The position numbers and the translations under genes are program-made. From the NCBI GenBank assembly GCA_963804645.1, contig CAWDRG010000015.1:192001-256000 (forward strand): a DNA stretch of 64,000 nucleotides, written 5' to 3'. Below are positions 1 through 64,000 of this stretch, in pieces. Within the stretch, counting starts at the first letter, position 1, and each line of letters opens with the position of its first letter. This DNA comes from an uncultured Bacillota bacterium. Lineage in GTDB: Bacteria; Sysuimicrobiota; Sysuimicrobiia; Sysuimicrobiales; Segetimicrobiaceae. The notes beneath the pieces were generated by a model that ran no database searches, was not told where the DNA came from, and worked only from the letters and a program-made list of their open reading frames with translations.

Positions 1-804
1 GCCGACCTACGACAGTACTTCGAGACGATCCCGCACGCGGAGCTCATGCGCTGTGTAGCCCGGCGGATCAGCGACGGCAAGGTGCTGGCGTTGATCAAGG
101 CTTGGTTGCAGGCGCCGGTGGTTGAGCCGGATGACCGCGGACGGCCACGACGAAGTGGCGGGAACCATCGTCATCGCGGGACCCCGCAAGGCGGAGTGAT
201 CAGTCCGCTGCTCGCTCTGCTATACATGCGCCGGTTTCTGCTGGCATGGCAGCAACGGTATGAGCAGCAGCTCCAGGCTCGCGTGCAAGTCTATGCCGAC
301 GACTTGGTGATCTTGTGTCGCGGCACGGCCGCAGAGGCTTTGACGGCGACCCGGGATCTCATGCGGCGGATCAAGCTGGAGCTGAACGAGGAGAAGACCC
401 GGGTGGTAAACGCGCGAAGAGAGAGCTTTGACTTCCTGGGGTACACGTTTGGACCGATGTACAGTCGGAAGAACGGCTGGCGGTACTTGGGTGCAGCGCC
501 TTCCAAGGCTGGCGTTCGGCGACTGCGACAGGATGTCCACCGCTATCTGAGTCCGCACAATCAGAGTCCGATGGACGAGGTGATTACACACCTCAATCGG
601 CTGCTCGTAGGCTGGCAGCATTTCTTCAGCTACGGGACAGTGACCAAGACGTACCGGCAAGTTGACCGGTACGTGACGGATCGGCTCCGACGATTCCTTG
701 TGCGACGGCATAAGATCAGTGGCCGGGGCACCCGACAGTTTCCGAACCGACGCCTGTACCGGGAGTGCGGTCTGCACCCGCTCACGCCGTCGAGCGTGTG
801 GTAA
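1..804 (+). CDS. ltrA: Group II intron reverse transcriptase/maturase, 5'-truncated by window edge, no endonuclease domain
   Basis: Motifs (A)DLRQYFETIPH, GTPQGGVISPLL, YADD, FDFLGYTF; X/thumb domain LNRLLVGWQHFF; stop shortly after the X domain. Confidence 0.95.
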   Translation, partial: ADLRQYFETIPHAELMRCVARRISDGKVLALIKAWLQAPVVEPDDRGRPRRSGGNHRHRGTPQGGVISPLLALLYMRRFLLAWQQRYEQQLQARVQVYADDLVILCRGTAAEALTATRDLMRRIKLELNEEKTRVVNARRESFDFLGYTFGPMYSRKNGWRYLGAAPSKAGVRRLRQDVHRYLSPHNQSPMDEVITHLNRLLVGWQHFFSYGTVTKTYRQVDRYVTDRLRRFLVRRHKISGRGTRQFPNRRLYRECGLHPLTPSSVW

Positions 805-834
805 TTTCGTGAGCCTGGTGTGAACTCAGTCCGA

Positions 835-992
835 GAGCCGGATGCGGCAACTCCGCACGTCCGGTTCGATGAGAAGGGATCAGAAACGTGTGCGACCGGA
901 ACACGGCATGGGCTTGCAGGCCACCGACGGAGGTGGATAGGGCTGAATTGCCTGACGGACGAGCCGCACGGCGCGCTGATCCCTTACTCTAC
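835..992 (+). ncRNA. Group II intron domains V and VI (3' end of intron)
   Basis: DV gagccggatgcggcaactccgcacgtccggttc (835-867); DVI stem agaagggatcag...ctgatccctt-a-ctct-ac with bulged A, ending AC at 992. Confidence 0.9.
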
Positions 993-1215
993 CGGTCATT
1001 CAACGGCCGGTTGCGGACGCGGCGATTGAGCGGATGGGTTGGAATAGTCGCCATGCAGGGGAAGGGGGCCGCGCGTCCACACATGGTGCGGCCCTTTTAG
1101 TCCGTCTTCGAGGAGGCCTACACGGCGAGTGTGCCTTCGGGTGTCCGGACTGACCCGACGACCGATGCCGCGACACGGACCGTGCTAGACCAGGATAACG
1201 CGGGTATCGGACGAA

Positions 1216-3932
1216 ATGAGTTCCGGGACGATGGTGCCCCGCGACGATATTGTGAGCACAAAGCTGCGCATCCCGCACGTCCGGCCACACCTCGTGCACC
1301 GGGAGCGATTGATCGCGCGGCTTGAGGCCGGTCGTGATGGTCTTCTCACGCTGGTTTGCGCCCCGGCTGGCTTCGGGAAGACCACCCTGATTGTCGACTG
1401 GCTTCGATCGAGGGCAGTGGACGCGCAGGTCCAGATCCCCGTTGCGTGGCTCTCTCTCGACGAAAGCGATAACGATCCGATCCAGTTCATCCGTCTCCTT
1501 ACCGCCGCAGTCGACAACGCCATCCCGGGGATAGGGAAGACAATCTTGGCAATGACCCAGTCGCCCCAGCCGCCGCGGTTAGAAACGCTACTCACCATCC
1601 TCATCAACGAGCTCGTGGCGGTTCAGCAGAGGGTCATCCTGGTGCTGGAAGACTACCATGTCATCCGGCAAACGTCCGTTCAGGCGGCCGTCGCGTTCCT
1701 GCTCGAGCATCTGCCACAGGCTCTCCACATGGTCATCGCGACCCGCGAGGATCCGCCGTTTCCACTCACCCAACTGCGGGCCCGCGGAGCTCTGTGCGAG
1801 GTGCGGGCGGGCGACCTCCGTTTCACGATCGGGGAGACTGCCGCGTTTCTCCGAGATGTGATGGGACTTTCGGTGTCCGCTCAGGATGCGGCCGCCCTTC
1901 GGGCGCGGATGGAGGGATGGATCGTCGGGCTGCAGTTGGCCAGCCTCTCGGTCCAGGGAAATGTGGCCGGCTTCATCGCGGCCGTCGAAGGTTCCGATCG
2001 CAACATCCTCGATTATCTGCGTGAGGAGGTGCTCGCGCACCAGCGGCCCGCGGTCCACGACTTTCTGTTGCGTACGGCCGTGCTCGATCGCTTGACTGGT
2101 CCTCTTTGCGACGCGATTCTCGGAAATCAGCAACCGGGCGCTTCCCAGGGGCTGCTCGAGGAGATCGAGCGCCGCAACCTCTTTCTTGTCTCGCTCGATG
2201 CGGACCGACTGTGGTATCGTTATCACCCCCTATTTGCCAATCTCCTGTATCTGCAGCTTCGGTACACGCAGCCGACCGTCATCCCTGAACTGCACCGGCG
2301 CGCGAGTGTGTGGTTTGAGGAGCAAGAGATGATGGGCCAGGCGATCCGGCACGCCCTGGCGGCGGCCGACTTTGACCGCGCAGCTCGTCTCATTACGCGC
2401 GAGGGCGTGCACGCGATTACACGCGGTGAGGTCCATACGGTGCTGGGCTGGTTCGAGGCCCTTCCCGCTGACCGGGCGCGAACACAACCGCTGCTCGGCA
2501 CCGTGCATGCGATCGCGTTGGTCATTGCCAATCAACTCGAACGCGCCGAAGCTCGTCTTCGGGATGCGGAGCGCCACCTCCCCTTCGATGCCCTCCCGGC
2601 GGAGGCGGAGCTCGTGCGGGGACGCGTCGCGCTGTTCCGTTCGATTATTGGCGTCACCACCGGCAATCTTGCGGGGAACGCGATGCTCGCGACCGAGGCG
2701 CTGCGCCTCCTGCCGGAAGACGATCTCTGGGGCCGGTCCACGGCACAGACGCTCGCTGCCCTCGCGTTCAGAGCGAGCGGGGATGCCTCGATCGACGCCG
2801 AGCATACGGTCGCCGAGGCGGTGCGGCACGTCAGGCTCAACGGCATCCCGGTCCTCATGCGCGTGAGCCTCGGGGCGCTGGGGCTGTTGTACATGAGCCA
2901 GGGGCGGCTTCGACGAGCGGCGGCACAGTTCGCTGAGGCGGTGCAAGTGTTGGACGCCGGACTTCCTCTCGGCTTCCCACTGCCCGCCTTCGGCTACGGA
3001 GAACTCCTTGCGGGAGTGGAACGAACTCGACCAAGCCGAGCTCTTCCTGACTCAAGGCATTGCGGCGCTCACGGACAGCAACCTCTTTGACGCGTATGCC
3101 GCGGCGAACGGGTACATCTCTCTCGCTTATCTGTGGCAGGCGCGCGGCGATGCCGGTCGTGCCATCGCGACGCTCGACGCGTTCACTGTTTTGACGAAGC
3201 AGCGAGAGATGGGCGGCGGTCGCGCCTCGAGTGGCCGCCGCTCGAGCGCATCTCTGGTTGATGCAGGGCAACCTCGCGGCGGCGACCCGTTGGGCGAACT
3301 CGAGTGGCGTCGATCTGGAGGAGTCCGTCAGTTTCCTCCGGGAACCGGAGTACTTCATCGTGGCACGTGTAATGATCGCGAAGAAGAACCGTGCCGTACT
3401 CGCGTTGCTCGATCGGCTCTTGCAGGACGCCGAAAGCCGTGGCCGGATGGGGAGCGCGATTCGGATCCTAGTCCTTCGCGCCCTGGGTCTTCAGGCGCTT
3501 GCGGACCCCGCCGGCGCCCTCCACGCTCTCGAGAAGGCGCTCGCCCTCGGCGCCCCTGAGGGCTACGTGCGCGTGTTCGTCGATGAGGGTGCCCCGATGG
3601 CCAAGTTGCTGCGCCGCGCGCGCGTCGGGGGGATCGTACCGGACCACGCCGCTCGACTGCTCGGTGTGTTTCGAGGCCCGGCGGCGGATGTCTCGACGGG
3701 GAGCGCTCCGCATCAACCGGGGGGCCCGGGCGCGTTCGCAGAACCGCTCACGGATCGCGAGCGCGAGATCCTGCGGCTCATTGTGGCGGGGGCGTCGAAC
3801 CGGGAGATCGCTCGGAGGTTAGTCGTCACGACAAATACCGTGAAAGTACACGTGTATCATCTCTTCGGAAAATTGGACGTCAAGAGCCGCACACAGGCGG
3901 TGATTAAGGCAAAGGAACTCGGGCTCGACTAG
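1216..3932 (+). CDS. MalT-like ATP-dependent LuxR-family regulator, with frameshifts near 3010 and 3230
   Basis: STKLRIP start, Walker A APAGFGKTT, WLSLDESDND, WYRYHPLF, C-terminal HTH PLTDREREILRLI...SNREIARRLVVTTNTVKVH; split over three frames. Confidence 0.9.
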
Positions 3933-4020
3933 CTGTCTCGTCGTTTTTTCCCGCCAGAATATTAGCCCCGCGTACTACTTAAGTAGGGCGAAGCCGATTG
4001 CCCGGATGCGCTAGGATTAC
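3879..4020 (+). repeat. Direct repeat copy 1 (~140 bp: end of luxR gene plus downstream palindrome)
   Basis: gtcaagagccgcacacaggcggtgat...gcgtactacttaagtagggcgaagccga...taggatt recurs at 7596-7733. Confidence 0.9.
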
Positions 4021-4084
4021 GGCGTGCGAACGGTCGCGGCCGCAGCGCAAGAGCTAAGATCGCCGCCAGTCGCCGTTTCGCATC

Positions 4085-4220
4085 CCGCGCCAAGGTGGTC
4101 AAGGGCGGCTTGCACTTGTGCGCGCCCAACTACCGCCTGCGCTATCGCCCGGCGACGCGGCAGCCGCAGACGATTGATGCCGGGATGAGCCACATCGGGT
4201 TCTGCTGCGTCGCCCGCACC
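4085..4220 (+). pseudogene. C-terminal remnant of a formylglycine-generating-enzyme (SUMF1/FGE-sulfatase) family gene
   Basis: KVVKGGLHLCAPNYRLRYRPATRQPQTIDAGMSHIGFCCV resembles the family tail KGGSHLCAPNYCxRYRPAAR...SHIGFRC; no N-terminus. Confidence 0.7.
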
Positions 4221-4397
4221 GGCGGGACCGGGACCCGGGATGCAGGTAAAGACCAGGATCCGGTTCGTCATCACCGTGACGGGGACCGGCGGCGGTTTCC
4301 GGTCGGGCGATCACTTCAGCGCAGGGAGGTGGGATTACAAAGTCATCAGATGGTCGCTACGGTACGCCTAAATCGTAGAGAGAAGGATGGTGGTGGA

Positions 4398-5018
4398 ATG
4401 TCCAGCATGCTTCGGATGTCCAAAGTGGCGGTGCTTGTTGCCGTGGCGCTCGTTGTGGGGATGCTTCCGCTTCAGCTCAACGCGCAGTCGATGCCGACGA
4501 CGATGGCGACGCTCCCAGCAAATCCGCCGACATGGTACCACGGGGACACATGGACCTGGACGGGCCCCCAGGGGGGCATGATGGCCATGATGGTAGAGAG
4601 CGCCGCGACCGATGGGTCATACACGATCTCCGGCATGGGCGCCGGTGTGCGGCCCAACATGGAGTGGGGTGCCCTCTTTCAGAAGCAGCAGGTCGGCAAC
4701 TTCTTGTTCCTGGACTGGCCCCTGACCGCCAACAAGAAGTGGACGGATCAGGGTACCAGGTTCGATTACGTGTGGCGAGTCGGCCCGGTGCAGTCGGTGA
4801 CGGTGCCGGCCGGTACGTTCTCAGCCGTGGAGCTCCTGTGTTCGGTTCTGACGAAGCCGGCTGGGAACCCGCCGGTACAGCAGCAGGCGGGCACAGGGTT
4901 TGCCTGGTACGCGCCGTCGGCAAAGACCATCGTGAAGCTCCAGTTCGGACCGGAGGCCTCGTGGCCGGCCGGGGTCCGAAACAAGTCGGTCGTGTTGACG
5001 AAGTACACGATTCACTAA
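4398..5018 (+). CDS. Secreted hypothetical protein
   Basis: Signal peptide MSKVAVLVAVALVVGMLPLQLNAQ; VTVPAGTF and WYAP motifs; coding-like codon bias. Confidence 0.75.
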   Translation: MSSMLRMSKVAVLVAVALVVGMLPLQLNAQSMPTTMATLPANPPTWYHGDTWTWTGPQGGMMAMMVESAATDGSYTISGMGAGVRPNMEWGALFQKQQVGNFLFLDWPLTANKKWTDQGTRFDYVWRVGPVQSVTVPAGTFSAVELLCSVLTKPAGNPPVQQQAGTGFAWYAPSAKTIVKLQFGPEASWPAGVRNKSVVLTKYTIH

Positions 5019-5304
5019 ATCGAGCTTTGTTGGGGGAGGCATTATCGTGGCTACCGGTTCGGCGAGTGGGCCGTGTGCGTGTGCGTGCTCAACTCCATGG
5101 TGCTGGCGAGTGCTTCCCCCACGTCGCGGCGGCAACAGGTCATTGATACGCGGGGACCACGTAGATGCGCCGGAGCGCTGATTGGGAGACCCATGAATGC
5201 AGAGTGCGCCGTTATACTTGCAGCGAAAGCTGGCGAAGACGACGGAACTCATGAGGATCAGCTGCCAACTTCTCACGATAAGCAGTTCAATGACTAAGGA
5301 GAGC

Positions 5305-6090
5305 ATGATGCTACTCGAAAGCAAATCAGCCATCGTCACCGGCGCGGCCGGCGGAATCGGCAAAGCGATTGCGGAGGTGTTTGCCCGCGAAGGCGCCAAG
5401 GTCGCAATCGCCGACCTCAACAAACAAGGAGCCGACGCGACCGCGAAAGAGTTCTGCGCGAAGGGCGGGGTTGCACTCGCAGTAGCCATGGACGTCACTG
5501 ACGAGCAAGCCGTGAACAAGGGCGTGGCTACCGTTGTTTCCGCGTTCGGCGGAGTCGATATCCTCGTCAGCAACGCCGGTATTCAGATCGTCCATCCCAT
5601 CGAAGAGTTTAGTTACGCCGAGTGGAAGACGATGATGGCCATCCACCTCGATGGCGCGTTCTTGACCACGCGGGCCTGTATTCCGCACATGTACAAGTCT
5701 GGCCGGGGTGGCAGCATCATCTACATGGGTTCGGTCCACTCTAAGTTAGCCTCAGTACTGAAAGCGCCTTACGTGACTGCGAAGCATGGCCTCCTGGGGC
5801 TTGCCAGGACGATTGCCAAGGAGGGCGCGGAACATGGCGTGCGCACCAATGTGATCTGCCCCGGCTTCGTGCGCACGCAGCTGGTCGAGAAGCAAATTCC
5901 AGAGCAGGCGGAAACGCTGGGCATTTCCGAAGAGGACGTCATCAAGAAGGTTATGCTCAAGGACACGGTCGATGGCGAATTCACTACGTTAGCGGACGTT
6001 GCCGCAGCGGCTTTGTTCTTCGCCGCTTTCCCCACCAATGCGTTGACTGGTCAATCGCTGGTCGTCAGCCACGGCTGGTTCATGGAGTAG
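5305..6090 (+). CDS. bdhA: 3-hydroxybutyrate dehydrogenase (SDR)
   Basis: [60 protein letters not shown] aaggag. Confidence 0.9.
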
Positions 6091-6204
6091 AGTTTCCGCG
6101 TCTCGGCAGACCGGCTCAGAGAACCATCTTTTCACTCACGGATCGGGGTGTGCTCAGGTGGTAAGTTAGACGGCGGCGAGAGACAGCAGGGTGAAGGAGG
6201 AGCG

Positions 6205-6948
6205 ATGCAGCCGGTTGGAAGAGCGCTGGATGTGGCTCTGATCATCATGCAGAGCGGCGGCTCGACCGTCATGGCGGAGCGCACGTTCCAGAACATCCTC
6301 AGGGGATACGGTGCGGAAGGAATTTCCGCAGCGTGGCGGCTGGATGTCGTCACCGCATTCGGGGTGGCGGAAGGCCGGTCTTCGACGGTGCTGCGGCAGG
6401 TTGGCCCCATCGGCATCAACCTCGTGCGCGCGTCCAATGCAGCGGTCCTTGGCGAGCAGGTGGCACAGGGAACGATCGATGTCGCGCAACTCGATGCCGA
6501 GATCGCCCGCGTCAAGGCGCTCGCGCCTCCCTACGGCCGCTGGGCAACAATCGCCGCGGCTGCTCTCACGGCCGCGTTCTTTGCCCGGCTTCTCGGAGGT
6601 GATTGGCGGGCAGCCGGCATCGTCCTTGTGGCTGCGGGCATTGGACAGTTCTTTCGCTCTCCGCTGCAGGCCCTAAAAGTCTCAGGCGCTAACGCGACCC
6701 TCATTTGTGCCCTGATCTCGACGTGCGTCGCCGCTTTGGGGATACGGTTGGGTGTCAGCCATGTGGTGCCGGCGACACTGATCGCCTCGATTATCTACAT
6801 GGTACCCGGGCTCGCGTTGATCAATGGGTTTGTGGACGTGGTGTCTCAGAAGCATCTGCTTGTGGGATTGGAACGGATCGCAAACGCCGTGTTTTTGTTC
6901 TTGGTTTTGGCGATTGCCATTGCGGTCGCTGACACATTTGTGTTGTAA
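6205..6948 (+). CDS. Threonine/serine exporter family (ThrE-like) subunit 1
   Basis: IMQSGGSTVMAE N-terminus, multiple TM helices, MVPGLALINGFVD; RBS ggagg. Confidence 0.75.
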   Translation: MQPVGRALDVALIIMQSGGSTVMAERTFQNILRGYGAEGISAAWRLDVVTAFGVAEGRSSTVLRQVGPIGINLVRASNAAVLGEQVAQGTIDVAQLDAEIARVKALAPPYGRWATIAAAALTAAFFARLLGGDWRAAGIVLVAAGIGQFFRSPLQALKVSGANATLICALISTCVAALGIRLGVSHVVPATLIASIIYMVPGLALINGFVDVVSQKHLLVGLERIANAVFLFLVLAIAIAVADTFVL

Positions 6949-7042
6949 GTTGCACAGATGACGGAGATGTCATCAAAGTTCCAAGATCGTGGCGGTTGTA
7001 TCAAAGATGTATTCGCAGCCTCGGCTACGGCGGAGGAGATAC

Positions 7043-7528
7043 ATGGACCTATCTGTGATCCTCATCAATAGTTTTTGGTCGGGCCTCGTCGCCGGCGGCG
7101 TGTCGGTTCTTTTCACCGCTCCGCCTCAATTTGTGCCCCTTGCATTAATCGGCGGTTTTGCTGGTCGGTGTGCTCGTGATATTTGTCTGAGTTGGGGACT
7201 GACTCAGAACGTGTCAGTCTTTATTGGAGCGTTAGTGGTTGTCCTAATTGCGGTGGCCGTTGCCCGGCGTCATGTGGTATCCCCCGTCGTCTTGATCGCC
7301 GGCGTCATTCCGCTCGGTGCTGCGGTAGCTATGTTCAACGTGATCATCGGACTCATGAAGATCTCCTCCCTTTCTGGAGAGGCGCAGACTGTGGCATCGG
7401 TTGCGTTGAGTGCCAACGTAGGCACAGTGGTTACCACCACCCTCGCAATTGCTGTAGGACTCGGAATCGGGATGGCTATCGTGCGGTCTTTCCAGCGGGA
7501 CACGGATCAGCCACAAGTGGGTGCATGA
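7043..7528 (+). CDS. ThrE_2-like membrane subunit
   Basis: LFTAPP and IAGVIPL motifs, 5 TM segments, adjacent to ThrE-like gene; RBS ggagga. Confidence 0.7.
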   Translation: MDLSVILINSFWSGLVAGGVSVLFTAPPQFVPLALIGGFAGRCARDICLSWGLTQNVSVFIGALVVVLIAVAVARRHVVSPVVLIAGVIPLGAAVAMFNVIIGLMKISSLSGEAQTVASVALSANVGTVVTTTLAIAVGLGIGMAIVRSFQRDTDQPQVGA

Positions 7529-7595
7529 GTCTTTCGAGTCGCTTCTCCAACGGGCCTTCAGTCACTCCGACGCACTATAGCAATTCGGGGTTGGA

Positions 7596-7733
7596 GTCAA
7601 GAGCCGCACACAGGCGGTGATCACGGCAAAGGAACTCAGGCTCGACGAGCTGCACGGTCGTTTTTCCCCGCAAAAGTGGCCCGGCGTACTACTTAAGTAG
7701 GGCGAAGCCGACCGCCCGGATGCGTTAGGATTG
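7596..7733 (+). repeat. Direct repeat copy 2 of 3879-4020
   Basis: Diverged copy retaining palindrome ctacttaagtag at 7689-7700. Confidence 0.9.
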
Positions 7734-7900
7734 CACCGTGGGCACGGTGGAGGCGGCAGAAGTCTCGGACAGAGTATGGCGCCGTTGCGAGCCGGGTGGG
7801 GGCGTTGAAGCATCATGGTGTGGGTTGGGGAGGTTCTTGTGCAGCCCCCGGACCGGCCTCGCCGGACTCACGGCTGGTCGAACGTCAAAGGCGTGGAGTG

Positions 7901-8155
7901 ATGGGTGAGCGGTATCGGCAGGAGCGAGCCTGGTATGTTATCCGCGTGCGCGGAAAGTTGGACCCGGCATCGTCCGCATGGTTTGACGGATTCACCGCCG
8001 TGCACGATTCGGTCGGAGACACCGTTCTCTCCGGTGAGGTGGTTGACCAGGCCGCGTTTTACGGGGCGATCAGTCGTGCACGCGACCTCGGCCTCACGAT
8101 CATCAGCGTCGAACGACTCGGGCACCCTCCAGCGGTTCGTCGGGAAGCGACATGA
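7901..8155 (+). CDS. Small conserved protein of the type usually found just downstream of MalT-like LuxR genes
   Basis: [16 protein letters not shown]....[31 protein letters not shown] pattern. Confidence 0.75.
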
Positions 8156-8303
8156 CCTCTCACGTTCGGAGGTCCCCCAGGTGGATCCCGACAGCGACGG
8201 GGGTCCCGTAGCAGAGTGGGTCGGGACTACTCCAGTCGTCTCGTACGCTAGCCGGTTGGCGTTGGGGCAGTGGTTCTCGCGATGCGCCTTGGGGAGGGAG
8301 CTC

Positions 8304-11088
<2,785 letters not shown>

Positions 11089-11270
11089 CATGCGCGAGCG
11101 GCACCATGAGAGCCACACCCGCGTCACGCTGCCGCAGCCGTCCCGAGTGCCGGACCTGGAGGCCGCGGACGACGATCAGGCACGCCCTGGGATTACGGAT
11201 TGCCTCGGCTTACGGCAAAGCAGTACGGCGGCCAAATAATAGCGGTAGTCGCGTGAAGGAGGAGAGATCG

Positions 11271-11831
11271 ATGCTGGTATTAGCGCGCCTTGCCCGAAAC
11301 TGGTGGACGCTCGTGCTACGCGGATTGATCGCGATCATCTTTGGCATTCTCGCGCTCGTGCAACCCGGCATGACCCTTGGGGTCCTGGTGCTGCTGATCG
11401 GGTTGTGGGCCCTCTTCGACGGCATCCTGGCCCTAATCAGTTCGATTGGAGCGGCCCAATCCGGTGAGCCGTGGTGGCCGTTGGTACTGGCCGGGCTATT
11501 GAGCGTGGCGGTGGGACTGCTGGTGCTGCGGTGGCCGGGCATCACCGCGCTGGTGCTCCTCTTCATCATCGCCTACTGGGCGATCTTGACGGGCATCCTC
11601 CAGATCGCCGCCGCGATCCGGCTGCGGCACGAGGTCCAGGGCGACTTCTGGTTCCTCCTCGGCGGGATCGCCTCGGTGGTCTTCGGGATCCTCGTGATCG
11701 GGAATCCGGGCTCGGGCGCGCTTGCCATAATCTGGTTGATCGGCCTGTATGCTTTGATTCTCGGCATCGCGCTCATGCTGGCCGGGTTCCGCCTCAAGGG
11801 CGTGGCGGCGAACCTGCCGGCTGTCCAGTGA
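11271..11831 (+). CDS. HdeD/DUF308 family membrane protein
   Basis: NWWTLVLRGLIAIIFGILA, repeated TM hairpins; RBS aaggagg. Confidence 0.85.
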   Translation: MLVLARLARNWWTLVLRGLIAIIFGILALVQPGMTLGVLVLLIGLWALFDGILALISSIGAAQSGEPWWPLVLAGLLSVAVGLLVLRWPGITALVLLFIIAYWAILTGILQIAAAIRLRHEVQGDFWFLLGGIASVVFGILVIGNPGSGALAIIWLIGLYALILGIALMLAGFRLKGVAANLPAVQ

Positions 11832-11990
11832 GTTGCGCGCGGTAGCCGCCGAAGGAAGAGACCACACGCGGGAGGCGTCGAACTGAGTCAGTCGAGCGAT
11901 CTGGGATCGGAGGTCGGTTCTGAGCCTTCTCCGAGGCCCGGGCCAAGGAGTGCCTCCGCCGGGGCGAGCACTCCATCGCAACCCGACACT

Positions 11991-13055
11991 TTGACCCGGG
12001 TCATCCGCGTGCTCGGCCTCGTCCTGCTCCTGGTATTCCTGCTGTGGTTGGCGTACAAGGTGCGCCTTGTCCTGTTGCTGCTGGTCGCCAGCATCATGGT
12101 GGCGTACGCGCTGGAGCCGCTCGTCCGCTTCTTCAGCCGGGGCCAGCCGCAGCGGCGTGGCCTCGGCACCGCCCTCGCATTCGCGACGGTGTTCGCCGGC
12201 CTCGCACTCGTCGGCATGGTCACCCTCGGCCCGGCGGTGGGCCAGGGCGCGGCCCTCGGGTCCGCGTTGGCCGGCTACGCGCAGCACTTCCACCCGGAGA
12301 GCGTCACCTCTTTTTCCAACCGGCTCAAGGCCGGGCTGGCCCCGAACCTGCGTACGCTCTTTGACAACGTCGAGGCGCAGCTCGTGAAATGGCTGAGCCA
12401 GGCGGGCGGGGGCGTCGCGCAGATGGGCGTCGCGTGGGCGAGTGCGGTGCCGACCCTCCTCGCGTACGCCGCGCTGATCCTCTCGATGACCGGTCTGATC
12501 CTCGGGAGCAAGGCGTACTTCAAGCGGCAGGTGTTCGATGTCATTCCGACCGCGTGGCAGGCCGACGCCGAGACCCTGTTCGGGCAGATCGATCAGGCCC
12601 TCGCCGCGTACGTACGCGGCACCCTGGTCATCGCCGCGGGCGTGGGCATCCTCCTCACGCTCGGCATGCTGCTCCTGGGCGTGCACTACGCGCTGCCGAT
12701 CGGGCTGTTCGCCGCGGTGATGCAGTTGGTGCCAGTCGTCGGCGGCGCGCTCGGGCTCATCGGGGCCGTGACCGTCGCCGCGTTCCAGAGCGTGCCGGTG
12801 GCGATCGAAGTCCTCGTGCTCTTCTCCGTGATGTTCTTCGTCTCCGGCAACATCCTCGGCCCCAAGGTCATGGGGAGGGCGGTGGCGATTAACCCGCTCG
12901 TCATCCTGGTCGTGACGTTCGCCGGGACGCTGCTCGGAGGGTTCGTGGGTCTGCTGCTGGCCGTGCCGGTCACAGCGATCCTGCGGGTCATCATCGCGTT
13001 CGTCTATCAGCGGTGCGCGGCCGCGTGGCACCTAGGCCCCGGTGCGTCATCGTAA
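11991..13055 (+). CDS. AI-2E family transporter
   Basis: AYALEPLV, YVRG, GNILGPKVMGRAVAINP, GFVGLLLAVP. Confidence 0.85.
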   Translation: MTRVIRVLGLVLLLVFLLWLAYKVRLVLLLLVASIMVAYALEPLVRFFSRGQPQRRGLGTALAFATVFAGLALVGMVTLGPAVGQGAALGSALAGYAQHFHPESVTSFSNRLKAGLAPNLRTLFDNVEAQLVKWLSQAGGGVAQMGVAWASAVPTLLAYAALILSMTGLILGSKAYFKRQVFDVIPTAWQADAETLFGQIDQALAAYVRGTLVIAAGVGILLTLGMLLLGVHYALPIGLFAAVMQLVPVVGGALGLIGAVTVAAFQSVPVAIEVLVLFSVMFFVSGNILGPKVMGRAVAINPLVILVVTFAGTLLGGFVGLLLAVPVTAILRVIIAFVYQRCAAAWHLGPGASS

Positions 13056-13403
13056 ACCGGCCGGCCCGGTTGCAGCGCCACACCGCGGTCGCGCCGGTGG
13101 AGATCGTTTCCCTACGGCTAAAATTCCGGCATGCGATCGAGACGATCGCTGCGGAACATCGTGCCGGGAGCCTGGCGCCACGGACATCGAGGCATTTGTG
13201 GACAAGGCGGCCGTCAGGCAGATCGCCCGGCCCTTTGACGGACGACGCCGGGGCGCGCAGCGGCGCATGAACGCCGGCTGTGGGTTTGTCGGGCAAGAGT
13301 TCAAGGCGAACTGACGCGAACGTTCGGCGCCCGAATCCTCTGTGGAGCACGGGCGGCGTGGGCGCCCCGTGAATGCGACCAGCGAGCAACCGGAGGTACT
13401 GAG

Positions 13404-14882
13404 ATGGGCAACCCGCTCTATCCATCCCTTTATCAAATCAATACGCGCGTCCGGATGACGGAGCTGTCCGGGGCGCTGGGGCGGCCCGCCACGCTGGACG
13501 ATCTGCCGGACGCCGACCTGGACCGCGCGGCCGAGATGGGGTTCGACTGGATCTGGTTCCTGAGCGTGTGGCGCACCGGGCCGGCCGGCCAGCAGGTGTC
13601 GCGCACCAATCCCGAGTGGCGTCGAGAGTTCGAGGAGACGCTGCCGGACTTGCGCGACGAGGACATCGGCGGATCCGGCTTCGCGATCACCGGTTACACC
13701 GTGCACCCCGACCTCGGAGGCGATGCGGCGCTGGCCCGGCTGCGCGAGCGCCTCAGGGCGCGTGGCCTGCGGCTGATGCTCGACTTCGTCCCCAACCACA
13801 CCGCCCTGGATCACCCCTGGGTGGAGGACCACCCTGAATATTACATCGCCGGGACAGACGTGGATCTGGCGCAGGTGCCCCAGAACTACCAGCGGGTGCC
13901 GCGGACGCGGGGCGATCTCGTACTCGCGTATGGCCGCGACCCGTACTTCGCCGGCTGGCCGGACACGCTGCAGCTCGACTACAGCGGTCCAGCCACGCAG
14001 GAGGCCATGATCACTGAACTCCTGAAGATCGCCGGGCAATGCGACGGCGTGCGCTGTGACATGGCCATGCTCGTCCTCCCGGACGTCTTCGAGCGGACCT
14101 GGAGCCGCAGGGCGCCTCTGTTCTGGCCGGAGGCGACGCAGCGAGTGCGGCAGCGGGTACCGGGTTTCTGCTTCATGGCCGAGGTCTACTGGGACCTCGA
14201 ATGGACGATGCTACAGCAGGGGTTCGATTACGCCTACGACAAGCGGCTGTACGATCGATTGCGCGACGGGCAGGCGGGGCCGGTACGCGAGCACCTGCTG
14301 GCCGGGCTCGACTACCAGAACAAGCTCGCCCGTTTCCTGGAAAACCACGACGAGCCTAGGGCGGCGGCGACCTTCGCGCCGGGCGTGCACGAGGCCGCGG
14401 GCGTCATCACGTATCTGTCCCCGGGGCTGCGGTTCTTCCATCAGGGGCAGTTCGAGGGGCGCCGGACGCGCATCTCGCCGCACCTGGTCCGCGCGCCGCT
14501 GGAGCCGCCCGATCCGGTGCTGGGCGACTTTTACCGCCGACTCCTGGCAGTGATCCGGCAGCCGATCGTCCGCGATGGGCAGTGGCGCTTGCTCGAATGC
14601 GCCCCGGCGTGGGACGGCAACTGGACGTGGGGGTGCTTCGTCGCCTGGTCCTGGGACGAGCAAGACGGCCAGCGGCGGGTGATGGTCGTCAACTATGCCG
14701 GGAACCAGAGCCAGTGCTATGTGCGTCTCCCGCTTCCCGAGCTGAGCGGCCATACGGTGCGATTCAAGGATCTGATGGGTCCCGCCAGCTACGATCGCGA
14801 CGGAAGCGAGCTTTTGTCACGGGGTCTCTATCTCGACCTGCCTCCGTGGGGCTACCACGTGTTCGAGGTGACCGCCGCGTGA
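13404..14882 (+). CDS. Alpha-amylase family (GH13) glycosidase
   Basis: LMLDFVPNHT, DGVRCDMAML, AEVYWD, RFLENHDEPRAA catalytic regions. Confidence 0.9.
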   Translation: MGNPLYPSLYQINTRVRMTELSGALGRPATLDDLPDADLDRAAEMGFDWIWFLSVWRTGPAGQQVSRTNPEWRREFEETLPDLRDEDIGGSGFAITGYTVHPDLGGDAALARLRERLRARGLRLMLDFVPNHTALDHPWVEDHPEYYIAGTDVDLAQVPQNYQRVPRTRGDLVLAYGRDPYFAGWPDTLQLDYSGPATQEAMITELLKIAGQCDGVRCDMAMLVLPDVFERTWSRRAPLFWPEATQRVRQRVPGFCFMAEVYWDLEWTMLQQGFDYAYDKRLYDRLRDGQAGPVREHLLAGLDYQNKLARFLENHDEPRAAATFAPGVHEAAGVITYLSPGLRFFHQGQFEGRRTRISPHLVRAPLEPPDPVLGDFYRRLLAVIRQPIVRDGQWRLLECAPAWDGNWTWGCFVAWSWDEQDGQRRVMVVNYAGNQSQCYVRLPLPELSGHTVRFKDLMGPASYDRDGSELLSRGLYLDLPPWGYHVFEVTAA

Positions 14883-15187
14883 CGCGCTGGGTGCGGGTGA
14901 CGATTCACGCGCTTCCCCCCACCGGGGTCAAACATGTTCACCGCGGGACTGGGCGGCAGTACCCAGTAGGAGAAGACAGTGAGGAGTACATGAGACCTGA
15001 AAGACACCACGACGGACTGTGGGCCGGAGAACCTGATCGACCGGCCGAAGCGCACGATACACCCGCCGGGGCGCGACGCTCAGCGATCTGTGGATAACGT
15101 GCACGCGTCAAGATGCCGAGCATCTCGGCCCCATAGGAGACATGTCAGAAGTCGTACACCGGCGACCCCGGGGGAGGAAACACAGCC

Positions 15188-15400
15188 ATGAGAATTGTGA
15201 TCGACCTAAATCGATGCCAGGGATACGCGCAGTGCGTCCCGCTCGCGCCGACTGTCATCAAACTGAACGGTGAAGAAGCGGTCATGTACGACCCTAACCC
15301 CGACGACTCGCTCCGCCAGCAGGTCCTGCGAGCCGCGGCGTCTTGCCCGGTGCAGGCGATCCTGGTGGAGCGGCTCGACGAGAAAGAAGAGGCGTCATGA
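15188..15400 (+). CDS. Ferredoxin (3Fe-4S type)
   Basis: CQGYAQC...CPVQAI; RBS ggagg. Confidence 0.9.
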   Translation: MRIVIDLNRCQGYAQCVPLAPTVIKLNGEEAVMYDPNPDDSLRQQVLRAAASCPVQAILVERLDEKEEAS

Positions 15401-16800
15401 AGAACTCGCCCCTCGTCGCGGACCTGGTCACCGAATTCAAGACGAACGGCCGGATCGTCATCGTCGGCGCATCCCTGGCTGGGCTCCGGGCAGCGGAAGC
15501 TTTGCGTGACGAGGGCTTCAACGGAACGCTGACCATTATCGGAGATGAGAAACACGAGCCGTACGATCGTCCCCCACTCTCCAAGCAGGTGCTGAAGGGG
15601 TGGGTGCCGGCCGACCACACCAAGCTTCCGCGCGCGCGCACCATCGATGCGGAATGGCGGCTCGGCGTGGCCGCCACCGGCCTCGACCGAGTCAGCAAGC
15701 AGGTGCGTTTGGCCAACGGCGACCAGGTTCCGTTCGACCGCCTGCTGATCGCCACCGGCACGCGCGCGCGGCCGTGGTTCAACCCGAAGGAGGCTGCGCT
15801 GACGGGCGTGTTCACCGTGCGCACATCTGATGACGCGGCCCAACTGCAGGCGGCGTTGGCGGCCGGACCGCGGCGGGTCCTGATCATCGGGGCCGGCTTC
15901 ATCGGCTCGGAAATGGCCTCGGTCTGTCGCGAGCTCGGTCTCACCGTGACGGTCGCCGAGCGCGGCGCGGCTCCGCTGGTCGGCGCGCTCGGAGGTGTGA
16001 TCGGCGACATCGCCGCCGAGATGCAACGGGACCACGGCGTCGACCTCCGCACCGGCGTGTCCGTCGAGGCGCTGGAGGGAGATGCGAAGGGACACGTGCG
16101 GCGCGCCCGCCTCTCCGACGGGACGACGCTCGACGTCGACGTCGTGGTGGCGTCGCTCGGTTCGCTCCGCAACACCGAATGGCTGGAAGGGGCTGGGCTC
16201 GCCACGGGCTTTTGGGGCGTCGCCTGCGACGCGGGCTGCCGCGTCTTCGACATCCACGGGGTGGTGACCGACAGCATCTTCGTCGCGGGCGACATCGCGC
16301 GCGCTCCCCACGTGCTGTACGGGTACCAGTTTCTTTCGCTGGAGCACTGGGACAATGCCGTCTTCGGCGCCAGGGTCGCGGCGCACAACATGGTGAGCCT
16401 TGAGGCCGACCGCCGGCCGCACCTCCCGCTGCCCGCCTTCTGGTCAGGACAGTTCGGCGTCAACATCAAGGGCGTCGGCGTGGCCCCCTTCGGCGATGAG
16501 ATCGTCTTTACGCAGGGCTCCGTCAAGGACCGCCGCTTCGCCGCCGCGTATGGCCGCCGGGGCCGCATCGTGGCCGCCGTCACGTTCAATCACGGCAAGT
16601 GGCTGGAGTATTACGGGGCGTTGATCGAGCGATCGGCTCCGTTCCCGCCCCCACCGCCGGGCTATGATCAGGCGGGCGACATGAAGCCAATCCCGGCCCG
16701 GTTCCCGGATCCGCGCGTCCCGACGGCGATTCCGGACGTCGTCTTGACCGGCCACGACCCGACCGAACGCGGCGCGGAGTACCGGCCGAAACAGCGCTGA
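15397..16800 (+). CDS. FAD-dependent ferredoxin reductase
   Basis: VGASLAG, PYDRPPLSK, IGAGFIGSE, EHWDNA, FWSGQFG; overlaps ferredoxin stop (ATGA). Confidence 0.9.
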   Translation: MKNSPLVADLVTEFKTNGRIVIVGASLAGLRAAEALRDEGFNGTLTIIGDEKHEPYDRPPLSKQVLKGWVPADHTKLPRARTIDAEWRLGVAATGLDRVSKQVRLANGDQVPFDRLLIATGTRARPWFNPKEAALTGVFTVRTSDDAAQLQAALAAGPRRVLIIGAGFIGSEMASVCRELGLTVTVAERGAAPLVGALGGVIGDIAAEMQRDHGVDLRTGVSVEALEGDAKGHVRRARLSDGTTLDVDVVVASLGSLRNTEWLEGAGLATGFWGVACDAGCRVFDIHGVVTDSIFVAGDIARAPHVLYGYQFLSLEHWDNAVFGARVAAHNMVSLEADRRPHLPLPAFWSGQFGVNIKGVGVAPFGDEIVFTQGSVKDRRFAAAYGRRGRIVAAVTFNHGKWLEYYGALIERSAPFPPPPPGYDQAGDMKPIPARFPDPRVPTAIPDVVLTGHDPTERGAEYRPKQR

Positions 16801-16860
16801 CGGGTGCGCGAGACTGCACGGCGCCGACGATGACACGATGAACGAGGAGGAGAGAGGAAC

Positions 16861-18135
16861 ATGATGACGCCTGAGACCGCCTACGCGGAGGCGATGAAGT
16901 TCGAACACCGCGCCAACCCGTACCCGTTCTTCGACGAGCTCCGGAAGACGCCGGTGGCGCGCGTGGCGAACGGCCTGTACGCCGTCACAGGCTATTGGGA
17001 GCTCTTGACCCTCGCCCATGATCCCAGGGTGAGCTCCGACATGAGTCACAGTCCGCTGGCGGCCAAGCCGGCAGGCAGGGCCACCGCCGCGCCCACTGCC
17101 GAGGCCGAGCAGATGAAGGCGTACGGGGACCGGAAGACGATGATCACGTCAGACCCGCCCGAGCACGACCGAATGCGCCGCCAGGCGATGCGGCAGTTCG
17201 GCCCCCCCCACACGCCGGACCTCATTCCGAGTATGGAAGGGGATATCCGGCGGCTCTGCGACACGCTGCTTGATACGGCCAAGGGGAAGACCAGGATCGA
17301 CATCGTCGACAATTTCGCCTATCCGGTGCCCGTGGCCGTGATCTGCAAGATCCTCGGCGTGCCCCCCGAGGACGAACCCACCTTTCATGGCTGGATCCAG
17401 GACTTTATGGCAAGTCTGGACGTGGGCCCGGAAGCAGTTACCGAAGAGGGAAAGGTCCGCGCGGAGAAGGGCAAGGCAAGCAGGGCCGCGCTCTTCCAGT
17501 ACCTGACCGAGCTGGTCGAGCGCTTCGCTCGAGAGCCCGGTGACGGCATCCTCTCGAAAATGGTGAACGACGACGGTCCCGACGGACGCATGTCGCCCGG
17601 GGAGGCTACGTCCAACGCCATGCTGCTGCTCGTCGCCGGTCACGATTCCACGGTCAACACGATCGCCCACTGCGTGCTGACCGTGCTGCGGAACCCCGGG
17701 ACCCTCGACCTCCTGCGCCGCCGGCCGCAGCTGATCCCCGGCGCCATCGAGGAGGTCCTGCGTCTCGAGTCGGCGGTCCAGCTCTGGCCCAGCAAATCCG
17801 CTCTGGCCGACATCGAGATCGCCGGGACGGTCATCCCGAAGGGGTCGGCGGTCTTCCTGTTGTACGGCGCGGCGAACCGCGACCCGAAGCGGTTCCTCAA
17901 CCCGGAACAATTCGACCCCGAACGCAAGGACAATGAGCACTTCGGCTGGGGCAGCGGCATCCATACGTGCTTCGGCGGTCCGCTCGCGCGCCTCGAGGTG
18001 AACTGCGCGTTGGAAACCTTCGTGCGCCGCGTGGAGAACCCGCGGCTCGTCGTCGACCCGCCGCCGTACCGCCAGAGCAATGTCTTTCGCGGCCCGAGAC
18101 ACCTGTTGGTCGACTTCGATCGAATCAGAGATTAA
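16861..18135 (+). CDS. Cytochrome P450
   Basis: DPPEH, AGHDST (I helix), EEVLR, heme motif WGSGIHTCFG. Confidence 0.95.
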   Translation: MMTPETAYAEAMKFEHRANPYPFFDELRKTPVARVANGLYAVTGYWELLTLAHDPRVSSDMSHSPLAAKPAGRATAAPTAEAEQMKAYGDRKTMITSDPPEHDRMRRQAMRQFGPPHTPDLIPSMEGDIRRLCDTLLDTAKGKTRIDIVDNFAYPVPVAVICKILGVPPEDEPTFHGWIQDFMASLDVGPEAVTEEGKVRAEKGKASRAALFQYLTELVERFAREPGDGILSKMVNDDGPDGRMSPGEATSNAMLLLVAGHDSTVNTIAHCVLTVLRNPGTLDLLRRRPQLIPGAIEEVLRLESAVQLWPSKSALADIEIAGTVIPKGSAVFLLYGAANRDPKRFLNPEQFDPERKDNEHFGWGSGIHTCFGGPLARLEVNCALETFVRRVENPRLVVDPPPYRQSNVFRGPRHLLVDFDRIRD

Positions 18136-18146
18136 GGGGACAAACC

Positions 18147-19184
18147 ATGCGGGCATTCCAGTTCGTCAAAGCGCAGGAGCCGGCCGAGCTCCGCGAGGTA
18201 CCGGTTCCCACGCCGGGTCCGGGCCAGGTTCTGGTCAAGATCGGGGGCGCCGGCGCCTGCCATTCCGACCTGCACATCCTCGAGGCCCCTCCGAAGCCCG
18301 GGCCGACACCGCCCCCGTTCACCCTCGGTCATGAGAACGCCGGCTGGGTCGAAGAACTCGGCCCAGGTACCGCGGGGCTTGCACCGGGTGACCCGGTGAT
18401 CGTCTACGGCCCCTGGGGATGCGGGCTGTGCATGAACTGCCGGGTGGGTAAGGAGAACTATTGCCAGAACCGCGGGAACATTAGAGCAGGCGGCCTCGGA
18501 GCCGACGGGGGCATGGCTTCCTACCTGCTCGTCCCGTCGGCGCGATTCCTCATTCCGCTGGGGACCCTCGATCCCCGCGATGCCGCCCCGCTCAGCGATG
18601 CCGCGCTCACCAGCTACCACGCCGTCAAGCGGTCACTCGACGTGCTAGGGGCGGGCTCGACCGCCGTGGTGATCGGGGCCGGCGGACTCGGCCAGATGGC
18701 CATCCAGGTGCTGCGGGCGCTGAGCGCGGCCGTTACGGTCGTCGCGGTGGATACCACGGCGGGCAAGCTCGAGATCGCCAAGCGCATGGGCGCGGACGAG
18801 ACGCTGCTCTCGGGCGACGAGGCGGTCACGCGCATCAAGGACATGACGCGTGGCCAGGGCGCCGAGCTCGTGCTCGACATGGTGGGTGTGAATGCCACGC
18901 TCCAGATGGCCGCGCAGGTCGCCCGCGCGCTCGGCCATTTGACGATCGTGGGGCTCGGCGGGGGCACGCTTCCCGTCAATTTCTTTACCTTGCCGCACGA
19001 GTGTTCGGTCGCGGCGCCGTATTGGGGCTCCATCTCCGAGCTGATGGAAGTCGTCAGCCTCGCCCAAGCAGGAAAGATCCACATGCTGGTCGAGCATTTC
19101 CCGCTGGAGCGAGCCGGGGAGGCGTACCGGCGCCTGCACGATGGGGAGATCCAAGGACGCGCCGTCATGACACCGAATGGGTGA
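18147..19184 (+). CDS. Zn-dependent NAD(P) alcohol dehydrogenase
   Basis: GACHSDLH, GHENAG, CGLCMNC...C, GAGGLG. Confidence 0.92.
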   Translation: MRAFQFVKAQEPAELREVPVPTPGPGQVLVKIGGAGACHSDLHILEAPPKPGPTPPPFTLGHENAGWVEELGPGTAGLAPGDPVIVYGPWGCGLCMNCRVGKENYCQNRGNIRAGGLGADGGMASYLLVPSARFLIPLGTLDPRDAAPLSDAALTSYHAVKRSLDVLGAGSTAVVIGAGGLGQMAIQVLRALSAAVTVVAVDTTAGKLEIAKRMGADETLLSGDEAVTRIKDMTRGQGAELVLDMVGVNATLQMAAQVARALGHLTIVGLGGGTLPVNFFTLPHECSVAAPYWGSISELMEVVSLAQAGKIHMLVEHFPLERAGEAYRRLHDGEIQGRAVMTPNG

Positions 19185-19339
19185 CGACGGCCGTTCGAAT
19201 CCAGCCCTGCGGGCCCAGGAAGAGGGCTGGGTCGACGGACTCGCAGATGCAACCGTTCAGGCAAGCCCCCGTCGATGGCCAACGCAATCGTAGGTATGTT
19301 TCGTGTTCTTGAATACGATCTCCCAAGGAGGGACTGCTC

Positions 19340-21037
19340 ATGAAAGTCATTATCGTCGGCGGTGTCGCCGGAGGGGCCTCGTGTGCGGCGCGCCTGCGCA
19401 GGCTGGACGAACGAGTGGAAATCCTGATGGTGGAGCGAGGTCCATATGTCTCGTATGCCAACTGCGGTCTGCCGTACTATGTCGGCGGGATTATCGAAAA
19501 GGAATCGAGCCTCCTCGTCGCCGATGCAAACACGTTCCGCTCCCAGTTCGCCGTCGACGTGAGAACCGGTTGCGAGGCCGTCGGGATCTCGCCGGACAAG
19601 AAGACCATCGATCTGCGCAACGTCGCGACCGGTGAGGTCACGACCGAGTCCTATGACAAACTCGTGCTGTCGCCGGGAGCACCGTCGGTCCGTCCGCCCT
19701 TGCCGGGCATCGACCTCCCCGGAATCTTCCAGCTGCGGACCGTGCCCGACGCGAGGGCGATCCGCGAGTGGATCGAACAAGGCTCCTTGTTCCTCTCCGG
19801 GATGGACAGGTACTCGGGCTTCCAGACGGTGAGGCCGAAGACCCGTGCGGTGGTGGTCGGGGGCGGGTTCATCGGCCTTGAGACCGCGGAAAACCTCGTG
19901 CATCGCCGGTTCGAGGTCACCCTCGTGGAAATGCTCGATCAGGTCCTGGCGCCGCTCGATCCGGAAATGGCGCGCCTCATCGAGGCGTATGTCGAGCAGC
20001 ACGGAATGCGTCTGGCGCTCAATGACGGAGTGGCCGGGTTCAAGCCGGCGGCCAACGGTGCGGTCGATGTACTCACCAAATCCGGGAAGACGTATCCGGC
20101 CGACATCGTGATCCTCGCGCTCGGCGTGCGCCCGGACACCGTGCTGGCGAAGAAGGCCGGTCTGACGATCGGCGACCTCGGGGGAATTCGCGTCGACGAT
20201 CAGATGCGCACGAGCGAGCCGGATATCTTCGCCGTCGGCGACGCGGTCGAAGTCAAGGACTTCGTGACCGGCGAGTGGAGCCTCATCGCGCTCGCCGGAC
20301 CGGCGAACCGGCAGGGCCGCATCGCGGCCGACGTCATCGCCGGGCGCGAGTCCCGCTTCCGCGGCAGCCAGGGCACCTCGATCATCGGACTCTTCAATGG
20401 GGCGGCTGCCTGGACCGGGGCCAGCGAAAAGACGCTCAAACGAATCGGCGACACAGATTTCGAGAAGATCTACCTCTACCCGAATTCGCATGCGGGATAC
20501 TACCCAGGTGCCAAGCCGATCGCGATGAAGGTTCTCTTCCGGAAATCCGATGGGCGCCTCCTGGGCGCGCAGGCGCTCGGCGAGGATAACGTGGACAAGC
20601 GGGTGAGTGCGCTGGCCATGGCGCTTCAAATGGGCGCAACGGTCTACGATCTCGAGGAAGCCGAGCTGTGCTACGCACCCCAGTTCGGAAGCGCGAAGGA
20701 TCCGGTCAACTTCGCCGGGATGGTCGCCGCGGATGTGCTTCGGGGCGACATGCCACTCAGCCACTGGGATTCCGCCGAGAAGGCATTCCTCCTCGACGTG
20801 CGCGATCCCGTGGAGCTCGCCGTGGAACAGGCGCCGGGCGCGGTCAACATCCCGCTCGGTCAACTCCGGGCGCATCTCGGAGAGCTCCCCCGCGATCGGG
20901 AGATCCTGGTCATCTGCCGGTCCGGCCAGCGCGCCTACTCCGCGACGCGGATTCTCTTGCAGAAGGGGTTCAAAGCCAGAACCCTCGCCGGAGGCATGCT
21001 GTCGCGAGCCCAGGTGGAAACCTTTTGGGAGAATTGA
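19340..21037 (+). CDS. CoA-disulfide/persulfide reductase with C-terminal rhodanese domain
   Basis: GGVAGGAS, SYANCGLPY, YAPQFGSAKDPVN, rhodanese LDVR...ICRSGQRA. Confidence 0.92.
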   Translation: MKVIIVGGVAGGASCAARLRRLDERVEILMVERGPYVSYANCGLPYYVGGIIEKESSLLVADANTFRSQFAVDVRTGCEAVGISPDKKTIDLRNVATGEVTTESYDKLVLSPGAPSVRPPLPGIDLPGIFQLRTVPDARAIREWIEQGSLFLSGMDRYSGFQTVRPKTRAVVVGGGFIGLETAENLVHRRFEVTLVEMLDQVLAPLDPEMARLIEAYVEQHGMRLALNDGVAGFKPAANGAVDVLTKSGKTYPADIVILALGVRPDTVLAKKAGLTIGDLGGIRVDDQMRTSEPDIFAVGDAVEVKDFVTGEWSLIALAGPANRQGRIAADVIAGRESRFRGSQGTSIIGLFNGAAAWTGASEKTLKRIGDTDFEKIYLYPNSHAGYYPGAKPIAMKVLFRKSDGRLLGAQALGEDNVDKRVSALAMALQMGATVYDLEEAELCYAPQFGSAKDPVNFAGMVAADVLRGDMPLSHWDSAEKAFLLDVRDPVELAVEQAPGAVNIPLGQLRAHLGELPRDREILVICRSGQRAYSATRILLQKGFKARTLAGGMLSRAQVETFWEN

Positions 21038-21235
21038 TCCAACCCACACGAAGGAACACCACACCGGCGGGCAGCATTGTGGCGCGGGAATGACACCCAT
21101 CGGGATCGACAGACTCTACGTCGACACGAGCCGGTCGGGGAGATCCAGGGGACGAGTACCTTGCCCCTCGCCATGGGGTTGCGCGACGGGATTACGCCCG
21201 GTGCTCCGGTTACACCGGAGTAGGAGTGCCTGCAC

Positions 21236-23287
21236 GTGTTCACCGGCAGTTTGGGCGCGCGCATGCAGTTGATCCGCTGCAGAAAACACCTGGGACGGGT
21301 GCTCGCGCTGAGCGTGTCGATCGTGCTGATCGGCACAGCCGTCGTGATGGGCGGTGCGTTGAACGCCGGAGGGACGCGGGTTTTCGGTGCCGCGGCATCG
21401 TCGCCGCTCGTTCTGAGCGAAGGTCGCGCGAGCGCCGCGCTTGACGCTGTTGAACCAGCGGTGAGCCCATTAGCCTGGCCCGCGCTGTCAGGCACCGCTC
21501 CCGCGCGTCCTACGATCTCCCTGGCCTTCGTCACCGCGAGTGGATCTTCGGGGCCGGCGCTCACGTTCGCGCCGCGCGATAGTGCCCCGGCGTCTCCCGT
21601 GACGGGGCCGGGACCCGCGTGGACCAGTATCCCGCGTGCGGGAGAGACCGCGGTCGCCGCGGTGCCCGGGACGCTGCCGGCGACGCCCAGCGTACCCACG
21701 TCATCGCAGTCCGATCAGTCCATCATCTCCGGGGTGCCGTTGCCTCGCGATGACGGCGAGAGCCTGCTGGCTCACAGTTCGTCGCTGAGCGTGGCTCCGG
21801 CGGCTCCTGACGAACAGGCGCACGAGGTGGACTTGGCGTGGCCGCTGACACCCCCGGTCTCCACTATTATGGGTGCGCCGTCTCAGCAGCACATCACGCC
21901 GACGGCCCTCATTTTGGCGGGGGCGCCGCTTGATCCGTTGCAAGCGCAGCAAGCTCCGTCAGCTAGTGTGTACGGTGGACCGCCGCTCGACCGTTCCACC
22001 CTAACCGGAAACTGGGGCGGTGCGCGGGACGATCTGGCGGCGCAGGGAATTATCGTGACGCCCTCCGTGACGCTCTTCTACCAGGGGGCGACCGCTGGCA
22101 ACACCGATCATGATTTCGTTGGTGGGGGCAAGGCCGAAATATTTCTCACTCTCGACTTAGCGAAGCTCGGGTTCTGGAGCGGCTTTTCGATGAAGGTGCA
22201 CGCTGAATACAATTTCGGCCAGACGCCGGGATTAGTCGGGGGGACGACCATCCCCAACAACGTGGCGATGACCGTTCCATACCTCAACGAGGCGGGCGGA
22301 GACATAACGAACTTCTCTTTCACGCAGCGATTCGGGTCGAACTTCACGCTGACAGCCGGCAAGATGAATATGTTTGATTTTTACGCCGCCGGGCATAAGT
22401 TCAGCGGCGGCCGCGGCATCGAGGAGTTTTGGAACACCGCGTTTGTCGGGCCGCCGAGCGGCATCGTCCCGGTGGCGGCGTTTGGTGCTATTGCTAATTT
22501 GAGAATCAGTCCGCTCGCGTACACCCTCATGGTCTACGATCCGAACGACGCGCTGAACCGCACCGGATTCGAGGATCCGTTCGGCGCGGGCGTAACTGTG
22601 AGAGGTTCTGTCGATGTGTCCAGCACGCTGTTCGGTCTCCCGCGCACGGATAGTGTCGCGGCCGCGGTAAGCAGTGAATGGGGTACGGACTACACCACCC
22701 TCCCGAATCTCGGTAAATTCGCGAATATACCGGGGTTTGCCAATTCCTTAGTCCACGCGTTTATCACCGAGGGGATGTGGGGCAACAATGCCCAAATGTT
22801 TCTCCCCCCTCAATTGCTGCAGACCTCTCCGTCGCAGAAGCAAGGGCGGTACTGGCTCGGCTATTCCTTCGAACAGACGCTCTGGCAGAGCCCGTCAGAC
22901 CCAACCAAGGCCTGGGGCGCGTTCGGACAGGTGGGGCTTTCCGACGGCAATCCTACCTTGTATCAGTGGTCGGCGTTGGGGGGAGTCGGCGGCACGGGTC
23001 TGTTCCCGGGACGGCCGAACGACAAGTTCGGTGTGGGGGTGTTCTACTACAGCTACAGCAGTGAGTTGGCACAGGCTCTGGCCCCGCTGGTGACGCTCGG
23101 TAACGAATACGGTGTCGAACTCTTCTACAACGTTGCTATTACGAAATGGTTCTGGGTGACGGCCGACCTTCAGGTCATTGCCCCAGCAATCACGGCCCAG
23201 GTCAACGCTCCTTCTCTCATCACTGCCACCGTGGTGGACAATTCCACCGTGGTGCTCTTAGGTCTGCGTGGACAGGTCACGTTCTAA
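21236..23287 (+). CDS. OprB-like carbohydrate porin with long Pro/Ala/Ser-rich N-terminal extension
   Basis: LTGNWGGARDDLAAQGI, GRPNDKFGVG, EYGVELFYN..ITKWFWVTADLQVI, terminal Phe. Confidence 0.8.
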   Translation: MFTGSLGARMQLIRCRKHLGRVLALSVSIVLIGTAVVMGGALNAGGTRVFGAAASSPLVLSEGRASAALDAVEPAVSPLAWPALSGTAPARPTISLAFVTASGSSGPALTFAPRDSAPASPVTGPGPAWTSIPRAGETAVAAVPGTLPATPSVPTSSQSDQSIISGVPLPRDDGESLLAHSSSLSVAPAAPDEQAHEVDLAWPLTPPVSTIMGAPSQQHITPTALILAGAPLDPLQAQQAPSASVYGGPPLDRSTLTGNWGGARDDLAAQGIIVTPSVTLFYQGATAGNTDHDFVGGGKAEIFLTLDLAKLGFWSGFSMKVHAEYNFGQTPGLVGGTTIPNNVAMTVPYLNEAGGDITNFSFTQRFGSNFTLTAGKMNMFDFYAAGHKFSGGRGIEEFWNTAFVGPPSGIVPVAAFGAIANLRISPLAYTLMVYDPNDALNRTGFEDPFGAGVTVRGSVDVSSTLFGLPRTDSVAAAVSSEWGTDYTTLPNLGKFANIPGFANSLVHAFITEGMWGNNAQMFLPPQLLQTSPSQKQGRYWLGYSFEQTLWQSPSDPTKAWGAFGQVGLSDGNPTLYQWSALGGVGGTGLFPGRPNDKFGVGVFYYSYSSELAQALAPLVTLGNEYGVELFYNVAITKWFWVTADLQVIAPAITAQVNAPSLITATVVDNSTVVLLGLRGQVTF

Positions 23288-23492
23288 CTCGACCAACATT
23301 CGTCCCGAATGAGGGGCGCATCTCGCCTTACGGGAGAGATGTCAACGCAAAGGTCCGGCGGCCTGAAGCGCGCTCGTGGTCACGTCTTCGTGCAGACGTG
23401 GAGTCGGCCGTAACGAACGCCACCTGCTACCGCATCAGTATGCGCGGTGAAGTTTCTACCGTGTACATCGCGTCACGCGAGGAGATGTCGAA

Positions 23493-24542
23493 ATGAGAGC
23501 CATCACCGTAGAACCGCACCACCCGCACACTGCACGCCTGGAAGACATCCCCGAGCCGGACGTGCGTGACGGGTCGATCCTCGTCGAAGCCATCGCGGTC
23601 GGCATTTGCGGGACCGACGTCGAAATTGTGGACGGCAAGTACGGGTGGGCCCCACCGGGCGAGACGCGCCTTGTGCTCGGACACGAATCCCTTGGCTGCG
23701 TGGTCGACCCGGGCCCGAGTGCCGCGTTTCGGAAAGGGGATCTCGTGGTTGGCATCGTCCGGCGCCCCGACCCCGTGCCGTGTTCCAACTGTGCGGTGGG
23801 TGAGTGGGACATGTGCCGGAACGGCCAATACACCGAGCGCGGCATCAAGGAGATCAACGGATTCATGTCCGAGCGCTGGCGGATCGAGCCCGAGTACGCC
23901 ATGAAGATCGACCCTTCACTCGGACTTCTGGGAGTGCTGCTCGAACCAACGACAGTCGTGACGAAGGCATGGGAGCAAGTGTTTGCGATCGGTCAGCGTG
24001 CCTTCTGGGAGCCGCGTACCGTGCTGGTGACCGGTGCTGGACCGATCGGTCTGCTTGCGGCTCTCGTCGCACGGCAGCGCGAGTTAGAGGTCCATGTCCT
24101 CGATCGGGTTGAATCGGGGCCCAAGCCCGACCTCGTTCGCGCTCTGGGGGCGACGTACCATACCGGCACGGTCGCGGACGTGGGCTTCGAACCGGACGTC
24201 ATCGTCGAGTGCACCGGTGTCGGGCAGGTCATCCAAGATGCGGTCACAGGAATCGGTGCGGGTGGTATCGTGTGCCTTACCGGTGTCGGGGCCGGCGGAT
24301 CAACGGTTGGGCCGGCCGTGGCTGACGTCGCAGCAGCGGCGGTGCTCAAGAACAACGCGATCGTCGGCAGCGTAAATGCCAACAAGCGGCACTGGTACAA
24401 GGCCGGACAAGCGCTGGCTCACGCGGACCGGTCGTGGCTGGCACGCCTGGTGACGCGGCGCGAGCCCCCGGAGAATTTCATGCGGGCCCTACAGCGTCAG
24501 CCCGAGGACATCAAGGTCGTCATTCAGTTTAGCGAGGCATGA
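23493..24542 (+). CDS. Zn-dependent glucose 1-dehydrogenase family
   Basis: GICGTD, LGHESLG, GIVRRPDP..C..C....WDMC, GAGPIG, GSVNA. Confidence 0.88.
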   Translation: MRAITVEPHHPHTARLEDIPEPDVRDGSILVEAIAVGICGTDVEIVDGKYGWAPPGETRLVLGHESLGCVVDPGPSAAFRKGDLVVGIVRRPDPVPCSNCAVGEWDMCRNGQYTERGIKEINGFMSERWRIEPEYAMKIDPSLGLLGVLLEPTTVVTKAWEQVFAIGQRAFWEPRTVLVTGAGPIGLLAALVARQRELEVHVLDRVESGPKPDLVRALGATYHTGTVADVGFEPDVIVECTGVGQVIQDAVTGIGAGGIVCLTGVGAGGSTVGPAVADVAAAAVLKNNAIVGSVNANKRHWYKAGQALAHADRSWLARLVTRREPPENFMRALQRQPEDIKVVIQFSEA

Positions 24543-24644
24543 TCACGATGCGCAGATCCGGATCAGGTGGATCCCCGTACGAGGGAGGAACTCGGTCGGG
24601 TGCGGCGCCGACAGGCGCCTGAGCCGAGCCGATCGGGCTGCAGC

Positions 24645-26342
24645 ATGCGGCATCTCAAAAGGCTCTTGATCATTGCGAGCTGCGCGGCGGCGATGGCGGT
24701 CGTCGTTCTGCCAATGGCCGCGGGGGCGGCGATTCCCGCCAATCCGTTGCTGGCACCGGCCACGACGACCGCGAGCCCCCCGCAACTTCCTGCCGGCGTC
24801 CGCCGCGTCGGGAACGTCGAGCTCGCCGCGGTCACGTTCCAAAACCGCGCGTTGTTCGACGTCACGGGACCCATCATCCAGAATCGGCAGGAATCCGGGG
24901 ACCAAGTGCCGGTGGAGATCCGTGCCGCGCAAATCGAGGAGAATCTTCGCAACGTCCTCATCAATGATCCACAGCGGTCGGGGTCGCTGTTCGGCGCCTA
25001 TGACACATACTACGATCCCGCCTCGTTCCGCGTGGCGGTGGTGAAAGTCGACGGTTTTCCGGTGCTGATGGCAGGGGACCGGAGACACCCCAACGACATC
25101 TCGCTCCTCACCGTAACCGACCGGGACGCACGATACTACAGTGTGACGGCCGATGAGCTGGCCAATCGGTGGGGGAGACAGCTCCAGGACGTTCTCGGCA
25201 AAGCGCTGGCGAGCCGCCAGCCGGCCGTCGTTGCGCGTCACCTCGAGCTTCTGCCGAAGATTTGGGGTGCGCTCGTCGTCCTCGGCGCCGCCTTGTGGCT
25301 CGCTCGGCGGCGCCTGGGCAAGAGGCGAGCCTCGCTGAGACAGGTGGGCCCCGTCGAGGAGGACGCGCGCGCGCGCGCCGAGAGAAGCCTTGCACTAGTG
25401 TCCGTCTTCGAGTGGATCGTCCTTTCGGCATTGGCCGTGCTGTGCCTCGGAGGGGTGTTGTGGACCCTCTCGCTGTTCCCGGGCACGGCGCCGATCGCGG
25501 CGGGGACATCGAGGCGGCTGCTGGTGATCGCCCTGATCTGGTTTCTCGCCGGCCTTCTCGACCGTCTCGGGAACGTTGCGATCCGGCGCGTCCTGTATGC
25601 GTGGGGAAACATGCACCCTTATTCCGGGGAAGACACCCGGCGCCAAGCGCGTCGCGGTCCGACGATCACGAACGCCGTGCAGGGCCTGAAAACGGCCCTC
25701 GTCTACCTGATCGCGATCGCTGCGACCGTGGAGGCCCTCGGGTTACCGCCTGTGCCGTTGCTGACGGTTGGAGCCATCCTCGGACTCGCGGTGTCGCTCG
25801 CCGTCCAGAACATCATCAAGGATTTTACCAACGGACTGCTTATTCTCGCCGAGGACCAGTACGCGGTCGGTGACTATATCTCGGTCGGCGAGATCGGCGG
25901 CGTGGTCGAGCGTCTGACGCTGCGCGCCACACGGGTGCGGGAGATCAGTGGACGTCTCACCACGATTCCAAACGGTCAAATCACGATCGTGCGCAACTCG
26001 GCGCGCGATTGGGCGCGCATGGACGTGACCGTGGAGGTCGCCTACGAGAGCGACGTCGGGCGCGCGCTGTCTGTCGTGACCGACGTGACCGAGACGCTGT
26101 ATCATGATCCGCAGTGGAGCGCGTTGATCCTCGAACCTCCGCGCGTCCTCGGCGTCGAGGTCGTCTCGCATGCGGGCGTCGGGATTCGCGTGTGGATCAT
26201 GACGTTGCCGATGCAGCGGCTCCCCGTGAAGCGCGAGTTCAATCGCCGCATGCGCCTTGCGCTGCAAGAGCACGGCATCTCGATCGGCATACCGCACCAG
26301 ATCGTGCGGCGCGAACCGCCCGACGGCCGCGACGACGCGTGA
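24645..26342 (+). CDS. MscS family mechanosensitive channel with periplasmic N-domain
   Basis: QNIIKDFTNGLLILAEDQYAVGDYI, GVVERLTLRAT, TIPNGQI. Confidence 0.9.
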   Translation: MRHLKRLLIIASCAAAMAVVVLPMAAGAAIPANPLLAPATTTASPPQLPAGVRRVGNVELAAVTFQNRALFDVTGPIIQNRQESGDQVPVEIRAAQIEENLRNVLINDPQRSGSLFGAYDTYYDPASFRVAVVKVDGFPVLMAGDRRHPNDISLLTVTDRDARYYSVTADELANRWGRQLQDVLGKALASRQPAVVARHLELLPKIWGALVVLGAALWLARRRLGKRRASLRQVGPVEEDARARAERSLALVSVFEWIVLSALAVLCLGGVLWTLSLFPGTAPIAAGTSRRLLVIALIWFLAGLLDRLGNVAIRRVLYAWGNMHPYSGEDTRRQARRGPTITNAVQGLKTALVYLIAIAATVEALGLPPVPLLTVGAILGLAVSLAVQNIIKDFTNGLLILAEDQYAVGDYISVGEIGGVVERLTLRATRVREISGRLTTIPNGQITIVRNSARDWARMDVTVEVAYESDVGRALSVVTDVTETLYHDPQWSALILEPPRVLGVEVVSHAGVGIRVWIMTLPMQRLPVKREFNRRMRLALQEHGISIGIPHQIVRREPPDGRDDA

Positions 26343-27278
26343 TGCGCCGTCCGGAGTCGGCCGTATCGAACCCTGTGTCCGCCGCCAGCTGTTCGACCAA
26401 TTCGTCCGCCAGGGCTGGCTCCGCAGTCCCGGTGGCTGTCGCCGTCTCTACGATCACCTGCTTGACCAACGTTTCGGCTGTTTGTGTTTCCGCCGTCCCC
26501 ATGGCGATCGTCGGGATGCGTGCCCAGAATGTCACGCCCCGCGTCGCGCAGAACGACACGAGCCGGCGCAGCGCGATCGACGGACACACCCTCCGGCATC
26601 CCGGCCATGTAATGAGCCTGCGGTTTCGCAAGCGGGTGGAAGAGGGCTTCGGGTGGTTGGGGCGGGTCGAGTGGCGATTGCTAAAAATCATATAGAACCT
26701 GCGTCAATCCCTGCAACGCTTCCTGGGGTCTCCAACGACCGCACACCTTCTAAGCAGCGGGTCGGGGCTCGAATCCACCGGGGCGCGCCAAGCCGTGTGT
26801 GACAAGTGTTTTCGACGATTTGCCCTTCTCCGAATCCGCCGGAGAAGCCAATGACGTTCATCAACAGGTAATGGGATGTGCAGATCGGGCGATCGCTGGC
26901 CCAGCGGCCCCCCCGATTCACGTTGCGGCAATCATCTTCGGCGCTCTCCTGTCGCGCAACGCCGCATCCCGCCTGGCCGACGGCGGCGGTAGCAGCGCAT
27001 TTATCTTGAAGGACCAACGGGAGCGGAGCATGTCTGCGCCAATCTTTCATGATCGCTACGCGTCGGGGCTTGCGGACATCATCCGCCACTTGGACAATGC
27101 CAGCAACCCCTCGGGGTGTTGGAGACGGACCTCGCGGTTGGGGCGGGGCTTGACCCCATGCATGGTCGGTGGTCGGCGGCGGCGAAGCGTGGTCGGGGCA
27201 CGGCGTCGAACACGTGCGATGCGGACAGCCGGGGGTAGAGAGGGACCGCGCTGCAGAGACCGATCAGGGGGCAACGTC

Positions 27279-28694
27279 ATGCCGATGGATACGCAGTCTC
27301 GGAAGGCCGCACCGAAGGTGCGCCGCCGGAAGCCCAGAGCCTCGGGGCGAACTCGCGCGGAGGCGAAGACGGCCGGCCGCGCGCTTCGTAACACCGTGCC
27401 GCGGGCGCTCCACGGCGAGTGGCAGACCGCAACCGCTCGCCGCGACCCCATTGAGCTTCTCGAACAGTCGAATCGCGGGCGGTTGCCGGAACTGGTGCCT
27501 ATTCGGTATGGGCGCATGCTGCGAAGCCCGTTCGCGTTCCTGCGGGGCGCGGCGGCGGTGATGGCCTACGACCTCGCGAAGACCCCGACGACCGGGCTGC
27601 GTGCCCAGCTGTGCGGCGACTGCCACCTGTTGAACTTCGGGCTGTACGCCACGCCCGAACGCCAGCTCGTGTTCGACCTGAATGATTTCGACGAGACCCA
27701 CCCGGGGCCGTGGGAGTGGGACGTCAAGCGCCTCGCGGCGAGCTTCGTGATGGCGGCCAGGGAGAATCAGCTGTCCGACGCCACGGCCCGCGACGTGGTG
27801 ATGCATTGCGTGATGCAGTATCGTGACGGAATGCGCGAGAACGCTCGGCTGACGCCGATGGAAGTCTGGTACCACCGTCTGGAGTGGAAGACGGTCGTTG
27901 AGCTCGCGCCGAGCGCGAAGCAGAGGCAGGCCCGTCAGCGGGCCGATGCGCAGGCGCGCCAGCATGTCGCCGAGCAGTTGTTTCCGAAAATCGCAAAGGC
28001 GGAGAAGAGCGGATACCGGCTGCTGGACCAGCCGCCGCTCATGACCCACGTCGCGAACGAACCGAATTGGGCTGAGCGGGTCCGACAGTCGCTCTCGGCG
28101 TATCGCCTGACGCTGCCAGACGATCTTCGCGCGCTTCTGGACCGCTATCATCTCGAGGATGTCGCGGCGAAGGTGGTCGGGATCGGAAGCGTGGGCACAC
28201 GGTGCTACATCGTGCTGTATATGTCGGCGGACGATGATCCGCTCATCCTGCAGGTCAAGCAAGCCATGCGGTCGGTGCTCGAACCGTACACGGGGCGAAG
28301 TCCGTACGACAATCAAGGACAGCGCGTCGTGATGGGACAGCGGTTGATGCAGTCCGCCAGTGACATCTTCTTGGGGTGGGCGCGCGGGCCGCGCGGCCGG
28401 AACTTCTACGTGCGGCAGCTGCGTGACATGAAGATGTCGGCGTCGCTCGAGGACTTGTCAGCGACGCAGGCGGTGGGATACGCGAGAATCTGCGGCTGGG
28501 CTCTCGCGTGCGCTCACGCCAGATCCGCGGACGCCGCCGCGATCAGCGGCTATCTGGGTCGTGGCGACCGGTTCGGCCGTGCGCTGGCGAAATTCGCCGC
28601 GGCGTACGCGGATCAGACGGAGCGGGATCACGCTGCCCTGGTGCGGGCCGTGCGTGCCGGACGGATCCAGGCAGTGTCTGAGGATTCGGTCTAA
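27279..28694 (+). CDS. DUF2252 family protein
   Basis: LVPIRYGRMLRSPFAFLRGAA, CGDCHLLNFG, FDLNDFDE, KVVGIGSVGTRC, YVRQLRDMK. Confidence 0.9.
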   Translation: MPMDTQSRKAAPKVRRRKPRASGRTRAEAKTAGRALRNTVPRALHGEWQTATARRDPIELLEQSNRGRLPELVPIRYGRMLRSPFAFLRGAAAVMAYDLAKTPTTGLRAQLCGDCHLLNFGLYATPERQLVFDLNDFDETHPGPWEWDVKRLAASFVMAARENQLSDATARDVVMHCVMQYRDGMRENARLTPMEVWYHRLEWKTVVELAPSAKQRQARQRADAQARQHVAEQLFPKIAKAEKSGYRLLDQPPLMTHVANEPNWAERVRQSLSAYRLTLPDDLRALLDRYHLEDVAAKVVGIGSVGTRCYIVLYMSADDDPLILQVKQAMRSVLEPYTGRSPYDNQGQRVVMGQRLMQSASDIFLGWARGPRGRNFYVRQLRDMKMSASLEDLSATQAVGYARICGWALACAHARSADAAAISGYLGRGDRFGRALAKFAAAYADQTERDHAALVRAVRAGRIQAVSEDSV

Positions 28695-28869
28695 CCGCGA
28701 TTGAATGCTTCACGGCGCGAAATCCCCGGACGACACCGATGGGCTCAGGCGGACGGGAACTGTGCACAGGTACGATAACTGCCTGCGACCAGGTCGGCAG
28801 CCGAGTGTTATGGGCGGGAGACAGCTCGTTTTTCCAGAACCAAATCAATGCTGGTCACTATCGCCGATC

Positions 28870-28895
28870 GGGGGTCCGCACACAGGTTCGCACAA
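28870..28895 (+). repeat. Candidate integrase arm-type site, copy 1
   Basis: ggggtccgcacacaggttcgcacaa; near-identical copy at 52848-52872; both lie near tRNA fragments. Confidence 0.6.
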
Positions 28896-28945
28896 GGCGA
28901 GGATCCTCTGAAAGGCCTGTAAATACGGGCGTTCCGGGCAGGGGG

Positions 28946-28997
28946 CGTTGGGCTCATAGCCCGAAGGTCGGAGGTTCAAATCTTCCCCCCGCTACCA
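28946..28997 (+). other. tRNA-fMet(CAT) 3' fragment, att-like site 1
   Basis: cgttgggctCATagcccgaaggtcggaggttcaaatcttccccccgctacca: anticodon arm, T arm and CCA present; no D arm or 5' acceptor strand. Confidence 0.85.
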
Positions 28998-29086
28998 AGT
29001 TCACTGAGTGGTTCTGCGTGACACTGCGCGGGTCCACTTTTGTTTTCCGAGAGATGTAACGAGCCTGTACTTCCCCAGTATTGGGA

Positions 29087-29338
29087 TTATCGCCGGTAAG
29101 CTTCGCGGCGATGTCGCACGTACTGAACTTCAACGATATTTGTGTTTACGATTCGATAAATGACTCGGTACTTGCCCATTCTCAGTTTCCAATACCCTTC
29201 CCACTCTCCGTGCAGCGGATCGCCCGCTCTGGGATCATCGATCAGTTGGTCTAGTGTTATCTCGAGCCTTCTCCGGAGTTCGGCGGGAATCTTCTGAATA
29301 TCGCGTAAGGCCCGCCCTGTGAATCGAAGTGCCGCCAT
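29087..29338 (-). CDS. RelE/ParE family toxin
   Basis: FTGRALRDI, PLHGEWEGYWKLRMGKYRVIY, VRHRREAY. Confidence 0.9.
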   Translation of the reverse strand: MAALRFTGRALRDIQKIPAELRRRLEITLDQLIDDPRAGDPLHGEWEGYWKLRMGKYRVIYRIVNTNIVEVQYVRHRREAYRR

Positions 29339-29625
29339 TAGCGATGCTTACGAGCGTCCCGCAGCGGAGGGTGACCGAACACATCCTCGTACGTGTATAC
29401 TCGATCCGCCTTGGCATCGGCCTGAGCCTCTCTCAGAGTCCTCAGCGCCCCCGGATCTGCCATTTCTTCGAGTGTCGCCATCATGCTGTTGTACTCATCA
29501 GTGCCGAGGAGGATGGCGACCGGGGTTCCTTCACGGGTAATGACCACTTGATCGCCTAGTTCAGCTGCGCGGATTAGCTTAGTAAGTTTCTGGTGAGCTT
29601 CCTTGACCCCGACTGTCCTGGCCAT
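29338..29625 (-). CDS. Phd/YefM family antitoxin
   Basis: VGVKEAHQKLTKLI...VVITREGTPVAIL...EYNSMMATLE. Confidence 0.9.
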   Translation of the reverse strand: MARTVGVKEAHQKLTKLIRAAELGDQVVITREGTPVAILLGTDEYNSMMATLEEMADPGALRTLREAQADAKADRVYTYEDVFGHPPLRDARKHR

Positions 29626-29668
29626 CGGGCACCTCACATCGTGTGGTATATACCCGAGTATATATATT

Positions 29669-29697
29669 AGTATAGATATTTCGCTGACCCTTGTCAA
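29669..29697 (-). promoter_or_regulatory. Sigma70 promoter of the phd-relE operon
   Basis: TTGACA-17 bp-TATACT on the minus strand, followed by gtatatac-type palindromes (likely operator). Confidence 0.8.
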
Positions 29698-29787
29698 AGG
29701 GTAAACCGTCGGTCATCGCGGGTGCAATTTCGCGTTTTGAGGAAACCTGCTCGAGCGGCACCAGGACGATTGGCAGAGGCAAAAGCG

Positions 29788-30186
29788 GTGGAGTTCGTCG
29801 TCGACACGTCGGCCTTGCTCGCGGTGCTGCTTGATGAGCCGGAGCGTCCGTCACTTATTGCTCGCACGCAGGGTGCGGTGCTGTTGGCTCCGGGCTCCGT
29901 CCCGTGGGAGGTAGGGAACGCACTCATTGCAGGATTTCGCCGGAAGCGACTCAGTGCTCGGCAAGTTCGGGATGCGTGGGTGTCATTCGAGCGGATCCCG
30001 CTGCGTTTGCTGCCCATCGCTGTTGCCAAGGCGCTTGAGTTGGCTGAGCAACTGGGACTCTACGCCTACGATGCCTATATTCTAGAGGCGGTCCGAGCCC
30101 ACCGCGCTCCTCTTTTGTCGATTGACAAGCACCTGCGGGCCGCGGCGCTGAAACTGGGGCTTGAGGTCTGGGAGGCGATGCCATGA
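29788..30186 (+). CDS. vapC: VapC/PIN domain toxin, copy 1
   Basis: VVDTSALLA, WEVGNAL, YAYDAYIL, LLSIDK; start uncertain. Confidence 0.85.
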   Translation: MEFVVDTSALLAVLLDEPERPSLIARTQGAVLLAPGSVPWEVGNALIAGFRRKRLSARQVRDAWVSFERIPLRLLPIAVAKALELAEQLGLYAYDAYILEAVRAHRAPLLSIDKHLRAAALKLGLEVWEAMP

Positions 30187-30458
30187 AGGTTTATACATAT
30201 TCTGAAGCTCGTCAGCGGCTCGCAAGCGTGTTGGAACAGTCACGGCGGGAAGGGCAAGTTCAGATCCGCCGCCGCGATGGGCAGTTGTTTGTACTGCAAC
30301 CAGCCGGCAGGGTAAGTTCTCCCTTAGATGTCCCGGGGATTACGGGGGATCTCCGGCCCGGTGAGTTGGCGGCTATGCTGCAGGAGAGCCGTCGGAGCGG
30401 CCACCGGTTCTGGGGCAACAGTCAAAGGGTGCCGGCACGGCGACAAGTGAAGCGATGA
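30183..30458 (+). CDS. Phd-like antitoxin, copy 1 (downstream of toxin)
   Basis: MKVYTYSEARQRLASVL...VQIRRRDGQ; overlaps vapC stop (ATGA). Confidence 0.8.
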   Translation: MKVYTYSEARQRLASVLEQSRREGQVQIRRRDGQLFVLQPAGRVSSPLDVPGITGDLRPGELAAMLQESRRSGHRFWGNSQRVPARRQVKR

Positions 30459-30479
30459 CGCCTCACCCCGGGGCCTGGG

Positions 30480-30520
30480 TAACCCGAAGGTCGGCGGTTC
30501 AAATCCTCCCCCCGCTACCA
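30480..30520 (+). other. tRNA-fMet 3' fragment, att-like site 2
   Basis: taacccgaaggtcggcggttcaaatcctccccccgctacca. Confidence 0.85.
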
Positions 30521-30525
30521 GTACA

Positions 30526-30566
30526 GAGGGCTCGCTCGAAGCATCGGAGCGAGTCCTTATTTTTTT
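30526..30566 (+). terminator. Terminator-like hairpin after tRNA fragment 2
   Basis: gggctcgctc...gagcgagtcc followed by a T run. Confidence 0.7.
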
Positions 30567-30655
30567 GAGATTGACTACTAGTTGAGTTGCGGATGTGGTC
30601 TCTCAAGCCGGTAACTTCCAAGCCTCCTTCGGCGAAGTAAGGGTATCTGGTCTGG

Positions 30656-31087
30656 TCAGGTTGACAGTACCTTCTTCAAGTAGTGCTTCTTGTGTCCAAT
30701 AGGGTATCCATCGAGGACACCGATTTCTTCGTAGCCGAGCTTTTCATAAAAACCAGGTGCCTGAAAACTATGTGTCTCGAGAGTGGCGATGTGGCAACCT
30801 CTGCGGATCGCCTCCTGTTCAACGGCGCGCATCAACTTTGATCCAAGTCCCTCTCCACGGAAGTCCTCGCGCACCCACAAGGATCGAATGTCGAGGCACC
30901 CACCCCATGTATACGCACGGATTCCGGCGATGAGCTGCCTCATGGAATCGCGCAAGAAGATCGCGAGGTCCCCGTAGTCGTAGATCTTTGTCTCCTCGAC
31001 GTTGAATGTGTCGACGTGGTCCCTGAGAGACTCGATGTCCTGGGGGTCGGGGTTGACTTCAATGTCGAATTGGAACTGCTGCTCCAT
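30656..31087 (-). CDS. GNAT family N-acetyltransferase
   Basis: LWVREDFRGEGLGSKLM, TLETHSFQAPGFYEKLGY. Confidence 0.92.
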   Translation of the reverse strand: MEQQFQFDIEVNPDPQDIESLRDHVDTFNVEETKIYDYGDLAIFLRDSMRQLIAGIRAYTWGGCLDIRSLWVREDFRGEGLGSKLMRAVEQEAIRRGCHIATLETHSFQAPGFYEKLGYEEIGVLDGYPIGHKKHYLKKVLST

Positions 31088-31205
31088 GACTGGCCCTCCC
31101 AGATCGAGTCCGAGTCGCAGTCACCATTCGGGAAAACAGGGATTCGACCTTCGGTGTTGGGGTAGCTGATCACGCCAGTAGTATCTGTCGTGTCGGTAAC
31201 TCCCA

Positions 31206-31225
31206 AAATCCTCCCCCCGCTACCA
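31206..31225 (+). other. Short tRNA-fMet 3' fragment, att-like site 3
   Basis: aaatcctccccccgctacca, starting in the T loop. Confidence 0.75.
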
Positions 31226-31232
31226 AGTTCAC

Positions 31233-31277
31233 CTAGAAGACTCGCTTGGTTAGCGCCGAGCGAGTCTTCTAATTTTG
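31233..31277 (+). terminator. Terminator-like hairpin after fragment 3
   Basis: tagaagactcgct...agcgagtcttcta followed by attttg. Confidence 0.75.
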
Positions 31278-31335
31278 CGTAAGCTTGGCTCGTGCCGCGC
31301 GACTTTAGGGTTCCGCCGTCTCCGAATCACTCCCA

Positions 31336-31355
31336 AAATTCTCCCCCCGCCGCCA
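31336..31355 (+). other. Degenerate tRNA-fMet 3' fragment, att-like site 4
   Basis: aaattctccccccgccgcca, preceded by the same actccca as site 3. Confidence 0.6.
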
Positions 31356-31655
31356 AACTTCCCGTAGCACTGGGTAGCGCCAGGCTCCGGGAACTGTCAT
31401 TTTCCAGGGCTTTCCGCGCGCTTGTCTCCGGCGTCCTGCACGCCGCTGCGCCGAATCGCGCCGGATGGAGCGTCGGATCGGTGCAGATTGAGTCCAGTGC
31501 TGAAGCCCTCTGGGAAGACGAGTTGTCGACCCACCTCGCCCTGTCGCTCCGGCAGCGACTTCATGCGGTGGCCGTACGGAGAAGGAGTTGGAGTCCCTTA
31601 ACGGAAGGTGCGAGCACGGGTGCCCATCTGCTTGGGCCCCGCGGAGGAGACGCGG

Positions 31656-32183
31656 ATGAATCCTTGGGGACCGTTTGTCGTCTTCATCGTGCTCGGCGTG
31701 GCCTGGACCTGTGTGTGGGCGTGGGCGGTCATCCGGGCGTCGGCGCCACCGGCGTCGTACGATGCCATTTACGCCAAAGGCGGGGCTCTGAGGCGGGCGC
31801 TGTTTCCGGTGCTCGCGGTGGTGCTGGCGGTGGCGTTCCTGGCTTCCATCCGGTGGTTTCCGTATCTCGGCCTGGCGGAAGCACGCCTCGGGCCTCCCAC
31901 GGTCCAGGTCGCCGTGACGTCGAAGATGTGGCTATGGACCATGAGCCAAACGCACGTGCCTGCCGGTACTCCTGTTGAGTTTTCGGTGACCTCGGTCGAC
32001 GTCAATCACGGATTCGGGATCTACGATCCTAGTGGTCATTTGATGGCGCAAGTGCAGGCGATGCCCGGATATACGAACCACCTGGTGGTGCGCTTTTCAC
32101 GGCCCGGTCAGTATCTGGTGCGGTGCCTGGAGTACTGCGGGAATCCCCATATCGCAATGATCGCCGTGCTCGACGTCCAATAG
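31656..32183 (+). CDS. Heme-copper oxidase subunit II (CuA), NorS-like
   Basis: Two TM helices, DVNHGF, QAMPGY, CLEYCGNPHIAM CuA motif. Confidence 0.88.
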   Translation: MNPWGPFVVFIVLGVAWTCVWAWAVIRASAPPASYDAIYAKGGALRRALFPVLAVVLAVAFLASIRWFPYLGLAEARLGPPTVQVAVTSKMWLWTMSQTHVPAGTPVEFSVTSVDVNHGFGIYDPSGHLMAQVQAMPGYTNHLVVRFSRPGQYLVRCLEYCGNPHIAMIAVLDVQ

Positions 32184-32197
32184 GGCGGGCGACGGGG

Positions 32198-33679
32198 ATG
32201 ACGGGAACACTGCTGAACGGGAAGAACGGCGCCGCACTCCGGGTCGCGCTCGTGTACCTGTATGTGGGATTGGTGTTGTTCCTGGTGATGGGCCTCTTCG
32301 GTCTTGCGATGCAACTCGGCCACGCGCAGTTTCTCCAGGTCGATCCGGCCCACTACGACGAGTTCTTCACGTTGCACGGCGCGGGCATGGTCGCCGGCGT
32401 GTTGCTTGGGGCGATGGGCGGCATCATTGCTGTGCTGAGCCCGCATGTGCGCCTCAACATCCGTCTTTTGTGGACCGCGTTCATTCTGTACATCCTCGGC
32501 ATCGGCTACATTCCCATCGCCGTCCTGCTCGGAGGTTTTGCCGCTGGCTGGACGGTGCTGTACCCACTGCCGATCGCTTATCAGGCAGGATGGACGCCGT
32601 GGGCCACGTTGGCGTTTCTGCTCGGCTACTTATTCGTCGCGCTGGGGTTCGGCGCGTGGTGCGTCGCAGTGGTGCTCGGGACCGCGCAGGCGTATGGGGG
32701 GCTGCGACGCGCCCTGGCGTGGCCGCTTCTGTTCTCGCGGAGCGGAGGGAAGGACCCTGGTCCCGTACCATACCTCCAGGACATCGTCGCGACGGTGATC
32801 GCCCTCTACGGAGCCTTCTCGGTCCTGGTCGGAGCGGTGTACCTGGTCCCGGTGTTTGGCCAGACTCTGAGCCTGACCGGTAACGTCGACGCGCTGCTCA
32901 TGAAGAATCTTGTCTATCTGTTTGGCCACGACATGGCCAACCTCACGATTTACCTTGGGGCCGGGATCGTCTATGCGACCTTGCCGTTGTACGCCGGGCG
33001 GGCGTGGAAGACCACTCGGCTCAGTGCGTTTGCGATCAACCTGCTCCTTGTTTCCATCCTGCTTCCGTACTTCCACCATCTCTACGAAGATTTTGCCAAC
33101 AGCGTGCCGCTCCAGTTCATCGGAGAGGTTGGGTCGTACGGGGCGGCGCTGCCCGTCCTGTTGGTGACCGTGCTGGGCGCGCTCATGCTGGTCCACCGCT
33201 CCGGGCTGCGCCTTGCAGTCACGCCGATCCTGATGCTGATCGGACTCTGGGGATGGGTGTTGGGCGGGATCGGTGCCGTGATCGATGCGACGATTCCGGT
33301 CAACCAAGTGTATCACAACACGATGTGGGTACCGGCACACTTCCACACGTACTATCTGCTCGGGGTGGTCGCATTCGTCTGGGCGTTCCTCTACCATTTG
33401 GTGACCGACCTCAGCGGGAAGCCAGAGCCAAGACTGAGCCGCACCGCAGCATGGGTCTACGGCGGGGCCGGGGTGGGGTTCGTGATGACGTTCTTCATCT
33501 CCGGGGCGGCGGGGATGCCTCGACGTTATGCGGTCCCGGTGCCGAGTACTGGGGAGGAAACACTGGCTGCCATCGGCGCGGGTTTCACAACACTCTTGGG
33601 GCTTGCGCTGGTGTGGCTCACGTACGACCTTCTCGCCCGGTTAGGCCCCGCCTGGCAGCGCACGCGGGGAGCCGGTTGA
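32198..33679 (+). CDS. Heme-copper oxidase superfamily subunit I, probable sNOR-type NO reductase
   Basis: TLHG, GWTVLYPL, YLFGHDMANLTIY (Asn at the cross-link Tyr position), FHHLY, HNTMWVPAHFH, GMPRRY. Confidence 0.8.
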   Translation: MTGTLLNGKNGAALRVALVYLYVGLVLFLVMGLFGLAMQLGHAQFLQVDPAHYDEFFTLHGAGMVAGVLLGAMGGIIAVLSPHVRLNIRLLWTAFILYILGIGYIPIAVLLGGFAAGWTVLYPLPIAYQAGWTPWATLAFLLGYLFVALGFGAWCVAVVLGTAQAYGGLRRALAWPLLFSRSGGKDPGPVPYLQDIVATVIALYGAFSVLVGAVYLVPVFGQTLSLTGNVDALLMKNLVYLFGHDMANLTIYLGAGIVYATLPLYAGRAWKTTRLSAFAINLLLVSILLPYFHHLYEDFANSVPLQFIGEVGSYGAALPVLLVTVLGALMLVHRSGLRLAVTPILMLIGLWGWVLGGIGAVIDATIPVNQVYHNTMWVPAHFHTYYLLGVVAFVWAFLYHLVTDLSGKPEPRLSRTAAWVYGGAGVGFVMTFFISGAAGMPRRYAVPVPSTGEETLAAIGAGFTTLLGLALVWLTYDLLARLGPAWQRTRGAG

Positions 33680-34605
33680 TGATGGAGAGTGCACGTCCGG
33701 CTACGGTCTGGACCGCGCTCAGCGTTCGGGCAGTCTACGGGCGCGTTGCGGTGGTCGCGGACTATCTGGCGCTGATGAAGCCGCGGATCATCCTGCTCTT
33801 GCTGATCACCACGGTCACGACGATGCTGATCGCGACGCCGCACCATGTTCCCGTGGGACTCCTCCTGCTGACTCTGCTGGGCGGAACGCTGGCCGCCGGG
33901 TCGGCGAATGCCTTCAACATGATCATCGATCGAGATACCGATGCGGTCATGCGCCGGACGCGCTCGCGTCCGGTGCCGGCGGGGCGCCTGCAAGTATCGC
34001 ACGTGCTCGCGTTCGGGACGGTCACGGGCCTGCTCTCTATCGTGATGCTGGGGGTCGGCGTGAACCTCGTGAGCGCGGGGCTCTCGACCGCGGGCCTCGT
34101 TTTCTATGTGGGCGTCTACACGCTCTGGTTGAAGCGGCGGACACCCAAGAATATCGTGATCGGCGGCGCGGCCGGCGCCGTGCCGCCGCTTGTGGGGTGG
34201 ACGGCCGTGACCGGGCACCTGGCAATGCCCGCGATGATCCTCTTCGGGATCGTCTTCCTGTGGACGCCGCCGCACTTCTGGGCGCTTGCTCTCGGGAAGG
34301 AGGACAAGTATCGTGCCGCGGCGGTCCCGATGCTTCCGGTCGTGCGCGGGGGGGCCGAGACCCGGCGACAGATCTTCGGGTACACGCTCGCGCTCGCCGC
34401 GATGACGCTCCTCCTGTACGCGCCTCTGCACGTGCTCGGGGTGACCTACCTGATCGCGGCCCTGGTCCTCGACGGTGTCTTCGTCGCGCTCGCGTGGGCG
34501 GTGCTGCGGGGCCGACCCCACATGGACGCGGCACTGTTCGCGTACTCGATTGTGTACCTGGCGCTTCTGTTCTCCGCCATGGCCATCGACCGCCTGGCGG
34601 GCTGA
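33679..34605 (+). CDS. ctaB: Protoheme IX farnesyltransferase (heme O synthase)
   Basis: LMKPRI, NMIIDRDTDAVMRRTRSRP, LKRRT..NIVIGGAAGAVPP, WTPPHFWAL. Confidence 0.93.
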   Translation: MMESARPATVWTALSVRAVYGRVAVVADYLALMKPRIILLLLITTVTTMLIATPHHVPVGLLLLTLLGGTLAAGSANAFNMIIDRDTDAVMRRTRSRPVPAGRLQVSHVLAFGTVTGLLSIVMLGVGVNLVSAGLSTAGLVFYVGVYTLWLKRRTPKNIVIGGAAGAVPPLVGWTAVTGHLAMPAMILFGIVFLWTPPHFWALALGKEDKYRAAAVPMLPVVRGGAETRRQIFGYTLALAAMTLLLYAPLHVLGVTYLIAALVLDGVFVALAWAVLRGRPHMDAALFAYSIVYLALLFSAMAIDRLAG

Positions 34606-34650
34606 CGCCCCTTCGCTTTCATCACACTTCTGTGCGAGGGAGACCTGCGG

Positions 34651-35619
34651 GTGAGTTGGTCTGTCGTGCTCACAACCTGGCACTGGCGCTCCGACGTGCT
34701 CCCGGTGTTGGTGATCGTGGTGGGCGTGTATCTGCGCGGGTGGATGGCGCTCAGGGCCCGCGGTTACGAGCGGGCCGCTCCAGCGCGCCGCCTCGTCGCC
34801 TTCGTGGGTGGCTGGGCGGTGGTGGCGGTGGCGCTCTTAGGCCCGCTCGATGCTTTCCAGTCGGTACGCTTCTCGATCCACATGGGCGAGCACGAACTGC
34901 TGATGATCGTCGCCGCTCCGCTCGTGCTGCTGGGAAGGCCATTGGCTGTGGCCGTGTGGGGGCTTCCGCGGCCTCTGCGGATATGGATCGGACGATCTCT
35001 TCGTCCGGCGGCACCGCCACGCCGCCTGTTCGACCTGGTGACGCGTCCGGCCGCCGCGTGGGGTATCTCCACGGGACTCCTCTGGGCGTGGCATGCTCCT
35101 GCCGCATACAACGCGGTGGAGGTGAATGGATTTCTCCACAACCTTCAGCACCTGTCCTTTTTTGCGGCGGGCCTTCTGCTTTGGTGGCCCGTCATTGGGA
35201 CCCCGCCATCGGGGCATCCGATGAGCCTGGCGGGGCGCGTCGGCTACCTGGCCGCCGCCATGGCGCAGCGAACGCTACTCGGGGGCATCATCACCCTGTC
35301 CGACCGGGTGCTCTTCAGTTACTATCAGGATCTGCCCGGCGTCGGAGTGACCTCGGCGCTTCACGATCAGCGCGTGGCCGGTGCGATCATGTGGTTCGGA
35401 AGTGGGATCGCGCTCCTCGCCGGGACCCTACTGGTAATTTGGAACGTCCCGCTGGCCCCCGGGGAATCGGACGGACCGGCGGTCCGAAATCGGCCCTGCG
35501 AGCGGAAGAGTAGAGGCTCGATCAATGAAGCGGGTGTTCATCGGACACCGGACGCCGACGATCCGTATGACACAGAGGTCCGGCGGATCGTCGACGAATG
35601 CTACAGCCGGGCGCGATAG
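34651..35619 (+). CDS. CtaG-like (caa3 assembly) copper-delivery membrane protein with aberrant C-terminal tail
   Basis: FSIHMGEHELLMIVAAPL, WAWHAP, LQH, DQRVAGAIMW. Confidence 0.85.
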   Translation: MSWSVVLTTWHWRSDVLPVLVIVVGVYLRGWMALRARGYERAAPARRLVAFVGGWAVVAVALLGPLDAFQSVRFSIHMGEHELLMIVAAPLVLLGRPLAVAVWGLPRPLRIWIGRSLRPAAPPRRLFDLVTRPAAAWGISTGLLWAWHAPAAYNAVEVNGFLHNLQHLSFFAAGLLLWWPVIGTPPSGHPMSLAGRVGYLAAAMAQRTLLGGIITLSDRVLFSYYQDLPGVGVTSALHDQRVAGAIMWFGSGIALLAGTLLVIWNVPLAPGESDGPAVRNRPCERKSRGSINEAGVHRTPDADDPYDTEVRRIVDECYSRAR

Positions 35620-35715
35620 GTGCGGACGGAGCACAAGGCGCTGCTGGAGTGGATGGCCAGGGTGCTGCTGGAACGGGGATCGCTCAAGCACCACGAGCTC
35701 GACGCCCTCATCGCC
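35560..35715 (+). pseudogene. FtsH C-terminal remnant
   Basis: DTEVRRIVDECYSRAR*VRTEHKALLEWMARVLLERGSL...ELDALI resembles the FtsH peptidase tail, with an in-frame stop. Confidence 0.6.
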
Positions 35716-35924
35716 GGACCTTCCATAACGGAGCATGGTCCACTGGGACTGCGCGCCATGAGGAACATCCGAGTGGACACCGCGGGACCATCCCATGAAC
35801 ATTCGGTGGCAACCGCCACGGGCGAGCCGCTCGTGTATCGGATAGCGGTCGGGCCAACGGTCGTGACGCCCCCGCCCACCGAACAGGATGACGCGGAGGT
35901 AGTAGTCGGGCTGCGGCGGGGTCG

Positions 35925-37064
35925 GTGGCGATAAGGCCGACCACGCCGCGGGAGGGGCGGGGCCGCGCCGAGTCGCGGGGAGGCCGGCTGGCCCTGATGG
36001 TGCTCAGCACCCTCGCGCTGTTCGGGGGGATGTGGGCGGGCCTTGAGCGCATGGGATGGCCGCTGCCGTCGTTTGCCCCGGCGTTGCCCGTTGCACACGG
36101 CCCGCTCATGGTGTCCGGGTTTTTCGGCACGCTCATCACCCTCGAGCGGGCGGTTGCCATCCAAGAGCCGTGGGCATATGCCGCGCCGTTGTTGAGCGGT
36201 CTCGGCGGCCTCGCGCTTCTCGGCGGTGTGCCGGCCCCGGTCGGACCGCTCTTGATCACACTCGGCAGCCTCGGTCTCGTTGGGATCTTCGGCCGCCTCA
36301 TGCAGCGTCAGCTCGCGTGGTTCGCGGTGATCATGGAAATGGGCGCGCTTATGTGGCTCATGGCGAACGTCGCGTGGCTTGCCGGCGTGGCCCTCCCGGT
36401 CGTCGTCTCGTGGCTCGCCGGCTTTCTCGTCCTCACCATCGTGGGCGAGCGGCTCGAGCTCAGCCGCCTGGCGGGGCGAGACCGCGGCCGTCAGACCGCC
36501 TTCGTCGCGATCACCGCGGTGTACGTGCTCGGGCTCGCGCTTTCGGGCACGACGGGGGCGCCAGGGCAGCGGCTTGCCGGACTCGCAATGGTTGGGCTGG
36601 CGGGATGGTTATGGCGGTACGACATCGCCCGATACACAGTCCGACGGCCGGGTCTCCCCCGCTTCATCGCGGTCGGCCTCTTGTCTGGCTACGTTTGGCT
36701 GGGCGTCGGCGGCGTGCTGTGGGTGGCGTTCGGGGGGGCCCTGACCGGACCACACTACGACGCGATGTTGCACGCAGTCTTCCTCGGGTTCGTGTTCTCG
36801 ATGGTGTTTGCGCACGCGCCGATCATCCTCCCGGCCGTCCTCGGCGGGGCTGTGCCGTATCGGGCGTGGTTCTATAGCCACATCGGGCTGCTCAACTTCT
36901 CACTCGTCGTGCGCCTTGCGGGAGATCTCGACGGCTGGGATTCGGTGCGGGCGTGGGGCGGGCTGTTCGGCGTGGCCGCCATTCTCCTCTTCCTGCTCAA
37001 CACGCTGTCCTCGGCGGCAACAGCTCGCCGGGCGCGACCTCATCCAGCGGAGCACCATCCATGA
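35925..37064 (+). CDS. NnrS-like polytopic membrane protein
   Basis: HGPLMVSGFFGTLITLERA, LTIVGERLELSR, YDAMLHAVFLGFVFSMVFAHAPIILP; context next to NOR-like genes. Confidence 0.7.
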   Translation: MAIRPTTPREGRGRAESRGGRLALMVLSTLALFGGMWAGLERMGWPLPSFAPALPVAHGPLMVSGFFGTLITLERAVAIQEPWAYAAPLLSGLGGLALLGGVPAPVGPLLITLGSLGLVGIFGRLMQRQLAWFAVIMEMGALMWLMANVAWLAGVALPVVVSWLAGFLVLTIVGERLELSRLAGRDRGRQTAFVAITAVYVLGLALSGTTGAPGQRLAGLAMVGLAGWLWRYDIARYTVRRPGLPRFIAVGLLSGYVWLGVGGVLWVAFGGALTGPHYDAMLHAVFLGFVFSMVFAHAPIILPAVLGGAVPYRAWFYSHIGLLNFSLVVRLAGDLDGWDSVRAWGGLFGVAAILLFLLNTLSSAATARRARPHPAEHHP

Positions 37065-37565
37065 CATGGTACCTCATCGCGGTTTCACTCCACATCCTCG
37101 CGGCTTGCGTGTGGATCGGCGGCATGGTGTTCCTCGCCGCGGTGCTGCTCCCCGCGCTCCGTCAGCCGGACTATCGCGGCGTGGCGCTGCCGCTCATCCG
37201 TACGACCGCGATCCGGTTTCGATGGGTGGGGTGGGCCGCGCTGCTCACGCTGGTGATGACCGGCTGTGCGAACCTCGCGGTTCGAGGGTACGGGTGGCGA
37301 CAGGCGCGGGACGGCGAGTTGTGGCACGGATGGTTCGGGCACGTGCTGGGGTTGAAGCTCCTGTTCGTCGCGCTGGTGTTGTTGCTCAGCGCGTGGCACG
37401 ATCTTGCGGCCAGCGGGCAGATGACGAGAATGACGCGAGATAATGCCGGGCCGATCGAACTCCGGCGGTTCCGGCGGCGGGCCGCATGGGTCGGCCGGAT
37501 TGTGCTGTATCCTGTCGGTCGCGATCGTCGTCTTGGGCGTCACCCTCGCCCGTGGGGTTCCCTAG
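37061..37565 (+). CDS. CopD/DUF4149-like membrane protein, frameshift near 37510
   Basis: LHILAACVWIGGMVF, LGLKL, WHD; last helix LSVAIVVLGVTLARG lies in another frame. Confidence 0.7.
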
Positions 37566-39250
37566 CTTTGATGGTCGTTGATCGTCGGAGGCGGTCTCAT
37601 CGGGACTGCGGCGATCAGAGCGTCACGTGTCCCGCGGTCGATTGCCCTGGGTGCCCTCGCAACGGACAAACATCCCGGCTCCACACCGGCGACGGCAGGT
37701 CACTTCTACCCCGGCGTTGACAAACAGCGCAGGCAGATCCGGATGAGTCTGCTCCCCGGACGGGGAGCGAACATCGAGCTCAAGGTCACGCTGCCACTCC
37801 ACAGTATTGTGGTAATCACAATTGAATTTGCCTAGGTACCGGGCGGACCAATGCGCCAACGGCTCTGCTCCAATTCGCGCATGGCATCTGATGGCAGGAG
37901 GTTTGATCAGGACCAGTAATAAGCGTTCGCCACCTTGTCTCGCTGGCATCGAGATGTTGCAGCTGTACCGAGGTGTTGTCGCAGGCGTGGACCGGTACGG
38001 GCACCCAAGGCATCCTTCCTCCCCCTGAGGTTCCGTCGAATAGGCGTGTAAATCTTCAGGCGGCGACCTCCTGACCGTTGGTCGTGACTTTCACGCCATT
38101 CACGAACTTCACGCCTAGGTAGACCTCAGTGGCACGCTCCGGGGCGGTGAGCCGTCGGAAGCGGCGCTCCGCGACCAGCAACAGCTTCCAGATGATCGCG
38201 CGCGCGTTGGCAACCTTCTTGAAGCGTTTCGCGGCATCCGTGCGCAACCGCAAGGCCGCAAAGGGTGACTCCACCGGGTTCGACGTCCGCAGATGTGACC
38301 AGTGCTCCCGGGGGAACTGGTAGAAGGTGACGAACCGGTCCCAGTCGCGATCCAGTACGCGCACGGCGTCCTCGTGCCCCCGGCCGGTGGCCCAGCGCTG
38401 GAAGGCGGCCTTCCGCCGCTCGGCCTCCTCCCGCGTCTCCGCGTGCGTATTTCGCTCATCGTGAACAGTCATTTCGCTCCATCGTGAACACCGTGATCGG
38501 TGATCGTGAACGGAGCGCAAGCGACGATCCCGGAGCATCGCGACGCTGGGCCGGACGAGCGAACAGCGCCTCCCTTCTTCTCGTGGTCGATTGCCGAAGC
38601 TAGCCCTTTCGTTTCGATTACGGATGAGTAACTCCTCGGTGGCGGTCGTCCCCCGGAATGCCGTCCTGCACTGACGCACCGGCTAGACGTGGACAAAAGC
38701 AGCCCCTTGGAAAGCCCGTGGTGGCGTTTTGCACACTCGGGGAGGCATGGCGCTACCCCTCCTTCGCCGGCTTCTCGCGGACTTTCCGCATCGAGTCGCC
38801 CTTGAGTTCAATGCGATGAGCATGATGCAGGATACGATCACAGATGGCGTCGGCCAGGGTCGGGTGCGCCAAATAATCGTGCCAGAGCGCCGGAGCGAGT
38901 TGACTCGTGATCACGGTCGACCTGAGGTCGTAGCGATCCTCGAGGATTTCGAGCAGATCCTGGCGGTCTTGGTCTTGGACCGGCGCCAGCCCCCAATCGT
39001 CGAGCACGAGGACATCGACGCGCGCGAGGCGCGCCAAGAGGCGCGGATAGGTCCCGGCGGCCCGCGCCAGCGTAAGTTCGTGGAACAGCCGCGAGGTACG
39101 CCAATAGAGTGCGCGATAGCCCTGTCGGCAGGCTTGGTGCGCTAACCCGGATAATTCATGTCTTTGATGGCAAGACCCTCGTCTGGAACCGGAAACGCGT
39201 GTCGAATCGCGGCTTGAAGCACACCGGGAGCCGATGAGCGTCTGTACAAA

Positions 39251-39628
39251 TCACAACACCGTGTTCGTGGACTTGCGCGGTGCTCGCTTGGCTCGCTTCG
39301 GGTCGGCCAGCGCGCGTAAGAGGCGGTCGGTTTCCCGAAGCGACAGGGCCTCCATCCGACGGACGAGCACGCGCAGCTGCCGGTGGTTATGCAGCCATTC
39401 CTCACAGAGCCGCGCCTGAGCTTCATTCAAGCGCACGCTGACGGTCTTGCCCCGCACTTTGTAGCTCCACTGATAGTAGGGTCCGTGCAGTTGGGGCGGA
39501 TCGGCCATGCACCGGCACCCCGGATTACCACACGGCATGAAACGCCGCACCACGCTGCCCGGGCGGACGAACCCCAAGCTTCCGACCGCTTGTTTGAGCG
39601 CGTCATACTGTTGCTGACTCGCTGCCAT
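39251..39628 (-). CDS. DUF6788-like small Cys-rich protein, copy A
   Basis: GSVVRRFMPCGNPGCRCMADPPQLHGPYYQW; RBS ggaggag. Confidence 0.8.
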   Translation of the reverse strand: MAASQQQYDALKQAVGSLGFVRPGSVVRRFMPCGNPGCRCMADPPQLHGPYYQWSYKVRGKTVSVRLNEAQARLCEEWLHNHRQLRVLVRRMEALSLRETDRLLRALADPKRAKRAPRKSTNTVL

Positions 39629-39798
39629 CGTCGCTCCTCCCACGTCCCCGACGTCTGCGGGGCGGCACGTGGACACGTGGATGGCCCCTTGACTTCTGGA
39701 AGTATATCAGTTATATTACTGTAAGTCCACCGGGCCTGTCACCTCGCGCGCGCCATCGTCCGCGCGGTCCACCGCGTGCCCCTGGGGGGGATGGTCTC

Positions 39799-41159
39799 AT
39801 GCTGTTGCAGTTCGCCGGGCTCTTTCCGAAACCCGTCGTCGTGGCGTGCGATCAGTTACAGGGCAGTTCGGACGGGGGCGCCATCCTGCTCCGGGCCGCC
39901 GATCTGTGCCTGCGCTTCACCGCGCAACTGGCTCCGTGCCTGGATGATCCGCGCCAGCCCGGCAAGGTGGCGCACGACTCGCGGCCCTGCTGGCGCAGCG
40001 CGTGTACGGCATCGCGTGTGGCTACGCGGATGCCAATGACGCGGCGCACGTGGCGCACGATCCCATCCATAAGCTGCTGCTGGGGCGGGATCCGCTCGCG
40101 GGCGCGGCCTTGGCCTCGCAACCGACGCTCTCACGGTTCGAGAATGCCGTCGACTCCAAGGACGTGTACCGGATGGGCGAGAGGCTGGCGGACTGTGTGA
40201 TCGAGCGTCACCGGCGCCGGCTGCACGGGCGGACGAAGCGCATCACGATCGACCTGGACCCGACCGACGACCCGACGCACGGCGCGCAGCAATTAACCTT
40301 TTGGAATGGGCATTACGACACGTGGTGCTATCTGCCGCTCGTCGCCTTTCTGACCTTCAACAACGAGGCGGAGCAATATCTGGTCGCCGCGGTGTTGCGG
40401 CCGGGCAATGCGTCGGCGAAGGACGGGGCGATCGGGATATTGCGGCGCCTCCTGGCCCGGGTGCGGGCGGCGTTCCCCCTCGCCCGCATTCGGGTACGGT
40501 TGGACGGCGGGTTCGCCGGTCCGGAGGTGTTGACGTTCCTCGAGGCGCAGCCAGGGGTCGCGTATGTGGTGGCGATGGCCAAGAATGACGTGCTGCTCCG
40601 GCTCGCGGAGCGCGCGATGCGGCAGGCGCGGCAGCGGTCAAAGACGAGCGGGCAGACCGAGCATCTCTACGGCGAGGGCCGCTATGCCGCCAAGAGCTGG
40701 AAGGGGGCACTGCGGCGGGTGATTTTCAAAGCCGAGGTCGTCCGGCTCGCCGACCGCGCGCCCAAAGACAATCCGCGGTTCCTCATCACCAATCTCAAGC
40801 GGAGCCCACGGTGGATCTATGCGCACGTGTACTGCGAGCGTGGCGACATCGAGAACCGCATCAAAGAACTCCACGAGGGGATGGAGATCGATCGCACGAG
40901 CTGCTCCACGTTCCTCGCGAACCAGTTCCGCGTCCTGCTGACGGCCGCGGCGTACGTGTTACTGCAGGAGGTGCGGCTGCGGGCGGCGGGCACGGCGTGT
41001 GCGCGAGCCCAGATCGGGACCTTGCGCGAGCGGCTGCTGAAGCTCGGCGCGCGGGTGGACGTCTCCGTGCGCCGCGTGGTCATTCATTTCCCCGTCGCGT
41101 TCCCGTTCCGGAGCAGCTTCGACAAGATCGCCTTGGCCTTCGGCGGGCTGCTCAGATAG
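39799..41159 (+). CDS. IS1380 transposase, frameshift near 39980
   Basis: SSDGGAILL, GYADANDA, LASQPTLSRFEN, IDLDPTDDPTHG, RLDGGF, YCERGDIENRIKE. Confidence 0.88.
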
Positions 41160-41741
41160 CACATCCACGGTCTTCGGCCACATTCTGAAGGTCGTCTCCG
41201 CAGTACACCCCCCAAGAAATACCTGTCGTCCGACTCGGCCCAAATTGGCGGTGCGCCGCTGAACACCCGTTCGCATGAACCCGCTGAAGTATCACCAACA
41301 TCGTCAATGCACATATACTGCACTGAGATAGCCGTTTGCAGTCGCTTCATGAATAATCCGGGCTAAGGCGCAGGCGAGGAAGCTCTTGCCGGTGCCGCAG
41401 GCGCCGACAATGATCACGGCGTGATGTTCGGCGACCCACCGACAGGTCGCGAGTTGGCGCAGCTGGCTGCGCTCAAGGCCGCGTCGGGTCGCGTAGTCGA
41501 CGGCCTCGAGGCAGGCATGACTGGGGCGGAGCTTGGCCTCCTGCAAGGCGCGTGCGAGGCGCCGATTCTCGCGGGCGAGCCATTCCGCTTCGACCAGCAG
41601 CGCGAGCCGCTCATCGAAGGCGAGCGCCGTGACGTTGGGATCCTGCTGTTGCGCCTCCCACGCAGCGACCATGGCTTGCAGCCGGAGCGCACCGAGTTTC
41701 TCGACCGTCGGGTTCGTCAGCATACACTGCTCCTTTTGGCG

Positions 41742-43290
41742 TTATTGGTAATACTCACGTCCTCGCACGTGATCGTGCGAGATCGCCGGGCTGGGCTCGA
41801 GCGTGGTCTGCACCGGCAGCGGCACGCGATCGAGCCCGCGCTTGAGCATGGCATCGACCTGGCGGTACGAGCGCGCGCCCACCGCCAGTGCCCGCGCGCA
41901 CGCCGCCTCGAGCCGCGCGGTCCCGTACCGCTGTCCCAAGCGGAAGAGCCCCAAACAGGATCGATATCCTTGCTCCGGGTGGGGCCGATCTTTCAGGATC
42001 GCGTCGACGAGCGCATGCGTCTCTGGCCCGACCCGTTCGGCCCACTCGAGGATCCGAGAGGGCGTCCACTCGAGGTGCGCTTGATGGGCCTTCGGCATAT
42101 GGGCCGCGACGTGGTGTGGCCGCCCCGCACGAGACTCCGGCGGTGCGCGGCGACGCGCTGGCCGCGATGGAAGATCTCGACCGTCGTCGCCGTGAAGCGC
42201 ACGTCGACGGGCTCGTGGACGAGCGCAAAGGGCGTGGAATAATAGTGCCCGCAACACGTCCACGTGGTAATCGACATTGACCCGCGCGACCTTCCATTCG
42301 CCATAGACGAAAGGCATCGCCGGCAGCGGGCGGAGGACGGGCTGATCGAGGCGTTCGAAGAGCTCGCGCCGACTCGCCTGATACAGGCGCATCGTCCGGC
42401 GGTTCAACTCGTCGACGAGCTCGGCGATGCGGGCGTTGAGGGCCTCGAGGGAAAAGAAGGTCTCATGCCGCAACCGGGCGAGGATCCAGCGTTGGGCCAC
42501 CAAAATTCCCGCTTCGATTTTCGCTTTGTCCCGGGCGCGTGCGGGCGCGTGGGCAAGATCACGGCCCCGTAATGCTGGATGAGCTCCTCGTACGTCCGCT
42601 GCAGTCCCGGCTCATAGCGGCACGGCTCGACGACGCCGCTCTTCAAACAGTCGCACACGACGGCCTCGGGCACACCTCTCAAGAAGGCGAAGGCGCGCTG
42701 GTGGCTGGCGATCCAATCCGGGCCTTGCTGGGTGCGCGTCGCTTCCGCATAGGTGTAGTTGGACGCGCCCATGACGCCGACAAACAACTCGACGGGAATG
42801 ATCTCGCCGCTCACCGGATCGATGTACGAGAGCTTCTTGCCCGAGTAATCGACGAAGAATTTCTCGCCGGCGCGATGGCGTTGCCGCATCGTGAGCCGAT
42901 GCCGATCCAGCCAGCGAGTGTAGAACCCGCAAAATTGCGTGTAGCGATACCCGGTGGTGGGATGTTGTTGCAGATATTCCTCATGCAAGCAGCTGCAGCG
43001 TCACGCCCGGCTTGCGCAGCTCGGTGTGGAGATACACGCCGTCCGGGACGGGCCGGTCGCCGGTAGGGAGCGCTGCACGTCGGTAGAGCCGCGCGTCCAG
43101 GCCGTCATCGGGCAGGGCCTCGACTTGGAGCCAGTCCAGGCCCGCGCACGCGGGCCCGGGACACCGCCATCCCGACCGCGCCCACGCTGACCCCGAGGCT
43201 GCTGGCAATCTCCCGGTGACTGCGTCCCAGGACGAACTTCTGACGAAGAATCTCGCGTGTCTGCCGCATGGATAGCCGCTTCGTCGCCAT
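41742..43290 (-). pseudogene. istA: IstA transposase, several frameshifts
   Basis: MATKRLSMRQTREILR, MRQRHRAGEKFFVDYSG, SNYTYAEAT, QGYRSCLG. Confidence 0.88.
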
Positions 43291-44551
43291 CGTCCCTCCT
43301 CGGGGCGATGACGTATCCGACTACCAGCGTCTGAAAAGTGTCGGTCCAGTCGCCCCCGGCTCCACAGATACCGAACCGTGACGGTAGATACGATCAGGCG
43401 TTCGGGGTGATCACGATGCTCCGAAACGTATGATGCCGAAACGCTGATCACGATGGACCGAAACAGGCGATCACGATGCTCCGAAATGGGCGATCACGAT
43501 GGGCCGAAACGCGCATCCGCGTACGCGATCGCGGTCAGGAGGGGCTTGGCCTGCGGTTGCGCGCGCTTGGGGAGCGTGTCCAGCACGTTGACGATGCGGT
43601 GATTCCAACACCGCTGCTCCGCCGCCTCCGGATACACGTCGCGCAGCGCGCCCCAGATCCCCAGATGGCCATCCCCGATCACCAGCTTCGGCGCGCAGAG
43701 CCCCGCGCGCGCAGCGCCCGCAGGAACGTGCCCCAGGCCTCCGTGGATTCCCGGGGCCCGCTCGCGACGGCGAGGAGCACCTTGCGGCCATCACTCAAGC
43801 CCGCCAGCGCGACCAGGAGCGCGGCCTTGTCCTTCTCCAGACCGGCCTTGACATAGACCCCATCGACCCAGAGGTAGACCACTTCCAGCTCGTCCACCCG
43901 GCGCTGGTTCCACGCCTCGTACTCCCCCTGCCACTTCTCTGTGAGCCGGGCCACCGTGCTCGCGGACAGCGGCGCGGCCTCGCCCAGGAGCCCGCGCAGC
44001 GCCAGCGCCAAATCCCCCTGGGCCAGGCCATGCAGATACAACTCCGGCAGCAGGGCGTTCACTTCGCGCGTCCGGCGGACAAACAACGGCAAGAGCCGAC
44101 TCTCGAACCGGTCCTCCAGCCCGCGGGTGCGCGGACGTCGCACCGTAATCGTCCCGGCGCTCAGCGTCAGCCGCCGCGGCTTGCCATAGCCGTTGCGATA
44201 GCCCGCCGGCGCGTCCACGGCCGGTCGGCGTTGCGCCTTGCGGCGCCCGAGCAGCTCCGTGACTTCCGCCTCGAGGAGATCCTGGAACCACGTCTGGATC
44301 TGCATCCAAGCCCAGGCCTCCAACTTGTCCCAGCTGGGACTTGACGACGTGTCGTGATCCGTGTTCTGCTTGTCCATGGCGGTGTGTTTCCTCCCTGGGG
44401 CCTCTGACAAGGCCTGGTTGTTGGTCTCTCTCTCAGGAGGATACACCGCCTTCAGCATTTACACACCCTTTGAGGGTACCTCTTACACATCCGACATTCC
44501 GCAAGTCTGAGGGGCGGGTTTGCAGATTTTTGCTAGGGGGTTAGACCGCAC

Positions 44552-44905
44552 CTACTTCTCGTGAGGTTCCTTGGCGATCGCGCGTAGCAACCGATCCGTC
44601 TCCTTCCGCGACAGCGTTTCCATCTTGTGCACGATCCGCCGCAACCTGCGATGGTTTTGCAGCCACTGCCCGCAGCGCTGAGCTTGCGCGGCCGTGAGGC
44701 GCCTCGCGATCGACCGGCCGCGAATCTTATAGGTCCAATCGTAGTAAGGCCCGTGGAGCGTCGGTGGATCCGCCATGCAGTGGCAGCCGGGCTTGCCGCA
44801 TCGGGTGAATCGGCGCACGAGCGTGCCAGGCCGGACCCACCCGAGGCGTCCCACCGCGGCCTTGAGCGCCTCATACGTCCGTATCGCGTCTGTCGCGTCC
44901 GCCAT
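44552..44905 (-). CDS. DUF6788-like protein, copy B, inside IS1634
   Basis: GTLVRRFTRCGKPGCHCMADPPTLHGPYYDW. Confidence 0.8.
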   Translation of the reverse strand: MADATDAIRTYEALKAAVGRLGWVRPGTLVRRFTRCGKPGCHCMADPPTLHGPYYDWTYKIRGRSIARRLTAAQAQRCGQWLQNHRRLRRIVHKMETLSRKETDRLLRAIAKEPHEK

Positions 44906-47310
44906 GTCCGCACACTCGAACAAATGCTTGACTTCGGAAATCTGTCTGTTATTATACAGACAGACACAATGGAGTCGTCAAGATGCCGTGCGGTCCCCAG
45001 GCGGATGACGCTCCGGCCCCGCGCTGGCCGTCGTCCCCACAGCGCTCCTCCGGGCGCGGTGCACCGGATCCATCACCTCGGGCCGCATCCGATCATCGCG
45101 CACTTCCTCGAACGCCTCACCCTGGAGCCCATCATTCGCGGCTGCGTGGGCACGCGCGCCAGGGGGTCGTCGATCACGCGCGCACGCTCGCCGTGCTGGT
45201 GCACAACCTGCTCGTCTCCCCCGGCCCGCTGTATCGGATCGCCACGTGGCTCGCGCCGGTGGAGCCCGCGGTGCTGGCGCTGACCCCCTCGCAGTACGCG
45301 GCGATCAACGACGATCGGGTGGCGCGGGCCCTGGATGCGCTCACCTCCGAACGGGGGCGCAGCATATGGTTCCGCTTGGCCTTGCGCATCATCAAGCAGT
45401 TTGAACTTGCGACGGAGCGGTTCCACCACGACACGACCACGGTCACGTTCCAGGGCGCCTACGCGACTGCCCACGGCAAGCCCCACATCACCCATGGGCA
45501 CAACAAAGATCACCGCCCGGACCTCAAGCAGCTCGTCTTCGGCCTCACCGCCACTGCCGATGGCGCAATCCCCGTGTGGCACGACGTCCATAGCGGCAAC
45601 CGCAGCGACGATACGGTGCACCGGAGCACCGTGGACGCCTTGCGGACGCTCGTGGGCCGCGCGGAGTTCATCTACGTGGCCGATGCCAAGCTCTGCACCC
45701 AGGACAATCTGCGGCATATCGCGGCCTATGGCGGGCAATTTGTCACCGTGATGCCGCGGACCTGGAAAGAAGACCATCACTTCCGCGATCGGCTGCGGGA
45801 CCATGGCATTCGGTGGCACCCCATTCTCCGCATCGCCAACCACCGGCACAAGGATGGTCCGCCAGACATCTTCGCGAGCTGTGCGGGTACGTACACGACC
45901 ACGGCCGACGGATATCGGATGATCTGGATCCGGAGCTCGCAGAAAGCGGTCGAGGACGCGCAGGCGCGGGAGCGACGCCTCGCCCAGGCCCAGGCCACGC
46001 TGCGGGAGTTCCAAGACAAACTACCGCGGCAGCGGCGACGGGATCGGACCCACGGGGGAATCCAGCGTGCGGTCACCAAGATTCTCCGCGAGACCGGCAC
46101 CCGGCCATTTCTCCAGGTGACCGTGAAGCGCCACGTCGAGCAGCGTCGCCACTATCTACGGCGCGGCCGGCCCACCGCCGAGACGCCGGTGGAGGTCGAA
46201 CGACACACGACCTACACGCTGGACGTGCGCCGCGATGGGCAGGCCCTGGCCCGCGAGCGGCGCACCGATGGGGTCTTCCCGCTCGTGACGAACTGAGGTT
46301 GCCCCGGTTCCGTGGAGGGTCAATCGCTTGAGTATCAGCCCTTTACCACCACCTCTCGCATGGTTCTTGTTGTTCTCTGCTCGGCCGCCGCACGTCGTCG
46401 TCTCTCGGCGGGGGTATCTGGATGTCTTCCCCCTCTCATAGAATCGCTGTGAGCGCATCCTAGCCGCCTGCTTCGCTGAGCATTTCATCTCGACTGCGCT
46501 CCGCGGACGGCCGTTGGCGCTGTGACCCCCGCCGTTCGAATTCTGCGGGCGAGAGATATCCAGCGCAGAGTGACGCCGGTGGGAATTGTAGAAACCCTCG
46601 ATGTAATCGAAGAGCGCCAGCCGCGCTGCCTTCGCGTGGCGAACGTGTGCTGCTGTAAGAGCTCCGTCTTGAGCGACGCGAAGAAGGCTTCGGCGAGGGC
46701 ATTATCATACGCGTCGCCGACGGAGCCCATCGACGGCACGACGCCCGCGTCTTGGCAGCGCCGACTGAAGGTCAGGCTCGTGTACTGCGCGCCGCGATCG
46801 GAGTGATGCACGACGCCCGACCGCCGGCCGCCGGTTCCACACCGCCATGTTGAGCGCGTCCACGACCAGTTCGGTCCGCAGCGTGTCCGCCATCGCCCAG
46901 CCGACGATCCGGCGACTCCACGCATCCAGCACCGTCGCCAGATAGAGCCACCCTTCCGCGGTGGGCACGTACGTGATGTCTGCGACCCAGAGCTGATCGG
47001 GCGCGGAGGCCGTAAAATTCCCGCTTCACGAGGTCCGGCGCCGCGGCCGCCTCGCGATCCTGCCGCGTGGTGCCACGGTACCGTCGCCGCTGGGCGCCCG
47101 CCAGTCCGGCCGCGCGCATCAGACCGCGCGACCCGTTTCCGCCCACAGCTGGAGGCCTGCGCCTGGAGCTCGGCATGGATCCGCGGCGCCCCGTAGGTTC
47201 CCGGCTCTCCTCATGAATCGCTTGGATCTGCGCGAGCAGGCCTTGATCCGCCTGCGCCCGCGCCGAGGGTGGACGATCCACCACGCGTAGAACCCGCTGG
47301 GACAGTGGCT

Positions 47311-49370
47311 TCATACTACACCTCCGGCAGTAGCCTTTTGGAGTGACGGTTTGAGGTGCACGGGGGTGGCGGTCCTCTGGCGACACGCCTCTTCGACCGC
47401 CGGAGAAAAAGGAACACACAAGCGACCGCTCGTGTCGCGACGCGCTGCAAGCTTGCCTGCGTGGATCCAATCGTATACTGTCCATTTGCTGACCCCCAGT
47501 CGGCGGACAACCTCGCAGACCGTCAGCTCTCCTGGGCGAGGCTGAAAGGACGATGCAGGAATGTGGTAGGTGTGGCGGATCCAGCGGACAGATTTCACAT
47601 CAAATGGCCGCCCCCCTTTCCGGGTCATTCCCGCCGTGTTGAGTGCGGTGACGATCTCATCATCCTGCTGCATCGCCAGCGCCCGAATCAGATCGACGAC
47701 CGCACCCGGCGTCCGTTGAAGATCGCTGGCTGAGGCAGGGCGCTGGACGACGAGCTCCTCAGTCGCACCCGAGCGCCAGCGAATGCCGACGCCTACACGC
47801 GCACTGCCTGGAGCGGACCGTATCGTTACGTCCGCGACGAGCGCGCGAAGAATCCGCTTGCGGTCTGGGGCCGAGGTCGTAGGAGCAGCCCACAACGCGG
47901 GCACGTTGCGAGCGAGCGCCTCCAATTCTTGGCGCGATGGCAGCGGCGGCGCCTCCGCGCGCGCCCCCGCTAACGCGGTTTCCGCTTCCGCCAATGCGAC
48001 GAGCGCAGTTTCCCATCGTTGCTCCAGGCTCCGCGCCACAAGGCGGTTCTCCGGCTCACACTGATGGAACGCTCGCTCCGCCCGCGCCGCCTCATAGCGC
48101 GCCCGCTCCACCGGGAGTTCAGCGGCCCGGATGCGATTGGTCCGTCGTGCTGCGATCTCATCGGCGGCCTGGAGTGCCAGAGCAATCTGGTCTGTCGTGA
48201 CCACGTCTAACATCCGCCGGGCCACGGCATCATCGATCACATCCGCCCGAACCGTGCGACACTGCGGAGTCTGGAGGTGCTCGACACGGGAATAGGAACA
48301 ATCGTAGGCGGCCTTTCCGGAGGCATAGGAAGCATACCTCGGCGTCATCATCCGGCCACAGCCGCCGCACACGACGATCCCTTGCAGCAGCGCCTCGCCT
48401 TCCCGCGCAGGGCGTGCGCCTCCGCTCGTGTGGTTATGCGCCAACCGGTCCAGATTTGCAAGATAGGTCTCCCAGCTGATGTACGCGGGGTGATGGTGAG
48501 GGAGAACCACAAGCCATTCCTCCCGCGGAAGCTCTACTCGCTTCCGCCGAATTGAGCCATCCGGCTGTACGATGCGCCGGCATCGGTATCGTCCAAAGAC
48601 GTAGGTCCCAGCATAGACCGGGTTGGAAAGCATGCCAAGCACCCGGTAGTACGTGAGCCGGCCCCACCGGATCTCTCCCGTCCAGACGCCCCCGTGCACT
48701 CGCCGAGGAAACGGACGCCGGCGAAAGATGCCCGCCGCGCCATATGCTGATCCGCTGGCCTCGAACGCGGCGAAGACGTCTGTGACGGCCTGCCGGATCT
48801 CCTCGTCCAAGTCCATCACGGTACGGCCGTCCTGATCATACACGTAGCCGACTGGCAGCGGAACGCGTAATTCACCACGGGCCGCCGCGGCACGTTTCGA
48901 CTCCTGCAACCGCCCGGCGAGGATATGAAGTTCTGCTTCGGACATTGCGCCCTTCAAGCCCAACAGGAGCCTGTCGTTAAAATGTTGCAGATTGTACACG
49001 CCGTCGGCATCGATGATCAGCGTGTCCGTCAGGTTGCAGAATTCCAACAATCGTTGGAGGTCCGCGGAACTGCGGGCTAACCGCGAGACCTCCAACCCCA
49101 AGATGGCGCCGACCTCGCCCAGGCACACCCGACTGACGAGCTCCTGAAACCCCGCACGGGTGGTGCCGCTGCGACCGGACAGGCCCAGATCGGCATCGAT
49201 CACGAGGATCTTGGATGCTTCCCACCCCAATCGGGTGGCTTCCTCCGCCAGTGCATACTGCCGGGCGGTGGACTCGGTGTGTTCGCGCACCTGGGTCATC
49301 GTGGACTGTCGCACATACACGATTGCCAGACGCTCCGGTGAGTGGGCGTGATCGTCCTCGCGTCGCTCAT
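47311..49370 (-). CDS. Large serine recombinase with Zn ribbon and C-terminal HTH (probable indel near 49335)
   Basis: AIVYVRQST, DLGLSG, EVSRLARS, NDRLLLGLKGAMSEAEL, CGGCG, EPENRLVARSLE. Confidence 0.92.
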
Positions 49371-49455
49371 GCGCGTTCCCCCCGGCGGCGAGCGCGGCCT
49401 CGAGCATGTTGGCCAGCGGCGCCACGAGTTCGCTCGTCGCGCCGCTGAACCCAAC

Positions 49456-49800
49456 TCAGGTCAGCTCCCCGCGGGTCAGCAGTTCCAGGTTGATCGCCGA
49501 GATCTCCGCCAGCGTCGCCTCGATGCGGGCGGTGAGCATGACCCGGCGGCGTACCGCCGCCGCCAGCGCCGCCGGAATATACAGGAGACGCCGTCCGTTC
49601 CCGCCGGACCGTCAGGAACACGTACGGACCGTGCAGCTCCCCCGCGCGCACCGGCAGCCCGGTTTCCCACACCGCCGGTGCTGGATTACCAGCGCCCCGT
49701 GCATGACCGCCTCGAGCGTCGGGAGGCTGCGTGCCCGTTGGGTCCGGCGCGCGCGTAATTGCCTCGCGCTGAGCTTGGCGAGTGGTATCTTTTGTATCAT
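49456..49800 (-). CDS. DUF6788-like protein, copy C (two apparent indels)
   Basis: HGALVIQHRRCGKPGCRCARG / ELHGPYVFL / LLYIP...EISAINLELL over three frames. Confidence 0.7.
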
Positions 49801-49839
49801 TGGTACCAAAGATATCACCTGCCGCGGGAAACGTCAAGG

Positions 49840-50112
49840 GGTGCGACAGCACCGCCACCACGCGGAGCACCTCCACCAGAATGGAGGCGGTGAGAGGGTG
49901 TGGCTCCGGAGGGGCGCCGCGATCGGTAAAAGCTTCTGGCAACGCAATACTGCCGGCTGGCCCGGCATCACAAATGTAGATACGTCCACGAGTGGCGTAG
50001 CGGCGTGTGACCAGTATGGGAAGTCGCTGGTCCCTCAGCGGATGAAACGGATGGGTGACAACGAGGGAATCCGAAAGACTACTGACTGCACTCGTAGTTT
50101 GCGTGGACCGTC
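49840..50112 (-). CDS. DUF5372 (Y4bD/Y4pK)-like ORF body lacking its own start codon
   Basis: VVTHPFHPLRDQRL...SIALPEAFTD; open to the element boundary; 3' end uncertain. Confidence 0.65.
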
Positions 50113-50189
50113 GGGGGAAACACCCAACACCCGGGCGAGCGTGGCGACGTGATGCGCGGCCTTCTCCTGTTGCATGAACGTAAACCCCG

Positions 50190-50489
50190 CTACGGGGTCG
50201 AGTTCGTTTCCCTGGCAAAGAAGGCCGCGGCTTTTCGGAGGATCTCGCGCTCTTCCCGCAAGATCCGGACTTCACGACGCAAGCGCCGCACCTCAGCGTG
50301 TTCCTCGGTCGTCAATCCATCGGTGCGCTTCCCGCGGTCGAGCTCATCCTGTTTCAGCCACGTGTAGAGCGACTGCTCCGACACTCCCAGATCCTTCGCA
50401 ATGCGCGCACGCGACTTCCCGGATTCTCGAACCAACCGGACCGCTTCCTCTCGAAACTGCCGTGCATACGGCGGTCGACTCTTTGGCAC
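50190..50489 (-). CDS. IS3 family OrfA
   Basis: YARQFREEAVRLV...IAKDLGVS...LREEREILRKAAAFFA. Confidence 0.9.
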   Translation of the reverse strand: MPKSRPPYARQFREEAVRLVRESGKSRARIAKDLGVSEQSLYTWLKQDELDRGKRTDGLTTEEHAEVRRLRREVRILREEREILRKAAAFFARETNSTP

Positions 50490-51069
50490 CGTGGACTCCC
50501 CTCTGGGGCTTCAGCCCCTCTAACCATAAAGTGTCCACGAAACCGGGGCAAGTCCAAACCTCGCCAAGACTCCGAAGCGCGAGGTCCTGTCCATGTACAA
50601 ATTCCAACCCTATGTCGAGAAACGCTTCTCGCTGTTGAAAACCGACCTGGAGATCGCGCCGGTGTACCTGAAGAAACCACGCCGGGCGGCGGGCCTGCTC
50701 CACGCCTACTTTATCGCCCTCGTCGTCGCGAGCCTCATCGAGCGGGAGGTGCGCACCAGCATGCGGCAGCGGAACCTCAAGACGCTGGCCCTCTTGCCGG
50801 AGCATCGTCCCACGCCGACCCCAACGTGGCCCAGGATTCTGGAGGCCTTTCAAGACGTGCGGTGGTACGAGGTCGAGCTCAACGGGGAGGTCACGGCGTT
50901 TCCGATCGAGCTGTCACAACTCCAACGTACGCTGCTCGAGCTCTTGGACATTCCGCCCGAGGTCTACCAATAGGCCTCCCCAAGAGTCCCCGAGAAAATC
51001 GGGAGACTTCGCTTCGCGACTTGCGGAATGTCGGACACATGTGTCCGGTACAACCTGTTTTACCTATGT

Positions 51070-51880
51070 GTGCAGCCCATAAAGCCATACACTCAGTCGG
51101 TGAGAGTCCGACCCGCGGAGTCGCCCAACTTGCCGCGGTAGTGTTGTCCGGCGTCTCGAAGGAGGTGACTCGCGAGACGGAAGCCCGGACGTACAAGTCT
51201 CGGCGGCCCGGCAGAGATATAAAGGCCGAGGTCGGTGGCCCAGGAGACGAGCGATGGATGGGGCCGCAACATGAAGTGAACACTGCAGCGTCGTTATTCA
51301 GGCCCACTCAGAGCTCCGGTAACGGAGTGCTCAGCGCCACAGTGGGAATGAGGGTGCCAAGTTTCTACATAGGGGACGAAGGCCAGTGTGGTTGCGGAAG
51401 AAGCTGGGCGTGTGCACGCAACCAGCCCTCCGGCGTAGGGGTGGCGGCAACATCCAAAGGGTGGATGGTCAAAGCGGGGAAGGGCTCTCACCCGTGAGGC
51501 CAGTGATATAACCGACTTCACTCGGGAAGTTCACTGGTGGGGGAGAGTCTGGCGCATGAGGCCGTAGGAGCGATGATCGCTCCGATAACAAGGAGCGGGA
51601 GCAAAGGGCCTCTGGGAGCAGGCCAGCGTTGGAGAAGGAGAGGGTGCGGGTGCTGATAACGCGCTCGGGCTACCGCCAAGATCCGGACCGACGCTGTAGG
51701 CTGCAGCAAACCAATCGCTCCCCAGGTACAGGCTGGGAAGGATCGGGAACGCTGCAACTGAGCGCGTGCTCTTCCAGCCGGATTGGGGAAAACCCGCTAT
51801 CCGGTTGATAGGGGGCGGGGTGGAACCGTGGTCAGGCTCCTTAACGGTAACCTGACCGGCGCGCCACCCTGCTACCCGAC
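51070..51880 (+). ncRNA. ORF-less group II intron (~0.8 kb)
   Basis: 5' end GTGCA at 51070 (or GTGTG at 51068); DV cagccggattggggaaaacccgctatccggttg; DVI gggggcggggtgg...ccaccctgct-a-cccg-ac; no RT ORF. Confidence 0.82.
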
Positions 51881-51895
51881 CTCAGGCCGCTCACC

Positions 51896-51940
51896 GAGAG
51901 GACTCGCTTGGTTAGCACTGAGCGAGTCCTCTAACTTTTG
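51896..51940 (+). terminator. Terminator-like hairpin of the same family as 30526 and 31233
   Basis: agaggactcgct...agcgagtcctct followed by aacttttg. Confidence 0.75.
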
Positions 51941-51944
51941 CTCG

Positions 51945-51984
51945 TTGACGTGCGAGACCGAGACGTGATATCGTACAATTGTAC
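51945..51984 (+). promoter_or_regulatory. Promoter/operator of vapC-phd copy 2
   Basis: TTGACG-18 bp-TATCGT overlapping palindrome gtacaattgtac, immediately before ATG 51985. Confidence 0.6.
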
Positions 51985-52398
51985 ATGAGCGCAATAGCGG
52001 TGGAGTTCGTCGTCGACACGTCAGCCTTGCTCGCGGTGCTGCTTGATGAGCCGGAGCGTCCGTCACTTATTGCTCGCACGCAGGGTGCGGTGCTGTTGGC
52101 TCCGGGCTCCGTCCCGTGGGAGGTAGGGAACGTACTCATTGCAGGATTTCGCCGGAAGCGACTCAGTGCTCGGCAAGTTCGGGATGCGTGGGTGTCATTC
52201 GAGCGGATCCCGCTGCGTTTGCTGCCCATCGCTGTTGCCAAGGCGCTTGAGTTGGCTGAGCAACTGGGACTCTACGCCTACGATGCCTATATTCTAGAGG
52301 CGGTCCGAGCCCACCGAGCTCCTCTTTTGTCGACTGACAAGCGCCTGCGAGCCGCGGCGGTGAAACTGGGGCTTGAGGTCGGGGAGGCGATGCCATGA
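51985..52398 (+). CDS. vapC: VapC/PIN toxin, copy 2
   Basis: Near-identical to 29788-30186, with native start MSAIAVEFVVDTS. Confidence 0.88.
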   Translation: MSAIAVEFVVDTSALLAVLLDEPERPSLIARTQGAVLLAPGSVPWEVGNVLIAGFRRKRLSARQVRDAWVSFERIPLRLLPIAVAKALELAEQLGLYAYDAYILEAVRAHRAPLLSTDKRLRAAAVKLGLEVGEAMP

Positions 52399-52670
52399 AG
52401 GTTTATACATATTCTGAAGCTCGTCAGCGGCTCGCAAGCGTGTTGGAACAGTCACGGCGGGAAGGGCAAGTTCAGATCCGCCGCCGCGATGGGCAGTTGT
52501 TTGTACTACAACCAGCCGGCAGGGTAGGTTCTCCCTTAGATGTCCCGGGGATTACGGCGGATCTCCGGCGCGGTGAGTTGGCGGCTATGCTGCAGGAGAG
52601 CCGTCGGAGCGGGCACCGGTTCTGGGGCAACGGTCGAAGGGTGCCAGCACGGCGACAAGCGAAGCGATGA
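52395..52670 (+). CDS. Phd-like antitoxin, copy 2
   Basis: Near-identical to 30183-30458. Confidence 0.85.
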   Translation: MKVYTYSEARQRLASVLEQSRREGQVQIRRRDGQLFVLQPAGRVGSPLDVPGITADLRRGELAAMLQESRRSGHRFWGNGRRVPARRQAKR

Positions 52671-52692
52671 CGCCTCACCCCGGGGCCTGATC

Positions 52693-52732
52693 AACCCGAA
52701 GGTCGGAGGTTCAAATCCTCCCCCCGCTATCA
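52693..52732 (+). other. tRNA-fMet 3' fragment, att-like site 5
   Basis: aacccgaaggtcggaggttcaaatcctccccccgctatca. Confidence 0.82.
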
Positions 52733-52847
52733 CATAGTCAAGGTCCGGAATGCCCGAAACGCTCGGTACTCAATCGTTTCGGGCGTTCGGCTTTTCTGGG
52801 GTACTTGTTACCTGGGTACCCGTCAATACCCAGGAATACCGCTCAGA

Positions 52848-52872
52848 GGGGTCCGCACACAGGTCCGCACAA
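52848..52872 (+). repeat. Candidate integrase arm-type site, copy 2
   Basis: ggggtccgcacacaggtccgcacaa (tandem ggtccgcaca). Confidence 0.6.
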
Positions 52873-53567
52873 AACGGACCCGCCGGAGGGATCGTGATGG
52901 CCGGGTTGATCCGGGAAGGCGGCAACGGCAGCCGGCAGGTCAGGCGGCCAGACGGACACACCGAGTAGTACGCGCGATCGCCCCGCTGTCGTAGCCTGCG
53001 TAACTCACGTAATTCACAGAGATTTCAAGGGGTTCGAGGTGTACTGTTCGAACATATCGGGCCGCCGCTCAAGGGTATTCGGCTATTCCGACAATCCGGG
53101 CACGCATTTGAGCTTATAGTCAAAGTTTGCGACGATCAATGCATCCGTCGATTCGCTCCCAAGGCGGCGTGTTGATTCGGATCTCGTAGTCCCCGGCGAT
53201 CACTCATCAACGGCATCCCGGCTATGCTGGAGAGCCGTCGCTTCGAAATTGACCGGCCAATCTTCGTACGACCTCGCTGGGCTTCGTGGCGCGTCTGTGG
53301 CGTAGGCTGGAAGGGTGGAAGCGCACTCCACACGAGGCAAGGGCCAGGGTTTGGGCAGATGAGGTGCCATGCCGCGTTCGCTTCTCTATTCAGGCAAGCA
53401 TATACTGCAATTGCTTCTCCTTCCTTACGCCCACGGCCATGCCTCCGGCATTCGGTTGGTCCCGCGAAGGCACATAGACGGGCTGATGGAAGCGAAGCGC
53501 GTGGGCGCAGGTGCGTCATGGCCGGGGCTCGTCGCACGCCCAATCGTTCGTGGAACGGGGTGGAGAT

Positions 53568-53855
53568 ATGCCCTCCATGCTGGTTCGGCACCATGTGCAG
53601 GATTATGCGAAGTGGAGACTGGGATACGACGCGCACGGGCCTGCTCGTCTGGCCGCCGGGTGCACAGGGACCCAAGTGTTTCGCGACTCCAAGGATCCCA
53701 ATGACGTCGTATTACTCTTCAAATGGGACAGCTTGGTGAATGCTCGTACGTTCGCGCAGTCGCCAGAGCTCCGTGAGACGATGCAGCAACTTGGCGTTGA
53801 TGGACAGCCTGACATCTCCTACCTGGATGACGATGTCGGGCAACCCGCACCGTGA
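53568..53855 (+). CDS. Small ABM/cyclase-like dimeric alpha-beta barrel protein
   Basis: LVRHHVQDYAKW..GYD...VFRDSKDPNDVVLLFKWDS...FAQSPELRETMQQLGV; RBS ggag. Confidence 0.75.
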   Translation: MPSMLVRHHVQDYAKWRLGYDAHGPARLAAGCTGTQVFRDSKDPNDVVLLFKWDSLVNARTFAQSPELRETMQQLGVDGQPDISYLDDDVGQPAP

Positions 53856-54123
53856 TCTCCTGAACGTCTGAACTGTAACACGGAGGGGAGTGATTAGCGT
53901 GCTCCCCTCCGCCTAAATTGGACAGTCGGGCATTTCGGAAAACGTGCATCTTCACTGAGAACGACCTCGGTCCTTCTGACTATTGGAGTGACGTTAGAGA
54001 TAGGGGGATGAACGGGCGATGGATCAGGAACCGCAAGCCGCAGCAGTTGACCAGCCTCCGGTTCCACCGGTCGCACCAGTCCGGCGGGGCATTCACCCGG
54101 TGCCGAAGCCGGGCCAGAAGGAG

Positions 54124-54279
54124 GTGAGCCGGGTAAAGACCACAGGTAAGAAATTAGCCCACAGGAGGGCGGCTCCGAAGAAGGCAGCCCCCAAGGCCAC
54201 GGCGACCAAGCGCGTAGCTGGCGGGGGGTTGAAGCGTACACGCCTCCGGCGGAAGACGTCGCTGCGGGCGCGCAAGTGA
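54124..54279 (+). CDS. Small Lys/Arg/Ala-rich basic protein
   Basis: KTTGKKLAHRRAAPKKAAPKATATKR; GTG start preceded by aaggag. Confidence 0.5.
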   Translation: MSRVKTTGKKLAHRRAAPKKAAPKATATKRVAGGGLKRTRLRRKTSLRARK

Positions 54280-54472
54280 TCGGGCGCGATTGTTGACGCG
54301 GCGACTTCGTGGAGGGTGTGCGGAGGCGGCGGGTTGCAGTTCTCGGAGTGTCTAACCGCACCGCGCGTCACGGGATGCAGTCTCCAAGGAGAGACAGCGC
54401 TCGGTATCATGAGGGAAGTCTACGCGATGGAGAGGTCGAGGAGTGCGTGGCAGAGAGGGGGGGATCCGCGAG

Positions 54473-56932
54473 ATGTTTGAACGATTCACGGAACGTGCCC
54501 GCCGTGTGATCATCCTCGCTCAAGAGGAGGCGAAGCGCCTCAACCACAGCGCGGTGGGCACCGAGCACCTCCTCCTCGGGATCATTCGCGAAGGCGAAGG
54601 GGCCGCCAGTAAGGTGCTGGAGTCCTTGAACATCAACCCCGAGCGCGTCCGGGCGGAGATCGAGAGCGCCGTCGGGCGCGGCGAGCGAACGCCGTACGAG
54701 GAAGTCCCGCTCACGCCCCGGGCCAAGAAGGTCCTCGAGCTCGCGCTGGACGAAGCCCGGCGTCTCGGGCACAACTACATCAGCACCGAACACCTCCTCC
54801 TCGGCCTGATCCGCGAGGGCGAGGGCGTCGCCGCGCGCGTGCTTGAAGCGGCGGGCGCCGATCTCGAGCGCGTCCGCTCGCAGGTCGTCTCCCTGCTCGG
54901 GGAAAAGGGCACCGCCTCCTCCCCCAAGCAGGCCGGCAAGACGCCGACCCTGGACGAGTTCGGCCGCGACCTGAGCAAGTTGGCCCGGGAGAACAAGCTG
55001 GACCCGGTGATCGGCCGTGAGCGGGAGATCGAGCGCGTCATCCAGGTCCTGTCCCGCCGCACGAAGAACAACCCGGCCCTGATCGGCGAGCCGGGGGTCG
55101 GGAAGACCGCGATCACCGAGGGCCTGGTCCAGCGGATCGTCCGCGGGGACATCCCCGAGGTCCTCCGGAATAAGCGGGTGGTGCAGCTCGACCTGGCGGC
55201 CCTCGTCGCCGGCACCAAGTACCGCGGCGAGTTCGAAGAGCGCATGAAGAAGGTGATGGCGGAGATCCGGAAGGCGCAGGGCGAGGTCATCCTCTTCGTG
55301 GACGAGCTGCACACGCTCGTCGGCGCCGGCGCGGCGGAGGGCGCGATCGACGCGAGCAATATCCTCAAGCCGTCGCTGTCCCGCGGCGAACTGCAGTGCA
55401 TCGGGGCGACCACGCTGGACGAGTACCGGAAGTACGTCGAGCGCGACGCCGCGCTCGAGCGCCGCTTCGCCCCGATCCTCGTGGCCGAGCCGACGGTGGA
55501 GCAGAGTATCGAGATCCTGCGCGGGCTGCGGGAGCGGTACGAGGCGCACCATGGCGTCAAGATCAGCGACGAGGCGCTCGTCGCCGCGGCGACGCTGGCC
55601 GACAAGTACATCGCGAACCGGTTCCTGCCGGACAAGGCGATCGACCTGATGGACGAGGCGTCGAGCAAGATCCGGCTGCAGGCGCGCTTCCTGCCGCAGG
55701 AGGTGCGCCAGGTGCTCGAAAAGGCCGACCGCGTCCGCCGTGAGAAAGCGGAGGCGATCAGGGGCCAGGACTTCGAGAAGGCGGCCAACCTCCGGGACAA
55801 GGAGGAGGTGCTGCGCCAGAAGCTCGAGGTACTGGAGAGTTCCTGGAAGACGGACAAGGGGCGCGACATCACGACCGTCACGGCCGACGACATCGCCGAC
55901 ATCGTGTCGAGCTGGACCGGCATTCCGGTGATGCGCCTCGTCGAGGAAGAGACCGAGAAGCTCCTCGGGATGGAAGATTCGCTCCACGGGCGGATCGTCG
56001 GGCAGGAGGAGGCCGTCCACGCGGTCGCGCGGGCGGTGCGGCGTGCGCGGGTCGGGCTGAAGGACGCCCGGCGGCCGATCGGCTCCTTCATCTTCCTCGG
56101 ACCGACCGGCGTCGGCAAGACCGATCTCACGCTGGCGCTGGCCGAGTTCCTGTTCGGCGACGAGGACGCGGTCATCCGGATCGACATGTCGGAGTACAGC
56201 GAGCGGCACACCGTGTCGCGGCTCGTCGGCGCGCCTCCGGGATATGTGGGATACGAGGAGGGCGGCCAGCTGACCGAGCAGATCCGGCGGCGGCCGTATT
56301 CCATTGTCCTCCTCGACGAGATCGAGAAGGCGCATCCGGAGATTTTCAGCGTGCTGCTGCAGATGCTGGAGGACGGCCGTCTGACCGACGCTCAGGGGCG
56401 CACGGTCGACTTCAAGCACTGCGTGATCATCATGACCAGCAACGTGGGCGCGCCGCAGATCCAGCGCGACACCGGGTTCGGGTTCCGAGGCCCCGAAAGC
56501 GAGGGGCTGGAGGCCGAGCGCACCTACGATCGGATGAAGACCCACGTGATGGAGGAACTGCGTCGGACGTTCCGACCGGAGTTCCTGAACCGCGTGGACG
56601 AGATCATCGTCTTCCGGCCGCTGATGCGCGAGCAGATCCGGGCGATCGTAGATATCCTCATGGAGCGCGTCAAGCGAGAGATCCGGGGCCAGGGCATGAC
56701 GTTGACGATGACCGATGCCGCGCGTGAACTCCTGTCCACCGAGGGGTACGACCCCCAGTACGGGGCGCGGCCGCTGCGGCGGGCGATCCGGCGCTTGGTA
56801 GAGAATCCGCTCTCGGACGATCTGCTCCGGGGCAAGTTCAGCCAGGGCGACGAGATCATCCTGGACGTTCGGGACGGCCAGGTCGTCTTCGAGAAGCAGC
56901 GCGAGCCCGTCTCCGCCGACAAGGGGTCGTAA
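54473..56932 (+). CDS. clpC: ATP-dependent Clp protease ATPase subunit ClpC
   Basis: [20 protein letters not shown], two N-domain repeats, [11 protein letters not shown] coil, [27 protein letters not shown]. Confidence 0.97.
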
Positions 56933-57235
56933 GTAAGCACGTGGGTCCCGAGGAGCACCGCGGCGGCCCGGGGAGGGGCGTAATCGAATAGTTTCTGGAC
57001 TGCTTCCCAGACCAGCGCGAACCGGATGAACTGCCAGAGGTCGTGCATGCGGCTGCCTCCGCGCATTGAAGGTCCGGTGTCGCGTAGCAGACCGGGGTAC
57101 GAGATCGAAGGCCGAGGTCGGGTGCCACGCCCGGGGGGGCGTAGCGGCATGAGCAGGACCGCGAGGCTCGTCATGGCGGCAAGCTAGGACCACAGTCCCT
57201 GTGGAATCGGTTTAGACAGCTATAGGCGGTGTGTT

Positions 57236-57445
57236 ATGCCGGGCGTTCGCGCAAAGGCAGGGTTACCGTGGCCGGTTAACGGTACCTACGTCTGCGACAA
57301 GTGCCACACGAAACTGATTGGCAGGGCCGGCATGATCGCGACGCGTTGCGCGGTTCTCCATAGCGACCATGGTCGGCCGTGCAACTGTGCCTATTTTGTT
57401 CTCGCCGAAGACCCTCGTCCCGTTGAAGGTTCGACCGGCTCATAG
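57236..57445 (+). CDS. Putative small zinc-ribbon protein
   Basis: GTYVCDKC...RC.........CNC; weak RBS. Confidence 0.4.
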   Translation: MPGVRAKAGLPWPVNGTYVCDKCHTKLIGRAGMIATRCAVLHSDHGRPCNCAYFVLAEDPRPVEGSTGS

Positions 57446-57773
57446 TCTCATGACGAGTCAGGATCCGTCCTTCTATCGCGTCCAGCTGGGCAGGCAGTCC
57501 GTCGTGGGCGCAGCAGAATTGAGGAGCACGGGTACGCCCGCAATATGCTGGCGCGCTGTTCAAGGTTATTGGGCGGAGTTTCTAACTCGGACGGACCGCG
57601 GGGCAGGAGCCCCGGGCTCGAAAGGGACGCCGGATGACGATTCGCCGTGGCCGCGTCGAAACCGGATGGAGTTTTCCAACGCAAGGTGCTCATGAGTGTA
57701 TACTGAAGGCGAGGCGAAAAGCCAAAACGGAAATTTCGGTTGACGGGACGCACTCCGGGCGGAGGCGAGAGGC

Positions 57774-58418
57774 GTGGTAGTAGCGTACAGGCCACCGACA
57801 GGACCCACATATCAGGAGATGGAGGATGTACAGCTCGTCGATTGCGCGAAGAGTGGAGATGAATTCGCTACCGAGTTCCTGATCAATAAGTACCGCAACC
57901 TCATCAGGTTCAAAGCGAAAGGGTACTTCCTCATCGGGGCCGATCGCGAAGATATCATTCAGGAAGGTATGATCGGCCTGTATAAGGCGATCCGGGACTT
58001 CCGCAGAGAGAAGCTTTCCTCGTTCCGGGCGTTCGCCGATCTATGCATCACCCGCCAGATCATCACCGCGATCAAGACCGCCACCAGGCAGAAGCACATT
58101 CCGCTCAACTCGTACATCTCGCTCAACAAGCCGATCTACGATGATGACTCCGACCGCACACTCCTCGATGTGATCAGCAGCATCAAGGTGTCCGACCCTG
58201 AGGAGTTGGTGATCAATCAGGAAACCTCCCAGACGATGCGGGAGCGTATCCGCAAAAACTTGAGCGACCTGGAGTGCGGGGTCCTCACCGGCTACCTGGA
58301 AGGGAAGTCGTACCAGGAGATGGCGACCGAGCTGCACCGGCACGCGAAATCGATCGACAACGCCCTGCAGCGGGTGAAGCGGAAGCTGGAGCGGAACCTG
58401 GAGGGCGAGGAGGAGTAG
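57774..58418 (+). CDS. sigH: RNA polymerase sigma factor SigH (Spo0H-like)
   Basis: YFLIGADREDIIQEGMIGLYKAIRDF, RQIITAIKTATRQKHIPLNSYISL, KSIDNALQRVKRKLE. Confidence 0.95.
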   Translation: MVVAYRPPTGPTYQEMEDVQLVDCAKSGDEFATEFLINKYRNLIRFKAKGYFLIGADREDIIQEGMIGLYKAIRDFRREKLSSFRAFADLCITRQIITAIKTATRQKHIPLNSYISLNKPIYDDDSDRTLLDVISSIKVSDPEELVINQETSQTMRERIRKNLSDLECGVLTGYLEGKSYQEMATELHRHAKSIDNALQRVKRKLERNLEGEEE

Positions 58419-59556
58419 CCGAGCTCGCGGCGTTCTCACAGCTGAGATAAACTGTGGCCGGCCACCCATCGGGTGGCCGGCCACGATGCTTCTGCTCCGT
58501 CTGGACGGCGCCGGACGCTCCCGGGGCTAGAGGATGATAACCGGGCCGACGCGGGTCCCGACCGGGCCGCCGCAGAGACCGTCCTTCAGCGCGTTACGCC
58601 CTCCCCCCGACGAGGTGGCCGATCGTTCGACGAACGCCGCCTCCGACAGCGCGCCGGCCCGTGCGAGCGCCCGAAGGCTTTCCGGCTCCTCGATGTCCTT
58701 GCTGTGAGCCTGACCATGTACGCCAGCAGCGTCAGGTACGCGTCCGACGCCACGTCGACGTACCAGATGCAGATTCGGTCGGTGGCCTCGTCAATCAGGT
58801 CGCGAAACTGGATCGGCACCAGACCGGCCTGCACGTTCACAATCGCGTCGGTGCCGCCGCCCCGGGAGGAACCGGGTCGCCCAGGTGGTCCGGCTCGTAC
58901 CGATAGGCGTGGGTGCCCTGACATCAGCAGGTTTGAAGAACACCCCCTAATTATCTACACAATCCCCCCGCAGGCGAGGACGTCGCTAATCTGTTTACGC
59001 ACACTCCGTGATCAACTTGCGTCCATCAGACCTGCAGGTTGAAGTCGTCTGGGCCGCCCTTAAGGACAGCGTAGGCGAATCCCTGAGCAAGCGCGCGGAT
59101 CGTATGGCAGGCGCCGACGGGCACACGGATGACAGTGGCGCACGGACTCGCTGTAACCTTTTTGGGTGCGTCGCGTCGGCCGTGCCGTGCGACGACTTCG
59201 ACCTCTGCGCCGTAAACGACGGTGTACTCATTCGCTTGGCGATGCCAATGCACCGGACAACCTTCGAAAGGTTGGGGCCTATGATGCTGTCGGTATGCCA
59301 AAGATATGGCACATATCTGAGAACGCTGCGCCTGTCAAGCCTCCCTTTCAACAGTCGGATACCATTGTCTGCGCCTGCCGGCATATTTAGGCATGCTTCC
59401 CCCGCGACGAGGCGGTCAAGGATCGCGAAGCGAGCCGAAGGCTTTGTCCTTGACGGCCGTGGGAGCGGGGGATAGGGATCCCCTGGGCCGGCAGGCGCCG
59501 GGTCCCACACACTCTCGCGAGCTCGTGATCTTCGTTTCTATACTCTGCAGCTCACC

Positions 59557-60878
59557 TCACTCATCCGGTATCGTGCTCCTTGGACTCTCCAGTTACCGCG
59601 TCCATTTGCCTCGGTCCCGATCGCGTCGGTGAGCCATATCTTCGCCCTGACGAGCTGCATGAGGGTATCCCGAAGGCGTGTCGCAATCACTCAAACGAGC
59701 CTCAAGGGCTCATGTGCCAACCGCGCTTACGCCTTCGTGGACGCGTCGGTCTTGCGTTTGGGCTCCTGGTAAGGTTCCTCCTTGGTCAGCATCCAGTACG
59801 TCGCCTCCGCCAGATGCCGTGCGACGGCGCCGATGGCTCTGGCATGATCTTTGCGGTGGTGCACTCGCGCATAGAGGCCACTGACGTGGCGGTGTTTCCA
59901 TTGCGCTCGCTCTCGATGCCGGCAGCACACCTCGGCCGCTTCCGCGAACACCCATTTCAGGTAGTGGTTCACGTCGGACCGCGTCCGTCCAAACCGGGTC
60001 TTGCCCCCACTGGAGTGAACGCGCGGGGTCGTACCGGCGTACGCGGCGAGGTGCTCCGCGTCAGGAAAGCGGTGGACGTCCCCCACCTCCAGCAAGATCA
60101 CCATCCCGAGAATGAAGCCGACGCCGGGCAGGCTGCGCAACCGTTCAAGTGCCGGCGTCGTTGTGAAGACGTCTCGCATGCGGTTCTCGAGGTCCGCGAC
60201 TTGCTCATCCAACCGGTCAAGGTGCTCCAGCAACTGGTGCGTTGCGAAGCGGGTGTGCGGCGGAAGGTGGCCGATCGTGTCGGCCAGCAGCACGCGACCC
60301 TGCTTGCCAAACACGTCACTCACACCTGTGACCGCCAGTCCGTACTTGGCCAACGTAGCGTGGATCCGATTCTTCAGTCGGGTCTTCGTGCTCACCAACA
60401 CCATGCGCGTCCGCGGCAAGTCCCGCTGATCGCGGACCTCCGCGGGCGGGATCCAGACCGTCGGGAGCGTTCCGGTCCGTTGCAACCGGTTCAACCCTCG
60501 CACGTCCAGCTTGTCGGTCTTGTTGATCATGCCCGACATGAGCTTGGCCTTACGGGCGTGCACCAAGCGCGGGACCATACCCGCTTCTTCGATCTCGTCG
60601 ACCAACCAGTACCAGTTGCCCACCGTCTCCACGGCAACGGGGGAACCGGGCGTCCACTGTTCCAAGAAGTCCCGGATGGCTCCGCGATGGTGTGCGAGCC
60701 GCGTCTCTCGCAACACCTCCCCGGTTGGACGCTCCACCGATGCGACGGTATAATGCTTGTGAGCATCGAACGCGATGTACTCCATTTGCTGCGCCTCCTC
60801 TCGTACCCGGGATTGGCTGTCTCGGTACGAGGGTACCACCGTACCCCCGGAGGCGCAGCGTTCTCATACCATCACTCA
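59557..60878 (-). mobile_element. IS110 family element
   Basis: Transposase flanked by non-coding ends; TGAGTGA (minus strand) repeated at 60872-60878 and 59557-59563 marks probable junctions. Confidence 0.75.
59727..60785 (-). CDS. IS110 DEDD transposase/recombinase
   Basis: [46 protein letters not shown]. Confidence 0.95.
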
Positions 60879-61256
60879 ATACCCGTTTGGGGCCATTTGT
60901 CCACTAAATCAACAGCTGCTGTCAACCCCACTGGGCCGTGCGAAAACTGACCAAAGAATTGACCCCCAGCTTCCACGGACCGCGGTGAGCCAGCCCGCCA
61001 ACGTGTTCGTCTGTTCTTAATGGCGGGGTGCCGCGGCAGGGCGCGAACATAACAAGTAGCGCGCAGTCTGATCATTAATTGCCCGCATCACCACCGTCCG
61101 TGGCTTTGGGCGGGCCGGCGCTGTCCGATAGACGGCGATCGCGTGTATAACTGATGTCAGTCGAGCACGGACGGCGGCATCCCGGCGGGGCGGTGGTGGC
61201 GAGGTTCGGTCCGGTGCGATGCGACGCTCTGCAGCAGTCGGGGTTGGGAGGCAATC

Positions 61257-62678
61257 ATGGCGAACGAGTATGACCTCATAGTGATCGGTAGCGGTCCGGC
61301 CGGCCAGCGGGCCGGGATCGCGGCGGCCAAGCTCGGCCGGCGGACCGCGATCGTCGAGCGCAACATGGACGTGGGGGGCGGTTGCCTTCACCACGGTACG
61401 ATTCCGAGCAAGACCCTCCGGGAGGCGGTCGCCTACCTGTCCGGGGTCCAGCAACGCCAGATATACGGGCACGCGTTCCGGGTAAAGGAGCGCATCGGGA
61501 TGCAGGACCTCACCGTGCGGACGCAGCACGTGATCGCCGCGGAGACCAATATCGTTCGCGATCAGCTCATCCGGAACGGCGTCGACATTTTCGCCGGCAC
61601 CGGTTCGTTTGCGGATCCTCATCACGTCGTCGTCTCGACCGAGAATGGATCACGCACGGTGACGGCCGACAAAGCCGTCATCGCGGTGGGCAGCCGGCCG
61701 TTGCGTCCCGAGGCGTTTGAGTTCGACGACCGCACGGTCATTGACAGCGACAGCCTGCTCACCCTGTCCGAGATTCCCCGCACGATGGCGGTCGTGGGCG
61801 CCGGGATCTCCGGGACGGAATACGCGACAATCTTCCAGACCGCGGGGGTCCAGGTGACGCTCATCGACGCCCGCGAGCGTCCGATGGAGGCCCTGGACGA
61901 CGAGATCGAGGACGCGCTCTACTACCATATGCGCGACACGGGCATCGCGCTGCGGTTCGGCGAGACCGTCTCCACCGTGCGCCGGACCCCAGAGGGCCGC
62001 GTGCACGTCGGGTTGGCGAGCGGGAAGGCGCTGCTCACGGACGCGCTGATGGTGGCCGCGGGCCGCACTGGGGCGTCGGCGGACCTCAAGCTGGATGCGG
62101 TGGGCATCGAGATGGACCAGAAAGGCCGCATCAAGGTGGATGACACGTACCGCACGAGCGTCCCGAACATTTATGCCGTCGGCGACATTATCGGGGGCTT
62201 CAGCCTGGCGTCGACGTCCATGGAGCAGGGGCGCCTCGCCGCGCTGCACGCGTGCGGCGTCGAGGCGCTCCCGATGTCCACGCGGTTGGCGTATGGCATT
62301 TACACGATCCCGGAAGTGGCGATGGTGGGCCCGACGGAGCAGCAGCTGACGCGCCTCGCGGTGCCGTACGAGGTCGGCGTGGTGCCATTTCGCGAGCTGT
62401 CGCGCGTGCAGATCAGCGGCGGCCGGGACGGCCTCCTGAAAGTGCTGTTCCACCGTGAGACGCTGAAGCTGCTGGCGGTGCACATCCTCGGGCAGAGTGC
62501 CACCGAATTGATCCACATCGGGCAGGCCGTCATCGACCACGGCGGCACGGTCAACTATTTGCGGGACGTGGTGTTCAACTACCCCACGCTCGCCGAGGGG
62601 TACAAGGCCGCGGCCCTGAACGGACTCAACAAGCTCGTGCCGAGCACCCCTGCGGATATAGCCGTGGGCGAGAGCTGA
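61257..62678 (+). CDS. sthA: Soluble pyridine nucleotide transhydrogenase
   Basis: GSGPAG, GGGCLHHGTIPSKTLREA (single Cys), LASTSMEQGR, ATELIHIGQAV, FNYPTLAEGYKAAALNG. Confidence 0.9.
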   Translation: MANEYDLIVIGSGPAGQRAGIAAAKLGRRTAIVERNMDVGGGCLHHGTIPSKTLREAVAYLSGVQQRQIYGHAFRVKERIGMQDLTVRTQHVIAAETNIVRDQLIRNGVDIFAGTGSFADPHHVVVSTENGSRTVTADKAVIAVGSRPLRPEAFEFDDRTVIDSDSLLTLSEIPRTMAVVGAGISGTEYATIFQTAGVQVTLIDARERPMEALDDEIEDALYYHMRDTGIALRFGETVSTVRRTPEGRVHVGLASGKALLTDALMVAAGRTGASADLKLDAVGIEMDQKGRIKVDDTYRTSVPNIYAVGDIIGGFSLASTSMEQGRLAALHACGVEALPMSTRLAYGIYTIPEVAMVGPTEQQLTRLAVPYEVGVVPFRELSRVQISGGRDGLLKVLFHRETLKLLAVHILGQSATELIHIGQAVIDHGGTVNYLRDVVFNYPTLAEGYKAAALNGLNKLVPSTPADIAVGES

Positions 62679-63209
62679 CCGTCCCTTCAGGACTTCGAGC
62701 GGCCGTCCCGGCGGCAACCGCCAGCGGCGCGGCGCGTTGACGTCGACGTATTCCGTGGGGGAAAGCGCAACTTCCCGCTACCCCGTGATCGCAAATTGCC
62801 CAGAATATCAACCGACGGTTGGCGGCGTCCGCACTCGTACTGGTCAGTCACGAGTTCAAATCCGGGCGCCGGCTCTACTGTTAAAGGCGTTTCCACGATC
62901 CGGGGCCTCTCGCAAACGTCCCGTTGGGACACGGGTCCCTCCGTGCCGCTGCGACCAATTTGCAGACTGTCTTCTTTGCCGAAGCATCGGTTCCGCTGAA
63001 TCGGGCGCAACTCCCCTGGGAGGATGAAGGTGAGCCCGGGCAGTCTCAAGGCGAGTTCGCACAATATTGATGCGCACGATGCCGTGCCCGCTCTTGCCAG
63101 CGGGCTCGCAAAAATACAACGTGCGCCCGATTGCGGCACCGGCGATAACTAGTCTATTTTGTGCAGTATAAACGTCCTAGGGTTAGCTATCCCCAAAGGA
63201 GCAGCCGCC

Positions 63210-63926
63210 ATGTCTCAAGGCGGTCATACCGGTCGACCAGCGGGACCCGACGGCTCCGACGAGCCGGGTGAGCGTGGGTCCGTTGGGGTGCAGCAGGCAC
63301 TGCGGCTGTTTGGCAACACGACCGACGGGGTGATGGCCGTGGACCGGGACGGTCGCGTCGTCCTGTGGACCCATGCAGCGGAGCGCCTCCTAGGGTACGT
63401 GGCGTCGGAGGTGGTGGGCCGGCGCTGTTACGAGATCCTGCGGGGAAGCGACGAGCACGGAAACGTGCTCTGTCATCTGCACTGTCACGTTCTTACGATG
63501 GCCAAGCGGCGCCGACCGGCGCACGCCCACGACGTTTGGACCCGCCGCAAGGATGGGGCGGAGCGCTGGCTGAATGTCAGCACGGTGCTGGTGCCCGACG
63601 GCGAAGGGACCATCGTGGTGCACCTCATGCGGGACGTCACCGGCAGCCGAACGCCTCAGCGCGCGGTCGAGATCTTGTTGCGCCGGTTCCAAGCGGGCGC
63701 CGCGCCTCCGCTGCGGACGAACGGAGATCTCCCGGCAGCCCTGACGGCGCGAGAGCGCGAGATTCTGGCATTCTTGGCGTCGGGCGAGAGCACCCGCATC
63801 ATCGCCCGGCGACTGTTCATCAGTACCGCAACGGTGCGTAACCACACGCAGAGCATCCTGGTGAAGCTCGGGGTGCACAGCCGCCTCGCGGCCGTGGCGC
63901 TAGCGTTGCGATCCGGGTCGGGGTAG
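63210..63926 (+). CDS. PAS-domain LuxR family regulator
   Basis: PAS DGVMAVD..GRVVLW...AERLLGY; HTH LTAREREIL...LFISTATVRNH; RBS aaggag. Confidence 0.9.
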   Translation: MSQGGHTGRPAGPDGSDEPGERGSVGVQQALRLFGNTTDGVMAVDRDGRVVLWTHAAERLLGYVASEVVGRRCYEILRGSDEHGNVLCHLHCHVLTMAKRRRPAHAHDVWTRRKDGAERWLNVSTVLVPDGEGTIVVHLMRDVTGSRTPQRAVEILLRRFQAGAAPPLRTNGDLPAALTAREREILAFLASGESTRIIARRLFISTATVRNHTQSILVKLGVHSRLAAVALALRSGSG

Positions 63927-64000
63927 TCGTTCCGCCCGTGTCGCCTCGTGAGTGTCCGGTTCCCGGCAGAGTGGGACGCCGGTGTTGTACGGCGACGTGT

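Follow-up and report, generated by a model that had tools for sequence, protein, structure and literature searches.

Which process placed the 3' end of one tRNA gene several times in a row between small groups of genes? The question is raised by a 64,000-nucleotide stretch of contig C15 from an uncultured Bacillota bacterium (the window; genome G000). An earlier note, made from the letters of the window, had proposed an integron-like array of mini-cassettes delimited by tRNA-fMet 3' ends. According to our analysis, the window covers the distal part of a larger array of 68 kb (C15:176605-244732), and this array was probably built by accretion of integrase-less, CIME-like passengers or remnants at the 3' end of the initiator tRNA. 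The repeated tRNA ends are a known kind of footprint of integrating mobile elements, not an integron-like system.

Anatomy of the tRNA-fMet array

ARAGORN finds no intact tRNA in the window, as had been noted; the upstream search that was proposed as a check located the intact initiator tRNA-fMet at C15:176605-176681, 15.3 kb upstream of the window. This gene is the only initiator-type tRNA-Met gene of the genome and heads the array. The five same-strand 3' fragments of the earlier note are real: the 20-mer AAATCCTCCCCCCGCTACCA of the tRNA-fMet 3' end occurs at five sites of the window, all on the forward strand (up to 3 mismatches allowed; 0/100 shuffles matched, chance expectation 0), and two more fragments lie between the intact gene and the window edge. 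In the genome, 7 copies of the 20-mer were counted including the gene itself, all of them on the same strand of C15 and inside a span of 68 kb, in addition to an 8-nt tRNA relic within the array. The array units have a GC content of 54-66%, compared with 68.6% for the genome. Downstream of the terminal fragment, the sequence is 76-78% identical to that directly 3' of tRNA-fMet in two members of other genera, G010 and G011.

The fragments fall into three length classes, each seen at least twice and each with its own conserved sequence immediately 5' of the block, which argues against one attC-like site. Fragments of 48 nt start in the anticodon stem, those of 40-41 nt in the anticodon loop and those of 20 nt in the T loop. 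These positions correspond to Islander-type subsites as listed in the cited part of the Islander study, which places crossovers in tDNAs in the anticodon loop, in the T loop or at the T/acceptor junction (PMC4383910). The right end of unit A (C15:179102-179263 and 180586-180663) is interrupted by an ISL3 element and shares about 84-94% identity with the arm 5' of the 48-nt fragment in the window. A 25-nt motif of this arm has 3 genome copies, all within the array, and GGGCGTTCCGGGCAGGGG also precedes a 49-nt fragment in G019. For the 20-nt class, GGTAACTCCCAAAAT keeps its place next to the fragment in G012 and also in 5 metagenome contigs whose neighbours differ.

Each unit starts with a strong terminator hairpin; hairpins form in all eight flanks 3' of the tRNA or of a fragment, with energies from -17.8 to -32.3 kcal/mol. 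Those described earlier after the second and third fragments and as an orphan copy at 51896 are real and stable (-22.0, -29.4 and -28.8 kcal/mol; 0, 0 and 1 of 200 shuffles, respectively, were as stable). Hairpins of the AGTTCAC type also lie 3' of the intact tRNA, the 20-nt fragment, the 8-nt relic and the tRNA of G006, and a GTACAGAG-type hairpin also follows the upstream 48-nt fragment, at C15:180664. The orphan copy had been taken to imply a lost sixth fragment. It does mark a former tRNA junction: a homologous hairpin and a VapC/Phd pair directly follow the intact tRNA-fMet in G006, a member of the same genus. The sequence just to the left of the orphan hairpin, however, is not a degenerate tRNA fragment but the end of an 853-bp group-II-intron-like repeat. 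Toxin-antitoxin genes are found 3' of an AGTTCAC-type hairpin in units A, B2, C and G, as well as in G006 and L035.

The fragments do delimit real units, several of them far below autonomous size. Genes are present in both orientations, with ParE/Phd and GNAT on the reverse strand and VapC/Phd on the forward strand. The GNAT unit D has att cores at both ends and is present twice in the array; its second copy (B1, C15:180664-182683) is decayed, with an IS256-type insertion flanked by a 9-bp target duplication and a 5' end deleted down to the 8-nt tRNA relic. The two VapC/Phd copies are 96.9% identical over 743 bp, and their homology extends from the VapC start region (29776) to the fragment end; the left boundary of the duplicate is thus inside the operon start region, away from any att site. 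Copy 2, preceded by an operator-like palindrome, is 76-78% identical to the pair behind the tRNA in G006. At a larger scale, blocks I (C15:180664-222520) and II (C15:222521-244732) have the same ends: hairpin, GNAT, 20-nt fragment and hairpin on the left, and hairpin, VapC/Phd and 41-nt fragment on the right. The gene cluster that had been called NOR-like is instead a COX2/COX1/CtaB/CtaG haem-copper oxidase cluster according to Pfam (PF00116 2.3e-8, PF00115 4.3e-48, PF01040 7.5e-63, PF09678 1e-56; the CopD-like ORF, PF05425 6.6e-7, is below the cut-off). Fragments 4 and 5 are 21.4 kb apart, of which about 14 kb are a nest of insertion sequences.

Table. Features of the distal array, numbered from the first letter of the window; energies in kcal/mol
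Feature	Position	Strand	Details
Right-end arm of 38-kb unit B2, 48-nt class	28764..28949	+	GGGGTCCGCACACAGGTTCGCAC and GGGCGTTCCGGGCAGGGG directly 5' of fragment
tRNA-fMet 3' fragment, 48-nt class	28950..28997	+	46/48 vs intact gene; starts in anticodon stem
Terminator-like hairpin, AGTTCAC type, left end of unit C	28998..29048	+	-17.8; z -2.7
ParE toxin (29087-29338) and Phd/YefM antitoxin ORF (29338-29697)	29087..29697	-	PF05016 1e-14, PF02604 6.9e-12
VapC (PIN) and Phd-like pair, copy 1	29722..30458	+	PF01850 5.3e-11, PF02604 7e-7
tRNA-fMet 3' fragment, 41-nt class	30480..30520	+	40/41 vs intact gene; starts in anticodon loop
Terminator-like hairpin, GTACAGAG type, left end of GNAT unit D	30521..30570	+	-22.0
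GNAT acetyltransferase gene, 143 aa, intact (unit D)	30656..31087	-	PF00583 1.4e-14
Arm between GNAT and 20-nt fragment	31088..31205	+	ends in GGTAACTCCCAAAAT
tRNA-fMet 3' fragment, 20-nt class	31206..31225	+	20/20 vs intact gene; starts in T loop
AGTTCAC-type hairpin of unit E	31226-31280	+	-29.4; z -6.4
Unit E, gene-free: AGTTCAC-type hairpin and short arm ending in ACTCCCAAAAT	31226..31335	+	109 bp; both flanks repeat those of preceding fragment
Degenerate 20-nt-class fragment	31336..31355	+	17/20 vs intact gene
Haem-copper oxidase cluster: COX2, COX1, UbiA/CtaB, Caa3_CtaG, two unassigned ORFs, weak CopD-like ORF	31608..37720	+	
Nest of mobile elements	38026..51887	.	Pfam; 99% identical copies on contigs C2, C9, C11, C19, C22
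Nest content: split Mutator-family IS copies, IS1380-like transposase, rve fragments	within 38026..51887		Pfam
Split IS with DUF4277 transposase	44491-46293 and 50557-51035		Pfam
2.8-kb serine-recombinase element, repeated	47299-50115		copies elsewhere in genome
Large serine recombinase, 704 aa	47314-49425	-	inside 2.8-kb repeated element
Group-II-intron-like repeat, 853 bp	51035-51887		Rfam RF02003 at 51094-51274, 58.4 bits
Orphan AGTTCAC-type hairpin, left end of terminal VapC/Phd unit G	51896..51936	+	-28.8
VapC (PIN) and Phd-like pair, copy 2	51979..52670	+	PF01850 2.6e-13, PF02604 6.2e-7; TGTACAATTGTACA palindrome upstream
Terminal tRNA-fMet 3' fragment, 40 nt, outermost attR	52693..52732	+	39/40 vs intact gene
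Native downstream flank of tRNA gene	52733..52872	+	hairpin (-27.5), then GGGGTCCGCACACAGGTCCGCAC motif

Recombinase search and conservation in relatives

The earlier note reported no tyrosine integrase in the window, and this holds for the array as a whole. Phage_integrase (Pfam) has no match among 233 ORFs (C15:175-247 kb), and a six-frame PF00589 search yields nothing between C15:15449 and C15:299668; hence, no tyrosine recombinase domain is present anywhere in the 68-kb array. No intI-type gene was found in the array or adjoining it, but the window does hold a large serine recombinase. At least six other tRNA genes of the genome have arrays, each with 2-5 displaced fragments whose lengths are consistent by class, and five of these arrays contain no tyrosine recombinase. 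PF00589 remnants are missing from the tRNA-fMet array and these five (about 25 units in total); stumps of 42-80 aa are detectable elsewhere. The att arms are common to several units and several genomes. For an integrase-bearing parent with these arms, the search was negative: the 48-nt-class arm has 0 matches in genome contigs, and no integrase lies within 20 kb of the tRNA-fMet place among the 150 listed of 442 PF00589 matches (94 genomes).

The small units, i.e. the GNAT gene and the toxin-antitoxin pairs, are conserved at tRNA-fMet in other genera. GNAT homologues with 72-82% identity adjoin tRNA-fMet-type fragments in G015 (49-nt fragment, hairpin, GNAT), G012 (GNAT, arm, 21-nt fragment) and G014. 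Units without integrase lie between tRNA and fragment in G054 (0.63 kb, one gene) and G074 (2.85 kb), and G001 possesses an integrase stump of 75 aa at 0.6 kb from the tRNA. In G000, the 20-nt fragment beside GNAT has the T-stem variant of its own host (CCTCC); in G012 it reads CGAGC, one base off the CCAGC of the host tRNA. This full or near match to the host, seen in two genomes only, hints at separate, later recombination rather than one inherited relic.

Origin of the array

Taken together, the fragment classes, arms and hairpins look like the mark that tyrosine integrases, here of at least three specificities, leave when they recombine at the 3' end of a tRNA gene. Integrative elements probably recombined repeatedly with the tRNA end, with crossovers at the three positions where the fragments start. 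Each integration would have rebuilt the tRNA from the copy of the element and supplied a new terminator hairpin, while the old 3' end, by then a dead fragment, would have been shifted further downstream. The order of the terminal fragment and then a flank that is found directly behind the tRNA in other genera speaks for this accretion. What remains would be CIME-type units, either passengers without integrase or trimmed remnants, and toxin-antitoxin operons directly 3' of the hairpin presumably stabilize many of them. IS insertions and the deletion that truncated one GNAT copy would have reshaped the array later. So would either unequal exchange with fragments as the partners or two related composite islands that arrived at this site; one of these two events would explain why blocks I and II have both ends in common. 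Against this reading count the negative search for an integrase-bearing parent with the scope given above, the lack of PF00589 remnants in about 25 units and the T-stem variants beside GNAT.

That the array is instead a working integron-like platform, into which a recombinase acting in trans inserts circularized mini-cassettes singly at an attC-like tRNA-fMet 3' end, appears unlikely. Such a platform would fit the compact units with intact genes and no pseudogene debris (C, D and G, and those of G054 and G074), the GNAT unit, which is bounded by att cores and present twice, the motif conserved 5' of the 20-nt core in metagenome contigs, the systematic lack of PF00589 traces, and the host-matched T stem. 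However, we found no candidate recombinase, and since no copy of the tRNA-fMet end exists in the genome beyond C15, there is no free attP. The three site classes, the mixed gene orientation and the off-site left boundary of the VapC/Phd duplicate also argue against it. Moreover, GNAT and VapC/Phd diverge between genera about as much as neighbouring core genes (72-82% versus 70-84% identity), and more than two copies of the tRNA-fMet end occur in G000 alone among 41 related genomes.

Pure erosion in situ, by which each unit would be the stump of an autonomous integrase-bearing island that kept addictive or useful genes, is the alternative that the earlier note had set against its cassettes, and we consider it quite improbable. 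The integrase stump adjoining the tRNA in G001 and the ongoing decay of GNAT copy B1 agree with it, but no integrase-bearing parent turned up in the searches described above. Toxin-antitoxin genes are the expected last survivors of such a process, and decay is the usual route to CIMEs according to the cited part of a review (PMC5704250). Yet integrase remnants are lacking from some 25 units in six arrays although the fragments of 20-48 nt are still 85-100% identical to tRNA genes, which would be unusual if erosion alone had been at work, and very precise trimming would be needed for unit E and the G054 unit.

An assembly artefact, in which repeated tRNA ends led the assembler of this metagenome-derived genome to build a chimera, is highly implausible: although the sequence-bearing runs are peat metagenomes and one contig (L034) joins an IS256 end to a D-type GNAT copy over a 128-bp stretch common to both copies and could itself be chimeric, independent contigs bridge the 48-nt fragment (X1 record 3, 28752-29090, 0 differences) and the 20-nt fragment (X2 record 13, 31059-31966, 2 differences), both among low-depth assembled contigs of 4 runs, as well as 30647-32147 (L036, 99.5% identity), the flanks up- and downstream of the array are syntenic with relatives, and the 503-kb contig traverses many 99% IS repeats.

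Comparison with known systems

Integrons are rows of small gene units with repeated recombination sites, in which toxin-antitoxin and acetyltransferase genes are common cargo, and in both respects the array resembles them. An integron has an intI tyrosine recombinase at the head of its array, together with attI and Pc; its attC sites are imperfect palindromes that are recombined as folded single strands, and its cassettes are mostly promoterless, have one orientation and are read from Pc. The analogy drawn in the earlier note fails in these features: the array has no intI, attI or Pc; judged from the boundary sequences, its sites are direct copies of a tRNA 3' end in three classes and not folded attC sites; and orientation is mixed, with a palindrome before VapC. 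Here, insertion takes place at an essential tRNA gene, which has to be regenerated, and this gene heads the array as in tandem accretion.

Islands of the Islander type share with the array an intact tDNA, same-orientation 3' fragments downstream, and starts at the anticodon or T-loop subsites. In the cited part of that study, targeting of tDNAs is known for tyrosine integrases only; its criteria demand an integrase per island and 2 kb or more of length, and under them 2168 genomes gave only 4 tandems with three or more members (PMC4383910). As given there, these criteria would reject every unit of our array, whose units differ in being without tyrosine integrase. In the model for tycheposons of Prochlorococcus, the elements enter at the island-proximal tRNA and older material is displaced inward, leaving islands of partial tRNAs, degenerated elements and transferred flanking DNA, mostly without integrase, according to the cited part of their description (10.1101/2020.12.28.424599). 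The tRNA-anchored stack of partial tRNAs and mostly integrase-free material is similar, but phylum and cargo differ, and no tycheposon-like element, as described there with integrase and replication module, was seen here or in the relatives examined.

CIMEs are defined in the cited part of the review (PMC5704250, citing Pavlovic et al. 2004 and Bellanger et al. 2011), which proposes that they originate by integration, decay and integration of a further element at the remaining att site, and that a helper could mobilize them. As in CIMEs, the units are flanked by attL/attR-type direct repeats from the target gene, lack integration and transfer genes, and stand in tandem at one target. In contrast, no related integrase-bearing element was found here, insertion was at the tRNA-fMet gene of an uncultured soil lineage, one array combines three att classes, and the units, known from sequence alone, are as small as 0.1-0.8 kb. 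Circularization and trans insertion of single units are an idea already described for CIMEs. The array is incapable of moving by itself today; mobilization of its units in trans is possible, in principle through an incoming integrase with the right specificity that would excise or shuffle them.

The initiator tRNA gene and its displaced 3' ends

The tRNA-fMet array, a 68-kb stack of units on contig C15, is an unusually dense example of an already known kind of structure. ARAGORN predicts 51 tRNA genes in the genome under study (5.3 Mb, 22 contigs); none lies intact in the window, as the earlier note had observed, and the upstream search which that note proposed leads to a tRNA-Met(CAT) gene 15.3 kb upstream of it. 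It has two features of initiator tRNAs, C1/A72 at its end and GGG/CCC in its anticodon stem; the two other CAT tRNAs differ. Its terminal 20-mer has five matches in the window (at most three mismatches; 0/100 shuffles), all on the forward strand, which confirms the same-strand fragments described previously and extends them upstream. A genome-wide count at the same threshold yields seven copies, exclusively on the forward strand of C15 between 176662 and 244732; since they span this stretch on one strand, the array begins at the intact gene outside the window. Additional members are a 48-nt fragment outside the window and an 8-nt relic. Successive 3' ends are spaced by 3982, 2020, 38314, 1523, 705, 130 and 21377 bases.

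Alignment of each copy to the intact gene defines three fragment classes (Table). The arm shared by the 48-nt class is split by an ISL3 element in the copy ending at 180663, and the VapC/Phd-like operons preceding the 40-41-nt fragments are 96.9% identical over 743 bp. All eight flanks 3' of the tRNA or a fragment fold as hairpins (-17.8 to -32.3 kcal/mol). They comprise two families and a separate last flank, which is native: it is 76-78% identical to the sequence directly 3' of the tRNA in two genomes of other genera (G010, G011). An orphan hairpin had been read as the trace of a lost sixth fragment, but the adjoining look-alike, ccctgctaccc, is the end of an 853-bp repeat, and at 38000-38025 no convincing fragment is left when the nested elements are mentally removed.

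The 25-nt motif GGGGTCCGCACACAGGTYCGCAC, with two TCCGCAC half-sites, was found in this array only. It could be a candidate protein-binding site transported with flank DNA. An open frame matching Mutator-family (IS256-type) transposases abuts the 5' side of the tRNA gene, and ~3.5 kb around it are missing from the syntenic position in relatives.

Table. Positions and content of the tRNA-fMet array, its mobile elements and the arrays at other tRNA genes (numbers without a contig are window positions)
Feature	Position	Match or content	5' flank	3' hairpin
Intact tRNA-fMet gene	C15:176605-176681			AGTTCAC
48-nt class, from anticodon stem	C15:180616-180663	48/48	~240 bp common arm ending GGGCGTTCCGGGCAGGGG	GTACAGAG
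48-nt class	C15 end 220997	46/48	same arm	AGTTCAC
40-41-nt class, from anticodon loop	C15 end 222520	40/41	common VapC/Phd-like operon	GTACAGAG
40-41-nt class	C15 end 244732	39/40	same operon	native flank
20-nt class, from T loop	C15 end 223225	20/20	ACTCCCAAAAT	AGTTCAC
20-nt class	C15 end 223355	17/20	ACTCCCAAAAT	
20-nt class, relic	C15:182676-182683	8 nt	ACTCCCAAAAT	AGTTCAC
Orphan hairpin	51896			AGTTCAC
GGGGTCCGCACACAGGTYCGCAC	C15:177699-177723	inside unit A		
GGGGTCCGCACACAGGTYCGCAC	28871-28895	55 nt before 48-nt fragment		
GGGGTCCGCACACAGGTYCGCAC	52848-52872	115 nt after terminal fragment (native flank)		
Mutator-family frame	C15:175241-176641 (L001:3241-4641)			
Unit A		Phd-like and PIN genes; BrnT and Xre-type HTH genes; ISL3		
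Unit B1		GNAT broken by IS256-type element		
Unit B2		38 kb; AbrB-like and PIN genes, pentose-phosphate genes, MalT/LuxR regulator, P450, dehydrogenases, OprB-type porin, MscS, DUF2252		
Unit C		ParE/Phd and VapC/Phd		
Unit D		GNAT		
Unit E		gene-free		
Unit F		COX2, COX1, CtaB, CtaG; then 14-kb nest of insertion elements		
Unit G		VapC/Phd		
VapC/Phd copies	29722-30458; 51979-52670			
Block I	C15:180664-222520			
Block II	C15:222521-244732			
DUF6788 genes	39254-39676; 44555-44923; 49615-49818			
Serine-recombinase element	47299-50115	twin at C11:12985-15805		
853-bp repeat	51035-51887	group II intron domain (D1-D4) at 51094-51274		
Thr-TGT array	C6:87595-99599	5 fragments, ~49 nt		
Leu-GAG array	C9:1374150-1398765	5 fragments, 17-20 nt		
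Lys-TTT array	C9:482398-498090	3 fragments, 44-50 nt		
Arg-TCT array	C19:54595-63455	3 fragments		
Ser-CGA array	C9:695682-704571	2 fragments		
Pro-TGG array	C11:326-26089	2 fragments		

Content, duplication and decay of the units

The units have a GC content of 54-66%, compared with 68.6% for the genome. The cluster of unit F, previously called NOR-like, is by gene content a haem-copper oxidase cluster. The left boundary of the VapC/Phd duplicate lies in the VapC start region, off any site, and its right end coincides exactly with the fragment end. Toxin-antitoxin operons usually place the antitoxin first; in both copies this order is reversed, the PIN gene preceding the Phd-like gene, and the copies differ by six residues per protein. 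In GNAT copy B1, the IS256-type insertion is accompanied by a 9-bp target duplication, and a deletion has removed the first codons and fused the remainder to the terminal 8 nt of a fragment; identity to copy D is 87% left of the IS and 98% right of it. On a larger scale, blocks I and II have ordered ends that are alike and middles that are unrelated. Their left ends consist of a GTACAGAG hairpin, GNAT, a 20-nt fragment and an AGTTCAC hairpin, their right ends of an AGTTCAC hairpin, VapC/Phd and a 41-nt fragment. Either of two histories would explain this likeness: the arrival of two related composite islands, or a single unequal exchange between fragments with later insertions. The metagenome contig L034, aligned with window 30743-33531, joins an IS256-type end directly to a GNAT copy at TTCATAAAA that is D-type at 6/6 diagnostic positions; the genome under study has an IS at the same TTCATAAAA site, but in the other GNAT copy. 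Two explanations fit L034: strain variation, or a chimera produced in assembly where 128 bases are identical.

Within the nest, DUF6788 genes recur three times. The 853-bp repeat, also part of the nest, is group-II-intron-like and ORF-less, contains the only Rfam match in the window, and stops 8 bases short of the orphan hairpin; at least four other copies at 99% occur on C19 and C11, and diverged ones on C4. Several copies adjoin the ends of other mobile elements.

Counterparts in relatives and metagenomes

The genes upstream of tRNA-fMet are syntenic within the genus. The 20-mer (at most one mismatch) is present in 28 of 41 related genomes, and only the genome under study has more than two copies. 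In G006, of the same genus, the tRNA is followed by an AGTTTAC hairpin and a VapC/Phd pair (76-78% identity), with the same palindrome before VapC; only a doubtful fragment comes after it. In another relative, G002, a 21-nt fragment closes an insert of 24.4 kb (L003/L004, C33:44934-69364). The T stem of its intact tRNA reads GCAGG/CCTGC; the fragment has CCTCC, as other species of the genus do, which indicates that integration itself, or a later event, replaced or converted the T arm of the tRNA.

The order-wide comparison covered 94 genomes; no statement made here draws on G034 or G062, both marked unpublished. GNAT homologues with 72-82% identity adjoin tRNA-fMet-type fragments in G015 (49-nt fragment, hairpin, GNAT), G012 (GNAT, GGTAACTCCCAAAAT, 21-nt fragment) and G014 (degenerate fragment, then GNAT). 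Units without an integrase lie between the tRNA and a fragment in G054 (one gene, 0.63 kb, 48-nt fragment) and G074 (toxin-antitoxin, 2.85 kb, 42-nt fragment), and G016 has a VapC/Phd pair in a non-tRNA context. Furthermore, GGTAACTCCCAAAAT and the core occur together in five metagenome contigs: L036 reproduces D-E-F at 99.5%, in L035 a hairpin and then a PIN gene come after the core, and L037 presents GGTAACTCCCAAAAT and the core in a further, different context.

The runs with array sequence consist of assembled contigs, with a word depth of 3-5x. Contigs from four of these low-depth runs confirm three array junctions. In contigs of this kind, which cannot reveal rare forms such as circles, none of the att boundaries over 27500-33500 shows a clean joint. 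One 'skip' joint (28943 to 30496; side 21, 30 intervening letters) proved to be a tRNA-like contig and was rejected as an excision product; no repeat was found to match the two joints of the 'go back' type (29764 to 28528).

Erosion in place or deposition as passengers

The regenerated tRNA, fragment starts at the anticodon and T-loop subsites, class-specific flank motifs and element-supplied terminators bear the textbook signature of a tyrosine integrase; the array probably grew by tyrosine-integrase recombination at the tRNA 3' end, with terminators supplied by the elements. An IME review (PMC5704250) describes CIMEs as integrase-less units between att repeats, born by decay, stacked by accretion and mobilisable by a helper, and the array units are like them in lacking an integrase and lying between att repeats. 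The array likewise resembles Prochlorococcus islands; the model in 10.1101/2020.12.28.424599 has them grow in this way, leaving partial tRNAs and material that mostly lacks an integrase.

Two routes to such units are retained in the best explanation, because evidence exists for each. Erosion in place is suggested by G001, where the C-terminal stump of an integrase (75 aa) survives at a distance of 0.6 kb from the tRNA, and by the decaying GNAT copy B1; toxin-antitoxin genes are expected survivors, and the between-genus identity of GNAT and VapC/Phd (72-82%) is near that of neighbouring core genes (70-84%). Deposition without an integrase of their own is suggested by the other tRNA genes. Displaced same-strand 3' fragments lie downstream of 15 of the 51, and seven have at least two (five to seven for fMet), with block lengths and flanking motifs consistent within each array, such as the GACAAT motif conserved upstream of the Lys blocks. 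The cargo of the six non-fMet arrays is ordinary single genes. No PF00589 match, and by Pfam no integrase, was found in ~25 units of six of the seven arrays, Pro-TGG alone among the non-fMet arrays holding a PF00589 fragment, though integrase stumps of 42-80 aa can be detected at other places in the genome. Identity between the fragments and their tRNAs is still 85-100%, and the core beside GNAT has the host T-stem variant in the genome under study and is one base off the host variant in G012.

A six-frame PF00589 search of the whole genome gave 11 matches, none between C15:15449 and C15:299668, which bears out the claim that the window holds no tyrosine integrase. Searches for a parent element gave no match to the 48-nt-class arm pattern in genome contigs, four loci for the tRNA end with AGTTYAC, none with an informative integrase, and no match for the tRNA end with GTACAGAGGG in metagenome contigs; tblastn with four tyrosine recombinases of the genome itself against the fetched loci found nothing.

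A stronger form of the passenger route, which we consider unlikely, holds that in this soil lineage single genes and toxin-antitoxin operons are the cargo of minimal att-flanked units (hairpin, cargo, short arm, tRNA-end core), which never encode a recombinase and are inserted, shuffled and duplicated by the transient tRNA-specific integrases of visiting elements. Our literature search found no report of toxin-antitoxin or GNAT mini-units at tRNA-fMet. The earlier, integron-like reading of the array is not supported; given the evidence for erosion and passengers, an active version of it seems improbable. The 704-aa large serine recombinase of the nest is rejected as the array's enzyme, because it sits in a 2.8-kb element that also encodes a DUF5372 protein and has a twin (99.6%) on C11, and because PMC4383910, which lists tDNA crossover subsites, names only tyrosine integrases as known to target tDNAs.

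As the array shows, an essential single-copy initiator tRNA gene can act as a long-lived landing pad. Here it has collected a 38-kb metabolic block and a cluster for a respiratory oxidase, as well as toxin-antitoxin modules and a small acetyltransferase. Because standard island finders require an integrase and a minimum size, they miss the whole array. The pattern is broader: six tRNA genes of this genome together carry ~25 integrase-less units, and related families have similar mini-units. If the stronger form of the passenger route holds, many tRNA genes per genome (at least seven arrays here) would be open, integrase-less gene-capture sites, and type II toxin-antitoxin loci would gain a defined vehicle. 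If the units arrived as passengers instead of eroding where they lie, the acquisition of genes at tRNA loci by uncultured soil bacteria would depend on recombinases that are rarely caught in genomes.

Follow-up and report, generated by a model that had tools for sequence, protein, structure and literature searches.

The window analysed here, a stretch of 64,000 nucleotides, carries a small mobile element inserted in the orfB gene of an IS3-family element, and its layout raises the question of where the DUF5372 gene at its left end finds a start. The element encodes DUF5372, DUF6788 and a large serine recombinase (Table 1), the three-gene content that the preliminary description had claimed, and the order of all three genes is kept in 73 of 80 related loci. 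On the minus strand, the left end shows five C at 50117-50113 followed by GACGGTCCACG, and the frame CGA CGG TCC ACG from 50113 is that of the PF17342 (DUF5372) match. This match (E 1.6e-8; 34.9 bits against a gathering cut-off of 25; profile positions 1-49 of 78) bears out the proposed DUF5372-like identity, and both DUF5372 copies in the genome score 36.9 bits. The ORF had been described as start-less, and indeed no ATG, GTG or TTG occurs in this frame between 50113 and the domain. At the opposite end, the recombinase ORF closes with GGA GGT GTA GTA TGA (stop 47313-47311, minus strand). The GGAGGT (47325-47320), which the preliminary description had likened to a ribosome-binding site, is followed after 5 bases by an ATG (47314-47312) that overlaps the recombinase stop as ATGA; both can be read directly on this strand. 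CCC stands at either end of the element, one of the two copies being the target's.

Table 1. Features of the element and its target, in window coordinates.
Feature	Position	Strand	Basis or remark
Whole element, 2817 bp	47299..50115	minus	Span fixed by exact match to second copy; flanks diverge outside
attL crossover region, five C then element arm GACGG	50113..50117	minus	2-bp core taken as last two C
attR crossover region, three C ending right arm, then IS3 orfB AGCGGG	47299..47301	minus	Direct reading
Shine-Dalgarno-like GGAGGT	47320..47325	minus	5 nt before ATG, within final recombinase codons
Split-gene head, ATG AAG CCA CTG TCC C	47299..47314	minus	In-frame conservation in relatives
Split-gene body, start-less DUF5372 ORF	49367..50113	minus	Pfam domain at about 49910-50059; first stop TGA 49369-49367
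DUF6788 gene	49456..49818	minus	Start ATG 49800-49798 or GTG 49818
Large serine recombinase gene	47311..49370	minus	Resolvase, recombinase and zinc-ribbon domains, C-terminal HTH_17
Sigma-70-like promoter match, TTGACG-17 nt-TATCTT	49809..49837	minus	Ends 9 nt upstream of DUF6788 ATG; consensus match only
Inverted repeat, 23-nt arms, 78% complementary	49777..49823	.	Centred on DUF6788 ATG
Target left part: IS3-family orfA (50190-50489) and orfB start up to insertion site	50116..50489	minus	HTH_Tnp_1, E 9.9e-13
Target right part: remainder of IS3 orfB, several frame breaks in assembly	46485..47298	minus	ORF reading and run contigs

The reading frame across the two ends depends on how many C remain on an excised circle. 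A second insertion (G000:C11:12985-15805), located in an IS110 transposase gene, matches window positions 50115 to 47299 exactly at both ends. In an uninterrupted IS3 relative from run X1 (one contig, depth 51.8), the plus strand reads five G at this point, and five uninterrupted IS110 relatives from five related genomes show three C, reading LDTIPGV. The attL and attR counts are five and three C in the window and three and three in the second copy; attB holds five C (IS3) or three C (IS110), and attP holds three C in both cases. With three C left on the circle in both insertions, the ATG falls in frame with the DUF5372 ORF. The junction built in silico presents GGAGGT, 5 nt, an ATG with four further codons and then the start-less ORF in frame; the product reads MKPLS and continues with RRSTQ... 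into the domain as a single open frame, the 2-bp crossover (CC in this element) falling in codon 5/6. The in-frame, three-C circle junction put forward earlier is thus backed by two independent insertions and by uninterrupted copies of both targets. The companion claim, that excision restores IS3 orfB, holds for the insertion site, where the uninterrupted relative has the five C, but not for the gene downstream: further one-base deletions, such as that at 47278, leave orfB not intact in this assembly, and contigs of two runs carry one base inserted at 47277/47278 relative to the window.

The recombinase has matches to PF00239 (E 3.9e-19), PF07508 (1.7e-11) and PF13408 (1.6e-10), with HTH_17 at residues 634-666, and the C11 copy is 686 aa long from its ATG. 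Its N-terminal motif YVRQST, in which Y19, R21 and Q22 do not vary among 32 relatives, contains what we take to be the catalytic serine nucleophile. A terminator-like hairpin in the 3' end of the gene (47435-47416) is not above chance (2 found, 1.9 expected). As read from the attachment sites, the crossover is conservative, taking place at a 2-bp core common to both sites with no target duplication, and the element has the make-up of a small transposon-like unit that its large serine recombinase mobilizes. Circles of the element presumably form. No circle junction (a "go back" joint) was found in contigs of 4 metagenome runs, and two junction patterns searched against JGI metagenome contigs gave 0 matches and 1 chance match, no circle; since contigs rarely retain rare forms, this is weak evidence against circles.

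The split start was then followed in the relatives, where 39 of 66 loci could be resolved at both ends, giving 37 distinct flank pairs. In all 39, the attL dinucleotide before the element arm equals the dinucleotide that ends the right arm in attR. An in-frame ATG lies in the right arm of 37 of these loci, so the prediction that homologues also split the DUF5372 start across att was borne out; one of the other two has a TTG only and one a one-base insertion. Counted by ATGs, 37 of 38 in the right arm are in phase, and the in-frame ATG holds across the cores CC, GA, CG, GG and TC and across different target genes. Furthermore, under an independent rule for placing junctions, in which a reverse-transcriptase motif is rebuilt at attB, all 23 matching-core loci have an in-frame start (22 ATG, 1 TTG only). 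A frame test that relied on the GC3 of the flanks, however, agreed in only 31 of 47 loci. The distance from the element arm to the motif THPFHP is 57, 60 or 63 nt in 67 of the 69 loci with the arm motif; of the exceptions, L083 gives 56 or 63 nt and the other value is an artefact. Over this stretch, stops occur in 0 of 68 loci in the DUF5372 frame versus 6 in frame +1 and 29 in frame +2.

The start itself also behaves as a conserved feature. One lineage has changed ATG AAG to TTG ATG, two substitutions that keep an in-frame ATG moved by exactly 3 nt, and L013 and L075 carry TTG at the old ATG position. In four lineages, the Shine-Dalgarno-like sequence and ATG remain 16 nt from the element end despite a recombinase stop that lies earlier or 128-354 nt upstream. 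An SD-like core stands 4-11 nt before the ATG in 26 of 27 distinct right ends, which are related by descent, versus 10% of random positions. The translational coupling to the recombinase that had been proposed applies to this element, with its ATGA overlap of ATG and stop, but not to other lineages, in which the ATG lies 2, 11 or 128-354 nt past the recombinase stop. These patterns support the view that the right-arm start behaves like a genuine start and that the DUF5372 frame is kept open, and, as judged by comparison across the family, the splitting of the start across att in this layout is real and conserved.

The explanation that we consider probable is that the DUF5372 gene is whole only on the circle, that the full protein is made essentially on the circle only, and that the arrangement forms a sensor of recombination state built into the DNA. 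The attachment site lies within the 5' end of the gene, and in the chromosome head and body are 2.8 kb apart. In the integrated element, the head, with its ribosome-binding site, ATG and four further codons, is at the right end behind the recombinase gene, and the body is at the left without a start. In keeping with the lack of a native start in the chromosome, database gene calls of DUF5372 have scattered, mutually unrelated start points, and none of 52 fetched database proteins has the right-arm peptide as its N-terminus. On the circle, the gene order would become DUF6788, recombinase, DUF5372, transcribed from an internal promoter ahead of DUF6788. From this order and promoter, we infer that a free circle would yield full DUF5372 and that the integrated element would yield essentially none; the fused ORF would then be translated, and translated on the circle alone. 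The first 20 or so residues may form a variable, disordered tail able to absorb the constraints that the attachment site places on its sequence.

An alternative that we regard as unlikely is that the in-frame ATG is a by-product, DUF5372 being translated in both states from an internal TTG, GTG or non-canonical start and the N-terminal stretch being an untranslated spacer or att DNA. Linker codons 8-16 do not show the marks of coding sequence: their in-frame pN/pS is 1.31, and column entropy stays level from one codon position to the next, with no third-position excess. The right arm (SD, ATG and CCACCGT) lies entirely within about 30 nt of the core, so its conservation could stem from recombinase binding, together with the 3' end of the recombinase gene, rather than from translation, and its variation does not track codon positions. 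Moreover, many relatives have an in-frame TTG or GTG 5-8 codons upstream of the domain, so the check for an internal start, clear in this element, leaves such a start possible there; among 60 resolvable integrated copies, internal GTG or TTG codons are the sole starts in 16 and are present in more. About a third of the best 150 database representatives (about 51, by table reading) are called from internal TTG or GTG at profile positions 14-20. Against this alternative, the window element has no ATG, GTG or TTG before the domain and 14 of the 60 copies, the C11 copy among them, have no such codon at all; no SD-like sequence was seen by eye ahead of the internal TTG in the loci read. The shift of the ATG by exactly one codon, the SD and ATG that keep their place at the element end even with the recombinase stop elsewhere, the length variants in steps of 3 nt and the absence of stops in the DUF5372 frame argue in the same direction.

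It is still less probable, and in our view very unlikely, that the feature is a relic in this genome, with a decaying window copy and a split ORF that is functionless here. Compared with the C11 copy, the window copy has four missing G (49334, 49594, 49599 and 49638) and six substitutions, and these differences disrupt DUF6788 (missing G) and the recombinase start (one G missing near 49337). Frame breaks also mark the IS3 orfB around the element, and a third copy, on C9, survives as a deletion remnant. DUF5372 in this element lacks its normal stop and extends over 249 codons, a long form also found in P0022; in relatives it stops after 77-114 codons, either near where DUF6788 starts or a few hundred bases short of that point. 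However, DUF6788 and the recombinase are intact in the C11 copy, and the missing bases are all G within G runs on one strand and may therefore be errors of the assembly consensus. The element is present in runs from six studies, with contigs that cover it almost end to end in X1 and X2 and in pieces in X7 and X10; wherever the window copy differs, the covering contigs of four runs read like the C11 copy. The window copy retains two intact att ends and could thus be moved in trans.

The least probable reading by our estimate, that DUF5372 is made from the integrated element, depending on context, from a chance start in the flank by read-through of the target promoter, can draw on in-frame flank starts in 30 of the 60 copies (14 ATG, 16 GTG or TTG), on a GTG at 50275 in IS3, 54 codons upstream in the window, on gene callers that yield such proteins and on the many insertions co-oriented with the target gene, but these starts are conserved neither in place nor in sequence, the reading frame of the target itself is one base out of register and meets a stop about 13-25 codons into the element, some insertions are antisense to the target, and the C11 copy lacks any start.

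A complex model of DUF5372 with the recombinase scored 0.67, versus 0.00 for the best of 3 controls; of 157 solved complexes, 116 passed the mark applied to such models, as did 2 of 215 mismatched pairs. Contacts agreed between runs to at least 81%, with a partner pLDDT of at least 70. In the model, DUF5372 forms an SH3-like barrel with one helix that docks on the zinc ribbon of the recombinase, next to the presumed coiled coil, whose position was inferred from sequence. The interface joins recombinase residues 334-340, 366-370, 390-406 and 477-539 to DUF5372 residues 21-26 (the invariant HPFHPL) and 67-90. Fold searches with DUF5372 returned only SH3, KOW or Tudor-like barrels (Z of at most 5.8). 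For verified directionality factors, the predicted place of binding is the DBD2/coiled-coil junction (PMC12286644), and known factors bind beside the zinc ribbon and coiled coil of serine integrases (PMC12286644; PMC5814800). The modeled complex thereby lends support to a suggested role of DUF5372 as a recombination cofactor, which would bind the zinc ribbon and the segments flanking the presumed coiled coil, where directionality factors act.

The direction of any such effect is a guess. Known serine-integrase directionality factors trigger excision and are produced from the integrated element. DUF5372 resembles phiC31 gp3 and the SPbeta RDF in being a small accessory protein modeled at the same zinc-ribbon/coiled-coil place, but it would be made only after excision. 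A pro-excision role like that of a classical directionality factor would make little sense for a protein made only on circles; a cofactor supplied to circles alone would most plausibly favor or secure integration or block the reverse reaction, and the integration event itself would shut off its supply. A bolder version, which we offer tentatively and do not expect to hold in full, is a self-resetting directionality switch in a widespread family of mini-elements: DUF6788 and the recombinase, made in both states, would favor excision, and circle-only DUF5372, acting at the directionality-factor site, would drive the integration that splits its own gene. If true, directionality would be controlled by gene topology and not by regulation.

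State-dependent expression is known from several mobile elements. The circle joint of the clostridial Tn4451 is reported to form a promoter for the gene of its recombinase, TnpX (Lyras and Rood, 2000). Tn4451 and Tn4453 are likewise small elements with a large serine recombinase and a circular form, and joining of their ends creates a circle-only expression signal; unlike that joint, the one described here completes the coding sequence of an accessory gene with an SD, an ATG and four more codons. A junction promoter of the Tn4451 type was also considered and rejected, a scan for sigma-70-like -35/-10 pairs, which covered 120 nt to each side of the junction built in silico, having found none. 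The system of mycobacteriophage BPs uses a tyrosine integrase and a site near the 3' end of the repressor gene, with both forms translated and integration giving the active, stable form. There too, the attachment site lies within a regulatory gene, integrated and free forms encode different products, and the state is read through gene structure; in contrast, the 5' end is split here and the integrated form has no start. BPs and its relatives show integration-dependent immunity, with attP inside the repressor gene (PMC4557955). In ICEclc (Pcirc) and ICEKp1 (P3'end), a far-end signal similarly drives a recombination gene only after circularization (PMC13023037); these are large elements with tyrosine recombinases in which transcription of the integrase gene is affected, whereas the present element is of the serine type, measures 2.8 kb and supplies an SD, a start and four more codons.

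Known elements sense their state through junction promoters or an att site in a repressor gene, and here att separates the ribosome-binding site and start from the gene body. No publication was found under the names DUF5372 or DUF6788, and a search of the full-text literature returned no description of such a split gene; the layout is apparently an unpublished variant of state-dependent expression. Large serine recombinases are widely used in genome engineering, and if DUF5372 controls direction or integration, the family would offer compact natural accessory factors for them. For annotation, the lesson is that database proteins of the DUF5372 family carry arbitrary N-termini drawn from flanking DNA. 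The targets of the family are conserved motifs in genes of other mobile elements (group II intron reverse transcriptase, ISL3, IS110, IS3 and tyrosine integrases), which makes its members parasites of parasites that inactivate the intron or IS copy they enter. Joining at the core rebuilds the targets in frame, so precise excision would restore the interrupted target.

The DUF6788 gene is broken in frame in the window copy, which leaves a partial PF20586 match (41.7 bits, profile positions 2-43 only); the intact C11 copy encodes 121 aa and matches positions 2-102 of 103 (E 1e-21, 77.4 bits). The promoter scan gave 2 sigma-70-like matches in the region versus 0.5 expected in shuffles, and the strict -35/-10 pattern recurs in only 5 of 63 relatives. 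The match before DUF6788 would drive DUF6788, the recombinase and, on the circle, DUF5372. The inverted repeat centered on the DUF6788 ATG is possibly an operator or an RNA hairpin, and a similar one (CTTGT...ACAAG) was seen by eye in most relatives.

The element in the window carries its three genes in one direction (see table), and the gene for the DUF5372 protein is split between its two ends. At the right end the recombinase gene closes with GGA GGT GTA GTA TGA; an ATG at 47314-47312, overlapping the recombinase stop, has GGAGGT (47325-47320) 5 nt ahead of it, and the reading continues as AAG CCA CTG TCC C to the boundary at 47299. At the opposite end, GACGG is preceded by five C (50117-50113), and a search for ATG, GTG or TTG in the DUF5372 frame from 50113 to the domain found none. 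The preliminary description, which had reported an RBS-like GGAGGT with an ATG overlapping the recombinase end and a start-less ORF at the other end, was accurate on both points, and the split gene it described is confirmed.

Features of the window element and additional ORFs in relatives
Feature	Coordinates	Strand	Details
Insertion in orfB of an IS3-family element	window 47299-50115	minus	2817 bp; three genes, one direction
DUF5372 ORF	frame from window 50113	minus	PF17342, E 1.6e-8; 34.9 bits (cut-off 25)
DUF6788 gene	window 49456-49818	minus	
Large serine recombinase	window 47311-49370	minus	resolvase, recombinase and zinc-ribbon domains, C-terminal HTH_17
Extra cysteine-rich ORF	L070:5992-6273		
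Extra cysteine-rich ORF	L088:3270-3488		
Extra cysteine-rich ORF	L090:3153-3450		

A second copy in the same genome, on contig C11 (12985-15805), corresponds exactly to the window from 50115 to 47299 and sits in a DEDD/IS110 transposase gene (PF01548, E 4.6e-32) with three C at each junction. No uninterrupted IS3 copy was found in the source genome; one contig (depth 51.8) from metagenome run X1 holds an uninterrupted IS3 relative with five G at the site on the plus strand, and five IS110 relatives without the insertion, each from a different related genome, encode LDTIPGV with three C. Together with these uninterrupted targets, the junction counts of 5+3 and 3+3 C indicate targets of five and three C and an element site of three C in both cases. 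With three C at the element site, the ATG at 47314 and the DUF5372 ORF share a frame. Both C counts thus agree with the earlier proposal of five C restored to IS3 and three C on the circle, giving an in-frame fusion.

The split layout is genuine and conserved among relatives. Scanning species-representative genomes gave 224 stretches encoding relatives, from which 80 loci were kept, 73 of them with the three genes in order. At the left end of relatives, a conserved peptide (RRS.HT...) starts directly at the element end, and many integrated copies have an in-frame stop 1-5 codons upstream of that end with no start between. The right-end consensus, GGAGGTGCAGTATGAAGCCACCGTCC plus one further C closing the core, persists as far as the boundary. 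In the left integrated junction (attL), the dinucleotide before the arm (GACGG or similar) is identical to the one ending the right arm in the right junction (attR), which defines a 2-bp core of CC, GA, CG, GG or TC, depending on the lineage. The longest common substring between the two ends was tried as a crossover finder and rejected, since chance matches swamped it, and anchored rules were used instead. Applied to 66 cases (64 loci and the source genome's two copies), these resolved 39 at both ends and failed in 27, with one end absent in 8, no arm motif in 4 and no core after the motif in 15. The preliminary description had suggested checking whether homologues also split the start across att, and among the resolved loci, which are kin and hence not independent trials, the right arm carries an in-frame ATG in 37 of 39. 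The resolved set includes L013, with TTG at the ATG position, and L067, with a one-base insertion that L069, the sister copy in that genome, does not have. Furthermore, 37 of the 38 right-arm ATGs found are in phase, and the 39 loci comprise 37 distinct flank pairs; the variety of cores and targets shows that the in-frame relation was kept through much divergence.

An independent rule, in which the reverse-transcriptase motif LGIP|TV.DR was rebuilt at the empty target (attB), gave an in-frame start in all 23 core-matched loci (22 ATG and one TTG only). Among the cases with no core under the anchored rule, visual inspection puts the C11 copy, L020 and L050 in frame, and L077, L078 and L088 were resolved further downstream; L015, L026, L041, L070, L071, L073, L074, L079 and L090 were left out of the resolved count. 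A GC3 frame test of the flanks, cruder and noisy, agreed in 31 of 47 loci and disagreed in 16, 3 more being without an ATG, and several of the disagreeing loci have plainly wrong frames containing stops.

An alternative is that the ATG belongs to a binding site and that the N-terminal stretch is untranslated. In keeping with this, codons 8-16 bear no coding signature (in-frame pN/pS 1.31, column entropy flat over codon positions), and the right arm falls inside the expected contact region of a serine recombinase (approximately 30 nt) and varies without tracking codon positions. However, the ATG behaves as a start codon in several respects. In one lineage ATG AAG CCA has become TTG ATG CCA, two substitutions keeping an in-frame ATG one codon on, while L013 and L075 have TTG AAG in place of ATG AAG. 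Where the recombinase stop lies 11 nt earlier (L028, L029, L034, L040), the ATG is unmoved, and where it lies 128-354 nt upstream with a small extra ORF between (L077, L078, L081, L088), the Shine-Dalgarno (SD) sequence and ATGAAGCC... nonetheless end at the element boundary. Of 27 distinct right ends, 26 have an SD-like core 4-11 nt ahead of the ATG; at random positions the rate is 10%. The THPFHP motif lies 57 nt from the element arm in 55 loci, 60 nt in one and 63 nt in 11, together 67 of the 69 loci with the arm motif; of the other two, one value is a script artefact, tallied by the script as a 68th multiple of 3, and L083 reads as 56 or 63 nt. Between arm and THPFHP, none of 68 loci has a stop in the DUF5372 frame, compared with 6 and 29 for the other frames. 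A structure model gives residues 1-10 a mean pLDDT of 50 and no secondary structure before residue 16. We take the N-terminal stretch to be a tail under little constraint.

To survey the starts available in the chromosome, 60 distinct resolvable integrated copies were read from the nearest upstream in-frame stop to the domain. Fourteen, the C11 copy included, have no ATG, GTG or TTG at all, in 14 an ATG happens to occur in the flank, and 16 have a flank GTG or TTG, the window copy among them (GTG at 50275). An internal start in homologues, which the preliminary description had named as a refuting observation, is absent from the window element and present in the remaining 16 copies, in which the only start is an internal GTG or TTG. 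A profile search of 1.84 billion representatives returned 734 DUF5372 family members at E <=0.001 (163 at <=1e-10), whose called N-termini are scattered, with starts at profile positions 14-20 in about 51 of the best 150. In 52 fetched members with longer N-termini, unrelated flank-derived sequence precedes RRS, and the right-arm peptide was found in 0 of these 52; the four nearest homologues give the same picture of flank-derived N-termini. The layout of the sequence makes a well-motivated case that DUF5372 would be translated only from the circle.

A backward joint, as expected of a circle, was sought in contigs of runs X1, X2, X7 and X10 and none was found, the two joints listed being low-likeness skips. 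In JGI metagenome contigs, the junction pattern with ATGAAGCC had 0 matches; a wider pattern gave one match (L093), which was rejected for having no homology to the element. No RNA data set was among the runs listed as carrying the element. A sigma-70-like match (TTGACG, 17 nt, TATCTT) lies ahead of DUF6788, its end 9 nt from the ATG; transcription from it on the circle would cover DUF6788, the recombinase and, last, DUF5372. The strict -35/-10 pattern occurs there in only 5 of 63 relatives, TATGAT being visible in many, and no promoter-like pair was found across the in-silico junction. An inverted repeat with 23-nt arms (window 49777-49823) is centred on the DUF6788 ATG, and most relatives have a similar CTTGT...ACAAG repeat at the same place, often with TATGAT ahead. 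This repeat may be an operator or form a hairpin over the start codon. Our literature search found no paper naming DUF5372 or DUF6788 and no split start codon, general searches returning circle-junction promoters and att-in-gene systems.

To consider what DUF5372 might do, its structure was modeled with AlphaFold2 from 56 sequences (mean pLDDT 83.5), giving four strands and a C-terminal helix (76-90). Foldseek found no match in the PDB at E <=0.001 (best E 0.14), and the best hit of a wide VIA-align search reached Z 5.8 (49 residues aligned, rmsd 2.3); every hit was among SH3, KOW, Tudor or PsaE-like barrels, an arrangement so common that no function follows from it. The 686-residue recombinase and DUF5372, modeled as a complex from alignments of 32 and 56 sequences respectively, scored 0.67, against 0.00 for the best of three controls, the score mark being reached by 116 of 157 solved complexes versus 2 of 215 mismatched pairs; the runs agreed in at least 81% of contacts, with a partner pLDDT of at least 70. 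The model supports binding of DUF5372 to the recombinase. The predicted contacts join the invariant HPFHPL motif and the C-terminal helix to recombinase residues 334-340 and 366-370 (zinc ribbon), and also involve 390-406 and 477-539, flanking a presumed coiled coil whose location we infer from sequence. The predicted site of verified directionality factors is at the zinc-ribbon/coiled-coil junction (PMC12286644; see also PMC5814800). As a pro-excision factor made only after excision would make little sense, a cofactor serving the circle is favored. Such a role is well motivated, and our guess is that it promotes integration or blocks reversal.

Compared with the C11 copy, the window copy lacks four G, each in a G run of the minus strand, and differs by six single-base substitutions; C11 has G at five of these, and at 49767 the window has G and C11 has A. 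Contigs of X1, X2, X7 and X10 covering the differing sites read as the C11 copy. The differences reflect either consensus error confined to one strand in this stretch of the assembly or genuine decay of the copy, so DUF6788 and the recombinase start are broken, or miscalled, in the window copy; both are intact in C11. In both copies DUF5372 has lost its normal stop and runs for 249 codons to a TGA overlapping the recombinase ATG, its frame staying open for about 150 further codons across DUF6788 in another frame (window 49367-49830). Relatives stop after 77-114 codons, and the long form recurs in a distant database relative, P0022 (269 aa). The IS3 orfB downstream of the insertion (window 46485-47298) is readable only with several frame shifts, and a base absent at 47277/47278 is present in contigs of X1 and X7. 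Adjoining IS3, a 437-codon ORF (window 44983-46296) looks like another transposase, in a region that is a mobile-element cluster. A third remnant, L009 (G000:C9:1094000-1105000, ~5500-6870), is 81% identical; its recombinase is truncated, and an IS110 N-terminal part is joined straight to the DUF6788 start, indicating deletion of DUF5372 and part of IS110. Next to it is a low-complexity ORF of 793 codons (3074-5455, minus), with much F, L and S, which resembles a simple-sequence tract or an artefact of assembly.

The insertion targets are almost exclusively genes belonging to other mobile elements. Of the 39 loci resolved, the target is a group II intron-type reverse transcriptase in 24 (at LGIP|TV.DR) and an ISL3 transposase in 4 (at GV|DE); other targets are IS3, IS110, IS1595/IS66, DDE_3 and tyrosine integrase genes and one Cas3 HD domain gene. 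The core differs by lineage, and some insertions are antisense to the target. At L073 (100-200), the left flank is a reverse-complemented reverse-transcriptase segment (...DRVVQAALK on the other strand) and the right flank is a segment of that kind in forward orientation, suggesting a rearranged or inverted target. In Acidimicrobiales-type relatives, the recombinase is separated from the right arm by a further small ORF rich in cysteine (C..C ... C...C), and those of L070 and L088 had no match in Pfam. In L019, L023, L025, L037, L042 and others, about 260-620 nt separate the DUF5372 stop from DUF6788.
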